From a virus (taxonomy: Duplodnaviria; Caudoviricetes): a stretch of 64,000 nucleotides of DNA. Each line of letters opens with the position of its first letter. Positions within the stretch are counted from its first letter, which is position 1. Both the position numbers and the translations under genes were made by a program. The notes beneath the pieces were generated by a model, which saw only the letters and a program-made list of their open reading frames with translations, made no database searches and was not told the DNA's origin. The stretch spans positions 326 through 64,325 of the IMG/VR virus record IMGVR_UViG_3300042904_000419, one strand, 5' to 3'. Positions 1-64,000 of this stretch are shown here, one piece after another.

Positions 1-715
1 GCGCGCCGGCATCGGTCCGCAGCTCGACCCGCGGCTGGGCGGCAGCCAGAACAACGCGCGCCTCGTGGAGCAGGCGACCGACTACCTGCGGAACGTGCGC
101 GAGGTCTCGGGAGCGGAGGCGCAGCTCCTGGAGGCGCGGCGGCTGGGGCTGGCGGGGATGCTGGACACGATCAACGTGAGCCGGTCGGTCTACGAGGCGC
201 AGCAGCGCGACGCGGAACTGCGGAGTCGCCTGTTCACCCCGGAGCAGCAGCAAGCGGCGCGGGACTACGCGGCGCAAATGGAGCGCCTGACCGCCAACGC
301 GGAACTACTGAAGGCGACCGCCGGGAGCACATCCTTGCGGGAATTCGCGGAAGGGCTGGGCGCTATCGCCACGCTGACCGGCATTGCTGCGGAGCGGAGC
401 GAGGCCTACGCAAACGCGCTCAGTATCTTGGGGACGGTCCTCAACATCACGCCGGCGTGGGTTTCGGCGGTGCAGGGGGTCGGCCGGGTATTCGGGGGCG
501 AGAGCGATTCGAAGCGCACCGCGGCCGAGAAGGACACCGACCGGGTGGTGGACGCGTTGAACAAGCAGACCCAGGTGCTACTCGGCATGAAGGAAGGGCT
601 CCTGCGTGGTGGCCCTGAAGCGGCGGGAGCACTCCCGCCCGGCCTCCGACGCCAGGCTTTGAAGCAAGCTATGGCCGCCAACGCTATCCCGCGCAAGCGC
701 GTGAATCTGAGCTGA
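1..715 (+). CDS. C-terminal part of probable tail tape measure protein (5'-truncated by window)
   Basis: Ala/Glu/Arg-rich helical sequence directly upstream of large tail gene; the window end carries the 5' part of a gene in the TMP position. Confidence 0.65.
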   Translation, partial: RAGIGPQLDPRLGGSQNNARLVEQATDYLRNVREVSGAEAQLLEARRLGLAGMLDTINVSRSVYEAQQRDAELRSRLFTPEQQQAARDYAAQMERLTANAELLKATAGSTSLREFAEGLGAIATLTGIAAERSEAYANALSILGTVLNITPAWVSAVQGVGRVFGGESDSKRTAAEKDTDRVVDALNKQTQVLLGMKEGLLRGGPEAAGALPPGLRRQALKQAMAANAIPRKRVNLS

Positions 716-716
716 T

Positions 717-3263
717 ATGCTCCTCTCTGATCCCGCACACCCGCTGGTCGCCACCACGGCGTACCGGCACACCCGCCTGGAGCTCGACGGGCCGCAGTGG
801 GTCCTCTACAACGGCGCGTGGAAGCTCGACCGGGACGCGGACCAGATCACGCCGGCGGGCCTCGACACCCCCGCGTTCAACCTGGGGAGTAGCAACGTCT
901 TCCGGCTGCCGGGGGCCGGGTGGATCCTGGAGCCGACGCTCCTCTCCCAGCGCAACCAGCTCCTCACGGCGAACGCCGGCCAGATGTATGACGGGCCGGC
1001 GTTCGCCAACCTCGCGCCGGGTATCGAGGGCTATTACCGCTGGCGGCAAGAGAACCTGAGCGGCGTCACCTACGACGGCGACCTGGCCGAGCAGGCCATG
1101 CCGGCCTACGAGAAGGCGATTGCCGCCGGGAGTCCTTTTGCCTGCAACCTGGTGGCTGACCAGCTCGCCTATCCTGGCCCTCCGGCCGAGTCCCTGGTCC
1201 CCACCACTCGCCTCTTCTCCGGCCGGCGCACCGAGCCGCGCAATCAGGCCATCCAGTTCAGCTTCTTCGTGCCGCCGGTCGGCGAACCCGGCGACGTGCT
1301 GTACCGGCTGCTCTGGGGCGGGCCGGCGGATATGCTGCCGACCACCAAGCGGGGCGGCGAGTGGGGGCTGACGTATCGCGGCGACGGCACCGCCTCCCTG
1401 TGGGCGCGGATTGATGGCGAGTGGGCGCGGCAGGGCACGGCGCAGTGGTCGGACGGGGTGAGCGCCCGCGGCGGGTGGGCGCATACCTACCTCCAGCCGC
1501 ACGGCAAGAACCGGCTGTTCATTTACACCCAGGCCGGCACGGGTAAGGGCGGCGGGCTCCGGCGCCTGGGCTCCGAGCGGCTGCCGGCGGACTTCGGCTC
1601 CCTGAGCGTGACGGTGCACCGTCACAGCGCCCTGGCCACCGGCTACGGCTATAGGACCGGTATCACCGGTCCCGGCACCTTCCGGATTGACGCGCGGGCC
1701 GACCTGGCGGCGCGGTTCGCGATTGGCGCTACCGGCTACCCGACGGAAGGCCTCCTGGTCGATCGCCCGTTTAGCCTGCCGTTCACCGTGCCGGCGGATA
1801 CTCTCTTGCGGCTGAAGCTGCGGACGCTATTCCCGGCCGGCACGGGAGTCGACATTCAGGGCGCGCTCTACGAGGCGGATACCGGCCTGGCGCTGGTCCC
1901 CGGCGACAATGCCGGGGAGTACCTGATCCCGGCGGGCGTGAAGCACTTCTTCGGCCGGTTCGTGCTGACCGGGTCCGGCACGCATACCCCGGTGCTAACC
2001 GGCGTCACCTACGAACTGGACGCGCGGCTGTCGAGCGTGCGGATTGAGGAAGCGGCGCTCCTGCAGGCGGAGTTCGCGGCACCCACCGACGTGGATCTTC
2101 TGGGCAGCGATCAGGACGTGACACACGAAGGCGGCCACCTGGAAATTCACGACTTGACAGACGAACTGGTGCCGCTGCGGACCCGGGACGGGGTGCCGAT
2201 CCGCATCTTCACCACGGTGAACGAGGAGGGGGACGAGTCCTGCATCTTTGAAGGCGAGGCGTCGGCGATCGAGGAGACCGTGCACCTGGCGGCGCCCGGC
2301 AACCCCAGCTATCCGTTCTACTCCGTGGAACTGGCTGGCCAGTGGGCGCGGGTGGCCGAGCAGCGGGTGATCGGTAACCAGCCGTACGGCCTGAACCGGG
2401 ACACCGGCAAGCCGGACCGCGTAACGAACATCATTCGGGAACTGTTCACTGACGCCGGCGTCCCGGCCGAGCAGATGGACATTCCCGACCTACCGCTGGA
2501 GTTCTGGCCGTCGGAGAACGAGGGCGCGGAGATCTACATCCTCCAGTCCGGAACGTCCTACCTGGACGCAATTCAGAACCTCGCACGGCGCTACCTCGAC
2601 GCCTGGATTGCCTGGGCGCCCAACAGCGGCCCCTACGGGCAATGGAAGCTGCGCCTCAACCCCGCGGACCCCGCCTCTAACATCCTGTGGGACTTCGTGA
2701 CCGAAGCGCCGGAAGTCATCGGCCTGGGCGGGCTCCCAGTGCCGGCGGCGCAGCACGTGGCGGACACCTACGGCGAGGCTACAACGTTCATCCGGTCCTT
2801 GCGCCGGAAGCGGAAGCGCCCGGAGTACAACAGTGTCTACGTGTTCAACTCCCCGGACATGCAAGGCAAGATTTCAGCCTACGAGCACAACCCGCGCAGC
2901 TTCTCGCGGGATGCGGAAACGCCTACCGCGGACCCGGGGCACATCGACTACATCGGGCGCGAGGTGCCGGAGTCGTTCTACGATCCTACGATCGAGACGC
3001 AGCAGCAGGCCAATTGGATCGCCCGCCGGCTCCTGGACCTGGGCGGCTTCGGGCGGATCCTCTATGAATTCGAGGCACCGCTGGTGTTCGTGACGGACCC
3101 GAACGACGCGGACCAGGTGCGCCCGCGCAAGCTGATGATCGGGGATCCGGTGGCGATCGACGGGAAGGTCGGCGTGCTGCGGCCGTGTTCCGCGGCGTAC
3201 CGGGACGATGTGCTGCAGCTCGCGGAATATCAGGTGGCGATGCTGCCCGGGGAGGGAGTCTGA
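717..3263 (+). CDS. large tail/baseplate-hub protein (848 aa)
   Basis: Long ORF immediately after TMP, the usual position of tail tip proteins; no diagnostic motif recognised. Confidence 0.55.
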   Translation: MLLSDPAHPLVATTAYRHTRLELDGPQWVLYNGAWKLDRDADQITPAGLDTPAFNLGSSNVFRLPGAGWILEPTLLSQRNQLLTANAGQMYDGPAFANLAPGIEGYYRWRQENLSGVTYDGDLAEQAMPAYEKAIAAGSPFACNLVADQLAYPGPPAESLVPTTRLFSGRRTEPRNQAIQFSFFVPPVGEPGDVLYRLLWGGPADMLPTTKRGGEWGLTYRGDGTASLWARIDGEWARQGTAQWSDGVSARGGWAHTYLQPHGKNRLFIYTQAGTGKGGGLRRLGSERLPADFGSLSVTVHRHSALATGYGYRTGITGPGTFRIDARADLAARFAIGATGYPTEGLLVDRPFSLPFTVPADTLLRLKLRTLFPAGTGVDIQGALYEADTGLALVPGDNAGEYLIPAGVKHFFGRFVLTGSGTHTPVLTGVTYELDARLSSVRIEEAALLQAEFAAPTDVDLLGSDQDVTHEGGHLEIHDLTDELVPLRTRDGVPIRIFTTVNEEGDESCIFEGEASAIEETVHLAAPGNPSYPFYSVELAGQWARVAEQRVIGNQPYGLNRDTGKPDRVTNIIRELFTDAGVPAEQMDIPDLPLEFWPSENEGAEIYILQSGTSYLDAIQNLARRYLDAWIAWAPNSGPYGQWKLRLNPADPASNILWDFVTEAPEVIGLGGLPVPAAQHVADTYGEATTFIRSLRRKRKRPEYNSVYVFNSPDMQGKISAYEHNPRSFSRDAETPTADPGHIDYIGREVPESFYDPTIETQQQANWIARRLLDLGGFGRILYEFEAPLVFVTDPNDADQVRPRKLMIGDPVAIDGKVGVLRPCSAAYRDDVLQLAEYQVAMLPGEGV

Positions 3264-3493
3264 TGGACGAACTGAGCGAGGCCCGCAAGGGGCAGCGGGC
3301 GGAACTCCTGCGCCCGCTGGGGGTCAACCCCAACGTCGAGCGGCTGACGGACCGGGACGTGCACGGCACGGGCCTGGAGAACGAGATCCTGGCGCTCCCG
3401 GACGTATCCAGTCGCGAGCTCTCCGACCTGGAGGGCCGGCGCACGTTCATCGTGGGGCTGGATAGTCCGTACGCGACGGACCGGTACCTGTAG
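3263..3493 (+). CDS. small hypothetical tail-module protein
   Basis: ATG overlaps the upstream TGA (TGATG); 76 aa. Confidence 0.6.
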   Translation: MDELSEARKGQRAELLRPLGVNPNVERLTDRDVHGTGLENEILALPDVSSRELSDLEGRRTFIVGLDSPYATDRYL

Positions 3494-3496
3494 CGC

Positions 3497-3706
3497 CTAG
3501 CGAATCAGACCGTTCGCGAATAGGTAGTACCAGAAGGCGGCGCCGCCGATGCCGAACGCGATAAGGATTCCCATCCACGCCTTCGAGGTGGCTGACATGC
3601 CGCGCCGCGGCGCTCTCGCAGTGGGCGCGAACGGGCCAGAGCCGCAGGTCGGGCAGAACTTCGCGCTCGGCGACACGGCGGCACCACAACTCGGACAAGC
3701 AAACAC
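3497..3706 (-). CDS. zinc-ribbon protein with C-terminal TM helix
   Basis: CPSCG...AKFCPTCG then hydrophobic WMGILIAFGIGGAAFWYYLF; GGAGG SD before the GTG. Confidence 0.75.
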   Translation of the reverse strand: MFACPSCGAAVSPSAKFCPTCGSGPFAPTARAPRRGMSATSKAWMGILIAFGIGGAAFWYYLFANGLIR

Positions 3707-3719
3707 GGTAGACCTCCAG

Positions 3720-4577
3720 TTATCCCGGTAGTAACAACTGACTTGGCGGGAGCGCGGGTGCGGGCGACTCGGGCGGGAGAAGCTTCCATTTCGACCTGAC
3801 CCGCCGATACCGGTGGCCCTGATTACAGGCGGTCCACTCACCCCCGGACAATTCCGGTAAGTAGGAATGTCGGCAGGGGGGCTGGTAGAACTTCTCAATC
3901 CGGGCTCGCTCGACGGCGAGGCGGTCGGCGGCTGCTTCGCGTTCAGCGGCGAGGCGTTGGGCGGTGGCCTCCCGGGCAGCGGTGGCGAGGGCGTAGGCCC
4001 GCTCCTCTTCTGCGGCTCGGCGCCGAGCGGACTCTTCGTCTCGCCAGCGCTGCGCCGCGAGTTCCTGGGCTTCGCGCTGGATACGCTCCCGGGCCGCCCG
4101 ATCCTGGATGATGCGCGTTGCAGCGCTGCCGCCGGAGAGAAAGACCAGCGCCACCACCCCGACGAGCACACCGGCCCCGAAGTGGCGCCGCCGCCTGGCA
4201 GCGGTTGCGGGCAGGTTCCCGCCGGGCGCGGCAAGGATGACACGTCGCAGACGTAGGAGCAGGAACGAGAGCACCCAGGCGCAGGCTAAAGCCATTACCG
4301 CCAGGCCAAAGAGCACCTCGCGCTGCTGGAGGTAGGTATAGATCCCTGCGGACCCGATGAGGGCGAGTGAGAGGAAGAGGATTCCGACCCCGATCGCATT
4401 CCAGATCAGCGATACGTGCCGCTCGGTTTCGTCAAGCGGCCCGGAGGCGGTCACGAGGGGCGCGTGAGGCTGCGTAGCGGCCCCTAGCGTGAGCGGTTTT
4501 CCGCAGGCAGGGCAGAACTGCGCAGCTAACGGGGCACCCTCGCCGCAGTCCGGACAAATCTTCAGGGTGCCAGACAC
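3720..4577 (-). CDS. zinc-ribbon membrane protein with coiled coil
   Basis: CPDCG...AQFCPACG, about three hydrophobic segments, EAR-rich coiled coil. Confidence 0.75.
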   Translation of the reverse strand: MSGTLKICPDCGEGAPLAAQFCPACGKPLTLGAATQPHAPLVTASGPLDETERHVSLIWNAIGVGILFLSLALIGSAGIYTYLQQREVLFGLAVMALACAWVLSFLLLRLRRVILAAPGGNLPATAARRRRHFGAGVLVGVVALVFLSGGSAATRIIQDRAARERIQREAQELAAQRWRDEESARRRAAEEERAYALATAAREATAQRLAAEREAAADRLAVERARIEKFYQPPCRHSYLPELSGGEWTACNQGHRYRRVRSKWKLLPPESPAPALPPSQLLLPG

Positions 4578-4906
4578 GGCATAACCCTCCAGTCAATCAA
4601 ACGACTGACCGGAGGGTTAGGTTCCGCGAGCCCAGATTCCTTGCTATGGAGACGATGATGGACCAGACTGCCAACGCCGCGCCGGAGCCAGAAGATCAGC
4701 ACACCCTCCGCAACTTCGGGATTCCGCCGCACGTCCTGCGGGTCGATAGCGCCTGCCCGGAGGGCGCTACCCGGCACATCTGCGTGGATTTCACGTGCTT
4801 GCCTCCGGCTCCGCCGCGAGCTGCCATCCCGAACTCCCTGCGGGCGCATCCCTTCGCCAGGCCATCGGGCGCGGCTTCATTCACCTGGGTCGGTGGATGC
4901 TCTAAC

Positions 4907-5086
4907 TTACCGCCGCTTCCAATGACCCGCCACGCGCCTCCCGTCCCGGCGCCGATACCCCGGCACCCAGACCGGCTGGCCGCTGCCGTCCGGAGGCGAG
5001 CGGGGCACCCCGCGACCGGAGCAGAGGGCGAGGAGCAGCGCCAGCACCGCGAACGGGGCGGTGGCGAGGAGGGCGAGGATCAGCAC
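4907..5086 (-). CDS. small membrane-anchored protein (59 aa, not in ORF track)
   Basis: GTG overlapping the 5080 gene end; hydrophobic N-terminus then WVPGYRRRDGRRVAGHWKRR. Confidence 0.6.
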   Translation of the reverse strand: MLILALLATAPFAVLALLLALCSGRGVPRSPPDGSGQPVWVPGYRRRDGRRVAGHWKRR

Positions 5087-5382
5087 GACGCCTCCTCGAT
5101 CTTCGCCAGCAGTTCCCGGACCTCGCCCACCAGCAGGCTGCCCGGCTGCACGGGCGTGCCGGCGTCCCAGTAGGACATGAGTTCGGTGAGGAGGTCGCGC
5201 ATGTCCGGTGCGGTGGCGATCAGGGCGGCGTCGGCGCGGGCCTGAGCGGGTGACACGTTGTCAGTGTAAATCTTGGCGATCTCGCAGCCGGCGTCGTCCC
5301 CAATAACGACGGAGAGGTCATAGTCTCCCGGCTCCTCGGCGATCATCCCCGCTACTACCCACGGCCCTGGTGTGTGTTTCAT
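5080..5382 (-). CDS. phage hypothetical protein (HTPGPW...ADAALIA.AP family)
   Basis: MKHTPGPW and DAALIATAPDM motifs common in phage early proteins; SD present. Confidence 0.8.
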   Translation of the reverse strand: MKHTPGPWVVAGMIAEEPGDYDLSVVIGDDAGCEIAKIYTDNVSPAQARADAALIATAPDMRDLLTELMSYWDAGTPVQPGSLLVGEVRELLAKIEEASC

Positions 5383-5469
5383 CTTCTCCCCCTTTCGCGC
5401 ATCTGATCACATCCCGGGTGCGATCCCGGGCGAGGGGTGCCGGGAGAGTGGCTCCCGGCAGGGGCGGGG

Positions 5470-5673
5470 TTAGAAAGCGTTCCAATCCTTGCGGAACAGC
5501 TCTCGCTGGCGCTTGCTGGTGTTGCCGCACCACTCCGCGGCAGGGTCTTCCGGGTGTTCGGCCACGTAAGCTAGCAATGCACAAAGGCCGTCCTCGTCCG
5601 TGGCGCCACGGGTGTCCATGAGGGCGCGGGCCTTGGCAACGGCAATCCATCTCGCCCGATCAATCGACTTCAC
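5470..5673 (-). CDS. small hypothetical protein
   Basis: Overlaps the upstream gene in the operon; start uncertain. Confidence 0.55.
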   Translation of the reverse strand: MKSIDRARWIAVAKARALMDTRGATDEDGLCALLAYVAEHPEDPAAEWCGNTSKRQRELFRKDWNAF

Positions 5674-5956
5674 GGGTAATCCCCGCGGCCAGATCATCAC
5701 GGCGCAGTTCCCGATAGGTCTCTTCGCAGAACGCCTTACCGGCGGCCGAGGTCTTCACTTCGCCGGCCTGGGCGCCGATTTCGCGGACCTCGCCCGTCTC
5801 GTGGTTCCGCGCGCTGGCCAGGTAGCTCCCCGGCTGCCAGGCGTAGACCCGGAAGGCCCAGGGGCCGTAGTCAGCAGCGATCCCGGCGCAGCTACCACCC
5901 ACACGCTCCCAGTGGAGGCTGGTCTCGTTCGTCGCGGTCTTCGTGCTTCGGCTCAT
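5660..5956 (-). CDS. small hypothetical protein
   Basis: 98 aa ORF in the leftward operon. Confidence 0.65.
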   Translation of the reverse strand: MSRSTKTATNETSLHWERVGGSCAGIAADYGPWAFRVYAWQPGSYLASARNHETGEVREIGAQAGEVKTSAAGKAFCEETYRELRRDDLAAGITREVD

Positions 5957-6127
5957 CTCAGTTCGCCCTTTCAGAGGCGGCGGGGTGCTCTCCCGCCGCT
6001 GGTATGTCGATAGTTGCGATTAGAACGCCGGGTAGTGCCCCCGGTGACAGCAGAGGCACCGCACCGGCACCCAGGCCCGCTCCATCAGGCGGGCCTGGGA
6101 GGCTCGGACCGGCCTCCCACACGTCGT

Positions 6128-6505
6128 TCAGTCCCAGAGGAGGGCGCGATCGGCCAGGACCTTCGCCTCGCGGGCGGCTTCGACCCGCAGCTCCTCGGCG
6201 CGGTGGTCGCCGCTCTCCTCGGCCACGAGGCAGAGCTCCTCGTCCGGCTCCGGGCCGATCATCGCTTCCGCGGCCACGTGCAGCTTCACCAGCTCGATGT
6301 GCTTGCAGGCGGTTCCCCGGCGGCGGTGGTCCGGACACTCGCAGGTGCCGGCTACGGGGTCCACGGTGTACCCGTGGCCGTCCAGGTGGATCACCTCCCA
6401 GTCGGTCCCGCCGGGAGTGCCGGGGGTCACGAGGTAGTTCGCGGCTTCCGCGTAGGCCCGCAGCTTGCGGTCGGTGCTCTTCGGGCGGGTGGTGGTAGAA
6501 TTCAT
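6128..6505 (-). CDS. SWIM-type zinc finger protein
   Basis: YTVD...CECPD......CKH motif; AGGAG SD. Confidence 0.8.
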   Translation of the reverse strand: MNSTTTRPKSTDRKLRAYAEAANYLVTPGTPGGTDWEVIHLDGHGYTVDPVAGTCECPDHRRRGTACKHIELVKLHVAAEAMIGPEPDEELCLVAEESGDHRAEELRVEAAREAKVLADRALLWD

Positions 6506-6594
6506 TTGGCTGCTCCTCTGTCTTAAGCGGTGGGGGTGAAGTCCGGGCCGGGGAGTGTGTCCAGCACTCGCCCGGCCGCTTGCGTTTCTGGGGC

Positions 6595-6948
6595 TCAATC
6601 CATCTGGTAGTAGACGGTGGCGCGCAGGCCCGCCGCTTCCAGCGCGCAGCAGGCAGCCTGCGCTGCCCGCGTGCGGCAGGCGCCCTGGCCAGTGGTCACG
6701 TAGAGGAACACCGCCCGGCGTCCGAACCACTCGCTGATGCTGATCCGCACTCCAGCGGCGCGCGCCGCCTGCTCGATCACGCTGTTGCGTACCGCGGGCT
6801 CCGGCCGGTAAACCGGCGTGTCCAGGTTGCAGGTGCCGGAATCGTCGCTGTCCTGCTCCGCCGCAGTGTCCGCCGCCATCCACGCGTCAGCGAAGGCGTT
6901 GGCCAGCAGTTCGCGGGTGGCTTCGGTGCGGGTGGCGGTGGTGCTCAT
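6595..6948 (-). CDS. hypothetical protein, first gene of leftward accessory operon
   Basis: GAGGAG SD, directly downstream of a TTGACA-17-TACTTT promoter. Confidence 0.75.
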   Translation of the reverse strand: MSTTATRTEATRELLANAFADAWMAADTAAEQDSDDSGTCNLDTPVYRPEPAVRNSVIEQAARAAGVRISISEWFGRRAVFLYVTTGQGACRTRAAQAACCALEAAGLRATVYYQMD

Positions 6949-6988
6949 CTCGGTATCTCCTCGCAATTCGTAACTACGTTATGGGTAT

Positions 6989-7050
6989 AAAGTAACTCCA
7001 CGAAATACAGCTGTCAAGCGATTGGCAAAAGATTTTCGCGGAGTTATAAT
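6989..7050. promoter_or_regulatory. back-to-back sigma70-type promoters sharing a 13-bp inverted operator
   Basis: Plus strand: TTGGCA(7022-7027)-17-TATAAT(7045-7050). Minus strand: TTGACA(7017-7012)-17-TACTTT(6994-6989). TTTCGYGGAGTTA at 7034-7046(+) and 7005-6993(-). Confidence 0.8.
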
Positions 7051-7056
7051 ACCGGT

Positions 7057-7251
7057 ATGGAAAAGGCAGAGACGAGGGGCCGGAAGCCGGGGCGGACGTT
7101 CCCGCACAAGCGCAGCGTCTACCTGGACGACGAAGGGCTAGGGCTGCTTGACCGACTGGCCGCGGTGAAGCTCGGAGACAAGCCGCGAGGTGAGAGCGGG
7201 GCCATTCGGGAGGCGCTGCGGCAGCTCGCCCAGCGGGAGGGCGTGGAGTGA
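7057..7251 (+). CDS. ribbon-helix-helix (CopG/Arc-like) regulator, probably leaderless
   Basis: RGRKP...KRSVYLDDE...SGAIREAL pattern; ATG 6 nt after TATAAT. Confidence 0.7.
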   Translation: MEKAETRGRKPGRTFPHKRSVYLDDEGLGLLDRLAAVKLGDKPRGESGAIREALRQLAQREGVE

Positions 7252-7427
7252 GCGAGACTGAACTCACCGCCGCTTACGAGCGCCTGGCGGCTGCGCAAGC
7301 GGCCTGGGAGGAGGCTCACCGGCGAGCGGTGGAAGCCGTGCGCCGGGAAAGCGAAGCGGAAGCGGAACTGGAAGTCGCCCGGGCAGCGGTGGAGCAGCTA
7401 GAGGCGGCGCGGCGAGCCGAGGAGTGA
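7248..7427 (+). CDS. small coiled-coil protein (59 aa)
   Basis: GTGA overlaps on both sides; E/A/R-rich. Confidence 0.55.
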   Translation: MSETELTAAYERLAAAQAAWEEAHRRAVEAVRRESEAEAELEVARAAVEQLEAARRAEE

Positions 7428-8050
7428 AGCTCGAAGAGTGTAGCGCGGAACTGCAGGCCGTGCTCGCCCGCGCGGAGGAGGGCCAGACGGGAGTGCGTGC
7501 GGCTCGCGGGTTTGGTCGTCATAACAGCGCGTTGTATCGAGCCGAGCTCCGGGGCAACGTAGTCACCTTTTACACGCTAGATTTCGGCGGGAGCCGCGAG
7601 TGGGAGCCGCGCGGGGAGCCGACAGTCATGGCGTGGCTTGTCCACTCCGGGGACCCCGTAGGCCCTAAACGCGAGATCCCTGAGCCAGCTGAAGAGTCGG
7701 ACAGGAAAGGTGCCTTCTACTGGCTTGGCTTGGCAATGCGGCTCCCGGTCTTTTGCCTGATAGCCCTGGCCTCGCACGTTTTCGTGCTCACTATCTATCT
7801 GTTGGCGAGCGTGCTGGTGATGCTGATCTACGCGTTGTGTCCTGTATGGTGGCTGGCAGGCGCGCCATTCGTCCTACTAGTCGCAGCCTTCCGAAACGAT
7901 GCCGCGGGCTGGGAGGCTTATCGCCATGCACTACCAGAGTGGATCGCGAGCATCGACCTCCCTTGGCGGCACTATCCTGACCTGGCGATGCCCGCCCTCC
8001 GGACGTGGCTACGGGAAGGTGGGCCGTTCCCTCAAGACCCTTGGTTCTGA
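7424..8050 (+). CDS. membrane protein
   Basis: Long hydrophobic stretch in the C-terminal half. Confidence 0.65.
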   Translation: MKLEECSAELQAVLARAEEGQTGVRAARGFGRHNSALYRAELRGNVVTFYTLDFGGSREWEPRGEPTVMAWLVHSGDPVGPKREIPEPAEESDRKGAFYWLGLAMRLPVFCLIALASHVFVLTIYLLASVLVMLIYALCPVWWLAGAPFVLLVAAFRNDAAGWEAYRHALPEWIASIDLPWRHYPDLAMPALRTWLREGGPFPQDPWF

Positions 8051-8056
8051 AGCGGC

Positions 8057-8093
8057 CTGAACCAAAGACCGCCTCCCGTTGCCGGGAGGCGGT
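8057..8093 (-). terminator. terminator hairpin, copy 1 of a 37-bp direct repeat
   Basis: ACCGCCTCCCG-N4-CGGGAGGCGGT followed by CTTTGGTT on the minus strand. Confidence 0.75.
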
Positions 8094-8097
8094 AAAG

Positions 8098-8349
8098 TTA
8101 CGCCGGCTCTCCGCATCCGGGACAAGCTTTGGCGCGACGCGAGATCTGCCGGCCACAAGTGCCGCAACTGACGAGCTGGGGCAAGGAACTCTCGCTGATC
8201 GCTGCCGGGCGAAACATGTTGCCCTTGGCCTGGAGCTGCTCGGACATCTCGTTGCGCCACCGCTCTTCGCACCAGCGATCGCTGCACTCCCACTTGAGAA
8301 AGCTATGGCCCTTGATGGGCGAGTGGCAACGGGGACAGTGGTAAGCCAT
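8098..8349 (-). CDS. Cys-rich zinc-ribbon protein
   Basis: CPRC, CSDRWC, CGTCG...AKACPGCG; GGAGG upstream. Confidence 0.65.
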   Translation of the reverse strand: MAYHCPRCHSPIKGHSFLKWECSDRWCEERWRNEMSEQLQAKGNMFRPAAISESSLPQLVSCGTCGRQISRRAKACPGCGEPA

Positions 8350-8440
8350 GGCGCGAACCATCCTCCAACCCCGGGGGCGCTGACCGCCGCCGGAACACTG
8401 GGCAGCCGTTCGCGAGCGCTCGCCTGCCTTCCTGCCGGGG

Positions 8441-8477
8441 CTGAAACAAAGACCGCCTCCCGGAATCGGGAGGCGGT
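8441..8477 (-). terminator. terminator hairpin, copy 2 of the 37-bp direct repeat
   Basis: Same stem and flank as 8057-8093; differs in the loop and at one flank base. Confidence 0.7.
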
Positions 8478-8682
8478 CAGTGCGTGGGGCAGTGGCAGGC
8501 ACAATAGCACCTCGCGTTTAAGTGAATTCGCGCGAACGGGTATCTTGATCCATGTGATTGGCGCAGAAAATGCAGGGTACCGCCACGGGAACGCGCAACT
8601 GTCCGGGCAGCGACCGGGGGAGCGTGCGACCGACGCGTGCGGTGAACCCTGGATTCTGTTACAATCGGCGCGGAGATGCCCG

Positions 8683-9213
8683 ATGGAACCCCGAGACGAT
8701 ACCAAACTCAGAGAACTGATCCTCTACCTCGCGAAGAAGTGCGAGGGGGATTTGGCGTTCGCCAAGACCAAGCTCTGCAAGCTGCTGTTTTACTCGGACT
8801 TTGGCGCGTTCGTGGAACTGGGATCATCCATTACCGGCCAGCCGTACGTAAAGCTACCAAATGGCCCCGTGCCCCCTCGCGCCACGCGGCTGCTAACGAA
8901 GATGGAGAAGGCGGGCGAGCTGGCGATGGCCAAGCGGAGCTTTCACGGTCATCCGCAGGAGAAGCCGATGGCCTTGCGGGAGCCGGACCTGTCCCTGTTT
9001 ACGGGCGCTGAAATTGCCCTCGTGGATGTGGTAATCGATCAACTCCGGGACCACAACGCCCGCGGCGTGAGCGACCTCTCCCATGATTTCATCGGCTGGC
9101 AGGCCGCGGCGATGGGCGAGGAAATCCCGTATGAGACGGCGCTGGTGGATGTGTCCCCGGCGACTGAAGACGAGATAGCGTACGCCAGGCAGTTAGTGAG
9201 CGCAGGACGCTAA
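8683..9213 (+). CDS. Panacea-domain (DUF4065/SocA-like) antitoxin
   Basis: KLCKLLFYSDF...SITG..Y.KLPNGPVP and LSH...W motifs; TGTTACAAT extended -10 upstream. Confidence 0.85.
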   Translation: MEPRDDTKLRELILYLAKKCEGDLAFAKTKLCKLLFYSDFGAFVELGSSITGQPYVKLPNGPVPPRATRLLTKMEKAGELAMAKRSFHGHPQEKPMALREPDLSLFTGAEIALVDVVIDQLRDHNARGVSDLSHDFIGWQAAAMGEEIPYETALVDVSPATEDEIAYARQLVSAGR

Positions 9214-9489
9214 GTGTACCTGCCGTCGCCATCTGCTCGCTACACGGCGGAACTTCGAGAAATCGAAGCGGGCACTGGGGCCATTGCCGCCGCCCTGGAA
9301 AGCGGCGCCTATCGAATTCTGCGGCGAGATCCCCGCAAAGGCGCTTATATGCCCACCGCGGGCCTATGGGTGATCCGCCAGATTGTGGTTCGAGGGCTCC
9401 TGGTGGTGCAGGTCTACTACCAGATCCATGACGACCGCGAGGAGTTCGAGCTACTCTCGATACGCTCGATCGACCTCACCACACTTTAA
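9214..9489 (+). CDS. putative toxin, RelE/ParE-like by size and pattern
   Basis: Abuts the Panacea gene; 91 aa with L..DP..G and C-terminal VYYQI...ELLSI beta pattern. Confidence 0.5.
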   Translation: MYLPSPSARYTAELREIEAGTGAIAAALESGAYRILRRDPRKGAYMPTAGLWVIRQIVVRGLLVVQVYYQIHDDREEFELLSIRSIDLTTL

Positions 9490-9508
9490 CCATCACGGCG
9501 CCCTCTCC

Positions 9509-9534
9509 GCCCTCCCCCGCCGGGAGGGCTTTTT
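9509..9534 (+). terminator. intrinsic terminator
   Basis: GCCCTCCC-CCGCC-GGGAGGGC-TTTTT. Confidence 0.8.
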
Positions 9535-9551
9535 GCTGCGTGAACTGAGCC

Positions 9552-10922
9552 ATGCCCATCCGCCCCCCGGTCCTCATCGGCAGCGTGGCCGGCGCCGGCG
9601 TGGTGGAGCTCACCGACGACGCCCCGGCCGGCTCGCAGCTCCTCGTCCTCTCCACCTACCAGCGGCTCGACCTGGACCCGGCGCTGCCCCAGTTGGCGCA
9701 CGACACGCAGGGTAACCCCTACCGCCGCGACGTCAACGACGGGTTTGCGAACGCCTTCCCCTTCCGCGGCGACGTGGACCCCAGCATCCTCGGGGGCATC
9801 GGGGTCACGGTGCACTCCTGCCACCTGCAGCACCCGCTCAGCATCGGCGACCAGATCACGGTACCGCAGGCGTCCAGTATCGCCGTCTTGCGGACGAAGG
9901 GCGTAGAGCGGGCCGGGGCGTTCCTGGTGTTCACCGGTACGTCCAGCTACGACGGCACGGTCGGCGGCACTTCCCCCAACGGGGACGACGCGGGCCTCCT
10001 CCATCCGTTCGGCACCCCGACCATGCCGCAGCTCGGCCTCCAGCGCGGCGACCTGCTGGTGGCGGTGCTCGGACTGGCGCTGCCGGTAGAAGGCGCGGAG
10101 ACCCCGGCCTACGCCCTGAACACCCCGGGCTGGACGGAGCACGGCAGTTGGACCGGGCAGCGGCCCGGGGAACCAGATCCGGACAGCCTCTACGTGGCCA
10201 CCCGGCGCGCCGGGAACGACAGCGCCTACGATTTCGAGGTGGGCGTCGGGCCGGCGTCCGGCGTGTGGAACCTGTTCGTGGCCGGGTACCGGGCCGACCC
10301 GGCGAGCGGCGGCAGCCGGCTCGCGAATGTCCACACGGACCATGGGGCCTACCTGGTGGCCGACACGCTCTCCGGCCAGGTCCGGATCAAGCGGACGCGG
10401 TTCAGCAGCGGCCCGCCCTGGGACTTTGACGACGTGTTCGTGGGGCCGGTCGGATCCACGGCGCCGACCCTGGCCTATCACCCGGTCCGGGACACGGTCC
10501 ACGTGGGCTACGTGGACGCGGACGGGGCGATCGCCGAGTGGACCTCTCGCGACAGCGGCGAGAGCTGGGAGGAGGTGACGGACGTGGCAGGACTGTTCAC
10601 CGAAGGGGCGACCCCGTACTTGATCCGCGTGGACCAGCACGGGGCGATCGTCCGCGCCGCGTTCATCGAAGCGGAGCCGGACACCGGCGCCGGCGATATC
10701 GCGGTCTCCCTGCAGCGCGTCGGGCAGAGCGGCCCGGAGGATGCGCTCATCATCTCCGACGGGGACGGCCTGCCGCTTCGGTGGGAGCCGCAGGGGTTCA
10801 GCCTCTCCCCCGCCAACGACGCGCAGGAGCGCTGGCTGCTCACCGCGGTCCTCCAGGGAGAGACCGAGGACTCCCAGTGGGTGAGTTATGACCGCTGCCG
10901 GAGCGTGACCCGGATCACGTAG
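9552..10922 (+). CDS. putative virion protein with Asp-box (BNR) motif
   Basis: SRDSGESW and SYDRCRS Asp-box-like motifs; beta-rich and acidic. Confidence 0.55.
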   Translation: MPIRPPVLIGSVAGAGVVELTDDAPAGSQLLVLSTYQRLDLDPALPQLAHDTQGNPYRRDVNDGFANAFPFRGDVDPSILGGIGVTVHSCHLQHPLSIGDQITVPQASSIAVLRTKGVERAGAFLVFTGTSSYDGTVGGTSPNGDDAGLLHPFGTPTMPQLGLQRGDLLVAVLGLALPVEGAETPAYALNTPGWTEHGSWTGQRPGEPDPDSLYVATRRAGNDSAYDFEVGVGPASGVWNLFVAGYRADPASGGSRLANVHTDHGAYLVADTLSGQVRIKRTRFSSGPPWDFDDVFVGPVGSTAPTLAYHPVRDTVHVGYVDADGAIAEWTSRDSGESWEEVTDVAGLFTEGATPYLIRVDQHGAIVRAAFIEAEPDTGAGDIAVSLQRVGQSGPEDALIISDGDGLPLRWEPQGFSLSPANDAQERWLLTAVLQGETEDSQWVSYDRCRSVTRIT

Positions 10923-10998
10923 GACACATCCCGAATCCCGAAATCCAAAACTCGCCCTCCCGCCGGCCTCGCGTGCCGGCTTTCTCTTCGTCACCACC

Positions 10999-13188
10999 AT
11001 GCCCACTTACGACCTACTCGCTACCGAAGTACCGGCCGTCAACGTGCCCTCCGGCTGGATCACACCCGACGGCGAGGCGCCCGAAATCATCGAAGCGCTG
11101 CTGATCGGGGACGCGGCCATCGACAGCGTGCCGGTCTGGCACCGGTGGGCGAAGACGATCGAAGCGCTCGGCCGGATGGGCGGCGGCGCGCGGGCGATCA
11201 GCCAGGGGCTCCTGCTGGAGACGGACGCCTCCCTTGCGCTCCCGGTGACCGCCGGGCAGGCCTGGGCGGATATTCCGATCGGCTTCGACGCGGACACCAC
11301 CGTCGCCGTGACGGACGATATCCACGACGCGGGCGACTACGCTGGGGAGCGGATCTTCGTCTGGCTCACGCAAGGTAACACGCTGCAGCCGGTCAACAAC
11401 AGCCTGACGGCGCCCAGCCCGGATGCGGTGTTCCTGGGGAGCTGCCGCACCCTGGACGGGGCGGTGGTCGACACTGACCGGTCGGGCGTGATGATCAAGC
11501 TGCAGGGCGGGATCCTGTTCCGGCGCACCGGCGACCCCGGCCCGCCCGGCGACACCCCGCCGAGTAACGTCTCGTTTCTGGCGCAGACCGACGGCGGCTA
11601 CTACTGGTGGACCGGCTCCGCCTACGTCGCGCTGCTGGACGCGCAGACCGTCAAGACCGACGGCACGCACAGCACCAGCGGGCCCCTCGCGGACGTAGTG
11701 ACGGCCGGGACCGGCATCTCCCTCGCCGTGGTCGACACCGGCGGCGGTGTGTGGAAGCTGCAGATCACGAATACGGACCCGGGCAGCACTTACGCGGTGC
11801 ACGTGGAGGAGCTCCCGACGTTCGACGTGGACGTCCCGTCCGGCGAAACCCGTTACGTCGAGGTCGATTTCAGCGAGCGCGGCAGCTTCCCGGCGGAAGG
11901 CAATTACACCGTCCTGGTGGATGCCGTCACGGGCGGCACGACCTCGCGCCTGGTGGTCGAGGAGGTGCAAACAGCGATTTCAGGGGGCGCGGACCTGGCC
12001 AGCAAGGGCGGCGGGGTCTGCGTGCTGCGGCTGCGGAACATCACCCAGCCGCTCCTGAACCTCACGAACGACACCTTTACCCTCACGGTCACCCTCGTCG
12101 GCCCGGACTGGACGGAAGGCAGCGACGCGGAAGCGGATCCAGCGATCACCGAGCTCGACCTCAAGGAGACCTATGTCCAGTATGTGCCGCTCGATCCGAT
12201 CGAGTGTCCACCCGGGGAGGCGCGCGTCGTCAAGGTGGACCTGTCCGAGCTCGGCTCCTACGGCGGCGAGTTCCTGGTCCGCGCTTCCTGCGACCAGGAC
12301 CCGACGAAAACGCTCATCTCCCGTCTCGTGGGCTATCAGGACGGGGAGGCGACGGCGGCGGGCTTCGCCGACGGCAACAACCTGGTCACGCCGGATACGT
12401 TCGCGCCGTCCTTCGCCATCGTGTACCTGCTCGTCCAGAACGCGGCGGATGCCGAGGCCGGCGACTACGGGACCAGCACACAGCTTGAGCTCACGCTCCG
12501 CTGCGAGGGGCCGCGGTGGCGCGCGCACCCGACCGGGACCGGCGTCCCGGCGGTGGACGTGTATCCCTACGACAGCGGCTTCGATCCGGCGGACTACGCC
12601 ACGGAAGCGTATGTGGACGCGGCGACGGCGGACCTTATCAAAGCCGACGGCACGCGGGACTTCACCGGCGACCAGAGTATGGACGGGAACCGGCTTACGG
12701 ACCTCCCGGACACCCCCACGGCCGGGGCCGACGCCGTAAACCAGAACTACGTCGACGCCGCCATCGCTACCGCCATCGGCGGGCAGCGCATCGCTCCCTT
12801 GGCCCGCTGGGAGGACGTGGCCCCGACCACGCGCAACACCACGCCGCAAAGCCTCATCCTCCCGCTCAGCGCCTCTGTAGGGGCTGTGGCGCTCTCGGAG
12901 TGGCTCTGCCCGGGGGATGGCGCGGCGCGGCGGATCTCGATCCTCTGCAACACCACGCTCCTCAGCGGCACCGGCGCTTATCGCGCCGCGGTCTACCAGA
13001 ACGGCTCCCCGGTAACGTCGCAATGGCTGGACCTGGAAACCGCTGACGGTCGCCAGAAGGTCGGAGAGCTCAATCTGGCGTTCGCCGCCGGGGATCTGCT
13101 GCAAGTCTTCGTGACAGTGCCGGGGACGCTGACCGTCAGTGGCGGGTATGTGGTGGTGGAGCTCTCCGGCTACGTGGAGGACCACTAG
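10999..13188 (+). CDS. putative tail fibre / receptor-binding protein (729 aa)
   Basis: Acidic, beta-rich; YATEAYVD and PTAGADAVNQNYVD stalk motifs typical of fibres. Confidence 0.6.
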   Translation: MPTYDLLATEVPAVNVPSGWITPDGEAPEIIEALLIGDAAIDSVPVWHRWAKTIEALGRMGGGARAISQGLLLETDASLALPVTAGQAWADIPIGFDADTTVAVTDDIHDAGDYAGERIFVWLTQGNTLQPVNNSLTAPSPDAVFLGSCRTLDGAVVDTDRSGVMIKLQGGILFRRTGDPGPPGDTPPSNVSFLAQTDGGYYWWTGSAYVALLDAQTVKTDGTHSTSGPLADVVTAGTGISLAVVDTGGGVWKLQITNTDPGSTYAVHVEELPTFDVDVPSGETRYVEVDFSERGSFPAEGNYTVLVDAVTGGTTSRLVVEEVQTAISGGADLASKGGGVCVLRLRNITQPLLNLTNDTFTLTVTLVGPDWTEGSDAEADPAITELDLKETYVQYVPLDPIECPPGEARVVKVDLSELGSYGGEFLVRASCDQDPTKTLISRLVGYQDGEATAAGFADGNNLVTPDTFAPSFAIVYLLVQNAADAEAGDYGTSTQLELTLRCEGPRWRAHPTGTGVPAVDVYPYDSGFDPADYATEAYVDAATADLIKADGTRDFTGDQSMDGNRLTDLPDTPTAGADAVNQNYVDAAIATAIGGQRIAPLARWEDVAPTTRNTTPQSLILPLSASVGAVALSEWLCPGDGAARRISILCNTTLLSGTGAYRAAVYQNGSPVTSQWLDLETADGRQKVGELNLAFAAGDLLQVFVTVPGTLTVSGGYVVVELSGYVEDH

Positions 13189-13190
13189 CC

Positions 13191-14783
13191 ATGCTCCTCC
13201 GTAGCCGCTCCCGCCGCCCCGCTCCCGTCGCCCCGGCCAACCCCTGGTTCCCCTGGGTCGATCCCCTGCCGCAGCGCAGTCCCGATCGCGGCCGCTCCGT
13301 CCTGGCGGTGATCCCCTCCGGCGGCAAGTCCGGGAGGCAGCTCCGCCGCTGCTTGCAGCACCTCCACGCGGCCAGCGAGGGGGTAAGCCTGCGGGTGCTC
13401 GTGGTTCTGTGCCGGGTCACGCCGGGCGCACAGAAACGCGCCCGTGCTGCCTGCGCCGGCCTGGCCGAGCTGGTCGAGCTGGAGGGCGACTACACCTATT
13501 CGCGCTCCCTCAACGCCGGGTGGGCACGGCGCCGTGACGAAGGCTATTTCCTCGCGCTCAACGACGATTGCGACCTCCGGCCGGGGGCACTGGCGGCGCT
13601 CCGCCTGGCCCTCATTGAGGAAGGCTGGACGGCGGCCGGTCCGCACCTGACGACGGACTCCCCCCATTACAAAGCGGTGGTGGTGCCCGCGCGCAGCCGC
13701 CGCAATGAACCCCTTTGGGGCTGCTGCATCCTCTGGGACGCGTGGTGGCTGGAGCGTATCGGCACGCCGGGCAAGCCGTACGACGAGCGGCTGACGGGGT
13801 ACGGGTTCGACGAACCCGAGCTCCTCATTCAGACGTTGCGGCGCGGCGGACGCTGGGGCGTAGAGCCGAAAGCCCACGCCCATCACTATGGCCACCTGTT
13901 CGAGCAGGAGCAGGTGGTCTATGCCTCCCTCCGGTTCCAGGCGAATCTCCATCTGTTCCACGCCCTCCACGGCTGCCACGAATGGGGCGCCTCGCATCAC
14001 TGGCAGCCGCTCCCCGGACTCCTGGTGAGCCTGGCGGGGCACAACGTCGCGGAGTGGGTCGAACGGTGCCTGCGGAGCGTGGAGGCGAGCCTGGCCGGCT
14101 ACCGGTGGGCGCTGGTCTACGCGGACGACGGCAGCACGGACGGCAGCGCGGAGCTGGTGGAGCGGTACCCGCTGAGCTGCGGGATGCGGCTGGTGACGCG
14201 GCATCCGAAAGCCCGCAACGCCGCCCAGGCCAAGAACCGCGCCCTGGCGGACGGGCAGGGGCTCTCCCGCGCCTATCCCGCGCTCCTGCTCATGGATGCC
14301 GATGACGAGATGCTACCGGGGCGCCCGGGGCTGCTCTGGCAGGCGCGAGACGCGGGACACCTGGCGGTGAGCGGGCCGTACGAGGCCGTGCCGCTGAGCG
14401 GAAGCCGCTCCCTCATCCGGCCGACGGCACAACAGCAGTGGAAGGGCGCGCTGGGCCCGTGGGCGACCCTGCTGCACGCTTCATTGGTGCCGGCGGACGG
14501 CTGCCTGTTTCCCGAGGAGCTAGACGCCCACGAGGACGTCGCTCTCTGGCTTCGCTGGTGGCTGAACGGAACCGTGCTGCACCCGCTCCCGGACGGGCCG
14601 CCGGTTCATCGCTACCACCACCGGGCCGGCTCCACGTGCCGCGGGGCCGACGCCGCCGCGCTCTACCGGGCTTACCGGGCCTGGCGGGCGCGCGAGCTGG
14701 GCGTAGCGGAGGCGCTGGGCGTAGCGGAGGCGCTGGCGCCGCTCGATTTCACTCTCCCGCCCCTCGCGGGCCGCGTGGGCTAA
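13191..14783 (+). CDS. two-domain family 2 glycosyltransferase
   Basis: Domain 1: YSRSLNAG, FLALNDD, GYGFDE. Domain 2: DDGSTDGS, AKNRAL, MDADD, HED. Confidence 0.85.
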   Translation: MLLRSRSRRPAPVAPANPWFPWVDPLPQRSPDRGRSVLAVIPSGGKSGRQLRRCLQHLHAASEGVSLRVLVVLCRVTPGAQKRARAACAGLAELVELEGDYTYSRSLNAGWARRRDEGYFLALNDDCDLRPGALAALRLALIEEGWTAAGPHLTTDSPHYKAVVVPARSRRNEPLWGCCILWDAWWLERIGTPGKPYDERLTGYGFDEPELLIQTLRRGGRWGVEPKAHAHHYGHLFEQEQVVYASLRFQANLHLFHALHGCHEWGASHHWQPLPGLLVSLAGHNVAEWVERCLRSVEASLAGYRWALVYADDGSTDGSAELVERYPLSCGMRLVTRHPKARNAAQAKNRALADGQGLSRAYPALLLMDADDEMLPGRPGLLWQARDAGHLAVSGPYEAVPLSGSRSLIRPTAQQQWKGALGPWATLLHASLVPADGCLFPEELDAHEDVALWLRWWLNGTVLHPLPDGPPVHRYHHRAGSTCRGADAAALYRAYRAWRARELGVAEALGVAEALAPLDFTLPPLAGRVG

Positions 14784-14851
14784 CCCTTTCGCTGCCCGCC
14801 CTCTCCACCGGTCGCCCTCCTCGGGGCGGCCGTTTTGCATGGTGACCCCTC

Positions 14852-16918
14852 ATGCCCTCGCACGACTTCCTGCTCCATGGACTCGGAGATAACGGCCAGC
14901 CCGTCAGCCGCTATCTACCGGAGCGCGGCGGGTCGGATACGAATCCGTTCCTGATCAATCACCCGTCGTCCGCTTTCGGTTCGGCAGGGGTGCCGGACTG
15001 GCCCTACAATTCGACCTCGGGCTACATCGAGGGGACTTCCGGCACGAAGTGGGGCGTGATCGACAGCGCTATCACGCACGTCTCGAACCGGATTTCCGTC
15101 TGGCTGCGAAAGGTCAGCTCTCACTGCTACTTCGTCATCGGCCAGGTTACGAAAGTAGCTTCGCAGGACGGTTACGACCACCTGTTCACCGGGACGGCCG
15201 GTAGTAACAACTTCAGCGTCCGCAAGAGCACGGCCGGCACCATCGGCGCGGCGCTGGGCTCCGTCACCGTCCCCGTGGACTCGACGGGCGGCGAGGTGAC
15301 GGTGGACCGCTGGTACAGCGGCAGTGGCTCCACGTTGAACTTCGACGTGTATTGGAAGGGGGTCTACATCGGCACCATCCAGGACACGTCCGCGTCCGGC
15401 GTGCATCTCACCGGTCTCTGTCCCGTCATCGCGATGGCGCCGACCGGGGGCGATCAGCCGAGCACCAGCAAAGGCTACCACTTCAACCGCTGGCAGGCGA
15501 TTGCCACCGGGCAAACGGCGGCGGCGACGGCCATGCCGTCGCTGAGTCAGGTGCGGATCGGCGCCGGCGGGCAGTCCCTCCAGGTGAAGCGCCGCAGCGG
15601 CACCACGTTCACCGGCTCCACCTGGACGATCACGGACCAGTCCGGCGTGGCGATCACGGGCGTCAGCATCACGGCCCAGACCGTGAACGACGGCGACACC
15701 GTGACGCTCACGATCGACCCGGGGACCGACCTCTCCAAGCTCGGCCTCGCGCGGCTCAACTCCACGAGCGGGCAACAGGTGCTCATTGCGCTGGTGCGGG
15801 ATTACGCCCAGGTCCTCACGCCGAACGACGCCACGTTCCGGTCGTTCCTCTCCAAAGCCGGTATCCTCGGCGCCAGCAACGCCTACTGGGAGACGAACAG
15901 CCCCGGCAACGGGCTCATCTGCGGCGTCCGCAACGGCAACGGCGCGGTGATGTGCTTCGACCTGACGCCGACGGTGTCCGGGTTCCGGCCGCACCTGGGC
16001 GTCCTGGTGGACGCGGTGCAGGAACGCTACGCGCTGCAGAGCACCGACCCGACCACCTACTATCACCGGCTGTTCCGGGGGAAGGCGGAGACGGGTGATG
16101 TGGGGCTACAGGTGCAGCCGCTTTCCTTCAACCGGGCGAGCGGCGGCGACCTCTGGACCACGCAGCGGTTCCGGATCAAGAACCTCGTTCTGCCAGGCGG
16201 AGCGTCCCTGGTGGGAATGACCTCTGGCCCGTGCATCGCGCGCACCGGGCGCATGCGGATCATCGGGGACTCCATGATGATCGGCTATGCCTCGCTCGGA
16301 AGCGGGGACGTGCAGACCAACCACGACGCGTCGATCAGCTTCGGGCACTTCTACGCCCGGGCGCTCCGCATGTCGCCGGAGTTCCACGCAGTGGCCGGCG
16401 GGCGGTGGACCAACACCGCCGGCACCGGCACCTGGCCGGCGATCAACCGGGACGCCGGGGGCGCCTGGGGCAAGAAGGACGCCAGCAACAACTGGGACGA
16501 CGCCACCGCCATCGAGGAATACCTCGTGGCGCTCGGCTACAACGACCTCTGGGGTTCCAGTCCCACCGATCCGTACACGAAGGCGTTGGCCTGTTTCCAG
16601 TACGAGTACGCGATCAACCCGGGCGCGAACTGGACCATCCTCTCGCCGTCCGGCGCGTGGGAAAGCAGCGTCTTTCAGGCCGCGATCGATGCCGGCATTC
16701 CTAGCGATCAGTTGTTCCTCGTGCCGTGCGCCACGCTCATGCAGATCCTCATTGGCCTGGGGCCCATCCTGGGGGCTGCCGGTCGGTTTACCGAGGACGG
16801 CATCCACCCGAACGTTCCCGGGATGCTGCTGCTCCTGGGCGAGATTATGACCGTTCGCACCACGCCGACCGAAGCGTCAGGCGGCGGCTCGATCTTCTCT
16901 TCTCCCGTCATTTCGTAG
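14852..16918 (+). CDS. putative virion-associated SGNH/GDSL esterase with beta-sandwich N-terminus
   Basis: IIGDS (block I), LGYND (block III), DGIHPN (block V). Confidence 0.75.
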   Translation: MPSHDFLLHGLGDNGQPVSRYLPERGGSDTNPFLINHPSSAFGSAGVPDWPYNSTSGYIEGTSGTKWGVIDSAITHVSNRISVWLRKVSSHCYFVIGQVTKVASQDGYDHLFTGTAGSNNFSVRKSTAGTIGAALGSVTVPVDSTGGEVTVDRWYSGSGSTLNFDVYWKGVYIGTIQDTSASGVHLTGLCPVIAMAPTGGDQPSTSKGYHFNRWQAIATGQTAAATAMPSLSQVRIGAGGQSLQVKRRSGTTFTGSTWTITDQSGVAITGVSITAQTVNDGDTVTLTIDPGTDLSKLGLARLNSTSGQQVLIALVRDYAQVLTPNDATFRSFLSKAGILGASNAYWETNSPGNGLICGVRNGNGAVMCFDLTPTVSGFRPHLGVLVDAVQERYALQSTDPTTYYHRLFRGKAETGDVGLQVQPLSFNRASGGDLWTTQRFRIKNLVLPGGASLVGMTSGPCIARTGRMRIIGDSMMIGYASLGSGDVQTNHDASISFGHFYARALRMSPEFHAVAGGRWTNTAGTGTWPAINRDAGGAWGKKDASNNWDDATAIEEYLVALGYNDLWGSSPTDPYTKALACFQYEYAINPGANWTILSPSGAWESSVFQAAIDAGIPSDQLFLVPCATLMQILIGLGPILGAAGRFTEDGIHPNVPGMLLLLGEIMTVRTTPTEASGGGSIFSSPVIS

Positions 16919-16926
16919 GAGCCCCC

Positions 16927-18717
16927 ATGAGCTACCTGGGCAGTTGGAAATTGGAAGATTCCCTCACCTTTGTGGTGAATACGCACTCGACGGCAGGAGC
17001 GGAGACGGACGCGGACGCCGCGCCGAGCTATCGCGTGTACGAGGACGAAACGACCACGCCGCTCCTCACGGGCACCATGGCCCTGCTCGACGACGGCAAC
17101 ACCGTCGGTCAGTATTCAGAGCAGATCACCCTCAGCGCCGGCAGCGGTTTTGAGAAGGGCAAGTGCTACACGATCCGGGTGCGCGCCGTGGTCGGCGGGG
17201 TGGCAGGGAGCGCCGTTCACACCTTCCAAATCGAGGCGGAGGTGGACGCGAACACGGTTTCCGGCACGCCGCCGGATTCGTCCGGGGTCGCTACGCTACT
17301 CCTGCGGCTGACCAACGACCGGGCCGCCCTCCTCGACAAGCTGAACATCACCGGGAACGTGGCGGGCTCCGCCGAGGTGGTGGCGATCCAGAACAACACG
17401 CGGGTGGTCCGCGTGGTCCCGAACCTGGTGGAACGTCCGGACAGCGGCAGCACGGCGTTCCGGATCGAGCTCTACTGCTACGATGAAACCGGCAGCATGG
17501 AAGCGCCGGACAGCGCGCCCACGCTGTCCGTCGTTAACCAGTCCGGCACTTCGCGGGACGGCAACCTCGACAGCACCTCCATGACCCTGGTGAGCACCGG
17601 GCGCTATCGCTCTACCTACACGGTGGACAGCGCCCACGCGATCGAGGAGCTCGTCTTCGTGTTCAGCCTGGTGGAGGGCGGCGCCACGCGACTGTTCGGG
17701 AACGTCAGCCAGGTGGTCGATACGACGGCGGTGGACTTCACCAGCGCCGACCGGACGAAGCTGGAGGCGATCCACAGCGCGGCCACCGAGGCCCGCCTGG
17801 CGGAGCTCGACAGCGGAAACCTGCCGGCGGATATCGCGACGGTCGGGGCCAACGCCGCTACGGCCGCCACCCAGGCCACCGCCGCGGCGTCCAGCGCTGC
17901 TTCCGCCGATACCAAGGCCACCACCCTTCTGAATCGGCTCGGCGCCTGGACCGGCAGCGGCATCAACACGGTGCTCGGCGCCTTCCGCGCTCTCGCGGCG
18001 AAGGCTAACGGACTAACCCCCTCGGACCTCTCCGCCGGAACGACGTTCGACAACACCACGGACAGCGGCGAAGCGATCCGGGATCAGGGCGATGCGGAGT
18101 GGCTGACCGGAGAGGGCGAGGGCGGCGAGACGATCGGCGCGCACACCGTCACGATCACCGTGACCGACGAGGACACGCTAGACCCCATCTTCGGAGCACT
18201 GGTGAGCGTGAAGACGGTGGCGGGCTCGTTGGTGGAGCAGGGGCGCACGGATGCCGACGGGGAGTTTAGCACGTCTCTGGACGATGGCAGCTACACGGCG
18301 AGCGTCAACGCCCTGGCAGGCTACAGCGGCGTAGCGGATCAGGCGTTTACGGTCAACGGAGACGAGGACGTGAGCGTGGCGCTGGCTCCGATTCCCGTCG
18401 CCTCCGTCTCGCCCGGTACCCGCGTGGTCCGCATCATCCTGGTGGGCGCGAACGGGGCGGCCCTGAGCGGGGTGGTGGTCACCGCGCAGCTCGCGCAGCA
18501 GAAGGCGACGCTCGATCAGGCGCTCATCCAGGCGCAGCGGCTCTCCGCCACCACCAACGGCAGCGGCGTGGCCGACCTGGTGTGCGTGACCGCGGACGAG
18601 TTCGAAGATGGGGCTGGCGAATACGTGTTCTGCGTGCCCAACTGGGGCAGCGTGCGAACCGGCATTCCCGCCGGCGCCGGCGTGCTCAACCTGCAGGAGC
18701 ATCTGCAGGAGGTGTGA
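16927..18717 (+). CDS. putative virion structural protein with Ig-like/carboxypeptidase-regulatory-like domains
   Basis: GALVSV...GRTDADGEF.....DGSYT pattern; Ala-rich linker; AGGAG SD. Confidence 0.6.
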   Translation: MSYLGSWKLEDSLTFVVNTHSTAGAETDADAAPSYRVYEDETTTPLLTGTMALLDDGNTVGQYSEQITLSAGSGFEKGKCYTIRVRAVVGGVAGSAVHTFQIEAEVDANTVSGTPPDSSGVATLLLRLTNDRAALLDKLNITGNVAGSAEVVAIQNNTRVVRVVPNLVERPDSGSTAFRIELYCYDETGSMEAPDSAPTLSVVNQSGTSRDGNLDSTSMTLVSTGRYRSTYTVDSAHAIEELVFVFSLVEGGATRLFGNVSQVVDTTAVDFTSADRTKLEAIHSAATEARLAELDSGNLPADIATVGANAATAATQATAAASSAASADTKATTLLNRLGAWTGSGINTVLGAFRALAAKANGLTPSDLSAGTTFDNTTDSGEAIRDQGDAEWLTGEGEGGETIGAHTVTITVTDEDTLDPIFGALVSVKTVAGSLVEQGRTDADGEFSTSLDDGSYTASVNALAGYSGVADQAFTVNGDEDVSVALAPIPVASVSPGTRVVRIILVGANGAALSGVVVTAQLAQQKATLDQALIQAQRLSATTNGSGVADLVCVTADEFEDGAGEYVFCVPNWGSVRTGIPAGAGVLNLQEHLQEV

Positions 18718-18734
18718 CACCTGACGCCTGAACC

Positions 18735-18770
18735 CGGCCGGGAGGAGCAGTAACGCTCCTCCCGGCCTTT
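18735..18770 (+). terminator. intrinsic terminator ending the fibre module
   Basis: GGCCGGGAGGAGC...GCTCCTCCCGGCC-TTT. Confidence 0.75.
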
Positions 18771-18785
18771 CGCTGCGTACCTCCA

Positions 18786-19391
18786 TTACCCTTCCGCCGA
18801 CGCCTTCGAGGGTCGGCCGGGGCGCTGGGGCTTAAACAGCGCCACCTCGTCGGCGTCCAGCCACCAGATCGGGCCGCGCGGGGTCTCTTCGCGAGTTGCC
18901 GCCAGCCGTCCCGCCCGAATCAGAGTGCGAACGCGTTGCGGCGACACGTTGCCGGTCCCGTTCTGCCGCTGGATGATTCGGGCCGCCTCTTCGACTGTGA
19001 GCGGCTGCTTCGGCATGGGAGCGCTAGGAGGTTCGCTAGGATAGAGCATGTCCACCAATGCGCCGGCGGCGCGAGTGCCGGGTAGCGCCGAGTGCAGCGG
19101 GTCGCCGGAGACCTTGATGATCGAAGGAGACTCCGCGCTGATGGCCGCGAACAGCCCCCGGCTCCGCAGCGCAGCCAGCGTTTTACTCACCAACTCTGGC
19201 CATTCAGGCGTGGGGGTGACGCAGAGGGCTTCTGCCCACGTCGGAGCGCAGTACAACCGGTAATTCCCGCCCCGATCCACATCTGCCTGAGTCAGGCCGG
19301 GGGTGGACTTCGGCTCAAACTCCAGCCCGGTGGCCTCGTCCAAAATCGCTTTGAGTTCGTCAAGATCCAGTTCGATGCGCGTAGATTCCAT
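18786..19391 (-). CDS. protein with C-terminal excisionase-like HTH
   Basis: LTVEEAA...VRTLIRAGRLAA...W...PGRP; upstream TTGCGT-18-TATAGT. Confidence 0.7.
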   Translation of the reverse strand: MESTRIELDLDELKAILDEATGLEFEPKSTPGLTQADVDRGGNYRLYCAPTWAEALCVTPTPEWPELVSKTLAALRSRGLFAAISAESPSIIKVSGDPLHSALPGTRAAGALVDMLYPSEPPSAPMPKQPLTVEEAARIIQRQNGTGNVSPQRVRTLIRAGRLAATREETPRGPIWWLDADEVALFKPQRPGRPSKASAEG

Positions 19392-19521
19392 CTGTCGTCT
19401 CCTGCAGAGTCCCTGCCTACGCTGATACTATATCGCACGCGAAACAGTTTACGCAAGGACTTGAACGAGTTTCCCCGCAACACCGGCAGGCCCTTGCGCA
19501 TCCCTCGCCGAACAACGCCGC

Positions 19522-19776
19522 ATGCCTGACCACGATACGACCCCGCCGCCCCCGCTGCCGAAATACGAGCTCGACCTCCTCGTGGATGCCGTCACCGAAG
19601 CGATCGACCTGGCCGAGAGCGGCGAGGTCCTGAACGGCTACCGGTGCCTCCTCGGCGGCCTGGAACGCGCCACGGAAAGCGAGGAGGCCGGCGATGCGCA
19701 CGGGCCGGAGCTGGTGCGCCGCTACCGGCTGGCGCTGGAGCGCTACGGGGAGCGGTGGGGCGTCAAGATCGAGTGA
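19522..19776 (+). CDS. hypothetical protein
   Basis: 84 aa ORF with coding-like codon usage. Confidence 0.6.
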   Translation: MPDHDTTPPPPLPKYELDLLVDAVTEAIDLAESGEVLNGYRCLLGGLERATESEEAGDAHGPELVRRYRLALERYGERWGVKIE

Positions 19777-19795
19777 AGGGGCTACCCTGCGGGGA

Positions 19796-20203
19796 TCACC
19801 GTATCTCCTCAACTAGAATGTAATCCGCCTCCGACTGCACCAGGCGCGCGTCAAGGGATGGGGCGGGCTGAAGGTCGGCCGGGTTCAGAATCTCGAAGGG
19901 GTAAAGCTCGGCGAGCGCCACGCGGAGCGACCCATCCGGCAGGAGCCAGTGCAGCACGGAGTAGCCGCTCCCCACCGCATCGTGGCCCATCCCCCGGTAT
20001 TCGCCGGCCACCGCCCACAGACGCCGGAGGTCCACGGTCCCGCGGGGGCATGTGACCCGTAGCGTGGCCTCTGCGCCGTGCACCGAGACGCGGAGGCGCA
20101 CCCCGGGCCACTCCCGCGCCAGCCGCGCTCGGAGGAGTGGCGCCACCTGGGCCAGCGGCAGGGGCTCAACGGGAGGCTCTGAGGCCAGGTCTGGCTCACT
20201 CAT
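19796..20203 (-). CDS. hypothetical protein, last gene of the early operon
   Basis: Overlapping-gene chain. Confidence 0.6.
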   Translation of the reverse strand: MSEPDLASEPPVEPLPLAQVAPLLRARLAREWPGVRLRVSVHGAEATLRVTCPRGTVDLRRLWAVAGEYRGMGHDAVGSGYSVLHWLLPDGSLRVALAELYPFEILNPADLQPAPSLDARLVQSEADYILVEEIR

Positions 20204-20632
20204 CAGCTTGCTCCATCTCCACGAACTCCGGATGCTGGCTTGCCATATGTCGATGCAGGTCCGCGAAAGTCCGGTTACAGCAGGGGCACACGCCGTTCGC
20301 CACCCGGTTGCGGATGCGCGTCACCACGCCGCGGGTAGCACTGAGCCGACGCTCCGCCTGCTCCTTGGCCTCCCGCTCCCGGTCCTTCTGTTCCCGTTGC
20401 CAACGCGCGTCCGCTTCCACCTGTGACAGCCGCACCTTCTGGGCGTCTAACTGCTTCCGGAGTTGGTCCGCTTCAGATTCCCGGAAGATTGCGGGTGTCC
20501 ATTGGGGCAGTAGAAGTTCGCCCCATCCTTTCGGCGGGCGCTCAGGAGCGATTCCGGCGCCGCATAGGGGACCCCACAGGAACAGCAGGTCAATGTCTCC
20601 AGCGTCGAAGTCCAGGTCATCGTTTTTAGCAT
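20196..20632 (-). pseudogene. zinc-binding coiled-coil protein with apparent frameshift near 20488
   Basis: N-half CCSCG...FYCPNGH and C-half RESEADQLRK...CPCCNRTF.DL.RHM...H lie in different frames. Confidence 0.7.
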
Positions 20633-20883
20633 TTCGACTCCCCCTTCCACTTCCTCGTCTTCTCTCGCAACAGTTCCACGGCCTGCTCCACGTCGCCGTC
20701 CGCAGCGCACTGACACGCGCGCAAGATGCTGAGCGCGATCGGATACGCCGCGATATCCAGCATCTGGAGCGAGCCGGCCACTGCCAGCAGTGCGGAGAGC
20801 GCGTCGGCCAGGGGTTCGCTATCGGGGAGGCGCGGCGCCGGGGCCAACGGCAAGGGCTCAACGGGAGGCTCCTGCTGGTTCAT
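20626..20883 (-). CDS. hypothetical protein
   Basis: GGAGG SD, ATGA overlap. Confidence 0.6.
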   Translation of the reverse strand: MNQQEPPVEPLPLAPAPRLPDSEPLADALSALLAVAGSLQMLDIAAYPIALSILRACQCAADGDVEQAVELLREKTRKWKGESKC

Positions 20884-21303
20884 GCCTCCTCCTCCAGCGC
20901 TCGAATCCGGGCCGCAGCCACCTCGGCCCCGCGGCCGTGCCCCGTGATCCCCTCCGCCACCTGGGCGCACCGCTCCCGCTCGCCCCGTCGCCTCGGCCAG
21001 CAGCGCGTCGAGGGCGGCGGTGTCGACGGGTGCGGCGAGGGCGGAGTAAATCACTTCCCGCAGACTCGCCAACGGCACCCAGCCGCCCGCGTCTACCCGC
21101 CGGCGCAGGTCCTCCAACGCCTCCCGCAGCGCCTGTTCCCGCGCCTGGGCGATGGACATCTCCCGCGCCGCTGCTGCCCCCAGCGCGGCCACCAAAGAGC
21201 GCATCACGCCGTCTGGGGCGTAGTGGCCCACCTCTCCCAGGAGCCGGTCCAGCGTGGCCAGCAGGTCCGCGTGGGTGTCGGGTAAGACTAACTCCTCGCT
21301 CAT
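20880..21303 (-). pseudogene. hypothetical protein with apparent frameshift near 20987
   Basis: C-terminal ERERCAQVAE...AAARIRAL segment and its TGA are out of frame with the N-terminus. Confidence 0.55.
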
Positions 21304-21668
21304 CCGTTCCTCGCTTCCAGTATCACCACGGGCACGCCCTGTGCCCGCGCGTAGTTGATCGTCGACCACGTCCCGCCGCGCTGCCGCCCGTCCCAGCAGG
21401 CATACAGCGTGCCGCCGGTGGCCTTTACCCGGTCCACGATCTCGCGATTGCGGATCAGGGGCGCGACCTTCGGCGGATGGTTCTGGTAGTCCGGGCGGAT
21501 GACGACGGTGGGCAAGTCATGCCGTTTCGCTGCCTGCTCCACCTGGGTGTCGAAGCCCACGGCACCCCCGTGGATCCACGTCGCGCCCGGATGCGCTGCC
21601 GCGATGCGGTCGAGGGCCTCCGGGTCGGTCACCTTGTCGCGATGGCCGGTGAAACCGATCAGGAGCAT
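21300..21668 (-). CDS. SLOG-superfamily (DUF2493/YspA/DprA-like) protein
   Basis: GFTGHR, HGGA.GFD, RNREIVD, WDG...GGTWSTINYA. Confidence 0.8.
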   Translation of the reverse strand: MLLIGFTGHRDKVTDPEALDRIAAAHPGATWIHGGAVGFDTQVEQAAKRHDLPTVVIRPDYQNHPPKVAPLIRNREIVDRVKATGGTLYACWDGRQRGGTWSTINYARAQGVPVVILEARNG

Positions 21669-22156
21669 TGGGGCTCCTCCGTTGGCACCACCCGTGCCCG
21701 CAGCTTGGCTACATCTTCCACGCGCTCTGCCAGCCACGCCTCTTGTGCCGCCAGCAGCGCCTCTTCGGCCGCCTCCCGTCGGAAGTACAGATCGCTGACA
21801 CGGTAGGACGTATCCCGCCGCGCGCCGCTCCGATCGTGCTCCGTCTTGATCAGGGTTACCGCGCCGGATTCGTCCAAGCCGAACTCGGTCTGGTAGCTGA
21901 AATTGACCGGGACCAGGGCCGGCATGTCGAAGTAGCCCGGCGCCAGGTGGTAGTAATCGCGCCAAATCCCCATCTCGAACGCCTGCCCGTCTGCCGTCCG
22001 CTGGCTCCCGGCCAACAGCCGCCCTAGACGCTTCCGGGCCTCGCCGAACTCCTGCACCGCTTGCACCGCCGCCTCATGGCGCGCCGCCTCGTTGGCGTCC
22101 GTGAACTCCTTCCCGTCCGAGGTGCTATACGTCTCCGGTCGCTTCGTTACTCCCAT
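21659..22156 (-). CDS. hypothetical protein
   Basis: SD and overlap in the early operon. Confidence 0.7.
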   Translation of the reverse strand: MGVTKRPETYSTSDGKEFTDANEAARHEAAVQAVQEFGEARKRLGRLLAGSQRTADGQAFEMGIWRDYYHLAPGYFDMPALVPVNFSYQTEFGLDESGAVTLIKTEHDRSGARRDTSYRVSDLYFRREAAEEALLAAQEAWLAERVEDVAKLRARVVPTEEPQCS

Positions 22157-22199
22157 CCCTCCCCCTCTCTCCCAGCCGCGCCGGGCACGTCGTTCGTAA

Positions 22200-22451
22200 T
22201 CAGCGCCGCCGCCAGTAGACCCCCACCGCGGGAATCGCCTGTGCCCGGACGTGCGGTGGCACCTCGTCCCAGGTCACGTTCTCCCACCCGCCCGCGAACC
22301 GCCGCCAGCACGAAACCAGGTCCAAGCCGTCCCCGTCCTTACACCGCGCGACCGCGAACACTCCGAACAGTCCCACTTGCTCCACGCTGCGCGCCGGGAT
22401 GTGGTCCACCACCTGCTCCGGCTTGGCGATGATGCGTCTACCGAAGCTCAT
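22200..22451 (-). CDS. hypothetical protein
   Basis: ATGA overlap chain. Confidence 0.55.
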   Translation of the reverse strand: MSFGRRIIAKPEQVVDHIPARSVEQVGLFGVFAVARCKDGDGLDLVSCWRRFAGGWENVTWDEVPPHVRAQAIPAVGVYWRRR

Positions 22452-22654
22452 TGCTCGGCAATCCCGAGCACGAAGTCGTTCGCCTGTAGTGGAGCGGTGA
22501 CCGGCAGCAAGAACTCGCCCCGCATCATTCGCTGGCCCGCGTCGTAAGCCTTCTCCCGCGTGTCGATCTCCACGCCGTCGAGCTCGCGGACCGTGAACTC
22601 GATCGGCTCTGCCCCGGTGTTGTTCGCCACCGCCAAAACGTAGATCCACCGCAT
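22448..22654 (-). CDS. hypothetical protein
   Basis: GAGGAG SD, overlap chain. Confidence 0.6.
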   Translation of the reverse strand: MRWIYVLAVANNTGAEPIEFTVRELDGVEIDTREKAYDAGQRMMRGEFLLPVTAPLQANDFVLGIAEQ

Positions 22655-22881
22655 CACTCCTCGCCTTTCTTCCCCCAACCCCGCGCGTCCGGTTGCGCGC
22701 GTTCGTGCTCGTTCCACTCTCGCTGCTCCGCCTCCAAGGCGTGCAGCTCCAGGCCGCCTACCCGCTCCACCGCGCGCCACAGGGCATCCGTGAGCGCCGC
22801 CGGCAACATCCCCGCGCGCTTCGCGTCCAGGAGGTCAGCGACGGGGACGGTGACCGCGAGGGTGTGGCGCGGCGGATTCAT
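22654..22881 (-). CDS. hypothetical protein
   Basis: ATGA overlap with the MTase stop. Confidence 0.55.
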   Translation of the reverse strand: MNPPRHTLAVTVPVADLLDAKRAGMLPAALTDALWRAVERVGGLELHALEAEQREWNEHERAQPDARGWGKKGEE

Positions 22882-24446
22882 GGGGTCGCCACCCCTAGCC
22901 GCTGCTTCGCCAGCTCGAGATAATCCGCGTTGAGATCGATCCCGATGTAGCGCCGCCCGTGCCTGAGCGCGACGACTCCTGTGGTGCCGCTGCCGTTGAA
23001 GATGTCCAGCACCGTCGCCGGCACCGGCTCGCCCGCGAACGCCGGGTGACAGTCGCAGGACGGCTTCCAGCCGGTGGTCACGTAGGACGCGCAAACCGCC
23101 GGGGAGCGCTTCTGATAGCCCTTCTCGGCCCGCTCCGCGTCCGCCCCAGTGTTGCTGCCGAAGCACGCCGCGTATTCCGGCGTCGGCTCGCTCACGCGCT
23201 CCCACGGGGCGCCACAGAGCCCGCAGACCCCGTGCGCCGACGTGCTGCCGAGGATTGGCGTCTCGACCAGCTTCTCGGGGTAGGTGGCGAAGTGGCAACC
23301 GGCCACCGCCTGCGTCGGGATGGTCCAGATGGAGCGCCGGCGTCGGGTGTCGGAGCCGGAATGCAGGGTAGCCGCGGCTTGCTCCGCGCTGCATTCGTGA
23401 TACTGCCCCGCCTTGCGACTCTTCCATTCGCCGCGCGGCCGGTGCTTGCTGGGGCGTGCGGAATCGGGTGCCGCTGGCTCCCGCACCGCCACGTCATCCC
23501 AGTAGTTCTGCGCCGTCGGCGTGAACATCCAGACGTACTCGTGATCCTTCGTCATCGGCCGGTCCGGCACGCTTTCCGGGAGCGGGTTGGGCTTGTGCCA
23601 CAGGCAGTCCGCCCGCACATACCAGCCGTCCTCCTGCATCGCCACCGCGAGCCGCTGCGGCACCAGGCACAGGTCCTTCGGCTTGATCCGGTCCGCGCCG
23701 AAATCCACCGGCCGCCGCATCGCGTCCTCGCCGGTCGCCGCTCGCATCCGGGCGTGCTTCCGGGCATAGGCCCCGTCGGCATCCTGCACGGGTGCCACGT
23801 TGCCGGCCGGGGACGAGCAGTAGCTATCCGCGATGTTGATCCACAGCACGCCGTCCGGACGCAGCACCCGCCGCACCTCTCGGAACACCTCCACCAGGTG
23901 GGCGATGAACAGGGAAACCGTCGGCTCGGAACCCAGCTCCCCGCGCCACGCATGGCAAAGCTGGCAGAACTGACCCGTGGAGGCGGTGAGCGCTTCCACG
24001 TTGGAGGCGGAGCCCCGGTTAGACGCCTGCTTCTCGGAAAGCGTGTCCAGGTCGCCCCAGCGCGAGCGGCGCGGCGGTTCGAGCCCTCCCCAGGCGTGGG
24101 CGCACTCCGGATCCCCGCCCCAGACCTGCGGAACCGTGCCGTACACCCGGAGGCCGAGGTAGGGCGGGCTGGTCATCACGCAGTGGACGGAGCCGGCGGG
24201 GATGCTCCGCAGCGCCGCAATCACGTGGCCACGGAGCAGGGTCACCCGCTCGTCAGCGTAGGCCGTGACGACCAGCGGCGTTTCGGTCACCGCCACTGTG
24301 CTCTCCCACGCCCCGCCCACCGGGCACATCGCGTACGGCACGGGCGCATCTTTCCCGTTGACGCGCTCCACAAGCAGGCCGCCGTTCGGGAGCGCCTGCC
24401 CTTCCAGCAGCGCACCGTCCTGGCCACGGAGGGAAACGGTGCTCAC
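22878..24446 (-). CDS. DNA N4-cytosine/N6-adenine methyltransferase (beta class)
   Basis: TSPPY catalytic motif, HFATYP, VLDIFNGSGTT SAM-binding motif. Confidence 0.92.
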   Translation of the reverse strand: MSTVSLRGQDGALLEGQALPNGGLLVERVNGKDAPVPYAMCPVGGAWESTVAVTETPLVVTAYADERVTLLRGHVIAALRSIPAGSVHCVMTSPPYLGLRVYGTVPQVWGGDPECAHAWGGLEPPRRSRWGDLDTLSEKQASNRGSASNVEALTASTGQFCQLCHAWRGELGSEPTVSLFIAHLVEVFREVRRVLRPDGVLWINIADSYCSSPAGNVAPVQDADGAYARKHARMRAATGEDAMRRPVDFGADRIKPKDLCLVPQRLAVAMQEDGWYVRADCLWHKPNPLPESVPDRPMTKDHEYVWMFTPTAQNYWDDVAVREPAAPDSARPSKHRPRGEWKSRKAGQYHECSAEQAAATLHSGSDTRRRRSIWTIPTQAVAGCHFATYPEKLVETPILGSTSAHGVCGLCGAPWERVSEPTPEYAACFGSNTGADAERAEKGYQKRSPAVCASYVTTGWKPSCDCHPAFAGEPVPATVLDIFNGSGTTGVVALRHGRRYIGIDLNADYLELAKQRLGVATP

Positions 24447-25990
24447 GCCGCACCTCCCGTGATCATCGTCCCCGCCAGCAGCCGGCCAGCGAGGACCTCG
24501 CAGAAGCGCGGATCCGGACCCAGCAGCGCTTCGACGGTCCGCGCGACTAGCGAGAGGGGGATGGAGGCGTCCGGCAGGGCGTTCCGCAGCCGCTCGGCCT
24601 CGGCGCGCAGCTCTTCCAGTTGCTTCTCCAGGTGGTCGTTATGGGCGGCGGTCAGGTCGCGGACCTCCCGCACCTCCGCCAGCTCGCACACGGGGCAGGT
24701 CTCCCGGTCCGTGCCGTAGACGTGGCCGTGCGGGCAGACCTGCGCCAAGGCCCCATCGGCAGGGTTGGGGGAGCGGGCGCCGCCGAGAGCCTGGCGGGCT
24801 TCGCGCCCACCGTCTCCGATCACTCGCTCCGTAGACGGGTCCTCGCAGGCCCAACTCGTCTCTTCCGCGTAGAACTCCAGGGCGTGGTGGTAGCTATCCC
24901 GCTCCCGCCGCAGCTCATAGAGCGCCGTTTCCTGCGCGGTGGTCACGGCCTGGAGGCGGGCGACTTCGGCCTCCGCCTGCAGCGCCCGCGTGTGCTCCGT
25001 TTCCAGCGCCTCGCGGAGCCGGTCGGTGGTCACCTGCACTGTCGCGAGGCGTTCATCCCGGTCGGTAATGAGGCGCTGGACGGCGGCGACCAGCGTCAGT
25101 TCACTCGTAATGCCTGCCGCCGCCAGCAGATCCATCGTGCGAGCGGCGCCGAACTGGCATTGCTCTACAAAGCGCTGGAAGGTGTCCCGCTCCGCCTCCG
25201 CCGCCTTCGCCCGCGCCGCCGCCGCTTCCATCTGCGTGCGGCAGAACAGCGCCTCCGCCTCCAGTTCCGTAATCCGCCGCTGCTCCTCGGTGCGCTCCGG
25301 GGCGGAGGCCGCCAACTCGCGCTCGATCTGGTTGCAGGTGTCGCACCAGACGCCCCCCACGACCCGCGGGCGCTCACCGCACTGCTCACAGGGGAGCGAA
25401 GCCAGGTCGTTGACCGCGCGCCGCTGCGTTGGCTCATCCTGCTCTGCCGCCTGCCGCTCTTTCCGCAGCTTGTAGAAGGCCGTCTCCACAGCGCTTACCG
25501 AGCATCCCGTTGCCTTCGCGACCTTGCGCTTCCAGGCATCGCTACAAGCGGCGCGGACATCGATCCCGTCCGCCACCACCCAGGCCACCACTTCCTCGCG
25601 TACCGTCGGCTTCGTTGCGCTCATCGTCTTCTCCGTAATCTGCGTCTCCCGCACCGGGGCCGGGCGCCGCTCCTGGCTGCCGCGGGCCTCGCGCTGCAGG
25701 GCGGCCAGGTGTTCGTCGATCGTCTCGGCGGAGAGCGGCCGCACCTCCGCGCACAACTCTCGCGCGAGCTTCCAGCGACTTACCGGCGTCAGGGTGCTCA
25801 GGTCCACGCCGCGCTGCCCCACCGCCTGCCGCACCCGTTCCCGCGGCTTGCCGAGCGCCTGCAGCTCCCGCACGTCCAGGCCGGGGGCGGGGATCACGGC
25901 GGCCCGGGGTCCAGAGTGCCACCAGGCCCGCTCCCGGGCCCGCTGGACGCCACGGGAGGCCTCGGCGGAGGCCACGGTCTCGTATTTCAC
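24443..25990 (-). CDS. coiled-coil hypothetical protein with CxxC pairs
   Basis: Long heptad-rich ORF; CEQC, CDTC, CPHGH, CPVC. Confidence 0.65.
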   Translation of the reverse strand: MKYETVASAEASRGVQRARERAWWHSGPRAAVIPAPGLDVRELQALGKPRERVRQAVGQRGVDLSTLTPVSRWKLARELCAEVRPLSAETIDEHLAALQREARGSQERRPAPVRETQITEKTMSATKPTVREEVVAWVVADGIDVRAACSDAWKRKVAKATGCSVSAVETAFYKLRKERQAAEQDEPTQRRAVNDLASLPCEQCGERPRVVGGVWCDTCNQIERELAASAPERTEEQRRITELEAEALFCRTQMEAAAARAKAAEAERDTFQRFVEQCQFGAARTMDLLAAAGITSELTLVAAVQRLITDRDERLATVQVTTDRLREALETEHTRALQAEAEVARLQAVTTAQETALYELRRERDSYHHALEFYAEETSWACEDPSTERVIGDGGREARQALGGARSPNPADGALAQVCPHGHVYGTDRETCPVCELAEVREVRDLTAAHNDHLEKQLEELRAEAERLRNALPDASIPLSLVARTVEALLGPDPRFCEVLAGRLLAGTMITGGAA

Positions 25991-26319
25991 GGGGAGACCC
26001 CATCCCGCACGGCCGCGAGCACCTGCGCCGCGGTCCACGGCCAGCGCCCGAGGACGCGCGCTACGGTCGTGACCTGCTGCTCGGTCACGTCCAACTCCCC
26101 CGCCAGTGTCTTCCAGAGCCGCAACCCGGCGGTGGTCGGCGGTACCGGGCCGTCCGGGTGGAGCGCCTCACAGCAGCGCGTCACCGCCTCCTCGATGCGG
26201 GCGCGGATCCGGGCCTTGCTCTCCACGTGCGCCTCGTGGCGGCTGCCCGCGCGCGCCGCGCTCTGCTTGATGCCGCGGGAGGCGTGGTGGCGGCGATCGG
26301 TGGTGGTAGCGAGGCTCAC
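25987..26319 (-). CDS. hypothetical protein
   Basis: GTGA overlap chain. Confidence 0.55.
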   Translation of the reverse strand: MSLATTTDRRHHASRGIKQSAARAGSRHEAHVESKARIRARIEEAVTRCCEALHPDGPVPPTTAGLRLWKTLAGELDVTEQQVTTVARVLGRWPWTAAQVLAAVRDGVSP

Positions 26320-27062
26320 GGGGTCGCCTCGACTTTCCGAAACTCCACCACCCAGAGCCAGGGGTTGGCGTTCCAGGAGCCGGGCTCGTGGATGCTCTCC
26401 CAAAGCGCGCGGAACGCCTTGCGGGGGTCCTTCGGCATGCATTGCCAGGCGCACCACAGCGGGTGCTTATCGTTGGGCAGGTCCTCGGCTGGGTCGCACG
26501 CCCAGTACTTGAGTAGCCGGCCGTCCTTCGTGAAGGATCGGATGCCTTCCGCCAGCGCGTCCGCCTCGCTGATCTCCTGGAGCCGCTCCACTCGCACACT
26601 AACGACTTCCAGCGTGGTCCGGCTGCAGGAGCGATACATGAACCGGCCGCCCAGCGGGCGCGTCAGGTCCGTGGAGCGTCCCGCGAGCTTCCGCACGTTG
26701 TCCGGGGTCAGGAGCACCTCGCGCTCCTCGCCGTCCGCCAGGTAGCGACAGGTCGCCGGGAGCCCGGACTTGGCCCGCGAGGCAGCGCACACCGTAGCCG
26801 TGTCGATCCCGCTTAGCGCGTAGCTTTCCTGCACCCACAGGCGGGTGCCGACCGGGTAGGGGCAGGGGATCGGTTTCGCGCGTATGATCCCGCTCCCCGG
26901 CTCACTTTCCGGGCCGGGGTAGTGCCCATGCCAGCCGGCGCCAACACGGAGCACCGCGGGGACGTCGGACGGGAGCTTGGCCAATCGCCGCGTCTGTGTC
27001 TTCCGACCGGCGCGGACGGCTGCTACCATCGCGGCCGTAAAGAGGATCGGTTTCTCGCTCAC
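26316..27062 (-). CDS. ASCH/PUA-like phage protein
   Basis: PILF...MV.A...GRKTQTRR, CPY..G.RLWV.E, VERLQEISE.DA.AEG, W.ANPW.WVVEF. Confidence 0.85.
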   Translation of the reverse strand: MSEKPILFTAAMVAAVRAGRKTQTRRLAKLPSDVPAVLRVGAGWHGHYPGPESEPGSGIIRAKPIPCPYPVGTRLWVQESYALSGIDTATVCAASRAKSGLPATCRYLADGEEREVLLTPDNVRKLAGRSTDLTRPLGGRFMYRSCSRTTLEVVSVRVERLQEISEADALAEGIRSFTKDGRLLKYWACDPAEDLPNDKHPLWCAWQCMPKDPRKAFRALWESIHEPGSWNANPWLWVVEFRKVEATP

Positions 27063-27695
27063 AGCGCACCTCCGGTCAACTCGGCGAACATCCCCAGGAA
27101 GCGCCGTTCGGCCTTCTGCCAGCCCCACGGCTCAATCCGCATCCGGTGCGGCTCGATCCCCTGCAAGCTGTCCCAGCGCTCGATGCAGGGCGCGCCCAGC
27201 AGGTCGCGCGCCTCGGTGCAGAGCAGGATTTCATCTGCCGCCCGCACCAGGTCCGGCAACACCACCAGCCCGCCCCGCATCTCGTAGGGCAAGTCAAAGC
27301 GAAGGCAGGTCGCTGCCATCACCCGAGACTCAGCCTTCGCGTAGACCGGTCCCAGGTGCCGCTTCACCGGCCGGGGAATGTCTTTGAGGCCCAGGCCCTC
27401 CGGCGTGTCGTGGAGGAGCGCCCAGAGGCAGAGGATACGCTCCGCCCCCCCAGCTCTCCAGCAACTCCGCGGCGTGGACGGAATGCTGCCCGACCGAGTA
27501 GAAGCCGCCCTGACCCCCGAAGCGCGTCTCGCACGAAAGGCCGCGCGCAATAGCCTCGATGTGGATCTCTTCGGGGCGAGGGTCCAGCGGCCAGAACGGA
27601 CCGGAGACGGTATGGATCCAGTCGCCGATGCGGGGGTCGGTGGAGGGGTTCGGCGCCTGCGCTACGCCGAGAAGGGATCGGCTTCCTGCTCTCAC
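27059..27695 (-). pseudogene. HD-domain phosphohydrolase (YfbR-like) split by a frameshift in a G7 run
   Basis: RF.G...FYSVGQHS in one frame, ALLHD...DIPRPVK in another; run at 27445-27451. Confidence 0.8.
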
Positions 27696-28783
27696 AGCGC
27701 ACCTCCCGGCATCGCGTCGTGCGTGCGGCCGTCGAGGAGCCGGCCGGCGGCTTTCTTGCCGACGCGATACATCACCGCCTCGCGGTCTCCGTATCCGTCG
27801 TCATCGTGTCCATTCCAGGGAGTAGTCAACGGGGACCACTTCCCGCCTTGGGTGACGGTGCCCCAAGGAGTGCCGCCGAACTCCGGATTGACCGGCACCC
27901 GCCACCCGTCGCCGTCGGGTGTGCGCTCGGCGTGAAAGGGGCGGCGGGCCGTGGCGTGGGAGCACGGCACATGCTCTCCCCACTGCTTGAAGAAGAACGG
28001 CACGCCGGACTGAGCGCATTCATCCCGAAGTGCTCGGAACCAATCCGGGTGGCTCGGCCGGGCGCCGGGGCCACTCTCGCCGCCGCAGATTACCCAGGAG
28101 AGTCCGTCCAGCGCCTTCCGTCGCCCGTGGCCCGAAGAAAGCTCACTGGCGATATCGCTCCGCAGGCCCAAAGCCTCGCACGCCTGCTTGCGGCCCTCCC
28201 ACACGGGGCCGGACAGTTCCACCGGGCCAAGAAGTGGCTCCATCGAGAGAAAGCGCACCGGAATATCCGCGGGTACCGCGAGCAGGGCCGGAACACGCTT
28301 GTTCGCCCATTCCTGGTTCTCGGCGGTCGTGCCGAGCCAGACATTTGCCGGCCAACCGCCGGGCTTTAGCCACGCCTCCGGCACCATCCCCCGCACGTTC
28401 TCCGGCCGCTTGGTGAGCAGTAGCCAATCCAGGTGCGGGGTCGCCTCGATCAGCGCCCAGAGCTTCGGGCGCTCCGCATCCCAGGTCGGATGCTCCTCGA
28501 AGACGTCGGCCATGCTGGCGCAGAACACTTTCCGGCGGATGCCCGCCTTCTCGGCCTGCGCGTTCCACTTCCGGGGCTCGTTCCAGTGCTTCTCGCCGAA
28601 CGTGCGCCGCTCGGCCTTCGGTCCCCACTGCACACCGTAGCGGTTCGCCCAGGTGGCCGCGTAGCAGTGCGTGCACGCGGGGCTGATCTTGGTGCAACCC
28701 CAAAGCGGATTGAACGTGTAGCCAGGCAGCACGGAGCCATCCAATAGGCGGGTAGCGGTCCACTCGATAGTCGTTTCAGCCAT
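27692..28783 (-). CDS. phage Gp37/Gp68 family (DUF5131) protein
   Basis: TTIEWT, GCTKISPACTHCYA, LLTKRP, WVICGGESG, FFFKQWG. Confidence 0.92.
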   Translation of the reverse strand: MAETTIEWTATRLLDGSVLPGYTFNPLWGCTKISPACTHCYAATWANRYGVQWGPKAERRTFGEKHWNEPRKWNAQAEKAGIRRKVFCASMADVFEEHPTWDAERPKLWALIEATPHLDWLLLTKRPENVRGMVPEAWLKPGGWPANVWLGTTAENQEWANKRVPALLAVPADIPVRFLSMEPLLGPVELSGPVWEGRKQACEALGLRSDIASELSSGHGRRKALDGLSWVICGGESGPGARPSHPDWFRALRDECAQSGVPFFFKQWGEHVPCSHATARRPFHAERTPDGDGWRVPVNPEFGGTPWGTVTQGGKWSPLTTPWNGHDDDGYGDREAVMYRVGKKAAGRLLDGRTHDAMPGGAL

Positions 28784-29139
28784 CAGCGGGACCCTCCGGC
28801 GGTCGGGAGCGGCTGCCCGGCGAGGCGGTCCAAACCCCCATCATCAACCATTAGCTCGGAGAGGGGCGCGTCCCGGTGTGCGGCCCACGGATCGCCCATG
28901 TAGGGCAGTACCGTAAGCGCGTAAGCCGGAGCATCCGCAGCGTGCGCCTCAATCCGGGCGCACGCATCTTCAACAGTGGCGTGCGGGCCGTCTACCAGGC
29001 GCAGGTGAAAGAACGGCACGAACGCAGCGGTGTTGAACCGCACCCGGTGCGACTCGACGTAGCGGTAAAGCGCGAAGCCCTCGCCAGGCTTCAGGGTGGA
29101 CGGACTCGCGTCCGCGGGTGCTACAGTAGTAGCGGTCAT
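28783..29139 (-). CDS. hypothetical protein
   Basis: AGGAGG SD; stop overlaps the next start. Confidence 0.6.
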   Translation of the reverse strand: MTATTVAPADASPSTLKPGEGFALYRYVESHRVRFNTAAFVPFFHLRLVDGPHATVEDACARIEAHAADAPAYALTVLPYMGDPWAAHRDAPLSELMVDDGGLDRLAGQPLPTAGGSR

Positions 29140-29315
29140 GGTTCGGCGCCCTCCTACGGCGTCGACTGTGGTCGGGCTCGGACTGGCATTGGCGTGCTGG
29201 TCCGGGCCATTTTTTGTGGCTATTTCGGGTGATTGATAGGACACCGTTCAGGCTCCCGAGTTGCAAGAAAGATCACTCTTAAGTTGGCTGTCTGCGAGGC
29301 AAAAAGAAGCGCGGG

Positions 29316-29909
29316 TCAGGGCCTCGCCCCCTGTTCCCGGGCGGTGACCGCCACGGCCAGCGCCGCCCACATGTCCTTCGTAACGTGCAGGAGTGGGCCC
29401 GGCGCGCCCACTTTCCCGGCCCCGCCGCAGGTCCCACAACTCACCCGCGCGCCGCCGCGGACACTGCCGGCTACGTCGCCCTTCCCCCGGCACGCCGCGC
29501 ATGTCTGCGGCTTCGCCAGCGCCACGCCGTCGCCGCCCCAGCGGTCGATCAGCGCTTGCCGCACGTGCGGGTCCCCGGCCTTCGGGTTGTCGGTCACGTG
29601 GGTGACACAGGTCTTCCGCGGGAGCAGCAGCGCCTCGGGGCCGTCGCCCCGCTGCCAGGCTTCGGCGTAGCGACCGACCCACAGCGCCGTGTACATCACC
29701 TCGGAGCCGACCGCCTGCCCGTAGCTCCCGGCCAGCATCTCGATCGCGCACACCTGGGCCGCGAAGTGGTCCTGCCGCAGCAGGTGGAGGAGGTCATGGT
29801 TCGGGAGCTTCCCACACTCCACGGTGCGGCCCTCCAGCACGCACCAGGCGGAGAGGGTGGGGCCGGGGTCGATCGCGAGGAGGCGCGGGGTATCGTTTGC
29901 TTGACTCAT
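29316..29909 (-). CDS. RuvC-like Holliday junction resolvase with CxxCxGxG insert
   Basis: LAIDPG, AIE, D.WAALAVA catalytic pattern. Confidence 0.75.
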   Translation of the reverse strand: MSQANDTPRLLAIDPGPTLSAWCVLEGRTVECGKLPNHDLLHLLRQDHFAAQVCAIEMLAGSYGQAVGSEVMYTALWVGRYAEAWQRGDGPEALLLPRKTCVTHVTDNPKAGDPHVRQALIDRWGGDGVALAKPQTCAACRGKGDVAGSVRGGARVSCGTCGGAGKVGAPGPLLHVTKDMWAALAVAVTAREQGARP

Positions 29910-30352
29910 GCCTCGCCTCCCAGGATCAACTGCCGCAGCTCCGCCTTGTCCCGCTGCGCCGGCGTAGGCTCGGCCGGGGCTTCCGGATCCGGCGCCACTA
30001 CGTCGTCAGCCTCAACCGCCCGCAGATCCAGGAACAGCGCGGACATTACCGCGCCCGCAATCCGGGCCTGAAGCTTCTCCATCACCTCGCCGGCCGTGCT
30101 GACCATCGTGACCCGCATCCCGCCGTCTTCGACCGACTCCACGTCCAGCCGGAACGCGCTGCGCTGAGTCGTCTCCGCCAGGCTCCGCAGCATCATCCGC
30201 AGCCCGCGGGCATTCGCCTCTGCCGCCGAGCGCTGCCGCTGCGCTTCGATCAGGTTCCGCTGGAGGGTCGCCACCTCCGCCTCGCGGGCTTGCAGCTCGG
30301 CAAACGTCTGCTCGAACAGCGCCCGCTCATCCGGGGTCAGGGGCTCGCTCAT
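29906..30352 (-). CDS. hypothetical coiled-coil protein
   Basis: ATGA overlap chain. Confidence 0.6.
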   Translation of the reverse strand: MSEPLTPDERALFEQTFAELQAREAEVATLQRNLIEAQRQRSAAEANARGLRMMLRSLAETTQRSAFRLDVESVEDGGMRVTMVSTAGEVMEKLQARIAGAVMSALFLDLRAVEADDVVAPDPEAPAEPTPAQRDKAELRQLILGGEA

Positions 30353-30753
30353 GGCGTCACCGCCTGCGCTAGTGGCTCCCGATGCAGCAGCCCAAAGCAC
30401 CACACCCAACTCCCGCCGTCCACATAAAGGCGCGGAAAATGCCAGATGTTCTGCCCCTCGCGCTTCAGGTAACGGACCTGTTCCAAAGGCAAGCCGGGCA
30501 TCTCCACCTCGCTCTCAATGCCCTCCCCCCTCACCAGGAAGCCGAAGCGCCCGTCTGCATCCAGGTCGGGCCGACGCTCCCACGTAAGCGGCGAAGTGGC
30601 CCGATAGGCGCGGTCGCCGGGGTAATGGCCCGCCAGCTCGTCATGGATCGCCTGGTCGGCGCAGTCCGCGCAGAACTGCGCGATGTTGGCCACCGCATGC
30701 GCTTCGGTCGCGTCCGCCACTGGGCCGCTGCCCGGATTGATGCAAATCACCAT
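30349..30753 (-). CDS. hypothetical protein
   Basis: GGAGG SD; ends RLYVDGGSWVW. Confidence 0.65.
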   Translation of the reverse strand: MVICINPGSGPVADATEAHAVANIAQFCADCADQAIHDELAGHYPGDRAYRATSPLTWERRPDLDADGRFGFLVRGEGIESEVEMPGLPLEQVRYLKREGQNIWHFPRLYVDGGSWVWCFGLLHREPLAQAVTP

Positions 30754-30788
30754 CCCTCCCCCTTTCCGGGCGCCTCGCGCCCCGTCGT

Positions 30789-31010
30789 CTATCCCAGCTC
30801 CAGCGTGGGCACCGGATCCCGCGCCACCAGCCCGCGATGCTCCGGCCCGGCCACCTGGCGGCCGCTCGCCGTATACAGCCGCACGTGTCGCCGCTGTGGG
30901 TGCGCCCGGAAGCCTTCCCAGTACCCGCGCGCCGCCTGCCGGTTCGGCTGCTCCGTCCAGCACTGCCGCCGGACGTGTCCCACCCACCACTCCAGGCGAT
31001 AGCGAGGCAT
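30789..31010 (-). CDS. hypothetical protein
   Basis: GGGAG SD; 73 aa. Confidence 0.45.
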   Translation of the reverse strand: MPRYRLEWWVGHVRRQCWTEQPNRQAARGYWEGFRAHPQRRHVRLYTASGRQVAGPEHRGLVARDPVPTLELG

Positions 31011-31059
31011 CAGAACTCCCTCGCCGTCGGCATCGTGATGATGGCGATAGGGGCCAGCA

Positions 31060-32619
31060 TCAGCGGTCCGTCCAGTCTGCGTCTTCATCCGGCAGCTCCA
31101 TCTGCGGCTGTTCCGGCTCCGGCGCGTGGCCTTCGAAGTGTCCCGCCGCTGGCTGGTAGATCCGACAACGGCCCAGGCTCCCGTGCAACTTGACCATGCC
31201 CACCGCGCCCTGCCGGTTCTTGGCGATGATGAGCTCTACCAGCCCCTCGCCGTCGTCGCGCTGCCCGGCCTTCTGCCGCGCGTAGTACTGCGGCCGGTGG
31301 ATGAACATCACGGCGTCCGCCACCTGCTCGATCATCCCGCTTCCGCGAAGGTCGGAGAGCATCGGCCGCAGGTCCGCCCCGCCCCGGCGCTCGTTGCTGC
31401 GGGTGAGCTGAGACAGTACCACCAGGGCAATCCCGAGCTTCCGCGCCGTCGCCTGCAGGGACTTCATAATCAGGGTGAGGGCGGCGTTCTCGTTCTCCGC
31501 CTTCGGATCCCAACTGATGATCTGCAGGTAGTCGATCACCAGCATCTCGATCCGCTGCTCCCGCACCAAACGACGGGCGAGCGCGCGGATCTGGCCCGCG
31601 GTGACGTCCGACTCGTCCACGATGTGGAGGGGGTAACCCACTACCCGCTCCACCGCCTGCGCCAGCAGAGATTGCTGGGTCTCCGTGAGCTGGTCCGGCA
31701 ATTCCGGGTTGGCGTGGTTCAGGACGGTGGTGAGCGGCACCCCGTAGCGCACGTCATGGAGCGCGGTATCCGCGCATTGCATCCGGACGCCCACGTCCGC
31801 CCGCGGCATCTCCAAGCTGAGCAGCGCCGCTGGTTTCTTGGTGCGACCAGCGGTCAGGAGGAGCTCTACCGCCAGGGCGCTCTTGCCCATGCTCGGCCGC
31901 CCGGCCACGAGGTAGACCTTGCCGGGCAGGAACCCGCCTTGCATCCGGCGGTCGACCCCGGGGAACCCGGTGCTGACGGCGCGCTCCGGAGCGAGCGCCG
32001 TGGCGCCGTACGTCTCCAGCGTGGCCAGCATCAGGTTCCGCGCGTTGTAGACCGGCACCGCCTGCCGCTGCGTCCCAATGGCGAGCACCACCTCCTCCGC
32101 GCAGTTCAGCAGGTCGTCGGCCTCCAGCTCCTCGTTCCGCGCGAGTTCGTCGATCGTCTGTCCCGCGGTAATCAGCTTGCGGCTGATCGACTTGCGCTTG
32201 ACGATCCGCGCGTAGTGCTCCACGTGCGCCGCGGTGGGCACGCTGTCCGTCAGCGTCAGCAAATAGGCGAGCCCGCCGGCCCCTTCGAGCTGCTCCCGCT
32301 TCGCCAACTCCTCGGAGACCGAGAGGGTATCCACGGGCTGGTCCCGGTCCGCCAGGTAGGTGATGACCTCGTGGAGTTTCCGGTGGGCGTCCAGGTAGAA
32401 GTCTTCCCGCTCCAGCAACTCCACCACGGCATCCGTCGCCGTGCGGCTGATCAGAGCGGCGCCCAGGGCGGCCTGCTCCGCGTCGATGGACTGCGGTGGG
32501 AGCCGGTCAGGGAGCGCCGGGAGCCCCACGGGTGGAGCCTCGTACGGCACCGGCAGGTTTGCGGCCTCCTCGCTGCCGTAGGAGCGGCAGCTACGGGGGT
32601 CGGGGCGGCGCGTAGTCAC
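31060..32619 (-). CDS. dnaB: replicative DNA helicase
   Basis: PPQSIDAEQA.LG, AGRPSMGKS, SLEM, IDYLQ, LSQL.R, LSDLRGSG.IEQ.AD, IIAKNRQG. Confidence 0.95.
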   Translation of the reverse strand: MTTRRPDPRSCRSYGSEEAANLPVPYEAPPVGLPALPDRLPPQSIDAEQAALGAALISRTATDAVVELLEREDFYLDAHRKLHEVITYLADRDQPVDTLSVSEELAKREQLEGAGGLAYLLTLTDSVPTAAHVEHYARIVKRKSISRKLITAGQTIDELARNEELEADDLLNCAEEVVLAIGTQRQAVPVYNARNLMLATLETYGATALAPERAVSTGFPGVDRRMQGGFLPGKVYLVAGRPSMGKSALAVELLLTAGRTKKPAALLSLEMPRADVGVRMQCADTALHDVRYGVPLTTVLNHANPELPDQLTETQQSLLAQAVERVVGYPLHIVDESDVTAGQIRALARRLVREQRIEMLVIDYLQIISWDPKAENENAALTLIMKSLQATARKLGIALVVLSQLTRSNERRGGADLRPMLSDLRGSGMIEQVADAVMFIHRPQYYARQKAGQRDDGEGLVELIIAKNRQGAVGMVKLHGSLGRCRIYQPAAGHFEGHAPEPEQPQMELPDEDADWTDR

Positions 32620-33785
32620 GGGCGACCTCCGGTGCTCGCAGCTCGCAGGGTTTCCCAGCGCCGGCGCAGCGCCTGGCGCATTACGGCCGGCTGTGCTTCC
32701 CACTCCGGGCTGCCGGGGCCCGCCGCCAGTAGCCGGTCGGTCTCACTCACCGCGGCCGGGATGCCCCGACTGACGATCTTCTGCCGGACGGGCGGCGGCG
32801 GGGCTCCGGCCGGGGCGGCGAAGTCGTCGGCCTCGTCCGGCTCGGGGGCAGGGTGGGTTACGGAGGCCGGGGGGGGCGGATTCAGTCGGTCCCGGAGCGT
32901 GTTATAGAACCAGGGCATCGTCCGCGGTCCCTGGGAGCCCTTGGCCGCCCAGCGCCGCTTGGTTTCCTCCGCCGTAGCCAGCAACTCCGCCACGGTGACC
33001 CCGCGGCCCGTCTCGAGGTGGTGCTCCAGTTCGTCTTTCCAGCGCTCGAACCCCTCGCCGTCCAGGAGCCCGCCGTACCAGGCACTGACGGCCTGCTTGC
33101 CGCCCTCGTGGTACAGCTCGGCCGCTCGTTGGCGGTGCGGTGGCATCTTGAGCTGCACCCCTGGCGGAGGTTCCGGGGCGCCAGGGGTCGGGGCAGCGCC
33201 AGCGGGGGAGGAGTTGCCTGCCGGGGCGGCTGGAAGAGACGACGACGACCCCTCGCCGGTCGGTTCTGGGGCGGCCGACTCTCGTACCCCGTACTCGTCA
33301 TCGTCATGGCTCTGGCATGGCTCTGGCTCTGGCAATGGGCGCGCGTGAGGCGGACAACGGCTGCCACTGTCCGCCAACGGCAGCCGTTGTCCGCCGTTGT
33401 CCGCCGTTGTCCGCCGTTGTCCGCCGTTGTCGGACACTTTCGGGCGAATGGGGCCGGTGACGAAGGCGCGCGCGGTGCGGAGGAGTTGCTTGCGGAGCGT
33501 CTCGTCGGCATGCTCGTGCCAATCGTGGACCACCAGGCGGTACTCCTCACTCTCGTCCAGCCAACCACATTCCGTGAGGGCGTCCACCAGGTCGTCCGGG
33601 TCACCTTCCCAGTCGATCCCCATGGCGATCCGGTGGTTGGGCAGCCGGCCCAGATCCCCGCAAGGAGTCTCCCGGGCGCAGAGGTGCCAGAGGCACTCCA
33701 GGAGGCCCACGACCACATAGTCGCGAACGTCCAGCCGGCGCGCGAGTGCGCGGAATTTGCTGTTACCTTGGGTGCCCCGCTTCAT
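32616..33785 (-). CDS. phage replication initiator (replisome organiser)
   Basis: KF..LAR.L...G....LW and L...GWL...HDW.EH motifs; internal iterons; directly upstream of dnaB. Confidence 0.8.
   Translation of the reverse strand: MKRGTQGNSKFRALARRLDVRDYVVVGLLECLWHLCARETPCGDLGRLPNHRIAMGIDWEGDPDDLVDALTECGWLDESEEYRLVVHDWHEHADETLRKQLLRTARAFVTGPIRPKVSDNGGQRRTTADNGGQRLPLADSGSRCPPHARPLPEPEPCQSHDDDEYGVRESAAPEPTGEGSSSSLPAAPAGNSSPAGAAPTPGAPEPPPGVQLKMPPHRQRAAELYHEGGKQAVSAWYGGLLDGEGFERWKDELEHHLETGRGVTVAELLATAEETKRRWAAKGSQGPRTMPWFYNTLRDRLNPPPPASVTHPAPEPDEADDFAAPAGAPPPPVRQKIVSRGIPAAVSETDRLLAAGPGSPEWEAQPAVMRQALRRRWETLRAASTGGRP
33383..33431. repeat. five tandem 10-bp repeats (GCCGTTGTCC), probable origin iterons
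   Basis: Directly visible; inverted copy at ~33352-33361; lies inside the initiator gene as in lambdoid origins. Confidence 0.8.
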
Positions 33786-33789
33786 CGCT

Positions 33790-34032
33790 CTAACCCCGCT
33801 CCCCAACAACCGACCGCGCCAGGCGGTCCTTCTCCACTCGCTCCCACCGCGGCGCATCATCCCCGGCAAATAGCGCCAGGGGCTCGGCCGCCGTCGTGTC
33901 TGCCGGTGCCCCCTGCGGGGCGTGCAGCACCAACACCTCTCCGGTCTCCGTGTGCCGGGCCAGCCCCATCACCCAGACTGTGCGGCCGGTGCCGCGGTGG
34001 CGGTAGTAGCCGGGCTGCAGCTCCTGGCTCAC
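33790..34032 (-). CDS. DUF1653-like protein
   Basis: PGYYRH..G...V.GLARHTETGE.LV. Confidence 0.7.
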   Translation of the reverse strand: MSQELQPGYYRHRGTGRTVWVMGLARHTETGEVLVLHAPQGAPADTTAAEPLALFAGDDAPRWERVEKDRLARSVVGERG

Positions 34033-34571
34033 GCCGCCACCCGCTCGGCTTCCCGGGCCTCCGTAAAGGCCCGCGCTTCTAGTGAGCACGCCACATCACA
34101 CCACACGTTGAAAGTGCTGCACGGGTTGCCGCGCTTCCCGAGCCCGGAGGCGAGCTGCGCCCGCGTGGGGTGTCCGTCCAGCAGCACCCACTCCACGGCC
34201 CCCAGCCGGGCCACCAGGCGCGCGGACCACTGCACCCAGGCCTCCGGCAGGTTCTCGTTGCGCCAGCCGGAGAAGAAGCGGCCCAGCGTGATCGCGCTGT
34301 CGCTGTAGACCGTGCCGCTCCACCCTTCCGGCAGCGCCCGCAGCGCCTTCGCCAGCGCGAAGTACTCGGCGTGGTTGTTGCTGACCAGCTCCACGCCCAC
34401 CCGCGCCGGCAGAAGCAACCCGCTCTCGCTGGCGACGATGTGCTCCGTCGCGTCCTCCACCACCCGCAGGTCCGTGGCGACGGCGCACCAGGCCCACGTG
34501 CCGCCGAAAAGGCTAGGGTTCTTGCGGATCACGCCGCCGTCCGCGTAGACCGCTCGGATTTCGCTGGTCAT
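34029..34571 (-). CDS. RNase HI-like protein
   Basis: YADGG, SNNHAE..A, YSDS, W...GH, N..CD. Confidence 0.8.
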   Translation of the reverse strand: MTSEIRAVYADGGVIRKNPSLFGGTWAWCAVATDLRVVEDATEHIVASESGLLLPARVGVELVSNNHAEYFALAKALRALPEGWSGTVYSDSAITLGRFFSGWRNENLPEAWVQWSARLVARLGAVEWVLLDGHPTRAQLASGLGKRGNPCSTFNVWCDVACSLEARAFTEAREAERVAA

Positions 34572-34819
34572 CGCAGCTTCCCTCGCCGCTCGGGATCCCG
34601 CCGGCCGTAGGTGCCGGGGCCGCAGCGGCATTGATCGATCGGCAGCCCGCAGCCGCCCGGCTCGTCGTGGAACATCAAGCGGTTCGGGTCGCCGAACAGG
34701 GCCTCGGTAGGCTCCTGGTCCGCAGCAGGGGCGGGCGCCCGGCCGGAGCCGCCGGAGATGAGCGAGCCCACCCCCGACGTCTCCAGCGTGCGCGTGATAC
34801 TCTCGCGAAAGCCCATCAC
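34568..34819 (-). CDS. hypothetical protein
   Basis: Overlap chain. Confidence 0.5.
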   Translation of the reverse strand: MMGFRESITRTLETSGVGSLISGGSGRAPAPAADQEPTEALFGDPNRLMFHDEPGGCGLPIDQCRCGPGTYGRRDPERRGKLR

Positions 34820-35061
34820 AGCCCCCGATACAGCACTTCGTGCCGCCGTAGTAACTCCAGGAGCAGCGCGTGCCGGGTCCCCTGCGGCAGCGAGTGAGCC
34901 AGCGCGTCTGCCAGTTCAGCAGCTTCCGCCTCATACAGCGCCCGGATTTCGTCCAGGTTCGCGGCGGTGATTTCGGGCAGGCGGCGCGAGACGCGGATCG
35001 TCAACTCCACGGGCTCACCGCTCCACAGCGGGTCGGCCACTGAAAGCTCCAGGTGCTTCAC
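34816..35061 (-). CDS. hypothetical protein
   Basis: GGAGG SD, overlap chain. Confidence 0.6.
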   Translation of the reverse strand: MKHLELSVADPLWSGEPVELTIRVSRRLPEITAANLDEIRALYEAEAAELADALAHSLPQGTRHALLLELLRRHEVLYRGL

Positions 35062-35360
35062 TCCGGCACCTCCACCCCTGCGGCACGCAGCGCCCGCGCC
35101 AGCGAGAGCATCCGCTGTTGGGCGCGCGCCGCACCGCTATCGACGCCGACCAGGGTGTCGCCGGTCCGGAAGTCCGCTTCCCGGCAAACCAGGAGCAGTT
35201 CCAGCGCCGCTTCCGCTACCGGACGGAAATACAAGGCCTCGGCGGCGCTCACTGGCGCGTGCCCGAAGCCGTCCTCGGGACGCACCCAGGCATGTGTCCC
35301 GAGGACCGTCTCCTGGTCGTTGCCCAGGAAGACAGCAGTATCCGGCGGTGCTTCGCTCAC
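35058..35360 (-). CDS. hypothetical protein
   Basis: GGAGG SD, overlap chain. Confidence 0.55.
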   Translation of the reverse strand: MSEAPPDTAVFLGNDQETVLGTHAWVRPEDGFGHAPVSAAEALYFRPVAEAALELLLVCREADFRTGDTLVGVDSGAARAQQRMLSLARALRAAGVEVPE

Positions 35361-36289
35361 AGCAACCTCCCGGTTTCCACCGGCTCGTCCGCGCCAGCAT
35401 CGCCCGCAAACTGGTCCTCGTCCTCGACCACTTCGGAGGCGAGTGGCCAGTTCGTATCCCCCGGCAGGCAGCCGCGCTGCTGCAGGAGTTGCACGAAGCG
35501 CTCCTTGCCGGCGGGGGTGACCTGGTTCAGCGCCCGAAAGTTCTCGCCGAGAGCCGCCCCGATGTGCTGGAGGAGCGCGGCGCGGTTCTTGGGGTCGCCG
35601 CCGGCCGCGATGTACGTCTCGTTGAAGACGCGCACCTGGTCCTTCTCCGGCAGGTCGGCGTACGCGGGGTCGGGCGCCGGTGCCTGGAGTTGGGCCGGCT
35701 GCTCCTCGATAATCCGGGAAGTGCCGGGGATCGCCTGCCCCTCGTCCATCAGGTCGAGGTCGCCGATACCGGCCTGCGGGATCTTCCGCCAGCAGTGCGC
35801 TTCGGCGCGGACCGCGAGCATGTGGAGTGGGCGCTGCTTCCAGTTGGGGTTGAACTCCATGAAGAATTCCTTCAGGTAGATCACCGCCTCGAACGCCCGG
35901 GAGCTCCCAGCGATCCACATCTGGCACCGGCAGGCGACCGGCAGTTCCTTCCGGACCCAGATCGAGCGCCATACCTCGTCTTCGCCGCAGTACGCAATCT
36001 CCAGCCCGTTGACCCGCGCGCGCTGCCCGCCCAGGTGCCGGAAGCCGTCAATCCCGGTCGCCATGACCAGCTTGCCGGTCTTGTCCGTCCAGCCGTAGAT
36101 GTGGCGCTGCAGGGGGTCGAGCCCCTTGCGCTCGCAGTAGGCCATGAACACGAGAAACTGATCGTCCTTCGTGATGCCGGAGGCCACCGTCTGCCGGATG
36201 GTCTGCCGGAGCTGCTGGCTAAACACCAGCCCCGTCTGCTGCTGCGCCAGGCCGTGGTTTCCGTGCCGGGCGATTGCCGTCTCTGACAT
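35357..36289 (-). CDS. bet: single-strand annealing protein, Bet/RecT family
   Basis: F...C...GLDP....IY, GIDGFR, W...P..ML...AEAH..RK. Confidence 0.88.
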   Translation of the reverse strand: MSETAIARHGNHGLAQQQTGLVFSQQLRQTIRQTVASGITKDDQFLVFMAYCERKGLDPLQRHIYGWTDKTGKLVMATGIDGFRHLGGQRARVNGLEIAYCGEDEVWRSIWVRKELPVACRCQMWIAGSSRAFEAVIYLKEFFMEFNPNWKQRPLHMLAVRAEAHCWRKIPQAGIGDLDLMDEGQAIPGTSRIIEEQPAQLQAPAPDPAYADLPEKDQVRVFNETYIAAGGDPKNRAALLQHIGAALGENFRALNQVTPAGKERFVQLLQQRGCLPGDTNWPLASEVVEDEDQFAGDAGADEPVETGRLL

Positions 36290-36387
36290 GTCCGTCTCTC
36301 CTCTTGGCAGTGGGCAGAGACGGCGGGGAAGGGCTCCCCGCCGCCCGTAGGGTGCGCCGCCTGCCGTACGCGGCGCACCCATGCGGT

Positions 36388-36651
36388 CTAATCCCAGAGC
36401 GCGGCGCGGCGCTTGGCCTCCGCTGCCTGCTCCTCCGGCGTCTGCCGGGCTCGCTGTTCCGCTGCCAGCGCCTCGCGGCAAGGGCGGCACATCTCCGCCG
36501 CCTCCCGCGTCAGCGCCGCCGCGAGCAGTTCCTCGGTCATCTGCGCGTCCAGGTCGATCTGCTCCGGGTGCCGCTGTCCGTCTGGGCACTCCCGGAACAC
36601 GGTCAGGCGGCGGTACAGCATCCGCACCCGTGGTCGGAACCGATCGTCCAT
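36388..36651 (-). CDS. hypothetical protein
   Basis: GGGGAG SD; ends AALWD. Confidence 0.6.
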   Translation of the reverse strand: MDDRFRPRVRMLYRRLTVFRECPDGQRHPEQIDLDAQMTEELLAAALTREAAEMCRPCREALAAEQRARQTPEEQAAEAKRRAALWD

Positions 36652-36695
36652 CCGTCTCCCCCTCGTCCCGCCCGCAGGCTCCACCCCGCGAGCGA

Positions 36696-36817
36696 AGGAG
36701 AGAGGCCTGAGTCGAACAGGCTGCCCCGCGCCGCCGAAGCGGAAGCGTTACTCGGGGTGTCTAGCGGCCGTTGAAGTGATCGCTGGCTTGTGGGTCACCG
36801 TCCCCACCGCTCTCTCC
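36696..36817 (-). ncRNA. tRNA-Sec (selC)-like RNA with UCA loop and enlarged anticodon/variable arms
   Basis: 8-bp acceptor GGAGAGAG/CTCTCTCC; D arm GTGGG-GA-CGGT-GA-CCCAC; CTTCAAC loop; long variable hairpin with TTCG loop; T arm GCCTG-TTCGACT-CAGGC. Confidence 0.7.
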
Positions 36818-36868
36818 GTGGTCCCGGATCTACGCGCACCGGGCGATAGCGGGAGCGGTTACTCCTCT

Positions 36869-37378
36869 TCAGGCTCCTCCGGCGGCCCGGCCGCCCACAT
36901 CAACAGCAGCACCCACAGCGCCCAGAACAGCGTCCGCATGCCTACCTCCGTAGAGCCACAGGCCGAGCGAGAGCACCCCGCCGGACAGCAGCGTGAGCAG
37001 CGCCAGGAGGCTCTGCTCCGTGAACCACAGCCCGCCCACCATGAGCGAGAGCGCCACCGCGCAGACGCCGCCCAGCCACAGCCGGAAGCGCGCGTACCGC
37101 TCCGCCTGCGCGACCTCCTGCTGCCGGACTTCCAGCGCCGCCCAGGAGGCCAGCAGTCGGGCCTGGTCGCGCCGGAGCGCTTCCTCGCGGGTATCCAGGG
37201 CTCCGGCCCGCACGTCCAGTTCCTGCAGGTCCGCCCGGCAGGCAGCGGCGCTCATCACGTCCGCCGCCCACTGGTCGAGGCGAGCGGTGCGGGTGTTCAG
37301 CTCCGCCTCGCGCCGGTCGAGGTCCTGAGCCCGGACGCGTAGGGCGCGCTCGGTTAGGGTGGGGAGGGGCTCGTTCAC
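36869..37378 (-). CDS. coiled-coil membrane protein
   Basis: Heptad N-half, hydrophobic C-half. Confidence 0.65.
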   Translation of the reverse strand: MNEPLPTLTERALRVRAQDLDRREAELNTRTARLDQWAADVMSAAACRADLQELDVRAGALDTREEALRRDQARLLASWAALEVRQQEVAQAERYARFRLWLGGVCAVALSLMVGGLWFTEQSLLALLTLLSGGVLSLGLWLYGGRHADAVLGAVGAAVDVGGRAAGGA

Positions 37379-37737
37379 TGGCGGTCCTCCACAGCCTGCC
37401 AGCGAGCGGCGAACGCCCCGGCCTGGGTCAGCGTGTCCCGGATGGCCGGGTAGTCCGGCGTCGGCTCGGCGAGCTGCACCAGGGCGTCTCGGACCGCGTC
37501 ATACAGCCACGGGAGCGCCGGTTCCCCGAGCGGATCGGCCAGCAGCACCAGCGGCTGCAACTGGTCCCGGAGCGTGGCGAGGATCCGCACGGCGTCCACG
37601 CGGCGACGTGGGGCGGAGAAGCCGGAGACGACGATCTGCGCCAGCCGGAGCCGGATCCGCGTGTGCCGCGGCGTGAGCGGGTGGGCGAGGTTGCCGTCGC
37701 GCTGGGGGCAGAGGGCCGGGCGGGGAGCCGTGTTCAT
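37375..37737 (-). CDS. hypothetical protein
   Basis: GGAGG SD, overlap chain. Confidence 0.6.
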   Translation of the reverse strand: MNTAPRPALCPQRDGNLAHPLTPRHTRIRLRLAQIVVSGFSAPRRRVDAVRILATLRDQLQPLVLLADPLGEPALPWLYDAVRDALVQLAEPTPDYPAIRDTLTQAGAFAARWQAVEDRQ

Positions 37738-38226
37738 CTACGCGGCCTCCGCCAGCACGTCGCCGGCATCGCTGTATTCGCAGAAGCAGCAGCCGTTCGG
37801 GCGGTGTGTCGCCACCCCGCAGTCGCACACGTACTCCGCGCCCCAGTCGGCGGTTTCGGGATCGAGGCGCACGCGGGCTTCCCACCAGGCCGGATCGTTA
37901 TGGGCGAGCACCCGCTCCACCCAGGCCACGGTCTGCGCGAAGTGCCGGGTAGCCATCCGCTCGGCCTGGTAAGCGCCGTACTTCTTGCCGTCCAGCATGT
38001 CCTGGGCGACCCGGCCGGCGCGGAGCTTCTGCGCCTGGAAGAACCGGCGACGGATGGTGTTCGCGGGCTCCGAGAGCCGCGGGTAGTCGGCAAGGGAAGG
38101 GAAGCGCGCGAAGGGCACGGTGGCGCTGCCGGCCGGCCCATCCGCCCAGATGATCTGTGAAAGTGGGCGCTGTAGGGGCGATCCCTCGGTAGGTGCTTGT
38201 CGTGGGGGTCGGGTTTGCGTTACCAT
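37738..38226 (-). CDS. hypothetical protein with C-terminal Cys cluster
   Basis: CDCG.....CCFC; start uncertain. Confidence 0.6.
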   Translation of the reverse strand: MVTQTRPPRQAPTEGSPLQRPLSQIIWADGPAGSATVPFARFPSLADYPRLSEPANTIRRRFFQAQKLRAGRVAQDMLDGKKYGAYQAERMATRHFAQTVAWVERVLAHNDPAWWEARVRLDPETADWGAEYVCDCGVATHRPNGCCFCEYSDAGDVLAEAA

Positions 38227-38316
38227 GTGCGTGTTCCTGAACGGCTCGGTGCAATGGGTGTCAGCCCGCACCGGGCCGTTTTGCGTGTACCGGCCGGCTG
38301 ATCCCGGCCGAAGTCG

Positions 38317-38550
38317 TTAAGCGGCGGCCTGGTCGGACGCCGTGCCCAGGTGCGCTTGCTGCCGCAGCCATTGGCGCGGGATGCGCTTCTGCTTCCCGAC
38401 CGCCACCGCGGCGATGGAGCCGCGCTCGATCCCGGTGCGGACGGCGCGCTCGCCGGTGTTCAGGATCTGCGCGGCCTGGACCACGGACAGGAAGACCGGC
38501 CAGGTGGCGGGATCTTCGGGGTTGAAGGCGGGGGCGCTCGGAGTGTCCAT
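38317..38550 (-). CDS. xis: excisionase-like HTH protein
   Basis: LSVVQAAQIL...VR..I..G.I.A..VG...RIPR. Confidence 0.8.
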   Translation of the reverse strand: MDTPSAPAFNPEDPATWPVFLSVVQAAQILNTGERAVRTGIERGSIAAVAVGKQKRIPRQWLRQQAHLGTASDQAAA

Positions 38551-38759
38551 CAGGCGGCGACCTCCTCGCGGTCGATCACGCCGGCGGCCCGGAACAGGGC
38601 CTTCCACTTCGCGAGGGTCGTAGCTGACACCCCCAGGAATGCCGCCTGCGCCTCGCGGGTCTCGTACTCGCGAACGGCCTGCGCCACGATCTCCTCGATC
38701 GGCTTCCCGTGGTGGCGCTCCAGCATCCGCATGTAAGTGCTCTTCTCGCTCGCTTGCAT
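38550..38759 (-). CDS. Cro-like HTH protein
   Basis: AAFLGVSATTLAKW; divergent from the repressor. Confidence 0.7.
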   Translation of the reverse strand: MQASEKSTYMRMLERHHGKPIEEIVAQAVREYETREAQAAFLGVSATTLAKWKALFRAAGVIDREEVAA

Positions 38760-38775
38760 CGGTGGTCCCTGAATA

Positions 38776-38846
38776 AAGAAGTCGGTTATCTCACTTCTTC
38801 ACCACTATAGACGGTCGATCCTTCCGCAAGTTGCAAAGAAGTGAGA
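38776..38846. promoter_or_regulatory. lysis/lysogeny switch operators
   Basis: AT-rich gap; inverted 11-mer TCTCACTTCTT (38789-38799) / AAGAAGTGAGA (38836-38846); partial copy AAGAAGT at 38776. Confidence 0.65.
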
Positions 38847-38927
38847 AACTTTTTTTATCCAGGGGCGTTCGTTAGGTTGATGACCACACTAGCGCTCGAA
38901 GTCCGCCCCTCGGTAAGGGTCGGCCCC

Positions 38928-39398
38928 ATGGAGTTCAGCCGTAAGTTCCGGGAGCTGGTAGCAGGCGAGCTACAGCGCGACGTGGCTAACAAGCTACAGT
39001 TCACGGCGTCGCGCATCAGCCAGATCATGCGGGGCGAGAAGCCCAGCCGCGAGTTCGTGGAGCGGGTGATCGAGGTCTACGGCGTCGATCGCGAGGAATG
39101 GCTGGGATATGCCGGCTTCGGTCCGAAGGGCCCCACGGACGAGCGCGAGGACCTGATTCGGCGGACCACCGAGGAGGTGCTGCGGGCCACGTCGTCTGCC
39201 TACCAGGCCCTTAGCGCCGCCTCCTGGTTCCTGGCGGAATACGCCCGGATCCAACACGCCCACCCGCACCTCTTCATCCCGCTTCCGTCGCTGCGCGGCG
39301 GCATCGAGGGGCTGACGATGGAGGGCGCGAAAGACCTCATCCGGCTCACGGAAGAACTGATTGCCGAGGGCAAGTTCGGGCCGCGGCCGCTCTCCTGA
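38928..39398 (+). CDS. CI-like XRE repressor
   Basis: QRDVANKL..T.S.ISQI.RG...PS HTH; upstream of ImmA-like gene and integrase; start could be 38880. Confidence 0.8.
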   Translation: MEFSRKFRELVAGELQRDVANKLQFTASRISQIMRGEKPSREFVERVIEVYGVDREEWLGYAGFGPKGPTDEREDLIRRTTEEVLRATSSAYQALSAASWFLAEYARIQHAHPHLFIPLPSLRGGIEGLTMEGAKDLIRLTEELIAEGKFGPRPLS

Positions 39399-39553
39399 TT
39401 CCGGCGGCATCGGGCGCTCACGCCTGCTCGTTGAGCGCACCCGGCCGAGGGACACCAAAAGACACCGCGTGTGACAGTGTTCAGTGGATTCCGGGCCTCC
39501 GTTACGCAAACATAAGTTGCCATTGAAGCACTGACATGTGACGGGAGACGGGA

Positions 39554-40072
39554 ATGGGAGAGGCAGGGCGGGGGCGGCTGCGTTTGGCGTTTGCAGACCT
39601 GGTGGAGGTGGAGGAGGTCGTGGAGCAGCTACGGTTTATGGTGGGGCTGGAAGAGGGGGAGGTGCCGTCGACGTCCGACGCCTGGCGGCTGGCCGCGTTC
39701 ACGCCGCAACTGGAGATCGAACTCCGCAATAGCCGCACGGCCGTGAGTTGGATCCGGGCGGATCGGCAGGCGATCGTGTGCCTTCCCGACACCTGGGACG
39801 AGGCGACCCTGGAACGGGCGCTCCTGGAGGAGTGCGGACACGTCCTGTTCACCATTCGCGCGTTCGATGCGCTTTCGGACACCCGAGGCGCGGAGCGACT
39901 GTTCCGCCTCTGGGAGCAGCGCGACGAAGCCAAGGTGCGCGCCTTCATGCTCTGCTGGCTGATCCCGCGAGGGCGACTCCTGGAGTTCATGGGACGAGAG
40001 CCGGAACTCGCGGAACTGTGCCGCTGTACCGAGCAGGAGGTCTGGGATCGCCTGGAGCTCTGGGGAGGGTAG
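39554..40072 (+). CDS. ImmA/IrrE-like metallopeptidase-family protein
   Basis: LLEECGHVL, later E..V..F...WLIP; between repressor and integrase. Confidence 0.7.
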   Translation: MGEAGRGRLRLAFADLVEVEEVVEQLRFMVGLEEGEVPSTSDAWRLAAFTPQLEIELRNSRTAVSWIRADRQAIVCLPDTWDEATLERALLEECGHVLFTIRAFDALSDTRGAERLFRLWEQRDEAKVRAFMLCWLIPRGRLLEFMGREPELAELCRCTEQEVWDRLELWGG

Positions 40073-40075
40073 GCC

Positions 40076-41215
40076 ATGGCCTCGGGACACGTGCGGAAGC
40101 GGACCTCGACCTGGGCCTACGTGCTGGAGCTGCCGAAGGGGCTGGACGGGAAGCGCCGGCAGCAGTGGGTGAGCGGCTTCAAGACGAAGAAGGCAGCGCA
40201 GGCGGCGCTCAACCAGGCCCTGGCGGACCTGGAGAGCGGCGGCTGGTCGGAAGCATCCAAACTCACCGTCGCGGAGTATCTGGCGAAGTGGCTGGCGATC
40301 GTGGCGCCGGGGGTGAAGCCGGCCACCCTTCACGCCTACCGGCGCGAGTGCAGCACCCTGAGCGTCGTGTTCGGGGAGCTCCCCCTCGCGCGGCTCACTA
40401 CCCTCCACCTGCGCGAGTGGTACCCGAAGGCCCTGGCGGCCGGCGTCTCCCACGGGAAGCTCGCCTACACGCAAACGATCCTCTCCATGGCCCTGAAGGC
40501 GGCGGTGCAGATGGACCTGGTGCGGAAGAACGTGGCGTCCGCCGCGCCTCCGCCGAAGCGCCCGCTGTCCGACGAGCCGGAGCCGCCGCCGGCGCTGGCG
40601 CAGGAGGAGGTCCTGCGGATGCTGGCGGCGCTCCCGGAATGGATGCGGATCCTCACCATTGTCACGGTGGCCACCGGTCTTCGCCGCGGGGAAGTGCTGG
40701 CGCTCCGCTGGTCGGACGTGGACCTGGAGCACGGGATGCTGCGCACCCGGCAGAACCTGGTGCCGCTCCCGAATGGGGGGCTGGCGTTCTCCTCGCTCAA
40801 GACGCAGAAGTCCCGCCGGGAAGTGAGCCTCAGCCCGAAGCTGGTAGCGCTCCTGCGTGAGCACCGCGCGGCGCAGTGCCAGGTGCGGGCCCTGCTCGGT
40901 CCGGACTACCAGGAGCATTACGACCTGGTGTTCCCCCGTTCGGACGGCTCGCCGCGGAACCCTAACGTGGTCACCGACACCTGGAGTAACATCCGCCGGA
41001 AGCTCGACCTCCCCTACACCTTCCACGATCTCCGCCACACGCAGGCGACGCTGCTCATGGAGGCCGGGGTCCCGGATAAGGTCGTCAGCGCCCGCCTCGG
41101 GCACGCGAAGACGAAGACCACGCAGGACCTGTACTCCCACGTCCGCCTGGTCTCCCAGAACCAGGCGGCGGCGGCCGTCGAGACCTGGCTGGAAGGGCTG
41201 GACGGGGCGGGTTAA
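40076..41215 (+). CDS. int: tyrosine integrase
   Basis: TGLRRGE, FHDLRH, RLGH, DLYSH; N-terminal arm-binding GFKTKK.A. Confidence 0.95.
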   Translation: MASGHVRKRTSTWAYVLELPKGLDGKRRQQWVSGFKTKKAAQAALNQALADLESGGWSEASKLTVAEYLAKWLAIVAPGVKPATLHAYRRECSTLSVVFGELPLARLTTLHLREWYPKALAAGVSHGKLAYTQTILSMALKAAVQMDLVRKNVASAAPPPKRPLSDEPEPPPALAQEEVLRMLAALPEWMRILTIVTVATGLRRGEVLALRWSDVDLEHGMLRTRQNLVPLPNGGLAFSSLKTQKSRREVSLSPKLVALLREHRAAQCQVRALLGPDYQEHYDLVFPRSDGSPRNPNVVTDTWSNIRRKLDLPYTFHDLRHTQATLLMEAGVPDKVVSARLGHAKTKTTQDLYSHVRLVSQNQAAAAVETWLEGLDGAG

Positions 41216-41236
41216 GGGGCGTTTTTCTGCCCTCCG

Positions 41237-41533
41237 TTTGCAAATCGCTTGCAAAGGCCCTGTTCGCGGAGCTCTCCAGGCACGAAATAAGGCCACCTGT
41301 GCAAATGGCCCATTATACCCCGCCCCTGCACCCAGGGGAAGTTAGGCCACGTTCCGGCGGGCTCCAGGCACGAGCGACGGGGTCGGAATCGGGTAAATGC
41401 CCCCGTTGGCTGCGTCTCCGTGCGTTCCGGCGTTTGCAAAGTGGAGAGCGGCGCGAGATTGGCACTTCCTGCCCCCGGATTTGCTGGACGCGCGACTCTG
41501 CCTGTGGTAAATGGCAAACAGATGTTTGCAATT
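41237..41533. other. probable intact attP with arm-type repeats
   Basis: Non-coding ~330 bp after int; (G)TTTGCAAA-like motifs at ~41237, 41248, 41432, 41525; CTCCAGGCACGA at 41274 and 41362. Confidence 0.6.
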
Positions 41534-41553
41534 ACCGAACAGGAGACGCAGAG

Positions 41554-42051
41554 ATGTTCGATCGGACGTGCGGGAAGTGCGGGGCCGGGCTGCGCGCCCG
41601 GGATCAGGGTTGCCGGAACTGCAACAAGACAGTGACCTCCGCCAAGACGGAAATCGCCAAGCCGACGGTACCGAAGCGCCACCGCGGCGACTCCGCCGGT
41701 ATCCGCATCCCCGCGCCGGTGGCGGAGGTCGTCCAATCGCCGGCGCTCGTGTTGGCGTCGCGGGCGAGTGAGCCGGCTCCGGACCTGGTGCTGGACGTGC
41801 CAGCGGAGAAGCCGAAGAAGGGGACCGGGCGCAAGCGGGCCGCGAAGGAGGCCCCGGCGCCGCTGCCGCTGGAGGTGACCGAGCCGGTGGAGCCTCCGGT
41901 CGAACTGGTGGCGGAGAGCACCGAGACGACTCCGGACGTGTCGGACGCGCTGGCGCCCGCACCGGTGGAGATCGTCCCCGCGCCGGAGCCCGAGCCGTTA
42001 GTGGTGGAATCTGCAGAGCCCAGCGAGCCCGCTCCGGAGGTCATCCCGTGA
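41554..42051 (+). CDS. zinc-ribbon protein with Pro/Glu-rich disordered tail
   Basis: CGKCG...CRNC; AGGAG SD. Confidence 0.7.
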   Translation: MFDRTCGKCGAGLRARDQGCRNCNKTVTSAKTEIAKPTVPKRHRGDSAGIRIPAPVAEVVQSPALVLASRASEPAPDLVLDVPAEKPKKGTGRKRAAKEAPAPLPLEVTEPVEPPVELVAESTETTPDVSDALAPAPVEIVPAPEPEPLVVESAEPSEPAPEVIP

Positions 42052-42275
42052 GCCGGCTCCTCGCGCTCGAACTGGCGGAGCCGGACGCGCTCGGGGTCCG
42101 CTGGGCGACGGCGCAGCGAGACGGGCGAACGTATGTTTCCTGTCGCTGGCCTGATGACACCGAACTCGTCGAGGTGCGCCACGAAGCGCATGGCGTCCGC
42201 TACTCGCGCCGGCTGAAGAGCGGGCCGCGGTGGTTGGCCTGGAAGCCCCTGGAGGTGAGCGGTGCGCGTGCGTAA
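42048..42275 (+). CDS. hypothetical protein
   Basis: GTGA overlap, GGAGG SD. Confidence 0.6.
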   Translation: MSRLLALELAEPDALGVRWATAQRDGRTYVSCRWPDDTELVEVRHEAHGVRYSRRLKSGPRWLAWKPLEVSGARA

Positions 42276-42588
42276 GACCATCCTGCAGCCCTTGAACCTG
42301 CCGCAGGCCGTCCGCGTGGTGGCCAGCGCCTCCGGGGCGCCGCAGAGCGTCGACGGAGTGCGGGTCGTGGAGCTCCTCGACCGCTGGCGGGTAGACGACA
42401 CCTGGTGGCGGGAGCCGCTCTGCCGCATGTACTTCCAGGTGCTCCTCGTGGACGAGCGGACGCTCACCATCTACCACGACCGGATCGCGGGCACCTGGCA
42501 CCGGCAGCCGTATGGGGAGCCGGGGATGCCGGGGTTCGTGGCGCCCCGGCCGCCGGAGGAGGTGCGTGGAGATTCCCGCGACGAGTGA
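42262..42588 (+). CDS. DUF6504-like protein
   Basis: V.E.LDRWR....WW......R.YF.V......IY.D...G.W. Confidence 0.7.
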   Translation: MRVRKTILQPLNLPQAVRVVASASGAPQSVDGVRVVELLDRWRVDDTWWREPLCRMYFQVLLVDERTLTIYHDRIAGTWHRQPYGEPGMPGFVAPRPPEEVRGDSRDE

Positions 42589-42763
42589 AGGACTCTCGCC
42601 CCGCCCCGGTGAACTGATCCCCAGCGAGTCCCCCTCGCGCCCGTCACAGGCTCCACCCTGCCCCCTTTCACGGAGGCAGGACTGTGCAAACCCAATCCCA
42701 GGACCCCATAGCTACTCCCGCCGAGGCTCCGTCAGCCGCGGCGGTTTGTGCGCTTGAGACGAG

Positions 42764-44752
42764 GTGCTGCCTGTGAGCACCGGTGTCTCTCCGACGATCT
42801 ACGCCGTCGATCTCTTCTGCGGCGCCGGTGGCTTCAGCTCCGGCCTCGCGTTGGCCGCCGCGGAGCTGGGCCTCGACCTCGACCTGCTGGCGATCAACCA
42901 CTGGCAGGTGGCGGTGGAGACTCACAGCAAGAACCACCCGGCCGCGCGGCACCTCTGCCAATCGATCGAGACCGTTAACCCCCGGGAAGCGGTGCCCGGC
43001 GGCAAACTGAACCTGCTCCTCGCCTCCCCGGAATGCACGCACTTCAGCTCGGCCCGGGGCGGGAAGCCGATGAGCGAGCAGCGCCGCGCCACGCCCTGGT
43101 GTATCCTGCGCTGGTTGGACGCCCTCGACGTCGAGTCGGTGGTAATCGAGAACGTCCCGGAGTTCGTGACCTGGGGGCCGCTCCACCCGGCGGACCACAA
43201 GGACGAGAAGAAGCGGGACCGACCGGTCGAGAAAGACAAGGGCAAGTACTTCCGCAACTTCGTCCGGAACCTCCAGAGCCTCGGCTACCGGGTCGACTGG
43301 CGGGTCCTCAACGCGGCGGATTACGGCGCGGCCACCACCCGGAAACGGCTGTTCCTGCTGGCCCGTAAGACGCGGCGACCGATCCGCTGGCCGGAGCCGA
43401 CGCACGGGAAGGCGACGGGGTCTGTGCAAGGCGACCTCGGCCTGAGTGCCGTGCGTCTCCCCTGGCGAGCGGCGCGGGAGATCATCGACTGGGAGCTCAA
43501 GGGCGAGTCGATCTATGAGCGCAAGCGACCCCTCGCGCCGAACACCCTGGCGCGGATCATGGCCGGGCTGGAGAAGTTCAGCGGGCTCCCGTTCATCGTC
43601 GGCGCGGGCGGACCCACGAATGGCGGGAACCCGCAGAGTGTGGAGAGTCCGCTAGGAGCACTCCTGACGGAGAACCACCGCGCCCTCTGCGAGCCGTTCC
43701 TGGTGGTTCTCCGCAATCACGCGGACGGCCGGAGCCTGGACGAACCGGTGCCGGCGCTCGCAGCCAACGGGACTCACGTCGGGATTGCGGAGCCGTTCCT
43801 CGTGGGCTTCACCCATTCGAAGCGGGAGAACGGCTGTGTCTACTCCGCAGACTCGCCAGTACCGTGCGTTACCACGAAGGCTGAGGTGGGGATCGCCGAA
43901 CCGTTCCTCGTGAACATGAAAGGGAACTCCGATGCCGCGGACATTAACCTGCCTACCCCCACGATCACAGCAGGCGCTCCGCACCTCTACGCCGCCGAAC
44001 CCTACCTGGTCAGCGTAAACCACGGCCCAGAGGCGCGGGTCCGTGACCTCGACCGGCCGCTGCCGGCACAGACCGGGAAGGGCACCCAGGCACTCATCGA
44101 GCCGTTCCTGATCGGCCAGCAGTCCGGAGCCGTGGCGCGAGGGGTGAGTGGGCCCGGCCCGACCGTGGCCGGTGCCGGGGCGATCAGCCTGGTCGAGCCC
44201 TTCATCCTACCGCATCAGCACGGTAGCAGCGGCCTGGACAACGTGCGGAGCATCGAGGTGCCGCTGCCGTCGGTCACCGGCACCTCGTCGGACATGTTCC
44301 TGGCGGATCCATACCTCGTGGACTTCTACGGCGAGCGGGATGGCCAGGCGCCGCGCTGCCGCAGTGTGGACGACCCCCTGACGACAGTGGCGGGTAGCCG
44401 AACCCACGGACTTGCCCAGCCGTTCCTGCTCCGGTACTCCACGAAGGACCGGCAATCCCAGAGCGTGCATGAGCCGCTGGGCTGCGTGGATACCACCGAT
44501 CGGTACGCGCTCGTGCATCCGGAGTTGGTGCGGAGCGGGCAGGTGCAGGGGGAGGTGGTCGGCTACCTGGATATCCGGTTCCGAATGCTGCAGCCGCATG
44601 AGCTCGCCGCGGCGATGAGCTTCCCGGAAACCTACACCTTTACCGGCAACCGGGAACAGGTGGTTAAGCAGATCGGAAACGCCGTGGACGTGAGCCAGGC
44701 CAAGGCGCTCTGCGGCGCGGTGCTCAAGAGCTTTCTGGGGGTTACCCCATGA
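42764..44752 (+). CDS. DNA C5-cytosine methyltransferase with repeated variable region
   Basis: DLFCGAGG, SPECT, ENV, R.RLF, KQIGNAV; about nine EPF(L)/PYL-anchored repeats. Confidence 0.95.
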   Translation: MLPVSTGVSPTIYAVDLFCGAGGFSSGLALAAAELGLDLDLLAINHWQVAVETHSKNHPAARHLCQSIETVNPREAVPGGKLNLLLASPECTHFSSARGGKPMSEQRRATPWCILRWLDALDVESVVIENVPEFVTWGPLHPADHKDEKKRDRPVEKDKGKYFRNFVRNLQSLGYRVDWRVLNAADYGAATTRKRLFLLARKTRRPIRWPEPTHGKATGSVQGDLGLSAVRLPWRAAREIIDWELKGESIYERKRPLAPNTLARIMAGLEKFSGLPFIVGAGGPTNGGNPQSVESPLGALLTENHRALCEPFLVVLRNHADGRSLDEPVPALAANGTHVGIAEPFLVGFTHSKRENGCVYSADSPVPCVTTKAEVGIAEPFLVNMKGNSDAADINLPTPTITAGAPHLYAAEPYLVSVNHGPEARVRDLDRPLPAQTGKGTQALIEPFLIGQQSGAVARGVSGPGPTVAGAGAISLVEPFILPHQHGSSGLDNVRSIEVPLPSVTGTSSDMFLADPYLVDFYGERDGQAPRCRSVDDPLTTVAGSRTHGLAQPFLLRYSTKDRQSQSVHEPLGCVDTTDRYALVHPELVRSGQVQGEVVGYLDIRFRMLQPHELAAAMSFPETYTFTGNREQVVKQIGNAVDVSQAKALCGAVLKSFLGVTP

Positions 44753-45006
44753 GCCACCGCCCCGCCTATCGCCAGCCCGCCCCGCCCCGCGGCCTGATCG
44801 GTCCCACGGGCGGCCCGGGACACCAGGGGTCCGACGACGCGCCCACGGACGCCGAGGCGGCGGTGATCCTGCGCGACCGCCCCGGGACTCGTGCGCTGAT
44901 CCGCGACCTGCTGACCCGAGCAGACGTCGCCAGCGACCCCCGGCGCGCGCGGGGACTGGTGCAGGAGGCGGAGGCTTGGGCGCGGACGCTGGAGGTGCGG
45001 AAGTGA
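44749..45006 (+). CDS. hypothetical protein
   Basis: ATGA overlap chain. Confidence 0.55.
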   Translation: MSHRPAYRQPAPPRGLIGPTGGPGHQGSDDAPTDAEAAVILRDRPGTRALIRDLLTRADVASDPRRARGLVQEAEAWARTLEVRK

Positions 45007-45296
45007 GCCAGCTTTGGCGTGATACGGCCGGAGTGTTTCCGCTCTGGCAGCGGGCGTGCTTCCTGCTTGCGGTGGACGCGATGCGCCGTCGCCGCTGGCG
45101 TCTCCTGTCCTGGCTGGGTTGGCGGCGCGAGGAGCTGGAGTTGATCTCACCAACTGGTGAGCCGCAAGGAGTGAAGACGGTCTGGCTGTTGGCCGTGCGG
45201 AACGGCGAGGGGCTGCTGATCGAGGTCCTTTCCTCGAACGGGCGGCGCACCTGGTATGAGCTGAGCCGCAGTGACCTGAGCGAGGCCACCCCATGA
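45003..45296 (+). CDS. hypothetical protein
   Basis: GTGA overlap, GGAGG SD. Confidence 0.55.
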   Translation: MSQLWRDTAGVFPLWQRACFLLAVDAMRRRRWRLLSWLGWRREELELISPTGEPQGVKTVWLLAVRNGEGLLIEVLSSNGRRTWYELSRSDLSEATP

Positions 45297-45571
45297 GCTG
45301 CTACGTGGACGAGCTCCGCGACTACCGGCAGCGCCACGACCTCCCGCCCCGGATGCGCCGGGAGTGGTGCCACCTGACCGCGGACACCGAAGACGAGCTG
45401 CACGCGTTCGCGGCGCGATTGGGAATGCGCCGGGAGTGGTTTCAGGATCACCCCCGGCCGGAGCGGCGGCACTACGATCTGACGCGGGAGCGGCGAGAGC
45501 GGGCGGTGCGCGCGGGGGCTTTATCCGTTCCGGCGCGTGAACGGCTGAAGGCGGCGAGGGCTAACCCATGA
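45293..45571 (+). CDS. DUF4031 protein
   Basis: YVD, WCHL.ADT..ELHAFA.RLG..R.WFQ, HYDLT..RR..A...GA. Confidence 0.9.
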   Translation: MSCYVDELRDYRQRHDLPPRMRREWCHLTADTEDELHAFAARLGMRREWFQDHPRPERRHYDLTRERRERAVRAGALSVPARERLKAARANP

Positions 45572-45798
45572 CTGCCCCCACCCCCACCCTCGGCGCCCGC
45601 ATCCGGCAGCGCCGCGAGGCCCTGCGGCTCACCCAGGAGCAGCTCGCCACGCGGGCGGGGATCACGCGGCAGTCGCTCTCCCGGATCGAGTGCGGCGGCC
45701 ATGAGGTCTACTGGGATACGGCCTGTAAGCTGGCGGATGCCCTGGGGGTCACCCTGGACGCACTGCGGGATGTCAAATCTACGTTGCAAAGCTCGTAG
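45568..45798 (+). CDS. XRE-family HTH regulator
   Basis: LTQEQLA..AGITRQSLSRIE.G. Confidence 0.9.
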   Translation: MTAPTPTLGARIRQRREALRLTQEQLATRAGITRQSLSRIECGGHEVYWDTACKLADALGVTLDALRDVKSTLQSS

Positions 45799-45858
45799 CG
45801 GATGAGGATTTCTGCGTTAAATAGGCTCAAATACCCGGTGAGGGAGCGACTTACCAGC

Positions 45859-46335
45859 ATGCCAACCGCGACCCATACCGAACGGAAAGCCGCCGAGGAG
45901 CTGCTCACGCAGTACTGCCGGACCGCCCACCTGGGCGAGTTGCAGACGGAGATCGTGCGCCAGCACCTGTGCGCGGGGCGGACGCCGCCGGAACTGCGGG
46001 AGACCTTGCCGACCAAGCCCGGCGCCAAGCCGCTCGGGACGCGCCAGATTCGGGACCTGTTGGATGCCGGACTGCGGCGGGTGTGCGGTCTGCCCGGCGC
46101 GCGCGAGATGCTGCAGCAGACGGTAACCGCAGAGCAGTTCGAGCGGATCACGGACCGGGAGAGCCTCCCGCCGACGGTGGGCGAGTTGATGGACGGCCCA
46201 CGGCGACCAGAGCCCGGCCGGCGCTTTTACGGGCGCGAGTGGACCACCATGTGCTTCCTGCCGGGGCAGGAGACGAAGAAAGGCGAGCGAGGCGTACCGG
46301 TGCGGCTGGTGGAGGAGATCCGCCGCCCCTGGTAA
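45859..46335 (+). CDS. hypothetical protein, possible late transcription regulator
   Basis: Last gene before the late non-coding region; sigma-region-4-like helical pattern is an inference. Confidence 0.5.
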   Translation: MPTATHTERKAAEELLTQYCRTAHLGELQTEIVRQHLCAGRTPPELRETLPTKPGAKPLGTRQIRDLLDAGLRRVCGLPGAREMLQQTVTAEQFERITDRESLPPTVGELMDGPRRPEPGRRFYGREWTTMCFLPGQETKKGERGVPVRLVEEIRRPW

Positions 46336-46339
46336 GACG

Positions 46340-46900
46340 AGCAGGGTTAGTATCCGGCCCGGATCCGGGAGAGGCCGTGAGGCCACATCCGCGATGGCTC
46401 GGTGGTTCTTCGCCTCGATAACACGATTTGCCCGGCAAACGGGCGACAGGGTTCGGGAAACGCGGCCTCGAAAACCGCGCGCTCCTTAGTGCCGCAAGGC
46501 AGCCGCCTCGAAAACGGTAGAGCACCCGAGCAGCATACCCTGCCAGTCACCGGGGATCGGCTCCCGGCCCTACCCGTGCGGGGGCTGCACGGGACCTGAC
46601 GCGGTGGAGCAGTTGGTAGCTCGTCGGCCTCATAAGCCGAAGGTCGGCGGTTCGAGTCCGTCCTGCGTCCCTCCGGTGCGGAACCGGTGTCACGAGCGTG
46701 AGCCATTGACTGGGGCCGGGGAAGCGTTCTCCCCGGCCTCTTCTTTCGTCCGCACCTCGGCGTCACGCTTTACGCAGTCGGGGAGCGATCCCCACTCCGC
46801 GCCCGGACGGGTTCCGGGTAACAGCGGTTTCGCTGTGCCAGTGCTTACTTCAAATCCATGATCCTGGCCCGGAGCCCCCGCTCCGGGCCTTTCTTCATCC
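46340..46900 (+). ncRNA. candidate large structured RNA surrounding tRNA-Met
   Basis: ~560 nt with no credible CDS; nested stems, GCAA tetraloop, two identical CCTCGAAAA loops, closing terminator at 46867-46896. Confidence 0.5.
46598..46670 (+). tRNA. tRNA-Met(CAT), no encoded CCA
   Basis: GACGCGG/CTGCGTC acceptor; GAGC/GCTC D stem; TCGGC-CTCATAA-GCCGA; GGCGG-TTCGAGT-CCGTC. Confidence 0.88.
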
Positions 46901-46924
46901 CGCGCGGTGCGGCGGACCACTTCG

Positions 46925-47206
46925 ATGCAGCTCGAGCTTGGACACCTGATCACCATCGGCTGCTTTCTCTTCGTGCAGAATCTGGCGCTGTGCGTCTTCC
47001 TGTGGAAGGCGGGGGGCTTCGTAGCACGGGTCGAAACCGCGGTGCAGAAGGTCTCCGAGGTCGGACTCCAGACGCAGACCGAGGTGCGGGACACTCGCGC
47101 CGAGCTGCGGGCGCACACCCAGCAGGAAGAGCACCAGTTCCGCGACATGCTCGTCCACCAGACCGTGTTCGACGGCCGCCTCAAGGCCATCGAGGGGCGG
47201 ACCTGA
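46925..47206 (+). CDS. membrane protein with coiled coil (lysis module)
   Basis: N-terminal TM then coiled coil; upstream of the putative endolysin. Confidence 0.6.
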   Translation: MQLELGHLITIGCFLFVQNLALCVFLWKAGGFVARVETAVQKVSEVGLQTQTEVRDTRAELRAHTQQEEHQFRDMLVHQTVFDGRLKAIEGRT

Positions 47207-47460
47207 TGGAGACGCCGCACCCGGCTCGCCGTCGCCGTCGCAAGACCGGTTTCTACCGCGACCGGCACTTCTGGAGCGCGGCGATCGTCGCCCTGCTCCC
47301 CGTGCTGATCAACCACCTGCCGGCCCCCTGGCAGGACCTCGCCATGGAGATTTACGGCGCCCTGGCCGCGGCCGGCATCATCGCGGCGCGCCGCCACAAC
47401 CGGACCGATCTAGGGCTGCGGACGGGGATCTCCTCGACCCAGCCGGAGGACCTGACATGA
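47206..47460 (+). CDS. putative holin
   Basis: Basic N-terminus, R.FW.A motif, two hydrophobic helices. Confidence 0.55.
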   Translation: METPHPARRRRRKTGFYRDRHFWSAAIVALLPVLINHLPAPWQDLAMEIYGALAAAGIIAARRHNRTDLGLRTGISSTQPEDLT

Positions 47461-47873
47461 TTCTGGCACTACTCAAAGCGCTTGGCGTTACCGGCCTCGG
47501 CCAGTTGAAGACCGCCGGCCCGGTTGCACTCAAAGCCGCGCTGCAGTCCGCGCTGGCCCGGGGTCGCGCCGGCATCCTGAAGAAAGCGCTCACGCGGCTC
47601 ACGAAGGACGGCGACGTCGCGAAGCTGACCCAGGACGGGCCGTTCATGGATCGCGACGGGGTCGCCATGACCGGGCGGCAGATGTTCGCCCATCAAGCGC
47701 TGTACGCGATCCCCCGGGCCGCTGGCATCGGCGGTACGCTCACGGACCTGGTGCGCGATGATCACGTGACGGCTTGGGGTCTGGCCGAGGCCGACACGCT
47801 CCTCTCCGGCGTGACGGATGGCAGCGTGGCGTTAAGCCTCGTCTTCGACCGGCTGCTGGAGCAGATCGGATAG
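47457..47873 (+). CDS. hypothetical protein (lysis module)
   Basis: GGAGG SD, ATGA overlap. Confidence 0.65.
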   Translation: MILALLKALGVTGLGQLKTAGPVALKAALQSALARGRAGILKKALTRLTKDGDVAKLTQDGPFMDRDGVAMTGRQMFAHQALYAIPRAAGIGGTLTDLVRDDHVTAWGLAEADTLLSGVTDGSVALSLVFDRLLEQIG

Positions 47874-47877
47874 GCCC

Positions 47878-48453
47878 GTGCTCACGCTTACCAACGCGCG
47901 CATCCGGGAGGCGCTCGCCGCCCTCGGTTACCCCGCACCGGCGCCCGGGCAGCTCCACCTGCTCGGCGTACGGGGCGCGGTCCCGGTGAGCGCGAACGTG
48001 CTTCGCCCCGGCGCGAACCACCTGGACCGCTACGACGACAGCCTCGTCCTGTTCGGGACCACGCTGCACGCCTATCGGGCGACGGTGGACCCGGGGAAGC
48101 GCTATACGGACCAGCCACAGAACGCCGCCGGCTGTGCCCACCTGGTGAACGGCTACTGGCGGTATCAGCGCGGCCTCCACAAGGGGATCCCCGCCCTCAT
48201 ACAGGCAGCTCCGGTGACCGTGCGGCGCGACCGGGATCGGGACGGAGACGACGAGGCCGGTGAGCCGGTAGAGACCGGGATGTTCGGGATCAACCTCCAC
48301 CCGGGCGGGAACGGAGCGCAGCCGGTGGGACCGTGGTCCGCGGGTTGTCAGGTAATCCCGCGCGAGGGGTGGCCGTCCTTCTGGGAGCACGTGCTCGCCA
48401 GTGGGCAGAGGCACTTCGGTTACTGGTTGCTCGACGCGAAGGATTTGAGTTAG
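47878..48453 (+). CDS. putative endolysin, L,D-transpeptidase-like cysteine peptidase
   Basis: LLGVRG, YDD, TVDPG, GINLH.G......WSAGCQV His/Cys motif; follows holin-like genes. Confidence 0.65.
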   Translation: MLTLTNARIREALAALGYPAPAPGQLHLLGVRGAVPVSANVLRPGANHLDRYDDSLVLFGTTLHAYRATVDPGKRYTDQPQNAAGCAHLVNGYWRYQRGLHKGIPALIQAAPVTVRRDRDRDGDDEAGEPVETGMFGINLHPGGNGAQPVGPWSAGCQVIPREGWPSFWEHVLASGQRHFGYWLLDAKDLS

Positions 48454-48525
48454 GGCCGCTGTGGTCTCCCTCTCTGTAAGACACCTGCGCCTGCGTCCGC
48501 GTCTCACTCCCGTGCGAATTCTCCC

Positions 48526-49353
48526 ATGCGACTCGAACCCGGCGCCTCCCTTGCCGCCGCTGCCAAGCGGGCCCCCGGCGAGCGGATCATCCTCACGGCC
48601 GGCGCGTACGCGGGCGGCGTGATTAGCGGCGTACGGAAGCTTCACCTCCAGGCCGAAGGCATCGTGATCCTGACGGGAGGCGCGGAGCTCAAGATCGAGA
48701 ACTGCGGGGAGGTCGTGCTCGAAGACTTCGAGGTGCATAAGAGCCGCACGCACGGCGTCCGCGTGATCGGGTGCGAGAGCCTGCGCGCCGTCGGCCTCCG
48801 TCTCCAGAGCAGCACGTCCAATGGACTCCTCACCGCCAACACGCCCCACGTCGAGGTGCTGGACTGCGAGAGCCGGGACTCCGTTGACGGCCACGGGTTC
48901 TACCTCAGTCAGTCCGGAGACCACCTGCTCATTCGCGACTGCACGGCCCACGGCAACGCCCGCGCCGGGATCCAGGTCAACGCGGTGGAGGGGCGGCCGA
49001 AGAAGCGCGACGTGAGCCGGGACGGGATTTCGCAGGACGTCCAGCTCCTCCGCAACGTCCTCACCGGTAACCAGACCCGCTACGGTGGCGCGGCGCTCAA
49101 CCTGGCCGGCTGCCGAGGCGTGATCATCCAGGGCAACCGGATCGAGGCGCACCGCGGTCGGCACGGCATCGCGCTGTGGGACGACGAGGCCGGCGCGGAG
49201 TTCGCGTGTCGGGACGTGGCGATCGAGGGGAACAGCGTCAGCTTTGCTCCGGGGTTTGGTAGCGCGAATGTGAGCGTCGGGAAGACGTGTCAGCGGGTGA
49301 GCGTGGGGCGGAACGCGTGGGCTGTGGGGGCGGTGGAAGTGAGTCGGGGGTGA
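48526..49353 (+). CDS. right-handed beta-helix (pectin lyase-like) protein
   Basis: Repeated I..N/HG.Y/GIQ.N parallel beta-helix turns. Confidence 0.8.
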   Translation: MRLEPGASLAAAAKRAPGERIILTAGAYAGGVISGVRKLHLQAEGIVILTGGAELKIENCGEVVLEDFEVHKSRTHGVRVIGCESLRAVGLRLQSSTSNGLLTANTPHVEVLDCESRDSVDGHGFYLSQSGDHLLIRDCTAHGNARAGIQVNAVEGRPKKRDVSRDGISQDVQLLRNVLTGNQTRYGGAALNLAGCRGVIIQGNRIEAHRGRHGIALWDDEAGAEFACRDVAIEGNSVSFAPGFGSANVSVGKTCQRVSVGRNAWAVGAVEVSRG

Positions 49354-49355
49354 GG

Positions 49356-49484
49356 ATGGATCCCAAATCCTTCGTTTGCGGCATAGTCGCCGGGATGGGC
49401 CTCGCCGTGGTGGCTCGCGGCCTGGGATGCCTGCTAGGCATGCTTGCCGGGTTTCGCGAGATAAGGCGCATGGAGCGTTGGTAG
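49356..49484 (+). CDS. small membrane peptide
   Basis: 42 aa, hydrophobic. Confidence 0.4.
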   Translation: MDPKSFVCGIVAGMGLAVVARGLGCLLGMLAGFREIRRMERW

Positions 49485-49530
49485 CTTTCCGGCCGGGAGA
49501 GCATCGGTCGGCATGGATAGAGAGGATGAG

Positions 49531-50055
49531 ATGAGACTTCCGAGAGGAATGGGCTTGATCCTGGCGGCCCTAACGCTGGGAGTGGTCGGGATGGCTCCGG
49601 CGCAGGCGAGCGCGCCACCCGGCCGGAGTGAGCCGGTCAGCTTTCGCCTGGAGGCGCCGCAGTATACCGGGGGCGGGACGGTGATGGCGCATGCCACGAT
49701 TCCGGCAGTGGCGGGGCTAGCGGCTATCGCTCTGACCAGCATCGCACCGGCTAGCGCGTCGCGATTGTTTCGCAAGAAGCCGGTGACTGTCGAGGCCATC
49801 ACGTTCGAGGAGTTGGTGGAATATGGTCGCGAGAACGGCGCCAACATCGTCAACGGGATGCCGTGGTCGTTCCAGTATAAGGGTCATCCGATCACCCACG
49901 AGAACGACGACTGCTACCTGATCCCAACGCTGGAAGGAACGATGGAGTTTCGGCGTGGGGACATGCTCATTACCGGCGTGAAGGGCGAGATTTACCCCTG
50001 CAAGGCCGAAATCTTCGCGGCGACCTACGAGCCGGCCGCAGCCCCCACGGGATAG
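49531..50055 (+). CDS. RKKPV..EA / PGDYG-like phage protein with hydrophobic leader
   Basis: RKKPVTVEA, IPTLEG.M....GD.LI.GVKGE.YPCK..IF..TYE. Confidence 0.75.
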   Translation: MRLPRGMGLILAALTLGVVGMAPAQASAPPGRSEPVSFRLEAPQYTGGGTVMAHATIPAVAGLAAIALTSIAPASASRLFRKKPVTVEAITFEELVEYGRENGANIVNGMPWSFQYKGHPITHENDDCYLIPTLEGTMEFRRGDMLITGVKGEIYPCKAEIFAATYEPAAAPTG

Positions 50056-50062
50056 CCCCAAC

Positions 50063-50129
50063 CGCGAAGTAGCTCAACGGTAGAGCGCCGGGCTTCCCGG
50101 TGACCGCGGTTCAACTCCGCGCTTCGCAA
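50063..50129 (+). ncRNA. tRNA-like RNA with anticodon loop reduced to 3 nt
   Basis: C-GCGAAG/CTTCGC-A; GCTC-AACGGTA-GAGC; CCGGG-CTT-CCCGG; CGCGG-TTCAACT-CCGCG. Confidence 0.8.
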
Positions 50130-50205
50130 TGCAGATTTCCTACCAGAACGCGGCGGATTAGTAGCTGCTCGCCCTGTTAACCCTGGCGGTTAACACAGTT
50201 AACGC

Positions 50206-50940
50206 ATGGAACCAGGAACGGTTAACCCCCGCGGCGCCCGCTTCACCGACCAGGAGCTGCGCGAAGACCTCGGCAGCGGGCTCAAGCCGGCGGACATCGC
50301 CCGAAAGTACCAGGTCAGCCCCGCAGCGGTCTCCAAGCGGATCACGAAGCTCAACCTGGCCACCACCACGGCGGCTGTCGCCCCCGAGGAATCCCGCCGG
50401 TTCGTCAGCGGTCAGATCAACGCCATCGAGCAGTTGGAGCGCGGCCTGGGCCGGGTGAACCTGCTGATGGATGCCTGCGACGCGTGGCTGCGGAGTGCAG
50501 ACGATCCGGAGCGCTACGACGTGGGGGCCCGCGCCGAAGAGGTAGACGTCACGTACGAGGTAGAGGTCCGCACCGCGAACGGCTCCCTGGTTACCCAGAA
50601 GCGCACCAAGCGGCTCACAGAGCTGATGGGCTGCCTGGAAGGCGAGGACGAAGACGGCGCCCGGTTCTGCGGCTGGAAGCACGGCGAGACCAAGCGCGCC
50701 GACCCCCGCGAGTTGATCCTCCGCACCGTAGCCGAAGGCCGGCAGACGGTGGCAGCCGCTACGGAGCTCGCGAAGCTCCTGGCAGACATGCGGGCCATGC
50801 AGGAGTGGCGCGAGGTGGTGCTGGGAGCGATCGGGAGAGCGGCGCCGGATGTTCGCGACGAAATCATCGCCGAGGTTCGATCCTCTCTCGTTCTCCGCGG
50901 GCTTCTTGACGGACCCGCGGGCAGCGGTCAGGTGCACTGA
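50206..50940 (+). CDS. terS: terminase small subunit
   Basis: N-terminal HTH (ADIARKYQVSPAAVSKR); overlaps terL. Confidence 0.7.
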   Translation: MEPGTVNPRGARFTDQELREDLGSGLKPADIARKYQVSPAAVSKRITKLNLATTTAAVAPEESRRFVSGQINAIEQLERGLGRVNLLMDACDAWLRSADDPERYDVGARAEEVDVTYEVEVRTANGSLVTQKRTKRLTELMGCLEGEDEDGARFCGWKHGETKRADPRELILRTVAEGRQTVAAATELAKLLADMRAMQEWREVVLGAIGRAAPDVRDEIIAEVRSSLVLRGLLDGPAGSGQVH

Positions 50941-52495
50941 GCAGAAGCTTACCCTGGCGGACCTGCGGATCCGCACCAAGGACAAGCGCATCATCGGGTT
51001 CGCGCCGAACCCGGTGCAGGTGCTCTACCTGGACCAGCTATGTCCGCGCTGGCGGGCCGGCGACTACAAGCTGCAGGCGACGAAGGAGATCATCCTCAAA
51101 GCCCGCCAGTTCGGGTTCTCGACCCTGATCCTGGGCCTTTTCTTCCTGGACACGATCAGCACGCCGAACACGAGCACGGTAGTCATTGCCCATGACGGCG
51201 AGAGCACCGAGCGCCTGTTCCGGATGGTGCATCGCTTCTACCTGAGCCTGCCGGAAACGACCCGACCCCGCACCAAGTTTGCCAACCGCCGCGAATATCT
51301 GTGGCCGGATCTGGACTCCTCGTTCTTCGTGGGGACCGCCGGCGCCAAGGACTTCGGGCGCTCCTCCACGATCAACAACGTGCACATGTCCGAGGTCGGC
51401 ATGTGGAAGAACGGCGAGGAGTTGGTGAGCGGTCTCCTGCAGGCGGTGCCGGCCGGTGGCAACGTCTTCGCAGAGAGTACGGCAAAAGGGCTGGGGAACT
51501 GGTTCCACTCCGAGTACACCGCGGCCGAACGCGGAGATTCCGTCTTCGTTCCGCGTTTCTTCGGCTGGCATCAACACGAGGAGTACCGGAGCGCTCCGGG
51601 GCCGGGTTTCACGCCCACGCCCGACGAAGAGAAGCTAATCGCCGCGTACAGGGTAACGCCGGAGCAGTTGGCCTGGCGTCGTACGAAGATTCTAGAACTC
51701 CGGGACCTGTTCCCCCAGGAATACCCGGCGAACGCCCGCGAGGCGTTCCTGACTTCCGGCAATCCCTACTTCGATCGAGCCAAGCTCAGCGAGCTGTCCG
51801 ACGCACTACACGGCCCGGAGCACCGGCCGCTCAAGCCGGAGATCCCCGTCGCCTATCCACTCCTGCGCCGGGAACCGAAGCTCACGATCTGGAAAGCGCC
51901 AGCACCTGGTCGCCGGTACGTGATCGGGGCGGACACGGCCGAAGGGCTGCCGGACAAGGGCAAAGACGCGGACTTCGACAGCGCAGACGTGTTCGACGCG
52001 GAGACCTGGGAGCAGGTGGCGCGCCTGCATGGCCAGTGGGACACGCACCAGTACGGGCTGCTGCTGGCGGAGCTCGGCACCTGGTATAACCTGGCGCTCC
52101 TCGGCATCGAGCGGAACAACCACGGGCACGCGGTGATCAACGCCGCGATGCATACGGCCGGCTACCCGGTACAGAAGCCGGGGCAGGGCTCCGGGCTCTA
52201 CTGTCACGAGGAGTTCGACGAGAAGAAGACGGTTACGGCACGCCGGCCGGGCTGGCCAACCACGGCGAAGACCAAGTTCTTCGCGCTCGACGGACTGGCC
52301 ACCAGCATCGACGAGGACGCGCTAAAGCTCCACTCCCCGCAGACCGTCTCTGAACTCCTTACCTTCGTGAAGCTTCCGGGCGGCAAGGCGGGCGGCGAAG
52401 GCAAGTGTCACGACGACGCGGTGATGAGCTGTGCGATTGCGGATGCGCTGTTGAAGATGCGGTTGAGCGCGCCACGGAAAATTTGGGCCAAATGA
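50849..52495 (+). CDS. terL: terminase large subunit (start uncertain)
   Basis: ILKARQFGFST Walker A, HMSE, EST..G, IGADTAEG, IERNN.G, HDD.VMS. Confidence 0.93.
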   Translation: MFATKSSPRFDPLSFSAGFLTDPRAAVRCTEQKLTLADLRIRTKDKRIIGFAPNPVQVLYLDQLCPRWRAGDYKLQATKEIILKARQFGFSTLILGLFFLDTISTPNTSTVVIAHDGESTERLFRMVHRFYLSLPETTRPRTKFANRREYLWPDLDSSFFVGTAGAKDFGRSSTINNVHMSEVGMWKNGEELVSGLLQAVPAGGNVFAESTAKGLGNWFHSEYTAAERGDSVFVPRFFGWHQHEEYRSAPGPGFTPTPDEEKLIAAYRVTPEQLAWRRTKILELRDLFPQEYPANAREAFLTSGNPYFDRAKLSELSDALHGPEHRPLKPEIPVAYPLLRREPKLTIWKAPAPGRRYVIGADTAEGLPDKGKDADFDSADVFDAETWEQVARLHGQWDTHQYGLLLAELGTWYNLALLGIERNNHGHAVINAAMHTAGYPVQKPGQGSGLYCHEEFDEKKTVTARRPGWPTTAKTKFFALDGLATSIDEDALKLHSPQTVSELLTFVKLPGGKAGGEGKCHDDAVMSCAIADALLKMRLSAPRKIWAK

Positions 52496-53991
52496 GAGCA
52501 ATCGACGGCGCGCGCGCCTACCTCGCCGCCCGGGGTAATGGGTGGTCGCATGGGGAGGCGCGGGAGACCGCGGAACTGGTGCGGGCCTCCGGCGGCCTGG
52601 TCGCGGTCAAATCCCTGCTCCACAGCGCCGGCGGCTTCTCCGGGAACAATACCGGCTGGCCGAACTCCTTTCGCAAGCTGACGGATAGCTGGCCGGAGCG
52701 CACGGGGCAAAGCGCCTCCGGCGTCTCCCTGGATCAGTTCTGGAGCTGCTCCACCGTCCAGGCGAACCTGAGCTTTATCCAACGGACGTTCCCCGAGGCG
52801 CGCCCCCGGGTGCTGGATGGCGAGGGCGAGGACGCGGAGGAGATCCTGGGGCACCCGCTCACGCGGCTCCTCAACCGGCCGAACCCGTTCTACACGGCAC
52901 ATCGGCTGTGGCAGGTGACGCTGGCCGACTGGTGGGTCACAGGCCGGGGCAATGCCTACTGGCGGATCGTGCGCGGCGGCTATCGGGAACCGGTGGAGCT
53001 CTGGCACCTGCCGGCGGCAGAGGTAGAGCCGGACTGGCCCCGGGATGGTAGCGCGTTCATCTCGCACTACCGCCGCACGGTGAACGGCAAGACGGAGGAG
53101 CTGGACCCGCGTGACGTAGTGCACTTCCGCTTTGGCCAGGACCCACACAACAGCCGCAAAGGCTGGTCGCCGCTCCTGGCGGGGGCGCTGGAGGTGGCGA
53201 ACCTTAACGAGGGCGGGCGGTACCGGGTCGGCCTCCTGGAGCGCCACGGGGTTCCGTCCTACGCCCTGACGCCGCAGAACGAGCAGGTCGCCCAGGGGAT
53301 GGACGAGCCCACCATCGAGCTGCTCCAGCGGCTCTGGCAGGAGAAGCACACCGGCGCGATGCGCGGCGGGCTGTTCGTGCCCAACTTCGCCGCGAAGCTG
53401 GACCGCGTGGGCTACTCCCCGCAGGAGCTCGACATCCGCCAGATGCTCGGCTGGGACGCCGACATGGTGTGCGCCCTCTTCGGGCTCAGCTCCATGGTGC
53501 TGGGCTTGCCCTCCGGCGAGGAGCATCGCACCTTCGCGAACATGGCCGAGGCGCGGGAGAGCGCGTTCGAGAGCAACATCGTCCCCACCCAGGCGCTCAT
53601 GGCGGCGGACCTGGAACTGCAACTCCTTCCGGAGTTCGACTCGGACGAGTCCCATCACGTCGGTTGGGATTACAGCCGGGTGCGGGTGCTGCAGGACGAT
53701 CAGGACAAGCTGTATACGCGGCTGGATCAGGCGGTGACTACCGGCTGGTTGGCGCCGAACGAGGCGCGGAAGAAGGTGAGCCTCCCGGCGCTCAAGGGCG
53801 GCGACGAGCCAAAGCCGCTGTCCGCCGAGGTGCGCGAAGACTACCAGCAAGGGATCATCACCCGCAACGAGGCCCGGAAGCGCCGCGGGCTGCCACCGGT
53901 GAAGGAAGAGGCTGCGGCGCCTGCGGGTGAGCTAGAGGCGGGAACGGAACCCGCGGTGGGCGCAGCAGGTGGCGCACCCGGGGCACGCTGA
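52492..53991 (+). CDS. portal protein (HK97-like)
   Basis: HPL..LL.RPNP, GNAYW, VVHFR, G.SPL, PNEAR. Confidence 0.92.
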   Translation: MRAIDGARAYLAARGNGWSHGEARETAELVRASGGLVAVKSLLHSAGGFSGNNTGWPNSFRKLTDSWPERTGQSASGVSLDQFWSCSTVQANLSFIQRTFPEARPRVLDGEGEDAEEILGHPLTRLLNRPNPFYTAHRLWQVTLADWWVTGRGNAYWRIVRGGYREPVELWHLPAAEVEPDWPRDGSAFISHYRRTVNGKTEELDPRDVVHFRFGQDPHNSRKGWSPLLAGALEVANLNEGGRYRVGLLERHGVPSYALTPQNEQVAQGMDEPTIELLQRLWQEKHTGAMRGGLFVPNFAAKLDRVGYSPQELDIRQMLGWDADMVCALFGLSSMVLGLPSGEEHRTFANMAEARESAFESNIVPTQALMAADLELQLLPEFDSDESHHVGWDYSRVRVLQDDQDKLYTRLDQAVTTGWLAPNEARKKVSLPALKGGDEPKPLSAEVREDYQQGIITRNEARKRRGLPPVKEEAAAPAGELEAGTEPAVGAAGGAPGAR

Positions 53992-54776
53992 TGGCGAACG
54001 GTGGGTTCATCGACGGCGGGGGCGGCGGGCTGATCGATGGGGGCGGAGGCGGGTTCCGCGAAGAGGACCATCCACGCGGGCCGGGCGGGAAGTTCGCCAG
54101 CAAGGGCGGGAGTGCAGGTGGCAGTCACGGCGGATTGGGTTTCCCGGCGCGAGAGGCTCGGCTCGGCTCGGCGGGCGGTAACGAGAAGACGCCCGAGATC
54201 CACGAGTTCGAGCGGCTGACCCGAGAGCTCGGCATCCCGGAAGTAGATTTCGGCACCTCCGTGCATGTGGCTCGTTGGGCGTATCGCGGGCTGAAAGAGG
54301 GCCACAACGCCGGTCGGGAGATGCCGTCCGCCGTGCGCGTCGACCCGCATCTGGAAGCGGTCGCCCAAGTGGATCCGAAGACATTGGCGCTCACGATCAA
54401 CCCGCGGCAACCAGATTTTCAATCACAAGGCGCGGCGAAGGTAGAGGCTCGCGCCGCTGGCCGGCGCAAGCTGACCTCCACGCGGCACGAGCACCATTTC
54501 ATTCGGCACGAACTAACCCATGTTGCTCATGCGCGCGCCTTGGGGGCTGCGCAGGTGATTGCGTACAACGATCCGAAGTGGTCAGACGCGGTGGGAGGTG
54601 CCGAGGCGCTCTCTCTTGCCGAGACGGTAAGTACCCGCGCCACCTACTCTCCCGCGGAGTTCGTGGCCGAGGTCTACGCCGGGCACTTAGGGGAAGTCAA
54701 CTACCCAGAGCCGGTGCTGCAGCTTTACCAACGCTATGGTGGGCCAAAGTTACCCGCCCGTAACTCGCAAGAGTGA
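53991..54776 (+). CDS. HPR-motif head-module protein with zincin (HExxH) domain
   Basis: F.EEDHPRG.GGKF..KGG; IRHELTH; Y...EFVAE; occupies the usual MuF position. Confidence 0.7.
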   Translation: MANGGFIDGGGGGLIDGGGGGFREEDHPRGPGGKFASKGGSAGGSHGGLGFPAREARLGSAGGNEKTPEIHEFERLTRELGIPEVDFGTSVHVARWAYRGLKEGHNAGREMPSAVRVDPHLEAVAQVDPKTLALTINPRQPDFQSQGAAKVEARAAGRRKLTSTRHEHHFIRHELTHVAHARALGAAQVIAYNDPKWSDAVGGAEALSLAETVSTRATYSPAEFVAEVYAGHLGEVNYPEPVLQLYQRYGGPKLPARNSQE

Positions 54777-54807
54777 TCTGCGTTATAATACGCAGGGGTG
54801 AAGAGTA

Positions 54808-55077
54808 ATGGTGCAGATTGGGGTCAAGTTAGGCGGTCCTCCCGAGGCCAAACAGTGTATTAAGTGCGCCCACTTCAACGACGATAAGCCGGGCGCCTAC
54901 GTCTGCGCCGCGTACCCGGACGGCATTCCGACGGACATCCTGTACGACGAGGTCGACCATCGCCAGCCCTACGCCGGGGATCACGGCATTCAGTTTGAGC
55001 CGTGGGAAGCAGGCGCCGAGTCGCCGTTCGCATACTGGGATCGGCTAGCAGCCGAAGAGGCGAAAGCCCCGGCCTAA
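54808..55077 (+). CDS. small Cys-rich protein (C..C.H...C.AYPDGIP..I......H..P..GD.GI.FE)
   Basis: Motif pattern seen in genes following MuF-like genes; own TATAAT at 54784-54789. Confidence 0.75.
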
Positions 55078-55195
55078 CCCCTAGCCTTCAGCCGGCCGCA
55101 GGCGTTTACCCAGGAGCCCCGGCCACCGGGACGCATGACGCGGTCGGCCACGGTCGGCTGAATACCTCCCCCTAACCACATACTTCGCCCTTTAC

Positions 55196-55222
55196 AGGGG
55201 CTCGGCATTATGCCGAGCCCCT
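55196..55222 (+). terminator. strong inverted repeat / probable terminator
   Basis: AGGGGCTCGGCAT-T-ATGCCGAGCCCCT. Confidence 0.55.
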
Positions 55223-55254
55223 TCCTGCGTTTCTGGGCGAGCGAGGCAGAGACC

Positions 55255-56328
55255 ATGGACAAGCTGATCAACTTCGGGGGCGCGGTCAAGGCGCTGGGCG
55301 AGGGTGTGGTGGAGGGCTATCTGGTCCTCTTCGGCACGCCGGACGAGACCGACGCCAGCGGGCTCCGGGACTTCTTCACGCCGGAGACCGACTTCGGGCT
55401 GGCCGACGGGATGAAGTCGACCATCTGGTACCGGCACGCGCTGGAGCCGTCGCTGGATCGCCCCATCGGTGAGGGGGCGCTGAAGGCGGACGACGTTGGC
55501 GTGTTCATCACCGGCCAGCTCAACCTCCGCGACCGCTACGTGAAGGCCGTCTACGACCAGATGGCCTGCAAAGGCAAGTTGGGCTGGTCCTCCGGATCCG
55601 TGAGCCACCTGGTGCGCCGCGAACCCCAGGAGAACGGCGCCCACAAGATCACCCGTTGGCACCTTGGCCTCGATGCCTCGCTCACCCCGGATCCGGCCGA
55701 GCCCCGCACCCAGGTCGCCGTAAAGAGTCTCACGGACCTGCCGGCGGTGGCGCCCCTGGAAGAGCTGCTCCCCGAGATCAAAGCGCAGTTCCTGGGCGAA
55801 TACGTGGAGCGCGAGATGACCCTCGCCTCCCTCCGCACGCTCAACGACGCGCTGATGTACTCCGTGGTGGCACGCTGCCTCTACGATGACCAGCTCACCC
55901 CGGAGCAGAAGCAGGCGCACCTCGCCGGCGCCTTCGCTGAGTTCAGCGCCCTCGCGCTCGAAACACTTTCCCCGCTCCTCGCGGGGACCGATAGCGGCGC
56001 CCTGAAGGCGCTGCGCACCCTGTGGGGCCCGGAACGACCGGAGTCCCTCGTAGAGCACGCGGCAAAGGTGGTGTCCGCCAGCGCCGAGTTCGCCAACCGC
56101 CTGGAGACCAGGCTGGAAGTGCGACAGACCGACGGCCGCACGCTGTCCGCGGCGCAGCGGGACGCCCTCAAGGCAGTGGTCGAGGAGTTCAACGACCTCG
56201 ACGCCGTGAAGGCGCACCTGCTCCGCACCCTGGCGGCGGCGGAAGGCAAGCCCACCCCCACGCGCGAGGACACCGAGCGGCTACGGACCGCCTTCCTCCG
56301 CCTGACTTCGCCCGTAGGAGCGAACTGA
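55255..56328 (+). CDS. prohead protease with helical C-terminal extension
   Basis: VEGYLVLF, D.F...T, H, GWSSGS, ASLTP.PAEP; upstream of MCP. Confidence 0.85.
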   Translation: MDKLINFGGAVKALGEGVVEGYLVLFGTPDETDASGLRDFFTPETDFGLADGMKSTIWYRHALEPSLDRPIGEGALKADDVGVFITGQLNLRDRYVKAVYDQMACKGKLGWSSGSVSHLVRREPQENGAHKITRWHLGLDASLTPDPAEPRTQVAVKSLTDLPAVAPLEELLPEIKAQFLGEYVEREMTLASLRTLNDALMYSVVARCLYDDQLTPEQKQAHLAGAFAEFSALALETLSPLLAGTDSGALKALRTLWGPERPESLVEHAAKVVSASAEFANRLETRLEVRQTDGRTLSAAQRDALKAVVEEFNDLDAVKAHLLRTLAAAEGKPTPTREDTERLRTAFLRLTSPVGAN

Positions 56329-56329
56329 G

Positions 56330-57625
56330 ATGAAGCTTCCCGAGTACCGCACGGCTATCAAGAGCAAGTGCGAGGAAGTCCAGGCCATTTTCCGCAAGGC
56401 GGACCTGGAGCAGAACGGCATCTGCAGCACCGAGCAGCAGGAGCAGATCAAGAGCCTGAACAAGCAGATCGAGGAGCTGGAGCAGAGCGCTCAGTCCCTC
56501 GCGCAGCAGGACGAGCTGAAGGCGCTGAACGGCCGGCGCCTGGATGCCTTCGGTCGCCCCGGCAACCCGCAGCAGTTCGACGGCACGCCGGCGGGAGCTG
56601 GGCGCCGCGGCAGTATCGGCGAGCGGTTCCTGGCGAGTGATGCCTTCAAGGCCTGGTTCGACAGCGTGGCGCCGCACGGCCAGGTGCCGGAGCGGATGCG
56701 GATCACCAGCCCCTCCGTGCCGTTCAACGGCGAGGGCGTCAAGTCGCTCCTCACCGGCCTGACGACCTGGAGCGCCCGCACCGACACCTCGGCGTCTGCC
56801 CTGGTGCCGATCGACCAGCGCGGGCTGCTCGACATGGGCTACTGGCAGCGGCCCCTCCGCATCTCGGACCTCGTGAGCCACGGCACGACCACTGGCGACG
56901 TGATCGAGTACGTCCGGATCACCGGGGTCACCAACAACGCCGCTCCGGTGGCGGAAGCCACCGCGACCGGCGGGAGCTCGGGCGTGAAGCCGGAGAGCGC
57001 CATGGCGTTCGAGGTGATCCAGGACCGGGTCAAGACGATTGCCACCTGGCTCCCGGCGACCCGGCGCGCCCTAGGTGACGCGGGCCAGCTCCGCAGCCTC
57101 ATCGACGCGTTCCTCCGGTATGCGCTCCTGGAGGAGCTGGAGGACCAGATGGTCTCTGGCTCCGGCGCGGGCGAGAACCTGACCGGCGTCCTCAATGTCA
57201 GCGGGATCCTCACCCAGTCGTGGTCCGCGGATCTCCTGACCACGGCGCGCAAAGCCATCACGAACATCACCCTGAACGGCCGGGTAACGCCGAACGCCTG
57301 GGTGCTGCACCCCAACGACTGGGAAGACTTCGACCTGCTCACGGACAACGAGAACCGCTATTTCTTCGGCGGCCCGCAGAGCGTCGGCACCCCGCGCCTC
57401 TGGGGGGTGCCGGTGATCGTGTCCGAGGCTGTAACCGAGGGCTTCGGGGTCCTCGCGGACTGGTCGAAGGCCATGCTGTGGGACCGGGAGCAGACGAACA
57501 TCCTGGTCAGCGACAGCCACGCCGACTTCTTCATCCGCAACCTGATCGCCATCCTGGGCGAGCTGCGGGCGGCGTTCGGCGTCATCCGCCCCAAGGCGTT
57601 CCTCAAGGCGGACTGGACCGAGTAG
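56330..57625 (+). CDS. major capsid protein (HK97 fold)
   Basis: Coiled-coil delta domain, KPES, VKTIA.W, G.G....L.G, LWG.PV, F.RN...IL.E.R. Confidence 0.95.
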   Translation: MKLPEYRTAIKSKCEEVQAIFRKADLEQNGICSTEQQEQIKSLNKQIEELEQSAQSLAQQDELKALNGRRLDAFGRPGNPQQFDGTPAGAGRRGSIGERFLASDAFKAWFDSVAPHGQVPERMRITSPSVPFNGEGVKSLLTGLTTWSARTDTSASALVPIDQRGLLDMGYWQRPLRISDLVSHGTTTGDVIEYVRITGVTNNAAPVAEATATGGSSGVKPESAMAFEVIQDRVKTIATWLPATRRALGDAGQLRSLIDAFLRYALLEELEDQMVSGSGAGENLTGVLNVSGILTQSWSADLLTTARKAITNITLNGRVTPNAWVLHPNDWEDFDLLTDNENRYFFGGPQSVGTPRLWGVPVIVSEAVTEGFGVLADWSKAMLWDREQTNILVSDSHADFFIRNLIAILGELRAAFGVIRPKAFLKADWTE

Positions 57626-57676
57626 GCCAAGACCTGGGGCGGGGGAGTGATCCTCCGCCCCTCGGAGAGCAAGACC

Positions 57677-58174
57677 ATGGCTTATAAGGATCCTCTGGCA
57701 GCGGGAATGCGCGATACGCGCACGCTCCCCCTGTCGGCCGACGCTACCGGTCGCGCGCGGATGGCGACCAACTTCTTCAACGCGGCTACCGCGCTGGCGA
57801 AGTTCGCGGCCCAGGCGATTGCGTGGAGCCTCATCGCCCCGCGCGCCGTGGAGGCACACACCGCGGGCGACACGCTCACCACCGCCGAGTGCGGCTCGGT
57901 GCACACCAGCGTGGGGGCCTCCGGCACCATCACCCTGGCGCTGCCGCCAGCGACCGTCGGCCTGGAGTACTACTTCCGGGTGGGAGCGGCCCAGGAGCTC
58001 CGCATCGATCCGGATGGCACGGAAACCATCGCCCTCCCCTCCACGGGAGTGCAGGGCGCGGCCGGCAAGTACCTGGTCGCCGATGCAGACGGCGAAACCC
58101 TGCACCTGGCGTGCACCAAGGCCGGCCAGTGGAGCGTGTTCGGCTTCACCGGCACCTGGACCGCGCAGCCGTAG
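57677..58174 (+). CDS. putative capsid decoration/head fibre protein, paralog 1
   Basis: T.T......G......GA....T..LP.AT.G..Y.F pattern; directly after MCP. Confidence 0.65.
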   Translation: MAYKDPLAAGMRDTRTLPLSADATGRARMATNFFNAATALAKFAAQAIAWSLIAPRAVEAHTAGDTLTTAECGSVHTSVGASGTITLALPPATVGLEYYFRVGAAQELRIDPDGTETIALPSTGVQGAAGKYLVADADGETLHLACTKAGQWSVFGFTGTWTAQP

Positions 58175-58243
58175 GGCGAGCGTGGCGACTACTACCCGGC
58201 GGGGTGTGCGTGACACCCGGCCTTACCTCTTGAGGATACAACA

Positions 58244-58603
58244 GTGCCCCATACCGTCAACGGAATGGCCCCGCGGACGCGGGAAATCAAAACGGCGGAT
58301 TACACCGTCGTCGTGGACGACGTCGGCAAGACGTTCACCAACGAAGGCGCGAGCGGCGCCGTCGTCTTCGCGCTGCCGCCGGCTACGGTCGGCCAGTGGT
58401 ACCGGTTCTGCGTGAAGGCCGCGCAGGAGCTCCGCATCGACCCGAACGGCACGGAAACCATGTCCCTGCCGTCTACCGGCGTGAAGCAGGCGGCGGGCGC
58501 TTACCTCACGGCCAACGCCGACGGCGAGTGCCTGGAGATCGAGTGCGTCAAGGCGGGGGAGTGGGAGTCCCGCTACTACACCGGCACCTGGACCGCGGTC
58601 TAG
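58244..58603 (+). CDS. putative capsid decoration protein, paralog 2
   Basis: Shares ALPPATVG, AAQELRIDP.GTET..LPSTGV, TGTWTA with paralog 1. Confidence 0.65.
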   Translation: MPHTVNGMAPRTREIKTADYTVVVDDVGKTFTNEGASGAVVFALPPATVGQWYRFCVKAAQELRIDPNGTETMSLPSTGVKQAAGAYLTANADGECLEIECVKAGEWESRYYTGTWTAV

Positions 58604-58616
58604 GACCGTGCACGGC

Positions 58617-58650
58617 TGCCGCCGGGGTGGTTCGCTCCCCGGCGGCTTCT
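58617..58650 (+). terminator. terminator-like hairpin after capsid genes
   Basis: GCCGCCGGGG...CCCCGGCGGC-TTCT. Confidence 0.6.
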
Positions 58651-58731
58651 GACTGCGTAGCCCAATTGGAAGAGGCACGACGACCGAATAGGTACGCCGC
58701 ACCGGCGCAGGTTCGAATCCTGCCGCAGTCC
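58651..58731 (+). ncRNA. class II (Leu/Ser-like) tRNA-like RNA with degenerate anticodon arm
   Basis: GACTGCG/CGCAGTC; GCC-CAATTGGAAGA-GGC; variable arm GCCG-CAC-CGGC; GCAGG-TTCGAAT-CCTGC; only ACC/GGT pairs in the anticodon arm. Confidence 0.78.
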
Positions 58732-58739
58732 TGAATCTC

Positions 58740-59384
58740 ATGCCTTACCCTTCTTACCCCACCGCTGATGACCTGGGCGCGTTCTTGACCGCCGCCGGCA
58801 TCACGCTGAGTGCCGCGCTGACGGCCCAGCTCGAACCGGCCATTGCCGCCGGCATCGAAGGCTTCGAAAAGGCCGTCCACGGCAAGATGCTGGCGGAGGC
58901 GCCGGCGACGATCCGGAAGTTCGCCGTGCCGCTCCATGGGGCGACGTTGACCATCCCGTGGCTGGCGGCCGAGCCGGAGACGATTGCCTTCGTCCCGGTC
59001 GGCGGCACGGAAGAGGAGTGGGCGCTCGACACCGACTACTGGTGCGAGCCGGGGAACGCTCTTGCCCGAGGGAAGCCGATCACCAGCCTCCGCCTGAAGC
59101 AGTCCTGGTATGGCGTGGATGACACGCTGCGCCGGGCCGTGCAGATTGAGGGGCTGTGGGGCTATTCCACCCAGCTTCCCGCCGATGCCCACCGGGCGAT
59201 GCTGGCGGGGGCGGCGCTGGACCTGTGGGAAAGCATCACGCTCAATGCTACCGGAGGCCGCCTGAGCGTGCGCGAAGGCGACGCTTCGATCGATTACGGC
59301 GTGGAGCGCTGGAGTAAGGCGGCGACCGCGTGGAAAACGCAGTATGACCGGGCCGTGGCCGCTTACCGGAGGCTGGGGTTTTGA
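58740..59384 (+). CDS. head-tail connector (adaptor) protein
   Basis: Y.T..DL, V.I.G.WGY...P pattern; position. Confidence 0.7.
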   Translation: MPYPSYPTADDLGAFLTAAGITLSAALTAQLEPAIAAGIEGFEKAVHGKMLAEAPATIRKFAVPLHGATLTIPWLAAEPETIAFVPVGGTEEEWALDTDYWCEPGNALARGKPITSLRLKQSWYGVDDTLRRAVQIEGLWGYSTQLPADAHRAMLAGAALDLWESITLNATGGRLSVREGDASIDYGVERWSKAATAWKTQYDRAVAAYRRLGF

Positions 59385-59773
59385 GCCTGAGCGTGCTGCG
59401 GAACCATACCTGCGACGTCTGGCGGGAAACCGAAGGACTGAACGCCGACGGCACCCGCGACACGCCCACCTGGGCGCGGATTGCTGACGGCGTGGCCTGC
59501 CGCTTCCAGACCGGGCAGTCGGCGAAGGGTCCGGCGGGCGGGTTCATCGTGGCCGAGTCCGACCAGCTCGACACGCTGGACCAGATCCATTTCGAGTTGA
59601 CCGCCGATCTCCAGAACGGGGACGTGCTGGTACAGACGACCGGTCCGGATGCCGGGGAATACTGGACGGTCCGCGGCGACCCGAAGAAGCAGAACACCTT
59701 GATCCCGAAGCTCTCCGTCCGTGCCTCGCGCGCCATGGATGTGTCCCCCACGATTAGCGGAGCCTATGCCTGA
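59381..59773 (+). CDS. head closure (stopper) protein
   Basis: HTCDVWR...G....W.......CRF; position. Confidence 0.65.
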   Translation: MSLSVLRNHTCDVWRETEGLNADGTRDTPTWARIADGVACRFQTGQSAKGPAGGFIVAESDQLDTLDQIHFELTADLQNGDVLVQTTGPDAGEYWTVRGDPKKQNTLIPKLSVRASRAMDVSPTISGAYA

Positions 59774-60246
59774 TGGCTGCCTATCACACGGCCCTCTGGG
59801 AGGCGCTGGTCGACCTGATCGGCGAGACCTGGCCGGAGGTGGTGCCGAACGGCATCTACCGGGCGCGAGAGCTCGCGCGGATCGACTGGGAGCGCAAGGC
59901 CAAGCGCGGGGAGTTGCCGCTGTGCGTGGTGGACGTGGAATACGGCCCGTCCACCCGGGCCGGGGTCTGTAACCGCACGGAGGTCGTTACCGCCACCATC
60001 TACCGCATCGTCGGGGCAGTGGATGAGCCGGACTGCGCGGCGCAGATGGATAAGGCGCAGGAGCTCCAACAGGCCCTCTGGCCGCTGAACGGCACCAAGC
60101 CGCTGTATCCCTCCGGGCAGGTCGAGGCGTACCCGCTGGCCAGCGATCACCTCGGCTTGCTGCTCAACCGCTACTTCCTGCAGTCCGCGCAACCCTTCTG
60201 GGGCACGGCGGTCGTGGTCCGCATCCTCGTGGGCGAAACCCGATGA
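59773..60246 (+). CDS. putative tail terminator protein
   Basis: Position and size. Confidence 0.5.
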   Translation: MAAYHTALWEALVDLIGETWPEVVPNGIYRARELARIDWERKAKRGELPLCVVDVEYGPSTRAGVCNRTEVVTATIYRIVGAVDEPDCAAQMDKAQELQQALWPLNGTKPLYPSGQVEAYPLASDHLGLLLNRYFLQSAQPFWGTAVVVRILVGETR

Positions 60247-60692
60247 ATCTGCCCCAGGCCGCCGACCACCTGGACCGCATCGCGGACGGGTTGGAGCGGG
60301 AGTGTCTGGCGGCCGTAGCAGAGACCCTGGACGATTTGCGGGACCGGGCCGTGTATCAGTCCGAGGGGCCGCTTACGCCCCAGGAGTTGCGCCGGCTGGG
60401 TCATCCGCTGGCCCGGCGCCGCGGCACGCCGCAGATCGACCCGCACCGCGTGAACCGCCAGTCCGGAGTGTTCGCCGGCTCCTGGGACACGGACGGTCCC
60501 CACGAAGACGAGGGCGGGGTGTTCGGCGCCCTGTTCAACACCGATCCGAAGGCCCCGTTCCTCGAGCAGCCCGACGGCGGGCCGAAGTCCACCATGTTTC
60601 CCCGGCACCCGCACGAAGCGGCCAGCCGGGATGTCGAGCCACGCTTTACCGAGCGGATGGACGCGGCCCTGGTCCGCGCCCTGGAAGGTTAA
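60243..60692 (+). CDS. HK97 gp10-like neck protein
   Basis: SG....SW, N....A.FLE.......M.PR pattern. Confidence 0.65.
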   Translation: MNLPQAADHLDRIADGLERECLAAVAETLDDLRDRAVYQSEGPLTPQELRRLGHPLARRRGTPQIDPHRVNRQSGVFAGSWDTDGPHEDEGGVFGALFNTDPKAPFLEQPDGGPKSTMFPRHPHEAASRDVEPRFTERMDAALVRALEG

Positions 60693-60695
60693 CCC

Positions 60696-61940
60696 ATGCC
60701 CACCCAAGCCCAAATCCACGCCATTACCGACGCGCTCGCCGCGCGCATCCAGGCCAACCTGAACGGCTACGCGGCCGAGGTCGGCGCCGGCACGCAGTCC
60801 AGTCTTGCCGCGCAGCTCGACGCGATCGGCGACCTGGACCTGGAAGGGGCGCTGATGGCGTCCTTCCTGCAGTGTGATCGCCAGAGCCTCCCGGAGCAGT
60901 ATAAGACCGCCCTGCCGCATCTCCTGGGCCGCGCAGGTTACGCGGACCTGGTGAGCGCCTGGCAGAACTACGTGGCGGCCGAAGGGGCTTACGCCTCCCT
61001 CGACGCGCTCCTGACGGATCTGGGCGCCACCCTGCACCCGTTGGCGGCGGAAGCGTTTCGGCACGTGCAGGGCGACGGGGCGGTCAGCGCGGCCAACGTG
61101 TTCGCGCCGAGCTACGGAGTGATCGCCCCGGTGCGGTTGTATCAGGGCGCGGACGGCAGCCTCTCCGAAGAGACGGTCGACGCCGGGGACGTGGGCACGG
61201 CGGATGTAACCCTCTTCGCCTCGGACAACCATGCGCTCTACGTCGGCGCGGACAGCAAGTTCAGCGCGCTGGTGATTGGACTCAGCACCGCCGCGAACGT
61301 GACGATTACGCCCACCTTCCAGTATTGGAACGGCTCGGCCTGGGTCACCCTCTCCGTCACGGACAACACCGCCGGGCTCACCCTCAACGACGTCATTACC
61401 TGGACGCCGCCCGCCAACTGGCAGCGGTGCGCGGCCGATGCTGGCGGGACGGCGTTCAGCGACACCACGCCGCGGTATTACCTGCGGATTGCCCGCACCG
61501 CCGATACGGTGGGCACGCCTCCAGTCGGGACCATGATCCGCCTGCAGCCGGCGGCCGTCCTGAACGCCTCCGGCGCCCACCTGGGCGTGCCGCAGCCGGC
61601 CCTCGCGCTGGTCCGCATCACCGGCGCCGCGACCCTGGCGGTGGTGGCGGGGGTCGATCCCTCGACGCGCTTCAAAGCGCCGGCCTTCCGGCTCCGTGCG
61701 CTCACTCCCGGGCTGGGCACGCCGACCCTCACCGTGTCCTACACCGACCAGGACGGGAACGCGGCCACGCAGGCCCAGAGCGCCCTGGAGAGCCCGGCCG
61801 CCGGCGATACCATCGCCGTCACGCTGGCCGGCGGGGACACGGGCGTGCTGGGGATCCTGACGACCGGGTGGGTGGTTTCCGGGGGCGCAAGGGGAATCTT
61901 GGCTTTGGAAGTGGCCGAAACCCGCACGCCGGCGCTGTAG
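60696..61940 (+). CDS. putative virion structural protein (414 aa)
   Basis: Beta-rich with YWNGSAW and Y.LRI; between neck and tail tube genes. Confidence 0.6.
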   Translation: MPTQAQIHAITDALAARIQANLNGYAAEVGAGTQSSLAAQLDAIGDLDLEGALMASFLQCDRQSLPEQYKTALPHLLGRAGYADLVSAWQNYVAAEGAYASLDALLTDLGATLHPLAAEAFRHVQGDGAVSAANVFAPSYGVIAPVRLYQGADGSLSEETVDAGDVGTADVTLFASDNHALYVGADSKFSALVIGLSTAANVTITPTFQYWNGSAWVTLSVTDNTAGLTLNDVITWTPPANWQRCAADAGGTAFSDTTPRYYLRIARTADTVGTPPVGTMIRLQPAAVLNASGAHLGVPQPALALVRITGAATLAVVAGVDPSTRFKAPAFRLRALTPGLGTPTLTVSYTDQDGNAATQAQSALESPAAGDTIAVTLAGGDTGVLGILTTGWVVSGGARGILALEVAETRTPAL

Positions 61941-61988
61941 ACAGTTCCGCTTTTCGCGGGGTGACCCGCACCTTGGGAGGATCGATCG

Positions 61989-62456
61989 ATGCCGAGCATT
62001 GCACCGTATCAGGTGGCCGCTGACCTGTCGGCCATCTCCATTCAGAAGCTCACGCGGGCGAGCAATGGCGCGCTCACCGTCAACGGTGCAGCGTATAGCT
62101 TGGTCGCCTTGCTGGACGCCTTCGACCACACGGATGACGTCCAAACCGAGAATATCAAGCCCGTCACGAGCACTCGGCGCAATGAGGTGCCGTTGGTGAC
62201 CGGGAGCAGTCTCCGGATCACGGCCCTGCGGCGCTCCGACGCCGGGCAAGTGCTGCAGAACGTGAAGGCCAATGCAAGCTGGTGCCTCGTCACCTACGTC
62301 GAGGGGACGGAGACCCTCGGCCCCGGTTACTACACCGTCGGCCCGCTCACCCGCGGCGTCATCGGCGAGGGCAAGCAGACGATCACGCTGCAGCTCCTCC
62401 CATGCGATCCGGGCCAGGTGCAGGTGCCGTACAGCACCAGCGTGGCGGCGAGCTAG
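61989..62456 (+). CDS. probable major tail (tube) protein
   Basis: Strong GGAGG SD; precedes the chaperone with frameshift and the TMP. Confidence 0.65.
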   Translation: MPSIAPYQVAADLSAISIQKLTRASNGALTVNGAAYSLVALLDAFDHTDDVQTENIKPVTSTRRNEVPLVTGSSLRITALRRSDAGQVLQNVKANASWCLVTYVEGTETLGPGYYTVGPLTRGVIGEGKQTITLQLLPCDPGQVQVPYSTSVAAS

Positions 62457-62468
62457 GAAAGGATCCCC

Positions 62469-62924
62469 ATGGCCCGTATCAATCCCTGGGCGGCGGAATA
62501 TGCCGCCCCCGAGCCGGAGCCGGTCACCCGCACCCTCTCCGCTCCCGGTGCCCCGGACCTGGTGTTGACGCTCCGGCCGCTGGACGAGTTCACCACCGAG
62601 GCGGCGTTCGCGCAGGCGGCGGAATGGGAAGCTGTGCACGTGAAGGGCAAGGGCGGTGCCAAGCCGCTGCCCCTCGCGGTGCCGGGTGGCTGCCCCCCGC
62701 TCAGCCGGAACATCCTGGATGCGATCGCCTTCCTCTGCCAGATGCAGGTACCGGAAGCGGGCGAGGAGCCGTACTCGCTCCTCGATTGGCTGGGCTTCGC
62801 GAAGCAGCAGAAACTCCGGCCCCTCTGGCGGCAGGCAATCGCGTTTACTAACGAGGTCAACAAAGCCGCGGAGACCGCCGCCCCAAACCCGCCCGCGACC
62901 GCTACTTCGGCCTCCTCGACGTAG
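62469..62924 (+). CDS. tail assembly chaperone (gpG-like)
   Basis: Position; slippery heptamer near the 3' end. Confidence 0.75.
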   Translation: MARINPWAAEYAAPEPEPVTRTLSAPGAPDLVLTLRPLDEFTTEAAFAQAAEWEAVHVKGKGGAKPLPLAVPGGCPPLSRNILDAIAFLCQMQVPEAGEEPYSLLDWLGFAKQQKLRPLWRQAIAFTNEVNKAAETAAPNPPATATSASST

Positions 62925-63142
62925 CGGTCCACCGGACCAAGCAGCACCCGGGCCCAGGCTACTTCACCGCCTGGGCCTTGTGGAGCATCAACGAGCGCCT
63001 CGGCGGAAACGCCGGCGTAGACCTCGCCGAGCCCAACCTCTCCCACCTCCGCGACCTGGCGCTGCTCGAACGCTGGCGCCAGGAGCACGGCGGCACGCCG
63101 GCAGCAAACGACCCGTTCGCCGGCCTGACGGAAGACTGGTAA
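62882..63142 (+). CDS. -1 frameshift extension of tail chaperone (gpGT-like)
   Basis: C CCA AAC at 62882-62888 in the correct phase; -1 frame open to TAA at 63140-63142 with no start codon of its own. Confidence 0.75.
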   Translation, partial: PKPARDRYFGLLDVAVHRTKQHPGPGYFTAWALWSINERLGGNAGVDLAEPNLSHLRDLALLERWRQEHGGTPAANDPFAGLTEDW

Positions 63143-63146
63143 CCCC

Positions 63147-64000
63147 ATGCCCTCCATGCTGATCGAAGTCCGCGGCAGCGGCGTCCGGGAGCTCGCGGAG
63201 CAGTTCCGCGCCTCGGCGGAGGCGGGGCGCGTCCTGGTCCGGGGGATCGAGCGCCTCCCGGACGTGCTGCAGGATGCCGCGGCGGGCTACGAGCTCATCA
63301 AGCGCACCTCGGCGAACGTGACCTGGGGCGTGCAGCAGGCGCATATCACGCGGCTGGAGAAGTATGCCGACGCCCTCCTGAATGTGGCGGCTGGCTATGA
63401 GCTGGTCGCCGTGGCCCGGGAGCGGGCGGGCCTGGAGAGTGCGCCGGTGCAGGTGGTCGCCTCTCCGGTCCGGACGGCGGCCGTACGGCCCGTGAACCGG
63501 CGGGTAGAGCCGAGCGGGGACGGCGGCGATGCTTCGCGCAGCGTACGCGGGACGGACCTCACCAAGGGATTCCTGGTCGACCCGGCCACCGCGTACCGCT
63601 ATCAGGATCTCTTCCCGAAGGCGCCGGAGCCTGCCCCGCCTCGCAAGCCCCTCGTCTCCGGCATCTACCAGGACCGGGAGCGGCTCCTGGGCCAGCGGGC
63701 GGAGGTGTATGGGAGTGGTTCGCGAGCAGAACAGCAGGATTACGAACGGAAGCTGAGCCGGGTCAATCGCGGCATTGCCAAGGAGGAAGCGCCGCCGGAG
63801 TCGTTCGGCAAGCTGCTCCTCGAGGCGGTGGGCACGAGTCGCTTCTCCCTCGGCGGCGGAGCGGTGAGCCCCTTGGTCAACCGCGTGGGCCGGCTGCTTA
63901 CCGGTTCCGGCGGGGACCTGGAGGGCGGCGCGAACGGGGCGCTGGTCGGCGGCGGAGCACTGCTGGCGGCCGGCGTGGCCAAGAGTGCCCTGGAAGGCTT
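63147..64000 (+). CDS. tail tape measure protein, N-terminal part (runs off window)
   Basis: ATG 4 nt after the chaperone-extension stop; frame open to the window end. Confidence 0.7.
   Translation, partial: MPSMLIEVRGSGVRELAEQFRASAEAGRVLVRGIERLPDVLQDAAAGYELIKRTSANVTWGVQQAHITRLEKYADALLNVAAGYELVAVARERAGLESAPVQVVASPVRTAAVRPVNRRVEPSGDGGDASRSVRGTDLTKGFLVDPATAYRYQDLFPKAPEPAPPRKPLVSGIYQDRERLLGQRAEVYGSGSRAEQQDYERKLSRVNRGIAKEEAPPESFGKLLLEAVGTSRFSLGGGAVSPLVNRVGRLLTGSGGDLEGGANGALVGGGALLAAGVAKSALEG

Follow-up and report, generated by a model that had tools for sequence, protein, structure and literature searches.

In mitochondrial tRNA punctuation and in mascRNA on MALAT1, tRNA-shaped elements within long transcripts recruit RNase P and RNase Z and so set the ends of the RNAs, and in mascRNA the anticodon arm is reduced. 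The substrate rules of these two enzymes are established and concern the acceptor-T/elbow half of the molecule. Mitochondrial punctuation and mascRNA are conserved and their processing is demonstrated, whereas the phage elements considered here are unconserved, number three per ~30 genes and belong to a sequence for which no RNA run is listed.

Several described phage systems come closer to parts of this picture. The non-tRNA RNase P substrates treated in PMC11143913 include the phage M3 RNA, the P1/P7 C4 antisense RNA precursor and operon mRNAs; as presented there, they set a precedent for RNase P cleavage at tRNA-like folds in phage transcripts and in polycistronic mRNAs. None of them is a full cloverleaf that stems from a tRNA gene, which sets them apart from the His-type and Leu-type elements described below (hereafter E3 and E4). 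For T4-like phages, tRNAs classed as “pseudo” by tRNAscan-SE have been tabulated (PMC1524935), and going by that tabulation they share with E3 and E4 a positive tRNA model match, an unusable anticodon arm, a recognisable isotype and a lack of conservation. E3 and E4 differ from these tabulated cases in that their damage lies only in the anticodon arm or variable region and, by the usual type rules, in the discriminator, that their scores are high (58 and 35 bits) and that the copies are dispersed in the late operon instead of clustered. The phage tRNAs discussed in PMC10264068 likewise have anticodon loops that depart from the norm, with substitutions proposed to allow escape from anticodon nucleases, but in the cases given there the 7-nt loop is kept and the tRNAs decode, which E3 and E4 are unable to do. 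Cultured actinophages also pair the two isotypes concerned, as in Mycobacterium phage Whirlwind, whose features 110 and 111 are tRNA-His and tRNA-Leu(UAG). In Whirlwind the two genes lie side by side, with anticodon loops of 7 nt, whereas E3 and E4 lie 8.5 kb apart and have a lost anticodon and a rebuilt middle, respectively.

Genome context and model scans

The window analysed is a stretch of 64,000 nucleotides that makes up nearly the entire 64,325-bp genome, with terminal repeats, of a soil phage, which the tyrosine integrase identifies as temperate. The elements and their surroundings are collected in Table 1, where the terminator-like calls are pattern matches only, the 3 sites in 44000-60000 being fewer than the shuffle mean of 7.3. 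Genes for tRNA repair, CCA addition or RNases were not found among the 63 ORFs scanned with Pfam and the 58 ORFs scanned with PHROGs.

Table 1. Positions of the tRNA-shaped elements and neighbouring features in the window.
Feature	Coordinates	Strand	Basis or remark
Element 1, 122-nt tRNA-shaped frame, status uncertain	36696..36817	-	184-nt gap, leftward early operon
Tyrosine integrase	40076..41215	+	Pfam PF00589 (2.2e-27), arm-binding and SAM-like domains
Normal tRNA(CAU)	46598..46670	+	Rfam 64.8 bits; ARAGORN tRNA-Met(cat)
Terminator-like hairpin, T-rich tail	46712..46740	+	41 nt downstream of tRNA(CAU); consensus scan
Second terminator-like hairpin	46866-46889		Consensus scan
E3, His-type phage tRNA derivative, 67 nt	50063..50129	+	Rfam 58.1 bits; 4 loop positions deleted
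Packaging block 3' of E3	50206..53991	+	PHROGs, Pfam
ORF in small-terminase position	50206-50940	+	Without family match (PHROGs, Pfam)
Large terminase	50849-52495	+	PHROGs, Pfam
Portal	52405-53991	+	PHROGs, Pfam
Prohead protease and major capsid block	55210..57625	+	PF04586, PF05065, phrog_10
Prohead protease, upstream of E4	55210-56328	+	Pfam / PHROGs
Major capsid protein, upstream of E4	56330-57625	+	Pfam / PHROGs
G+C-rich 10-bp hairpin without T tail	58618..58646	+	Directly 5' of E4; read from sequence
E4, Leu-type phage tRNA derivative, 81 nt	58651..58731	+	Rfam 35.2 bits; 25 nt replacing 17-nt arm

An earlier inspection of the window (the sequence-only reading) had described four tRNA folds, three of them with broken anticodon arms, and had proposed these as non-decoding RNAs. 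Three of the four pass the 29-bit gathering cut-off of Rfam RF00005 (scores in Table 1), and the fourth, Element 1, matches no covariance model. At default settings ARAGORN makes a single call, tRNA-Met(CAT) at 46598-46671, passing over E3 and E4, so that these two scans, which had been suggested as a check, bear out three and one of the folds, respectively. What had been said of strand, intergenic siting, the lack of an encoded CCA, TTCRA T loops and GG in the D loops agrees with our analysis. The broken anticodon arm and the non-decoding character hold for E3, with a 3-nt loop, and for E4, with an aberrant middle, neither of which has a usable anticodon loop; they do not hold for 46598-46670, which has an ordinary 5-bp stem and 7-nt loop and is a normal tRNA(CAU). 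The genome has, in sum, one normal tRNA gene and two tRNA-derived genes, of His and Leu type, with wrecked anticodon loops.

ARAGORN reports no tmRNA in the window at default settings, and the one tmRNA call of a relaxed run, a permuted form, is implausible. Y RNA or YrlA-type mimics and tmRNA are further set aside by the gathering-score Rfam matches of the window, which are to tRNA only.

The tRNA(CAU) gene

Only tRNA(CAU) combines the 5-bp stem, 7-nt loop, U33 and purine at position 37 that make up a canonical decoding arm. Its discriminator is C, CCA is not encoded, and it is either a Met or a lysidine-Ile2 tRNA, which the sequence does not separate. When it is compared with its counterpart in the related phage L068, 21/21 stem pairs are kept while 9/21 are changed on both sides, and these compensatory changes point to purifying selection on the gene.

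The His-type and Leu-type elements

E3 starts 7 nt past the stop of ORF 49513-50055 and has an anticodon arm (50088-50100) of 13 nt, with a 5-bp stem and a 3-nt loop, in place of the expected 17 nt. It has a C1xA72 mismatch, an A discriminator and no CCA, and its fold z is -2.88. The pattern of its D arm and anticodon stem occurs in GTDB at five loci, 5/5 of them tRNA-His and none of another type. In a blastn search of 50,697 cultured-phage records, E3 matches solely 22 Mycobacterium phage records; all 12 of these 22 matches that are listed fall on annotated tRNA-His genes with 75.8% identity, which is also its identity to the Whirlwind-type tRNA-His, with the same T loop. The alignments contain a single 4-nt gap that corresponds to the anticodon plus position 37. 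Judged from these matches and alignments, E3 traces to an ordinary phage tRNA-His, and it would be an actinophage-type tRNA-His that has lost exactly these four loop bases.

In E4 the acceptor stem pairs perfectly over 7 bp, the D arm is of Leu type, as in the actinophage tRNA-Leu(UAG) genes, and the T arm is canonical, but the middle (58678-58706, 29 nt) is aberrant; the fold z is -2.45. Between position 26 and the T stem it has 29 nt, compared with 21-22 nt in comparable phage tRNA-Leu, and it is ~7 nt longer than tRNA-Leu with the same D arm and T loop. The middle folds as a 3-bp stub and a 4-bp hairpin, with no 7-nt loop closed by 5 bp, and ARAGORN accepts the element only with a 5-nt “intron” at position 33, which leaves a pyrimidine at position 37. 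The discriminator is C and CCA is missing. The D arm and T loop are identical, letter for letter, to those of working phage tRNA-Leu, whose 13-22 mismatch E4 also has, and the 17-nt D arm together with the T loop gives 16 matches at 15 loci in IMG/VR, all of them tRNA-Leu. These matches trace E4 to an ordinary phage tRNA-Leu, in which the anticodon arm and variable region were probably rebuilt by insertion, giving the excess of ~7 nt. The ATG of ORF 58740-59384, a start codon without a Shine-Dalgarno sequence, begins 8 nt beyond the end of E4.

Because E3 has a 3-nt loop and E4 lacks a 7-nt loop closed by 5 bp, neither is able to pair with a codon. The usual discriminator is C for tRNA-His and A for tRNA-Leu, and the two elements have A (E3) and C (E4) instead. 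With their discriminators off type, E3 and E4 are probably not charged either.

The early-operon frame

In Element 1 an acceptor-like stem of 8 bp, a D-like arm of 5 bp and a T-like arm whose loop reads TTCGACT are combined with ~45 extra nt in the middle. It may derive from a tRNA of greater age that has undergone more rearrangement, or it may be a structured leader with no relation to tRNA. That it is not tRNA-derived, its frame having arisen by chance within a structured early-operon RNA, leader or intergenic, seems to us about evenly balanced with the opposite. Neither RF00005 nor RF01852 (tRNA-Sec), nor any other credible Rfam family, matches it at E<=10, its fold is not unusual (z = -1.26), and a blastn search of cultured phages finds no match to it. 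For ARAGORN to call it, thresholds have to be lowered and a 38-nt “intron” allowed, in a run that makes 23 calls, nearly all otherwise unsupported. A descriptor designed after the fact (7/7 acceptor pairs, 5/5 T-stem pairs with a TTCGA loop, a D arm with GG) finds the full frame in only 2/200 dinucleotide shuffles of the window, which speaks against chance, but without the D arm the acceptor and T-arm frame appears in 17/200. The TTCGACT loop and a T stem stacked directly on the acceptor stem are tRNA hallmarks and also argue against a chance frame.

Element 1 has the 8+5 bp acceptor/T stack, long extra arm and UCA in a loop for which tRNA-Sec can be considered; the four matches of RF01852 in the genome at E<=10 all lie elsewhere.

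Conservation in related phages

For E3 and E4, the syntenic comparison covers one relative per site. L001, the closest relative covering the head/connector junction, has neighbouring proteins that are 40-79% identical and is syntenic from the homologue of the 50206 ORF through the tail genes; where the window has the hairpin and E4, it has a 77-nt gap with a hairpin and no E4. In L068, the closest relative covering the packaging genes (73-79% identical), nothing tRNA-like lies upstream of the 50206 homologue. The sequence-only reading had named normal tRNAs at these loci in relatives as a sign of recent decay, and L001 and L068 carry nothing tRNA-like there.

More widely, L001-L005 yield no tRNA, 8/10 related viral records are free of tRNA-model matches at E<=1, and IMG/VR contains no sequence that combines the D arm and T loop of E3 or E4 with a shortened or lengthened middle. 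Sub-threshold and more degraded tRNA matches do occur in relatives, at L068:10216-10305 (17.5 bits) and G010:54705-54776 (24.5 bits). Across 517 kb of related loci, tRNA-shaped frames with an abnormal middle number 2, compared with 1.45 expected from shuffles. Elements at most genes or modules in conserved positions, as in mitochondrial-type punctuation, were not found; the rightward block of ~25 kb has three elements. With E3 and E4 absent from the matching sites of relatives and same-lesion homologues not found, the tRNA-punctuation or decoy system that had been proposed does not receive support.

Interpretation

We lean slightly toward the reading that E3 and E4 are decaying tRNA genes, young relics that RNase P and RNase Z probably continue to cleave, beside one working tRNA(CAU). 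Each would have been inserted, in this lineage specifically, into an intergenic gap of the rightward late operon and would be read through with that operon. Apart from C1xA72 in E3 and 13-22 in E4, the pairs of the acceptor, D and T stems are all intact, and with acceptor stem, T arm and D/T elbow preserved the established substrate rules predict that RNase P and RNase Z still excise both elements, which would cleave the polycistronic late RNA at two points. In our view cleavage of this kind is incidental to the presence of young relics and not a selected system. Both elements show what is expected of relics, namely a traceable normal isotype, the loss of decoding determinants and a lack of conservation at the syntenic site. 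The contrast with tRNA(CAU), which has a counterpart with compensated pairs in L068 while E3 and E4 have no syntenic counterparts, speaks for the relic reading, as does tRNA decay elsewhere in the phage group, visible in the degraded matches of L068 and G010. The ORF scans, which reveal no linked gene for tRNA repair, CCA addition or an RNase, speak for it too, and the “pseudo” tRNAs of T4-like phages (PMC1524935) are a precedent.

Some observations count against relics. Recognisable lesions are confined to the anticodon arm or variable region and, by the usual rules, the discriminator, and a stepwise origin of the several differences of E4 would then point to the top half being under constraint, although detection is biased in that a covariance model or the eye finds only elements whose top halves are intact. 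Three tRNA-shaped elements with abnormal middles are also a high count for one 64-kb genome. A closer relative whose allele keeps its anticodon intact was not found, which leaves recent decay as an inference. The relatives are distant and fragmentary, and absence there is compatible with function in this lineage and does not exclude it.

A selected non-decoding role for E3 and E4 is nonetheless doubtful in our estimate. It seems unlikely, in particular, that the lineage deliberately keeps three anticodon-less mimics (a His body, a Leu body and the 122-nt early-operon RNA) for their acceptor/T/elbow half, in which case they would be RNase P/RNase Z cut sites that set the stoichiometry of late segments, or sponges for top-half host factors, and would parallel, in a bacterial virus, the punctuation elements of mascRNA or mitochondrial type. 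Somewhat less likely still is that E3 and E4 act together with the true tRNA as selected processing and stability signals, whose cuts would divide the late transcript into segments for lysis, packaging and connector/tail; the capsid segment would then end in the hairpin before E4, which L001 also has, and the message beyond it would begin 8 nt ahead of its ATG. The intact top halves with canonical elbow nucleotides fit this, as do short gaps on the transcribed strand, with E3 just past a stop and E4 just before an SD-less start, and RNase P is described as cutting non-tRNA substrates that include phage RNAs and operon mRNAs (PMC11143913). Since E4 is missing from L001 and E3 from the site in L068, however, the same gene junctions function in their absence. 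The ~30 late genes share only three elements, the lack of same-lesion homologues in IMG/VR leaves no covariation support, and any tRNA gene embedded in an operon would cut likewise, so that special selection is not needed.

As decoys or sponges aimed at tRNA-directed host factors that recognise the acceptor/T/elbow half (3'-end or acceptor-stem toxins, modification enzymes, sensors), E3 and E4 would, lacking an anticodon loop, be immune to anticodon nucleases, and it is the anticodon loop specifically that is missing or rebuilt in elements otherwise tRNA-like. Changes in the anticodon loop have been proposed as a means by which phage tRNAs counter tRNA-cleaving defences, but the cases set out in PMC10264068 keep decoding, which E3 and E4 do not. 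A bait for anticodon nucleases would need the very loop that the nuclease recognises, the elements are not conserved in relatives, the Pfam and PHROGs scans reveal no partner gene nearby, and siting in the late operon fits poorly with early counter-defence; we regard this explanation as very improbable. An artefact of assembly or sequencing, with normal tRNA-His and tRNA-Leu as the true genes, is conceivable for a metagenomic assembly of modest depth (~11), yet Logan contigs of run X1, a second assembly, match 46000-52968 and 52949-59500 with 0 substitutions and 0 gaps, an agreement that is not an independent check if, as is possible, X1 is the source sample. Short-read errors, moreover, do not typically take the form of a 4-nt deletion or a rebuilt 29-nt segment, and the discriminators are off the usual His and Leu types as well. 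An artefact is thus extremely improbable, contrary to the possibility of assembly error that had been raised earlier, and the anticodon-arm lesions of E3 and E4 are real.

Significance

If E3 and E4 are relics only, they chiefly illustrate the way in which tRNA genes of phages are lost. After a single anticodon-loop indel the sequence still scores highly as a “tRNA”, and annotation pipelines may then miscall it; ARAGORN at default settings skips E3 and E4, whereas Rfam passes them. Such relics still place RNase P/RNase Z-type structures inside late operons. If the elements are maintained instead, a phage would for the first time provide an example of tRNA-derived RNAs that do not decode and serve in processing or as decoys.

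Genome Context and Detection of the Elements

The full virus record is 64,325 bp long with direct terminal repeats, of which the window takes bases 326–64325, and it has a CheckV completeness of 75% and a G+C content of ~68%. ORF, Pfam and PHROGs annotation gives a gene layout of three blocks (see table), and the tyrosine integrase and other gene content indicate that the phage is temperate. The nearest cultured phages by major capsid protein are Arthrobacter and Mycobacterium phages at 43–46% identity, while megablast of 45500–60500 against cultured phages gave no match. A haloarchaeal virus with small tRNA introns was rejected, since the predicted proteins show no acidic bias (median pI of 6.6) and ribosome sites of the GGAGG type occur commonly. 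A soil actinobacterium may plausibly be the host. The genome also encodes two DNA methyltransferases, a DUF5131 protein and a DUF4031 protein.

Features of the window discussed in the text
Feature	Position	Strand	Description
Early block, leftward	~19.8–38.6 kb	−	DnaB, replication initiator, RecT, resolvase, N6/N4 methylase
DNA methyltransferase	22878–24446		N6/N4 type
DUF5131 protein	27692–28783		
Element 1	36696–36817	−	122 nt, tRNA-shaped, uncertain
Rightward block, first part	from 38.8 kb	+	HTH regulators, tyrosine integrase, C5 methylase, endolysin-like protein, beta-helix protein
Tyrosine integrase	40076–41215	+	
DNA methyltransferase	42764–44752	+	C5 type, 662 aa
DUF4031 protein	45293–45571		
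Direct repeat, two copies	46465–46475; 46505–46515		11 nt, 40 nt apart
tRNA(CAU)	46598–46670	+	Rfam tRNA model, 64.8 bits
ORF before E3	49513–50055		
E3	50063–50129	+	67 nt, His-type derivative; Rfam tRNA model, 58.1 bits
E3 anticodon arm	50088–50100	+	5-bp stem, 3-nt loop
GTTAAC repeats	50176–50203		three within 28 nt
ORF in small-terminase position	50206–50940		
Rightward block, second part		+	large terminase, portal, prohead protease, major capsid protein
ORF before E4	58244–58603		
Hairpin	58618–58646		directly before E4
E4	58651–58731	+	81 nt, Leu-type derivative; Rfam tRNA model, 35.2 bits
E4 middle	58678–58706	+	29 nt, from position 26 to T stem
ORF after E4	58740–59384		
Tail genes	up to window end, wrapping into 1–19 kb		

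When the window and then the whole record were scanned with the Rfam tRNA model (cut-off of 29 bits), three sites passed, whereas ARAGORN at default settings reports a single tRNA, tRNA-Met(CAT) at 46598–46671. The sequence-only reading had described four tRNA folds, three of them with disabled anticodon arms. This stands for E3 and E4, which are truly disabled; tRNA(CAU) is normal, and Element 1 is left unmatched by ARAGORN at default settings and by the covariance models, runs of a kind which that reading had proposed, and remains uncertain. All four elements are nonetheless intergenic, on the locally transcribed strand and without an encoded CCA, exactly as had been described. No word of at least 12 nt is shared that would indicate flanks or a mobile cassette common to the four. 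An origin as attP-type tRNA fragments is unlikely, since both cloverleaf halves are present and the integrase lies 9–17 kb distant.

The anticodon lesions are real in the assembly. The sequence turned up in a single public run, X1, which may be the source sample, and in no RNA run. Logan contigs of X1 cover 46000–52968 and 52949–59500 at a depth of ~11 with no substitutions and no gaps, so that a second assembler reproduces the lesions of E3 and E4, although not from an independent sample. We regard an assembly or sequencing artefact behind these lesions as extremely improbable. A single contig of low depth connects 50087 with 58657, having just 20 letters on one of the two sides, and was taken as another organism's tRNA. 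A further 36-nt contig, at a depth of 100.8, resembles 46607–46642 (tRNA(CAU) D arm to anticodon) with 2 differences, and therefore one of the abundant organisms of that sample has a similar tRNA.

E3, a His-Type tRNA Lacking Its Anticodon

E3 spans the whole Rfam tRNA model minus four anticodon-loop positions. Its D arm and T loop are present in 21 IMG/VR tRNAs (Met 8, Ile 7, His 3, and Thr, Phe and Ser 1 each), all of them normally spaced, with none of the 21 showing the shortened spacing of E3. When the query is extended by the E3 anticodon stem, all five matching GTDB loci are tRNA-His. Among 50,697 cultured-phage records, blastn of E3 matches only 22 Mycobacterium phage records, and the 12 matches listed all fall on tRNA-His genes annotated as such, with 75.8% identity across bases 9–70 of the query. 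Aligned with 8 tRNA-His sequences, and also with the Whirlwind and Micromonospora genes, E3 shows a single 4-nt gap that corresponds exactly to their anticodon plus position 37. The usual discriminator of tRNA-His is C; that of E3 is A, and its pair 1-72 is C opposite A.

E3 also resembles the Micromonospora initiator tRNA in its CGCG...CGCA-A acceptor end, C1 mismatch and TTCAA T loop, and the three G-C pairs of its anticodon stem are initiator-like as well. Since actinophage tRNA-His has the same T arm and part of the acceptor stem, and the D arm and variable loop of the initiator differ, actinophage tRNA-His fits better and the initiator likeness is kept as a lead only. Of 301 genomes from the class to which the Micromonospora genome belongs, 16 have a partial E3 match at E ≤ 0.001, and only the tRNA-His of the Micromonospora array matched over more than 34 nt; with no near-identical tRNA among these sampled genomes, recent capture from a host was rejected. 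This most similar tRNA-His sits on a Micromonospora chromosome in a dense 14-tRNA array (L105 192–2201) that includes a 69-nt tRNA-Met and a 90-nt tRNA-Asn and looks to be of mobile-element or prophage type.

The GTTAAC repeats lie just before the ATG of the ORF in small-terminase position, with one more copy at ~50221 in its first codons, and a similar TTAAC repeat run lies upstream of the homologue of this ORF at 5960–6000 of L068, a related contig covering the packaging genes. They could be a candidate regulator-binding or packaging-recognition site.

E4, a Leu-Type tRNA With a Lengthened Middle

The acceptor stem of E4 pairs perfectly over 7 bp, the T arm is canonical and the D loop contains GG; the middle folds into two parts, a 3-bp stub with a loop of 5 nt and a hairpin of 4 bp. 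The 17-nt D arm and the T loop of E4 recur together in IMG/VR in 16 matches at 15 loci. All are tRNA-Leu of the short phage type, and in the anticodon and variable region E4 exceeds them by 7 nt. ARAGORN accepts E4 only if allowed a 5-nt "intron" at position 33, which leaves a loop with a pyrimidine at 37. No word of at least 11 nt from the E4 middle recurs elsewhere in the window as a possible template. The discriminator is C, against the A usual in tRNA-Leu. Adjacent genes for tRNA-Leu(UAG) and tRNA-His(GUG) occur in cultured cluster-L-type mycobacteriophages, and both isotypes are therefore ordinary actinophage cargo. The ORF after E4 and its homologue in L001, a related contig covering the head/connector junction, both have an ATG start, with no Shine-Dalgarno-like sequence upstream in either (start regions at window 58732–58742 and L001 7616–7631).

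tRNA(CAU) and Element 1

In the Rfam alignment tRNA(CAU) is a normal cloverleaf. Its counterpart in L068 lies ~4.2 kb upstream of the homologue of the 50206 ORF, compared with 3.6 kb in the window. Between the two the loops and discriminator are identical and 9 of the 21 stem pairs are changed on both sides, with all 21 paired, the mark of a functional gene maintained by selection. The 262-nt gap upstream holds the direct repeat GCCTCGAAAAC, whose second copy runs into an 11-nt match with the E3 D arm, probably by chance; this match was dismissed as a shared flank, being part of the local repeat instead.

Element 1 has no tRNA or tRNA-Sec covariance match at E ≤ 10, and its fold energy is unremarkable (z = −1.26). 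A frame descriptor written after seeing Element 1 (a 5/5 T stem around a TTCRA loop with an adjoining 7/7 acceptor stem, 60–135 nt in total) finds tRNA(CAU), E4 and Element 1 in the window; applied post hoc to 200 dinucleotide shuffles, it gives any hit in 17 and a hit that also has a GG-bearing D arm in 2. Pure chance is thus an unlikely source of the frame, and Element 1 is a tRNA-shaped element that, with some uncertainty, is a candidate tRNA derivative only. For homologous loci of the early region, a RecT search gave no locus, and a DnaB search gave 8 loci (29–33% identity in 7 of them, and in the eighth 46% across just 89 residues), none of which covers it.

Relatives and Conservation

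From the searches made here the phage has few relatives. A portal search of IMG/VR returned 1 locus and a portal alignment search 26, of which only L001 exceeded 38%; the JGI metagenomes returned the same contig and GTDB genomes nothing. Searched against 5.8 billion proteins, the portal finds its best homologues at 70% identity.

L001 is syntenic with the window from the homologue of the 50206 ORF through the tail genes (neighbouring proteins 40–79% identical). Between its homologues of the ORFs that flank E4 it has 77 nt with a hairpin only, whereas the window has a hairpin and then E4, and the contigs L001–L005 give no tRNA-model or ARAGORN match. L068 has homologues of the 50206 ORF (73%) and the large terminase (79%), and upstream of the former there is other sequence in place of any tRNA-like element. 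At these junctions the two contigs show no conservation: E4 is missing in L001 and nothing like E3 precedes the L068 homologue. Eight of ten related viral records have no tRNA-model match at E ≤ 1, and the other two have sub-threshold, more degraded ones. Across 517 kb of related loci there are 4 ARAGORN tRNAs and 2 ARAGORN-negative tRNA-shaped frames, where shuffles expect 1.45 frames, and a recurrent class of such elements among relatives was rejected on this count.

Several individual loci were noted along the way. L068 10216–10305 (= G002:C1:14155–14244), in the portal-protease gap, scores 17.5 bits; its T arm is perfect, its acceptor stem is weak and rich in G-U, and 36 nt replace the anticodon arm. 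A terminator-like hairpin follows it. L074 1501–1572 (= G010:C1:54705–54776), in a complete 66.6-kb distant relative, is a degenerate tRNA-like sequence of 24.5 bits with an 8-nt anticodon loop containing UCC, a D loop without GG and a bulged T stem. L016 12557–12675, from another distant relative, is a 119-nt frame without an Rfam tRNA match, in which an acceptor stem paired perfectly over 7 bp and a canonical T arm surround a long middle; a strong terminator hairpin comes after it. L068 3421–3484 matches the Rfam int-alpA RNA at 36.4 bits (gathering score 35.8). The modules themselves are mosaic across window 50206–53991: the large terminase is 28% identical with L001 and 79% with L068, the portal 69% and 30%, respectively, and the 50206 protein 73–76% with both.

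Relics or a Selected Role

On the evidence of their sequences we lean slightly towards regarding E3 and E4 as tRNA relics. A selected non-decoding role in any form seems unlikely, a processing or stability role rather more doubtful still, and a role as decoys improbable. In favor of selection, the lesions are confined to the anticodon arm and variable region and, by the usual rules, the discriminator, and E4 shares its D arm and T loop letter for letter with working tRNA-Leu genes. However, detection favors intact top halves, E3 requires one event only, and the E4 middle was possibly replaced in a single event. The argument that random decay would not spare the other arms thus has some force, but is weakened by these three points. 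The punctuation or decoy system that had been proposed finds no support from conservation in L001, L068 or the related records, and word searches of open-access text found no description of phage anticodon-less tRNA mimics with shown function.

Relics or not, E3 and E4 still imitate the tRNA top half closely in their predicted folds. The acceptor/T stack is what RNase P requires, and RNase Z takes precursors that lack CCA. Given these substrate rules and the intact top halves, the late transcript that reads through E3 and E4 is probably still processed to release both, and excision would cleave the message 7 nt past the stop of the ORF before E3 and 8 nt before the ATG of the ORF after E4. Non-tRNA substrates of RNase P are listed in PMC11143913.

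Under the relic reading, which is the simplest, phages of this group would gain tRNA genes in intergenic gaps and then lose them; here tRNA(CAU) would have been retained, the His-type gene disabled through one 4-nt deletion and the Leu-type gene disabled through its rearranged middle. E3 and E4 would then be further degenerate phage tRNA genes, a kind already known.

Follow-up and report, generated by a model that had tools for sequence, protein, structure and literature searches.

The analysed stretch of DNA (the window) comprises 64 kb of the record of a soil phage. A tRNA-like RNA gene of 122 nt, hereafter the element, is found on its minus strand (36817-36696) between two early genes and occurs as a single copy in the record. 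The phage is temperate, and the element occupies the coding strand of its leftward early operon, separated by 41 nt from the TAA stop codon upstream (36861-36859) and by 44 nt from the ATG that follows (36651-36649); both flanking ORFs are on the same strand (Table 1). The element is intergenic, stops being present inside it in all three minus-strand frames. The short ORF upstream carries G or C at 24 of its 26 third codon positions. A consensus scan of 36000-39200, which covers sigma-70-type promoters only, found no promoter of that type; the sole terminator-like site in the scan is located at 38264-38276, on the other strand and far from the element.

Three other accounts of the site were rejected. 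A plus-strand ORF covering the element (36413-37342) has no Pfam match and shows a shadow-like codon GC pattern. An attP site or integration scar of a host tRNA gene, named in the original prediction as a finding that would overturn it, does not fit: both acceptor strands are present, so that the copy is full-length and not a 3'-half, the integrase is 3.3 kb away, and the arm-type repeats at 41216-41555 share at most 8 nt with the element. A replacement tRNA of the kind described for tRNA-dependent lysogeny (in the relevant passages of PMC10865867) is unlikely for a non-essential, malformed tRNA of the selenocysteine type.

Architecture of the element

The cloverleaf of the original prediction was found on the minus strand by sequence inspection, and inspection and RNAfold together confirmed all of its parts: the 8-bp acceptor and 5-bp T stem, the long D stem with a CGGU loop and two G.A appositions, the UCA loop and the long variable hairpin. 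For the element alone, the minimum free energy (MFE) and centroid structures are both the cloverleaf, which is also kept on folding with 236 nt of context. The acceptor consists of eight Watson-Crick pairs (36817-36810 with 36704-36697) and is followed by a 2-nt spacer to the D stem; its 3' strand adjoins the T arm with zero-nt spacing (stacked), and the T loop is an exact match to the consensus. The Rfam alignment places the D arm on the 6-bp/4-nt D arm of tRNA-Sec and flags two non-standard pairs; thermodynamic folding leaves the G.A pairs around CGGU open, giving five Watson-Crick pairs as against the 6-bp stem and 4-nt loop of tRNA-Sec. In the extra arm, the five outer pairs are perfect and the tip allows two drawings, one with a UUCG cap and one, that of the MFE structure, with a 3-nt loop.

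The anticodon-like hairpin is the weakest arm when the arms are folded singly (pair probability 0.62-0.77). Its loop has the canonical order U-UCA-A, and 41 nt at this hairpin are unalignable by the Rfam tRNA-Sec model, which treats them as an insertion. The original prediction does not mention that the hairpin is flanked on either side by a 5-nt linker. None of the four tRNA-like genes in the record has a CCA encoded in its 3' trailer. The element shows the upper half of the selenocysteine-tRNA shape with a malformed anticodon arm.

Table 1. Positions of the element, its parts, the neighbouring genes and the other tRNA-like genes
Feature	Position	Strand	Remarks
Whole tRNA-like element, 122 nt	36696..36817	-	MFE cloverleaf; RF01852 match at 36697-36817, 22.3 bits; descriptor match
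Acceptor stem, 5' strand, 8 nt	36810..36817	-	Perfect pairing with 36697-36704; pair probability 0.67-1.0
Acceptor stem, 3' strand, 8 nt	36697..36704	-	Contiguous with T stem (fold, descriptor)
D arm: 5 Watson-Crick pairs, two G.A/A.G appositions on top, CGGU loop	36790..36807	-	Sequence; pair probability ~0.85
Anticodon-like hairpin: 4+2 pairs, A.C mismatch, one G.U, 8-nt loop ACUUCAAC	36763..36784	-	Alone -3.7 kcal/mol
5-nt unpaired linkers flanking the anticodon-like hairpin	36785-36789 and 36758-36762	-	Sequence, fold
UCA triplet in loop (TGA on + strand)	36772..36774	-	Sequence; RNA positions 44-46
Extra (variable) arm hairpin, 34 nt	36724..36757	-	Alone -15.3 kcal/mol; outer-pair probability 0.98-1.0
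T arm: 5-bp stem closed by G-C, 7-nt loop UUCGACU	36705..36721	-	Pair probability 0.99-1.0; aligns to RF01852 T arm
U at discriminator position, unpaired, no CCA after it	36696	-	Sequence
Upstream neighbour: 26-codon ORF, GGAGG ribosome-binding site, hydrophobic peptide	36859..36938	-	Translation; no Pfam match
Downstream neighbour: 87-aa ORF	36388..36651	-	ORF list; no Pfam match above threshold
recT, after the 87-aa ORF	35357-36289	-	Pfam and PHROGs support; 310-aa form
Initiator-tRNA look-alike, anticodon loop cut to 3 nt	50063-50129		
Third tRNA-like gene, scrambled anticodon arm	58651-58731		

Folding energy is not exceptional, either for the element alone (z = -1.26; 20 of 200 shuffles fold equally well) or with flanks (z = 0.07); it is the tRNA geometry, not the energy, that constitutes evidence for the element. 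The geometry was assessed with a generic descriptor (TTCRANN loop; T stem of 5 bp running without a gap into an acceptor of 8 bp; spacer of 2 nt; D stem of 4-6 bp with GG in the D loop; total length 70-134 nt), which was written after the element had been seen, though built from textbook tRNA rules only. It matches the 64-kb window at the site of the element only, and was found in none of 300 dinucleotide-shuffled windows; without the D-arm rule, 11 matches were obtained in the 300 shuffled windows (0.037 per window). Run over 168 phage and prophage loci of real DNA, 2,527,355 bases in all, it matched once, at a genuine tRNA-Arg. The tRNA-like upper half exceeds chance. That unremarkable GC-rich hairpins in an intergenic spacer happen to resemble a cloverleaf would agree with the ordinary folding energy, with a covariance-model score that is sub-threshold and lost in searches of a 301-nt stretch and of the whole genome, with the 23 to 744 'genes' called in the window by ARAGORN at lowered thresholds, and with the 29.9 bits that a model built from the element gives to an arbitrary GC-rich stretch found in 151 genomes, but is very improbable in view of the descriptor counts in shuffled and real DNA and of the exact T-loop consensus with its G-C closing pair, the D-loop GG, the 2-nt spacer and the zero-nt stacking of T stem and acceptor.

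Comparison with tRNA-Sec, selC* and allo-tRNAs

The comparison with the Rfam tRNA-Sec model (RF01852), which had been proposed as a check on the original prediction, gave 22.3 bits against a curated cut-off of 47. Among 4227 Rfam families tRNA-Sec was the only one matching the element, and it did so over the full model length; the element was not reported by the Rfam search of a 301-nt stretch or of the whole record, and at Rfam gathering thresholds three other sites in the record were found, the element not among them. With the same model, true selC genes scored 53.5-83.8 bits in seven of seven viral-contig loci and 64.1-79.8 bits in ten genomes, ordinary non-Sec tRNAs scored 33-50 bits (25 genomes) and the phage's own tRNA-Met scored 27 bits; no real tRNA tested scored as low as the element. 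Global alignment with ten true selC genes yielded 60-72 identities over 84-92 positions (z = 1.1-4.3 versus shuffles), and no donor selC for the element was found. ARAGORN under default settings called only the tRNA-Met in the window and not the element. With introns allowed and the threshold lowered, it calls the element as a tRNA-Arg with a 38-nt intron, a forced fit that was rejected, the same threshold yielding 23 calls in the window.

Bacterial tRNA-Sec is characterized by a 13-bp acceptor/T branch (8/5), and the element has 8 + 5 contiguous Watson-Crick pairs. The long extra arm, the U-UCA-A loop and the T-loop motif are likewise common to the element and to bacterial tRNA-Sec (true selC genes such as those of loci L038 and L019), as is the long D stem with a 4-nt loop of the YGGU type if the two G.A appositions are counted. 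The element differs by its U discriminator in place of G73, by an 8-nt rather than a 7-nt anticodon loop on a stem with an A.C mismatch and a G.U pair, by the 5-nt linkers, by the 34 nt of its extra arm, by its sub-cut-off score and by the absence of sel genes from the record. Despite the UCA, there is thus no 7-nt loop on a regular stem of 5-6 bp joined directly to the D stem; it is these linkers that argue most strongly against decoding. G73 is reported to be essential for tRNA-Sec, and tRNA-Sec predictions that lack it are read as possible pseudogenes (in the passages of PMC5330540 that treat them). The lack of an encoded CCA contrasts with the CCA end of seven of ten high-GC selC genes.

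Regarding the selenocysteine machinery, no match to selA, selB or selD was found in the phage record, and neither coding-like sequence on both sides of any TGA nor a coding-like in-frame extension was found in the phage; within the phage record, neither the machinery nor selenoprotein genes with an in-frame UGA were found. TGA ends 38 of the 63 phage ORFs, without any avoidance; among these are most of the ORFs that the early operon has downstream of the element. The element is not a bona fide tRNA-Sec, and probably mimics a tRNA rather than working as a tRNA-Sec.

The original prediction was accurate as to the architectural type (8/5 branch, long D stem with 4-nt loop, long extra arm, and tRNA-Sec as the sole Rfam family matched), and each departure that it had listed was confirmed: a loop of 8 nt, an A.C mismatch in the anticodon stem, U as discriminator, a length beyond that of a typical selC and no sel genes. 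The non-translational or marginal role that it preferred agrees with the tests made here. Its description of the RNA as derived from tRNA-Sec is not borne out: the score is lower than those of ordinary tRNAs, no donor selC was found and the element's own model misses ten selC genes (see below). Its suggestion of weak UGA suppression found no support in the TGA-terminated ORFs or in any coding-like read-through.

A tRNA-Sec-like body combined with U73 and a UCA or GCA anticodon is the published description of selC* tRNA-Cys, which first came to light as false-positive matches to the covariance model of tRNA-Sec (Mukai et al. 2017, PMC5389517). The element has such a body with U at 36696 and UCA at 36774-36772, a match that the original prediction did not note. 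As described in the same paper, selC* genes occur in anaerobic bacteria beside selB* or cysS* and have regular anticodon arms, some with an 8/4 branch and a bulge, whereas the element is phage-borne, has an irregular anticodon arm and lacks partner genes, no elongation-factor-like or CysRS-like ORF being found among 59 ORFs with Pfam and PHROGs.

The allo-tRNAs, among them the 'irregular tRNA' polycistrons of soil metagenomes, resemble the element by their published description in the long extra arm, the long D stem with a tetraloop, the G73 or U73 and the soil origin (PMC5389517). They are defined there by a 12-bp branch (8/4 or 9/3), and the branch of the element is 13 bp (8/5), with a probability of 0.99 for the fifth T-stem pair (G-C). 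According to the corresponding sections of that paper, G73 or U73 together with a long extra arm is read as serine identity, some 8/4 tRNAs are found in phages, and irregular tRNAs can be active in E. coli; some allo-tRNAs have stem-destabilising changes, extra loops or five-stem junctions and do not support translation in E. coli, and inactive forms with stem disruptions include allo-tRNA(UAU).

Searches for relatives and further tRNA-like genes

Pattern, protein-anchored and model searches yielded no homologue of the element, so that covariation and signs of selection are both missing; the database search proposed along with the original prediction was thus negative for GenBank phages and IMG/VR alike. 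Comparison of 36500-37000 with GenBank phages by blastn gave no match, and in IMG/VR no match was obtained with the exact 25-mer of T arm and acceptor, with a loops-only pattern or with an acceptor plus T-loop pattern. The loops-only pattern occurs at 30 loci in metagenome contigs, none of which has a 5-bp T stem with an 8-bp acceptor, and these were read as chance. A looser loops pattern found 33 loci in IMG/VR, about 20 of them true selC genes and the rest coding, none being like the element.

Searches anchored on RecT retrieved no locus from IMG/VR, where the single protein was used, nor from metagenome contigs or genome contigs. RecT homologues at E<=1e-10 numbered two, with 49% and 40% identity; an alignment of RecT led to two loci in IMG/VR (L272 and L273), neither with a tRNA-like element, and in L272, the 40% relative, none is present in the 594 nt upstream held by the contig. 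Loci anchored on DnaB are only about 30% identical. The capsid relatives, 40-58% identical, come from a range of taxa (Streptomyces, Micromonospora, Terricaulis, Chloroflexota and others). No RNA run is listed as containing the stretch; the sole DNA run that contains it, possibly its source, gave one identical contig and no variants over the element.

A model built from the element (R1) gave one match of 14 bits in 38 related viral records, inside a capsid gene, and one match of 29.9 bits in 151 Actinomycetota genomes, with many broken pairs and no T loop or Rfam match; both were read as chance. R1 matches the selC genes of loci L019 (26.4 bits) and L036 (20.1 bits), which is circular, as these loci were chosen by the element's own loops; it detected none of ten independently found selC genes.

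Two more tRNA-like genes are present in the record (Table 1). Both lie in operons, in gaps between genes, and both combine an intact upper half with an abnormal anticodon arm. The gene at 50063 gave only partial matches of 20-26 nt in a blastn comparison with 16 genomes, and the closest capsid relative lacks the one at 58651. Since the recT relative has no element in the 594 nt upstream of its recT and the capsid relative lacks the 58651 gene, these genes are dispensable, lineage-specific insertions.

Interpretation and possible roles

The element is tentatively regarded as a gene-like, non-decoding tRNA mimic that is excised from the early transcript and acts via its tRNA body. The upper half that it has kept comprises the parts recognised by RNase P, by the 3' tRNA-processing enzymes, by the CCA-adding enzyme and by acceptor-binding proteins, and with its anticodon arm malformed it would not be expected to decode UGA as selenocysteine. 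We infer that it is most likely transcribed with the early operon and excised by host tRNA-processing enzymes, with possible effects on the mRNA or on host factors: excision would at the same time split the early mRNA, parting the upstream membrane-protein genes from the recombination/replication module, and the freed RNA would act through its tRNA body and not through an anticodon. Processing signals that resemble tRNA are familiar from the RNase P-processed C4 RNA of phages P1 and P7 and from the tRNA punctuation of mitochondrial transcripts. A tRNA shape within a polycistronic transcript serves there as a cleavage signal, and by analogy the element may act alike, although it has no sequence relationship to these signals (the Rfam scan found no such family). 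The missing homologues, the dispensable, lineage-specific nature of the tRNA-like genes, a folding energy no better than that of shuffles and a covariance-model score below all real tRNAs weigh against such a mimic.

It is somewhat unlikely that the element is a functionless relic, a captured gene for a selC-type or other long-arm tRNA that is decaying, has a broken anticodon arm and survives only because it is young. Its orphan status in all three kinds of search and its absence from the only retrievable recT relative are consistent with decay, as are defects of the kind reported for tRNA-Sec predictions without G73 (possible pseudogenes in the account given in PMC5330540) and the inactive allo-tRNAs with disrupted stems (described in PMC5389517). 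Against a relic, no fault is seen in the 13 acceptor/T pairs, in the T loop or in the outer five pairs of the extra arm, the damage being mostly confined to one arm, and three independent decays are unlikely to have agreed on an intact top with an altered anticodon arm, as seen in the two other tRNA-like genes. Dead DNA is, moreover, usually lost fast from phage genomes.

A processed RNA that occupies host proteins binding the tRNA body, and so shields the real tRNAs or disturbs early host translation, is unlikely but would suit a gene in the early operon whose protein-recognition surfaces are intact and whose anticodon arm is altered, as in the two further tRNA-like genes. Candidate targets of such a decoy or sponge would be tRNA-cleaving defence nucleases or, in a selenocysteine-using host, SerRS, SelA and SelB. 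Phage tRNAs that counter tRNA-targeting defences have been published (PMC10264068, PMC11464382, PMC11555353); these too are phage-encoded, have anticodon loops unlike those of the host and are thought to be important early in infection. The cases set out in the relevant parts of these reports are, however, canonical, decoding tRNAs with small loop changes, not anticodon-disabled ones, whereas the element is unlikely to decode; a decoy also has no known binding partner here, and no conservation was found. That the phage deliberately carries a set of three anticodon-disabled mimics as decoys that take no part in translation and soak up tRNA-cleaving defence nucleases or other tRNA-binding host factors is distinctly unlikely; if true, it would amount to another principle of counter-defence than that of the 'resistant but working' phage tRNAs already described.

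A working suppressor of the selC* or allo-tRNA kind, charged with serine or cysteine and reading UGA or, through the 8-nt loop, a four-base codon at low efficiency, is improbable. U73 with UCA is the signature of selC* tRNA-Cys, G73 or U73 with a long extra arm is read as serine identity, and irregular tRNAs can work in E. coli (as stated in the corresponding parts of PMC5389517), and the U-UCA-A loop is in canonical order. From tRNA geometry, however, the linkers together with a loop of 8 nt would put the anticodon out of place with respect to the acceptor end. No other arm is as weak as the anticodon hairpin, and every real tRNA tested scores higher with the covariance model; the phage does not avoid TGA stops, no coding-like read-through or split gene was found in it, and no selB-like or cysS-like partner gene is in the record.

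Irregular tRNAs resembling tRNA-Sec, such as allo-tRNAs and selC*, are known from bacteria and in a few cases from phages, and several are non-translating (in the survey of PMC5389517). The element is a version of these that has an 8/5 branch, U73 and UCA but a disabled anticodon arm; the early operon in which it sits belongs to a temperate phage with two further anticodon-defective tRNA look-alikes. Even if only a relic, it would still record the capture of selC-type genes by phages outside attachment sites. If expressed and processed, the preferred non-decoding mimic would provide a small natural model of what the body of a tRNA does when unable to decode, with mRNA punctuation by RNase P and RNase Z, the sequestering of synthetases or Sec factors, and the decoying of tRNA-targeting immunity as its possible roles.

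Genomic position and structure of the element

The virus record is 64,325 bp in length with direct terminal repeats, and the window, with a G+C content of about 68%, comprises nearly all of it. The gene layout, which is based on codon-position G+C, Pfam and PHROGs, is that of a temperate tailed phage (see table). The tyrosine integrase gene is directly followed by an AT-richer non-coding stretch (41216-41555, plus strand) in which a TTGCAAA-type motif occurs five times or more and no tRNA fragment was seen; as judged from its sequence, the stretch probably represents attP together with arm-type sites for the integrase. Beyond it, rightward, are methyltransferase, terminase, portal and HK97-type capsid genes. 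The two large DNA methyltransferases (22878-24446, minus strand; 42764-44752, plus strand) are of the N6/N4 type and the C5 type, and a DUF5131 protein is encoded at 27692-28783. Between ORF 29906-30409 and dnaB lie 650 nt (30410-31059, minus strand) in which no ORF shows the G+C pattern usual for coding sequence; the dnaB frame stays open for 236 codons beyond its TGA, but the codon-position G+C values there (0.75/0.62/0.69) do not look like coding sequence.

In the leftward early operon the element is carried on the coding strand. A 26-codon ORF terminates with TAA 41 nt before it, and 44 nt separate its 3' end from the ATG of an 87-aa ORF, which stands before recT. The 26-codon ORF (36859-36938, minus strand) has a GGAGG ribosome-binding site, and its product consists of a hydrophobic segment and an acidic tail. 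It may be the real coding frame there, because G or C occupies the third position in 24 of its 26 codons, as compared with about half in the last 25 codons of an overlapping 169-aa ORF (36869-37378). Directly 3' of the element and ahead of the next ribosome-binding site is an 11-bp G+C-rich hairpin (36668-36694, minus strand) without a U tail.

Features of the element, of the other tRNA-like genes and of the phage genome around them
Feature	Position	Strand	Description	Basis
Element	36817-36696	-	122-nt tRNA-like RNA gene	
Acceptor stem		-	8 Watson-Crick pairs	sequence
Spacer after acceptor		-	2 nt	sequence
D arm		-	5-bp stem with two G.A appositions on top, around CGGU	sequence
Anticodon-like hairpin	UCA at 36774-36772	-	A.C mismatch, 8-nt loop with UCA	sequence
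Extra arm		-	34-nt hairpin	sequence
T arm		-	5-bp stem, loop UUCGACU, stacked directly on acceptor	sequence
Discriminator position		-	single U	sequence
Early operon	leftward from 38759	-	two small HTH proteins, three unknowns, RecT, RNase H-like protein, replication initiator, DnaB	
Rightward genes	from 38841	+	repressor-like HTH protein, metalloprotease-like protein, tyrosine integrase	
Tyrosine integrase	40076-41215	+		Pfam/PHROGs
tRNA-Met	46598-46671		canonical	ARAGORN/Rfam
Odd tRNA gene	50063-50129	+	anticodon loop 3 nt	Rfam tRNA, 58.1 bits
tRNA-like gene	58651-58731	+	25 nt in place of 17-nt anticodon arm	Rfam, 35.2 bits

All structural features listed in the original prediction could be read on the minus strand. 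The minimum free energy structure and the centroid from RNAfold are both a cloverleaf, which was retained when 236 nt (element and flanks) were folded, a fold in which the 3' hairpin also forms. Pair probabilities are high in all arms but the anticodon hairpin (0.62-0.77). The folding energy relative to shuffles (z = -1.26 for the element alone, 0.07 with flanks) is uninformative, as expected at a G+C content of 68%.

Relation to tRNA-Sec and to irregular tRNAs

At the Rfam gathering thresholds three tRNA matches were obtained in the window, none of them at the element, and ARAGORN under default settings called the tRNA-Met only. An E-value search of 301 nt around the element matched no tRNA family. 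A search of 136 nt with laxer filters against 4227 families yielded the tRNA-Sec model RF01852 as the sole match (full model, 36697-36817, minus strand), at 22.3 bits, where the cut-off is 47, with an E-value of 0.015 for that small search; scaled by hand, this would correspond to about 7 for the whole window and all families, and to about 0.002 for RF01852 only. The alignment placed the acceptor, D arm, extra arm and T arm, while the anticodon arm was left unplaced, with 41 nt there as an insertion. With the same model the phage's own ordinary tRNA-Met scored 27 bits, ordinary tRNAs from 25 bacterial genomes 33-50 bits, the true selC (tRNA-Sec) genes of ten of these genomes 64.1-79.8 bits, and selC on viral contigs 53.5-83.8 bits (all seven loci scored). 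The element thus has a tRNA-Sec-like architecture, but as a tRNA it compares unfavorably with all real ones tested.

The anticodon stem is the weakest arm (-3.7 kcal/mol), and its loop has 8 instead of 7 nt. Real tRNAs have one nucleotide between the D stem and the anticodon stem, and none or very few before the extra arm. Here the hairpin is flanked by five unpaired nucleotides on either side, so that by tRNA geometry the anticodon should sit misplaced relative to the acceptor end. The discriminator is U; according to a survey of 3213 predicted tRNA-Sec genes, G73 is essential and predictions with another base may be pseudogenes (PMC5330540). The element therefore does not qualify as a tRNA-Sec; a tRNA mimic that does not decode is the probable reading. 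Of the original prediction, the observation is confirmed and the interpretation is supported in part, the tRNA-Sec-like architecture being borne out. A working tRNA-Sec does not agree with the U discriminator, the irregular anticodon arm and the low score.

According to Mukai et al. 2017 (PMC5389517), selC* tRNA-Cys combines a tRNA-Sec-like body with U73 and an anticodon that is GCA or UCA, and in allo-tRNAs, often from soil Acidobacteria, the long D stem carries a tetraloop, the extra arm is long and position 73 is G or U. Some allo-tRNAs there, whose stems are broken or which have extra loops or five-stem junctions, are translation-inactive, and a few of the 8/4 form (acceptor/T-stem bp) occur in phages. 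Measured against that account, the element shares U73 and UCA with selC* tRNA-Cys but lacks its partner genes and regular anticodon arm, and it does not have the 12-bp branch that defines allo-tRNAs. It is thus a new variant among the irregular tRNA-Sec-like tRNAs, outside both families. No description of a phage-borne 8/5 tRNA-Sec-like gene was found in the open-access literature searched.

Processing, conservation and origin

Tentatively, we favor a processed, non-decoding tRNA mimic excised from the early transcript. Its shape and position are observed; it would be transcribed together with the early operon, cut out by RNase P and the 3' tRNA-processing enzymes and then supplied with CCA, which none of the four tRNA-like genes encodes. 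The excision would part the upstream membrane-protein genes from the recombination and replication genes, and the freed RNA would be incapable of decoding. A consensus scan of 36000-39200, which may be ill-suited to this host, found no sigma-70-type promoter; its single terminator-like site is on the other strand and far from the element.

Descent from selC, as implied by 'tRNA-Sec-derived', was not borne out. Global alignment to ten true high-G+C selC genes gave 60-72 identities over 84-92 aligned positions (z = 1.1-4.3 relative to shuffles; best, a Zixibacteria gene). R1, a model built from the element itself, found none of these ten, which had been identified independently; its matches to two other selC genes (26.4 and 20.1 bits) are circular, because these loci were chosen with a pattern from the element's own loops. 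Among 151 sampled Actinomycetota genomes it scored a stretch that is plainly random at 29.9 bits. Genuine selC genes were seen on IMG/VR viral contigs (L019, L020, L021, L024/L028 and about 15 enterobacterial-type loci), several close to the end of a contig; they probably represent host sequence flanking prophages that integrated at selC. An integration scar was rejected for the element: the copy is full-length and 3.3 kb from the integrase, whereas the arm-type repeats adjoin it, and at most 8 nt are common to both regions.

The suggested homologue search found no homologue in GenBank phages (blastn of the element region), in IMG/VR (four DNA patterns) or in 38 related viral records (R1). A loops pattern gave 30 loci in metagenome contigs, none with tRNA pairing. 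No RNA run was found to contain the stretch; the one DNA run that does yielded a single contig, identical to it. Among the candidates scored, the neighboring recT has only two homologues (49% and 40% identity); in the 40% relative, L272, two small ORFs stand before recT, and the 594 nt of the contig upstream of recT contain no tRNA-like element. The element is an orphan in the databases searched. A young, functionless relic, which would be an orphan as well, is possible but rather unlikely; the pattern found in the other tRNA-like genes speaks against random decay.

Other tRNA-like genes and alternative roles

In the gene at 50063-50129 the anticodon loop is cut down to 3 nt, the Rfam alignment showing 0 nt in place of 4. 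C and A are mismatched at the first acceptor pair, and the loop is closed by three G-C pairs. The latter two are hallmarks of bacterial initiator tRNA, and the gene accordingly looks like an initiator tRNA without anticodon; at a lowered threshold ARAGORN proposes a 65-nt tRNA-Lys(CUU) instead. It is located 76 nt upstream of ORF 50206-50940, which precedes the large terminase. The gene at 58651-58731 has normal acceptor, D and T arms and, between two ORFs of the head region, comes after a strong hairpin. The closest relative, L157 (capsid identity 79%), lacks the gene and has no more than a hairpin in its corresponding 80-nt gap. Three of the four tRNA-like genes thus combine an intact upper half with an abnormal anticodon arm in an intergenic gap of an operon, a common pattern not expected from three independent random decays, which points to use of the tRNA body itself. 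For the element, the role of a decoy that occupies defense nucleases or host factors binding tRNA is considered unlikely.

Still less probable is a weak serine or cysteine opal or four-base suppressor of the selC* or allo-tRNA kind. The UCA loop is present. The gene content and stop-codon usage also oppose a working tRNA-Sec: the phage record contains no selA, selB or selD, and no tRNA-related enzyme was found among 59 ORFs scanned (Pfam, PHROGs). TGA is the stop of 38 of the 63 predicted ORFs, including most early-operon ORFs downstream of the element; no TGA in the record has coding-like sequence of at least 50 codons on both sides, and none of the 16 longest in-frame extensions past TGA stops has a coding G+C pattern.

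Chance resemblance is very improbable, the tRNA-like shape exceeding chance in a descriptor search. The descriptor followed textbook tRNA rules (TTCRANN loop, 5-bp T stem contiguous with the acceptor, 2-nt spacer, 4-6 bp D stem with GG in the loop, 70-134 nt in total). With an 8-bp acceptor its single match in the window was the element; with a 7-bp acceptor and without the D-arm rule it matched the element, the tRNA-Met and the gene at 58651. When the window was dinucleotide-shuffled 300 times, the 8-bp form had 11 matches without the D rule and none with it, and 2,527,355 bases of similarly G+C-rich real phage and prophage DNA (168 loci) gave one match, a tRNA-Arg according to ARAGORN. The descriptor was composed after the element had been seen, which somewhat inflates the result, but the element clearly contains a tRNA upper half. 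Should the three anticodon-defective look-alikes be shown to be expressed decoys, the element would gain much in interest.

What the first reader, a model, noticed from the sequence alone, without database searches (positions are those of the whole stretch)
46340..46900. ~560-nt multi-branched non-coding region with twin CCUCGAAAA loops, an embedded tRNA and crossing helices
Seen: nested stems CAGGGT/ACCCTG, TCGGG/CCCGA and GCTC/GAGC enclose hairpins CGCGG-CCTCGAAAA-CCGCG (46461-46479), TGCC-GCAA-GGCA and GCCG-CCTCGAAAA-CGGT (46502-46518). The identical loops sit on different stems 40 nt apart, with a third CCTCGATAA at 46413-46421. After the tRNA, GGTGCGGA (46675-46682) can pair with TCCGCACC (46749-46756) and AGCGTGA (46695-46701) with TCACGCT (46763-46769); these helices cross (pseudoknot or switch). 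Several more hairpins and a terminator follow. Established: large phage ncRNAs such as GOLLD and ROOL are tRNA-associated. Inference: an undescribed structured RNA at the head of the late operon. The loops contain self-complementary UCGA (possible kissing) or could be protein-binding antitermination sites.
Basis: partly seen in the sequence, partly recalled or inferred. Interest (0 to 1): 0.7.

Follow-up and report, generated by a model that had tools for sequence, protein, structure and literature searches.

The report
Phage early-late junction with tRNA-Met
This is the non-coding spacer between the regulatory genes and the lysis genes of an uncultured temperate phage, holding an ordinary tRNA-Met gene, two strong transcription stop signals and a thrice-repeated short motif, and nothing shows that it is a large folded RNA.

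Summary
The 571-nt stretch 46336-46906 is non-coding.

It holds:
- one elongator-type tRNA-Met;
- two strong + strand intrinsic terminators, T1 at 46712-46740 and T2 at 46866-46889.

T2 ends about 10-27 nt before the first lysis-cassette ORF.

The large structured RNA reading is not supported:
- Rfam gives only the tRNA.
- The parts without terminators fold no better than shuffles, z -1.3 to -1.95.
- The second "twin" hairpin has a pairing probability of only 0.13.
- No homologue exists for covariation. The one syntenic relative, L004, shares only the tRNA, the terminator layout and a short motif before T2.

What remains is GCCTCGAWAAC three times within 104 nt, found nowhere else in the window.

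The orphan gene just upstream models as a sigma-factor region-4-like DNA-binding domain. My best reading is a lambda-like early/late control junction with terminator-gated late genes, with the repeats as the regulator's sites. Whether they act as DNA or as RNA is open. Interest is low to moderate.

The parts
45859..46335 (+). Orphan gene P0004 (158 aa from ATG 45859; the ORF is open from 45802). Candidate late-transcription regulator with a sigma-factor region-4-like N-terminal HTH.
   Evidence: GC3 about 0.9. No Pfam or PHROGs family. Only itself among 5.77e9 proteins. One remote homologue, P0005 (36% id, E 1.3e-16). ESM Atlas neighbours are named sigma-like HTH, score 0.92. AF2 model has pLDDT 62. 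The best VIA-align rows are sigma region 4, Z 6.2-7.0.
46336..46906 (.). Non-coding spacer between the early-right operon and the lysis cassette.
   Evidence: No frame-specific GC3 signal across 46355-46890, with clear signals on both sides.
46412..46422 (+). Motif copy 1, GCCTCGATAAC (one mismatch). Not presented in a hairpin loop.
   Evidence: Flanks read. MFE.
46461..46479 (+). Hairpin 1: 5-bp stem CGCGG/CCGCG with loop CCUCGAAAA. It holds motif copy 2, GCCTCGAAAAC at 46465-46475.
   Evidence: Pair probability 0.95-0.99 in the 102-nt element and 0.29-0.35 in the 262-nt context.
46502..46518 (+). Proposed hairpin 2: GCCG/CGGU with loop CCUCGAAAA. It holds motif copy 3, GCCTCGAAAAC at 46505-46515.
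   Evidence: Pair probability is only 0.13-0.14 (0.04 in context). The competing fold UGCCG/CGGUA plus AGGC/GCCU has 0.70-0.73.
46447..46542 (+).
   Evidence: Reproduced by RNAfold except for hairpin 2. z -1.26; 22 of 200 shuffles fold at least as well.
46598..46671 (+). tRNA-Met (anticodon CAT), elongator-type cloverleaf with a G1-C72 pair. No encoded CCA.
   Evidence: ARAGORN. Rfam RF00005, 64.8 bits against a gathering score of 29.
46675..46769 (+). Two crossing perfect helices (8 bp 46675-82/46749-56; 7 bp 46695-701/46763-69). Both enclose terminator T1.
   Evidence: The 104-nt stretch 46672-46775 has z -1.95.
46712..46749 (+). Intrinsic terminator T1: 11-bp stem (9 G-C), 7-nt loop, tail TTCTTTCGT. 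It starts 40 nt after the tRNA.
   Evidence: The T-rich tail is on the + strand only.
46841..46849 (+). GTGCTTACT, 25 nt before the T2 stem. The same 9-mer lies 26 nt before the equivalent terminator of relative L004.
   Evidence: Only two sequences, so weak.
46866..46896 (+). Intrinsic terminator T2: 10-bp stem (9 G-C), 4-nt loop, tail TTTCTTC.
   Evidence: 46800-46900 has z -4.43. L004 has a terminator of the same size and tail but a different stem sequence.
46907..47206 (+). First ORF of the lysis cassette: a small protein with a hydrophobic N-terminal segment and a charged C-terminal part. Start is GTG 46907 or ATG 46924.
   Evidence: GC3 0.85-0.95. Translation. Followed by the endolysin-like gene 47878-48453 (phrog_3000/phrog_33083).

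Best explanation
The stretch is the control junction of a temperate phage. It lies between the rightward early/regulatory operon (integrase, methylase, Cro/CI-type HTH, orphan P0004) and the lysis, packaging and head genes.

SHOWN
- It is non-coding.
- It carries a normal elongator tRNA-Met gene.
- It carries two strong + strand intrinsic terminators in tandem: T1 40 nt after the tRNA, and T2 ending 10-27 nt before the first late ORF.
- It carries three direct copies of GCCTCGAWAAC, 83-186 nt upstream of the tRNA.

INFERRED
- No room is left for a promoter between T2 and the first late ORF. RNA polymerase therefore has to cross T2 to express the late genes, and T1 as well if it starts upstream.
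- Late expression is thus gated by regulated read-through. This is the logic of lambda Q / pR' / tR', and of Stx phages, which I recall also carry tRNA genes in this leader.
- The tRNA is made from the terminated leader transcript or from the end of the early operon.
- P0004 sits where lambda Q sits and models as a sigma region-4-like HTH. It is the candidate regulator.
- The three repeats end in the AAC that I recall as typical of ECF -35 elements. They are its most likely recognition sites, more likely read as double-stranded DNA than as RNA loops. Only one copy is robustly predicted in a loop, and one copy has no stem at all.
For: Gene order: C5 methylase, DUF4031, HTH_31, orphan, then the spacer, then a small membrane protein, endolysin-like phrog_3000, beta-helix protein, terminase, portal. 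Integrase at 40076-41215.

The spacer is non-coding. The tRNA is confirmed.

T1 and T2 were found by the scan (2 found, 0.8 expected). They are 2 of the 7 hairpins with >=8 pairs and >=7 G-C pairs in window 1-60000.

Relative L004 (terminase 79% identical) keeps the layout although the sequence is not alignable. It has terminator hairpins, a tRNA-Met 4.8 kb before the terminase gene, then a small holin/spanin-like protein and an amidase endolysin. It also keeps GTGCTTACT at the same offset before a same-sized terminator with a different stem.

The motif triple is unique to this spot.

P0004 as sigma-4-like: ESM Atlas; Foldseek local hits to sigma-A r4 chimeras, TM 0.47-0.58 by target; the 16 best VIA-align rows are sigma factors or chains of RNAP-promoter complexes, Z 6.2-7.0.

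L004 lacks both a P0004 homologue (best tblastn E 3.5) and the motif.

Lambda Q/qut/pR' read-through is described in PMC6266700 (passage seen). N/nut sites lying between promoter and first terminators are described in PMC4496710 (passages seen).
Against: - No promoter was found. The sigma-70 consensus scan gives 0 sites in 45500-47500. The host is unknown, so this says little.
- P0004 matches no Q, sigma or other family by sequence (Pfam at E <= 10: none).
- The fold match has Z < 8, which the tool warns may be only a common helical arrangement. Foldseek has no hit at E <= 0.001. The model is mediocre (pLDDT 62).
- Terminator-like hits as a class are not enriched in the window: 23 found in 1-60000 against about 24 expected.
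- T1 may simply end the early operon and the tRNA, with no regulation.
- Both exact motif copies have complementary flanks with one compensatory G-C/C-G swap. None of 82 chance motif pairs shows this. That speaks for an RNA or hairpin reading over a plain DNA site.
- There are no expression data and no second genome.
Confidence: 0.45

Rival explanations
1. The two exact motif copies act in the transcript as hairpin loops (CCUCGAAAA on different stems). They would be bound by a phage or host factor that makes RNA polymerase resistant to T1 and T2. This would be a nut-like or put-like processive antitermination signal placed before the first terminators.
For: - Identical 9-nt loops sit on stems of different sequence, with one compensatory pair (G-C vs C-G) and one G-C vs G-U.
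- 0 of 82 chance motif pairs have both copies on stems of >=3 bp.
- Twin loops of >=9 nt are expected 0.13 times per shuffled window.
- The position, upstream of two terminators, matches where nut sites lie (PMC4496710, passage).
- There is no terminator between the upstream gene and T1, so the motif is transcribed in any read-through from the early operon.
Against: - Hairpin 2 has pair probability 0.13-0.14, and 0.04 in context. The favoured fold pairs half of the second motif.
- The third copy has no stem.
- The element folds no better than shuffles (z -1.26).
- The loops are 9 nt, not the 5-nt GNRA-like boxB loop (recalled).
- No arginine-rich N-like protein was identified.
- No homologue is available for covariation.
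Confidence: 0.2
2. One reading: the whole ~560 nt, or its halves, is one large, undescribed, multi-branched structured non-coding RNA associated with a tRNA, comparable to GOLLD or ROOL, with a pseudoknot or switch after the tRNA.
For: - Many stems are present.
- The whole 565 nt has z -2.03, with 2 of 100 shuffles as good.
- The 3' half has z -3.88, and more perfect and crossing helices than shuffles: 7 of 1000 and 16 of 1000 shuffles reach the observed counts.
Against: - Rfam finds only the tRNA at E <= 10.
- The 5' half is at shuffle level on both strands.
- The 3' half scores equally on the minus strand, and its score rests on two terminators.
- The inter-terminator part has z -1.55.
- 6 of 279 ordinary tiles of the same genome hold as many helices.
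- The flanks are not conserved in the one syntenic relative.
- A terminator (T1) in the middle would cut the supposed RNA in two.
Confidence: 0.07
3. The tRNA-Met gene is the core of the phage attachment site (attP), and the GCCTCGAWAAC repeats are arm-type sites of the integrase.
For: - The phage encodes a tyrosine integrase with an arm-DNA-binding domain (PF14657).
- Integration into tRNA genes is common (established knowledge, recalled).
- The repeats are direct and of arm-site length, spaced 53 and 40 bp.
Against: - The integrase gene lies 5.4 kb away.
- The tRNA is complete and well formed rather than a 3' fragment.
- There is no motif copy at <=2 mismatches on the other side of the tRNA. 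Arm sites normally flank the core on both sides.
- No host genome is available to compare.
Confidence: 0.06
4. Nothing special: a spacer in which a phage tRNA gene with its own terminator was inserted. The repeats and stems would be chance products of G+C-rich sequence, or remnants of local duplication.
For: - Window-wide, the triple arises in 13 of 200 shuffles and twin loops in 11 of 100.
- 8-mer and 7-mer inverted repeats are expected about 0.6 and 2 times in 229 nt.
- GC-rich 10-mers recurring three times within 400 nt with one mismatch are common here (422 seeds).
- Hairpin 1 is 12 of 15 identical to the tRNA's own anticodon arm, and a stretch 46381-46408 weakly resembles the tRNA's 3' half (25 of 300 shuffles as good). 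Both fit duplication debris.
Against: - The motif triple and the complementary flanks of both exact copies are independent oddities at one spot.
- The motif occurs nowhere else at <=1 mismatch.
- Two of the strongest terminators of the genome in tandem, directly before the lysis genes, and a matching arrangement in L004, argue for function.
Confidence: 0.2

Closest known systems
Lambdoid late control region (Q antiterminator gene, pR' with qut, short leader RNA, terminator tR', then lysis genes); Stx phages (933W type) carry tRNA genes in this leader (recalled)
   Same: - A regulator gene lies directly upstream.
- A non-coding leader with strong intrinsic terminator(s) stands directly before the lysis cassette.
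- A tRNA gene sits in the leader.
- The late genes follow: lysis, then terminase, then portal.
- Q/qut/read-through is as described in PMC6266700 (passage).
   Different: - P0004 has no sequence match to any Q family. Its model resembles sigma region 4, not a Q fold.
- No promoter or pause signal could be recognised.
- There are two terminators with the tRNA before the first.
- The host is unknown and G+C-rich.
- Membership is not shown; only the layout is alike.
Lambda N / nut (boxA-boxB) and HK022 put RNA antitermination signals
   Same: Short hairpins in the nascent transcript, placed between the start of an operon and its first terminators (PMC4496710, passages). Two hairpins lie close together, as in put (recalled).
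   Different: - The loops are 9 nt, not the boxB pentaloop (recalled).
- The second hairpin is poorly predicted.
- No ARM protein was found.
- Those signals sit in early operons.
- No sequence or Rfam match.
Small sigma-region-4-like late regulators of phages (proteins annotated 'sigma factor-like HTH DNA-binding protein'; RinA/ArpU-type activators act at this position in Gram-positive phages, recalled)
   Same: A small protein encoded directly before the late operon, with an N-terminal HTH that models like sigma region 4. A short repeated DNA motif lies just downstream of its gene.
   Different: - No Pfam Sigma70_r4, RinA or ArpU hit even at E <= 10.
- It has an extra conserved C-terminal part of unknown fold, modelled below pLDDT 50.
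- Terminators stand between the motif and the late genes, which activator-only systems do not need.
GOLLD, ROOL and other large tRNA-associated phage ncRNAs (Rfam)
   Same: Non-coding, in a phage, next to a tRNA.
   Different: No match to any Rfam model at E <= 10. No conservation. No above-background folding outside the terminators. An internal terminator is present.

Membership tests
tRNA (Rfam RF00005) | Score above the gathering threshold and a cloverleaf with an anticodon | tested here: met
   64.8 bits against 29. ARAGORN gives tRNA-Met(CAT), 74 nt, G1-C72.
Intrinsic (Rho-independent) terminator | G+C-rich hairpin followed by a T-rich tail on the transcribed strand | tested here: met
   T1 has 11 bp and 9 G-C with tail TTCTTTCG. 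T2 has 10 bp and 9 G-C with tail TTTCTTCA. Both are on +. Termination itself was not tested.
GOLLD / ROOL / any described large ncRNA | Match to the family covariance model | tested here: not met
   cmscan of 46200-47000 at E <= 10 gave 11 matches. Only the tRNA reaches its gathering score. The next best is 23.3 bits against 53, on the minus strand over T2.
GOLLD / ROOL / any described large ncRNA | Conserved structure with covariation across genomes | tested here: inconclusive
   No alignable homologue was found in viral contigs, metagenome contigs, GTDB genomes or sequencing runs. The flanks in L004 are at shuffle level.
Lambdoid Q / pR' / tR' late control | Intrinsic terminator between the leader start and the first late gene, directly upstream of the lysis genes | tested here: met
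Lambdoid Q / pR' / tR' late control | Regulator belongs to a Q antiterminator family | tested here: not met
   No Pfam or PHROGs family for P0004. The structural neighbours are sigma region 4.
Lambdoid Q / pR' / tR' late control | Constitutive promoter with a Q-binding element and a promoter-proximal pause | not testable with these tools
   Host and promoter type are unknown. The sigma-70 scan found 0 sites.
Lambda N / nut | boxB hairpin with a 5-nt GNRA-like loop, plus boxA, and an arginine-rich N protein | tested here: not met
   The loops are 9 nt. The definition of boxB is recalled. No N-like protein was searched for systematically.
Sigma-70 region 4 / ECF-type HTH (P0004) | Pfam Sigma70_r4 or r4_2 above threshold | tested here: not met
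   No Pfam hit at E <= 10 for P0004 or P0005.
Sigma-70 region 4 / ECF-type HTH (P0004) | Fold of residues ~1-90 superposes on sigma region 4 | tested here: inconclusive
   VIA-align Z 6.2-7.0, rmsd 1.6-5.2 A, 57-78 residues aligned. The 16 best rows are sigma factors or chains of RNAP-promoter complexes, but Z < 8 and the model has pLDDT 62. Foldseek best E is 0.37. The ESM Atlas score is 0.92.
attP with arm-type integrase sites | Repeated arm sites on both sides of the core, next to int | tested here: not met
   The copies lie on one side only. The int gene is 5.4 kb away.

The most novel reading that the evidence does not exclude
The hairpins are functional RNA modules that copy an anticodon arm. 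Read as 4 bp plus a C.A mismatch closing a 7-nt loop, the loop CUCGAAA has C32, U33, A37 and A38 in place. It is 5 of 7 identical to the anticodon loop of the adjacent tRNA-Met. Hairpin 1 is 12 of 15 identical to that tRNA's anticodon arm.

Together with the tRNA they would form a new kind of phage leader RNA. It would either load a terminator-override factor onto RNA polymerase before T1/T2, or act as a decoy or sensor for tRNA-directed host enzymes.

Such mimicry may therefore recur.
Probability: 0.08. Interest if true: 0.7.

Novelty: new member of a known kind. Interest (0 to 1): 0.22.

Why it matters
If the reading holds, this is one more example of terminator-gated late-gene control with a leader tRNA. 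It comes from a G+C-rich, uncultured soil phage lineage far from the coliphages where that logic was worked out. The regulator, an orphan sigma-region-4-like protein, is unlike the known Q proteins.

That would be of modest interest for phage transcription biology and for annotating such junctions. It does not open a new class of RNA.

The repeated motif paired with an orphan regulator is a small, cleanly testable question: is it read as DNA or as RNA?

Tried and rejected
HOMOLOGUE HUNTS THAT FAILED
- P0001/P0004 as query in viral contigs: 39 pattern hits, none confirmed.
- The P0004+P0005 alignment: 37 hits, none confirmed.
- 5.77e9-protein search: only the query itself.
- Strict twin-motif pattern in viral contigs: 2 loci, both coding tandem repeats.
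- Relaxed pattern: 119 stretches or more, 80 fetched, 82 motif pairs. None had both copies on stems of >=3 bp, and ARAGORN found no tRNA in them.
- GTGCTTACT-N-CTGGCCC pattern: 118 stretches or more, 80 fetched. Only L004's own contig is relevant; the rest are unrelated coding sequence.
- Terminase as query: 19 viral loci, 3 GTDB loci, 14 metagenome loci. Only L004 (= L026) has a tRNA at the syntenic place among the 8 loci scanned for tRNAs.
- Phage GenBank records: 66 records, all matching only the tRNA.
- Sequencing runs: 1 run listed, the possible source. No RNA holder was listed, so nothing can be said on expression.

OTHER IDEAS REJECTED
- Decayed tRNA copies in the 5' half: no second tRNA hit at E <= 10. 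The best local alignment to the tRNA was reached by 25 of 300 shuffles.
- Coding potential of the overlapping ORFs (46402-46599, 46604-46861 and the minus-strand ORFs): no GC3 signal.
- Loop complementarity to the tRNA T-loop (6 nt), and to the hairpin at 46821-46836: judged by eye to be within chance, not tested.
- ECF-type -10 elements at a fixed distance after the three motif copies: none shared (read).
- A profile search of solved structures with A2 gave one irrelevant hit (8vd6, E 4.8e-05).
- A 10-mer triple scan proved too noisy to locate an alternative attP.
- Earlier findings by place and by sequence: nothing.
Full report
WHERE THE STRETCH LIES

The window is almost the whole of a 64,325-nt IMG/VR virus record with direct terminal repeats. 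It is G+C-rich, about 65-70% locally.

Gene content shows a temperate tailed phage:
- a tyrosine integrase with an arm-binding domain at 40076-41215, plus DnaB, RecT and two DNA methylases;
- a rightward block ending with DUF4031 (45293-45571), a Cro/CI-type HTH (45568-45798) and an orphan gene (45802 or 45859 to 46335);
- after the stretch in question, a small protein with a hydrophobic N-terminal segment (46907-47206);
- then an endolysin-like protein (47878-48453, phrog_3000/phrog_33083) and a beta-helix protein;
- then large terminase (50849-52495) and portal (52405-53991).

A codon-position G+C plot shows strong third-position signal up to 46335 and again from about 46900. No frame signal lies between them. 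So 46336-46906 is a genuine 571-nt non-coding spacer at the early/late boundary.

CHECK OF THE OBSERVATION

The tRNA is a normal elongator-type tRNA-Met(CAT) at 46598-46671, with Rfam score 64.8 bits.

There are two intrinsic terminators on the + strand, not one:
- T1, 46712-46740: 11 bp, 9 G-C, tail TTCTTTCG.
- T2, 46866-46889: 10 bp, 9 G-C, tail TTTCTTCA.

The scan of window 1-60000 listed 23 terminator-like hits, about what shuffles give. Only 7 of them have >=8 pairs and >=7 G-C pairs, and two of those are T1 and T2.

IS IT A LARGE STRUCTURED RNA?

Rfam finds nothing but the tRNA, even at E <= 10.

Folding energies against dinucleotide shuffles:

| Stretch | z (+ strand) | z (- strand) |
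|---|---|---|
| 262 nt before the tRNA | -1.30 | -0.44 |
| tRNA trailer with T1 | -1.95 | not run |
| Between the terminators | -1.55 | not run |
| All 565 nt | -2.03 | not run |
| 229 nt after the tRNA | -3.88 | -3.51 |
| 46800-46900 (contains T2) | -4.43 | not run |

Only the 229 nt after the tRNA stand out, and they do so equally on the untranscribed strand. The part around T2 alone accounts for much of that.

That 3' half has more perfect helices (7 of >=7 bp) and more crossing pairs (4) than shuffles. Shuffles reach these counts in 7 of 1000 and 16 of 1000 cases. But 6 of 279 ordinary tiles of the same genome hold as many helices. The extra helices also largely reuse the CCCGG/CCGGG words of the hairpins.

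Their 3' arms are transcribed only after T1, so they cannot act as an upstream anti-terminator.

A partition-function calculation shows that the twin-loop picture holds for only one hairpin:
- Hairpin 1 has pair probability 0.95-0.99 in the isolated element and 0.29-0.35 in the 262-nt context.
- Hairpin 2 has only 0.13-0.14, and 0.04 in context.
- A competing fold that pairs half of the second motif has 0.70-0.73.

The third motif copy has no stem.

SEARCH FOR RELATIVES

None gave an alignable homologue.
- The upstream protein is an orphan. It finds only itself among 5.77e9 proteins. An exhaustive HMMER search adds one remote homologue, P0005 (36% identity, E 1.3e-16). P0005 lies on short Logan contigs that I could not fetch.
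- Motif patterns in viral contigs found only coding repeats or chance pairs.
- The terminase found 19 viral, 3 GTDB and 14 metagenome loci.
- Only one of these, L004 (= L026; terminase 79% identical), covers the syntenic place with a tRNA.
- Only the presumed source run holds the sequence.

In L004 the flanks of the tRNA align with the window no better than shuffles do. Covariation therefore cannot be tested.

L004 does keep the architecture:
- terminator hairpins;
- a complete tRNA-Met 4.8 kb before the terminase gene;
- then a small holin/spanin-like protein and an amidase endolysin.

It also shares one short module with the window. GTGCTTACT lies 25 nt (window) or 26 nt (L004) before a 10-bp terminator. 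Both terminators begin CCTGGCCC and end TTTCTT, but the middles of their stems differ. With two sequences this is only a hint that T2 is a conserved, functional signal.

WHAT REMAINS UNEXPLAINED

The repeated motif remains. GCCTCGAAAAC occurs exactly at 46465 and 46505, and with one mismatch (GCCTCGATAAC) at 46412. There is no other copy at <=1 mismatch in the 64 kb.

Such a triple is unique in the real window and appears in 13 of 200 shuffles. Both exact copies have complementary flanks of different sequence. None of 82 chance pairs of the loop motif in other phages has this. Taken together this is unlikely to be chance, but the evidence is not overwhelming.

THE NEIGHBOURING ORPHAN PROTEIN

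P0004 gives a lead on the motif.
- ESM Atlas neighbours are small phage proteins named sigma-factor-like HTH, score 0.92.
- An AlphaFold model from the two-sequence alignment is mediocre: pLDDT 62 overall, 63-81 over residues 11-100.
- Foldseek finds nothing at E <= 0.001, though sigma-A region 4 chimeras are among its best compact hits.
- An exhaustive structural alignment ranks sigma factors, or chains of RNAP-promoter complexes, in the 16 best rows. Z is 6.2-7.0 over model residues about 1-90.
- Z below 8 is inside the tool's caution zone, and Pfam gives no sigma hit at E <= 10. This is a concordant lead, not a membership.

The three motif copies end in AAC. As I recall, that is the hallmark of the -35 elements bound by ECF-type region 4.

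L004 has neither a P0004 homologue nor the motif. It has instead a STAS-domain protein in its early block.

MECHANISM PROPOSED

Shown:
- a non-coding junction;
- a tRNA gene;
- two tandem terminators, the second abutting the first late ORF;
- a motif triple unique to this spot;
- a regulator-like orphan gene directly upstream.

Inferred: T2 ends 10-27 nt before the first late ORF, so late transcripts must cross T2, and T1 as well if they start upstream. Late expression is therefore gated by regulated read-through. This is the logic of lambda Q/pR'/tR', where Q lets polymerase read through the terminator before the late genes (PMC6266700, passage). The tRNA would be produced from the terminated leader or from the end of the early operon.

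P0004 is the candidate regulator, and the repeats are its candidate sites.

I rate the DNA-site reading somewhat above the RNA-loop reading. One copy lacks a stem, one stem is poorly predicted, and the candidate binder looks like a DNA-binding domain. The complementary flanks keep the RNA reading alive. That reading would be a nut- or put-like signal placed before the first terminators, as nut sites are (PMC4496710, passages).

Other readings are less likely but not excluded:
- attP with arm-type sites. The copies lie on one side only and int is 5.4 kb away.
- Plain chance or duplication debris.

VERDICT

The interpretation as a GOLLD/ROOL-like RNA is not supported. The most economical reading is an ordinary kind of phage control region in an unusual lineage, with one small open question: what reads the triple motif, and in which nucleic acid?

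No supplementary files were consulted. The statements about Stx-phage leader tRNAs, boxB loops, put RNA, RinA/ArpU and ECF -35 elements are recalled and were not checked in a call.

Noticed in passing
window 50063-50129 (+): A tRNA-like sequence between the phrog_419 gene and the small-terminase-like gene. Rfam tRNA gives 58.1 bits, but ARAGORN misses it at default settings. Aligned with the tRNA-Met, it has a GGG/CCC anticodon stem and a first-pair mismatch like an initiator tRNA. Its anticodon loop is cut down to about 3 nt. At a relaxed threshold ARAGORN forces a 65-nt tRNA-Lys(ctt) with short arms. It may be a pseudogene, an assembly slip or a tRNA mimic.
   Followed up: partly
window 58651-58731 (+): A second odd tRNA-like element among the head/tail genes. 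Rfam gives 35.2 bits. ARAGORN, only at a relaxed threshold, draws an 81-nt molecule with a mispaired anticodon stem and an undefined anticodon.
   Followed up: partly
window 33390-33440 (- strand), inside gene 32616-33869: Another pair of hairpins with identical 9-nt loops (GACAACGGC), also 40 nt apart, with stems of 5 and 8 bp. It lies in coding sequence and is probably a tandem coding repeat.
   Followed up: no
window 8068-8093 and 8451-8478 (- strand hairpins): Two near-identical strong hairpins (ACCGCCTCCCG...CGGGAGGCGGT; 11-12 bp), 385 nt apart. They have T-rich tails on the minus strand, inside the otherwise + strand structural block, and bracket a small ORF at 8129-8344.
   Followed up: no
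L004 3406-3747 (+): The nearest relative encodes a STAS-domain protein (anti-sigma-factor-antagonist type; PF01740, E 1.4e-15) in its early block. This is a second hint, besides the sigma-4-like P0004, that this phage lineage meddles with sigma-factor control.
   Followed up: no
window 46381-46408 (+): Weak resemblance to positions 29-56 of the adjacent tRNA-Met (anticodon arm to T stem). The local alignment score of 26 was reached by 25 of 300 shuffles. It could be debris of an old partial duplication.
   Followed up: partly
window 14696-14736 (+): A perfect 18-nt tandem duplication inside the gene 13191-14783, seen as a run of exact 11-mer repeats.
   Followed up: no
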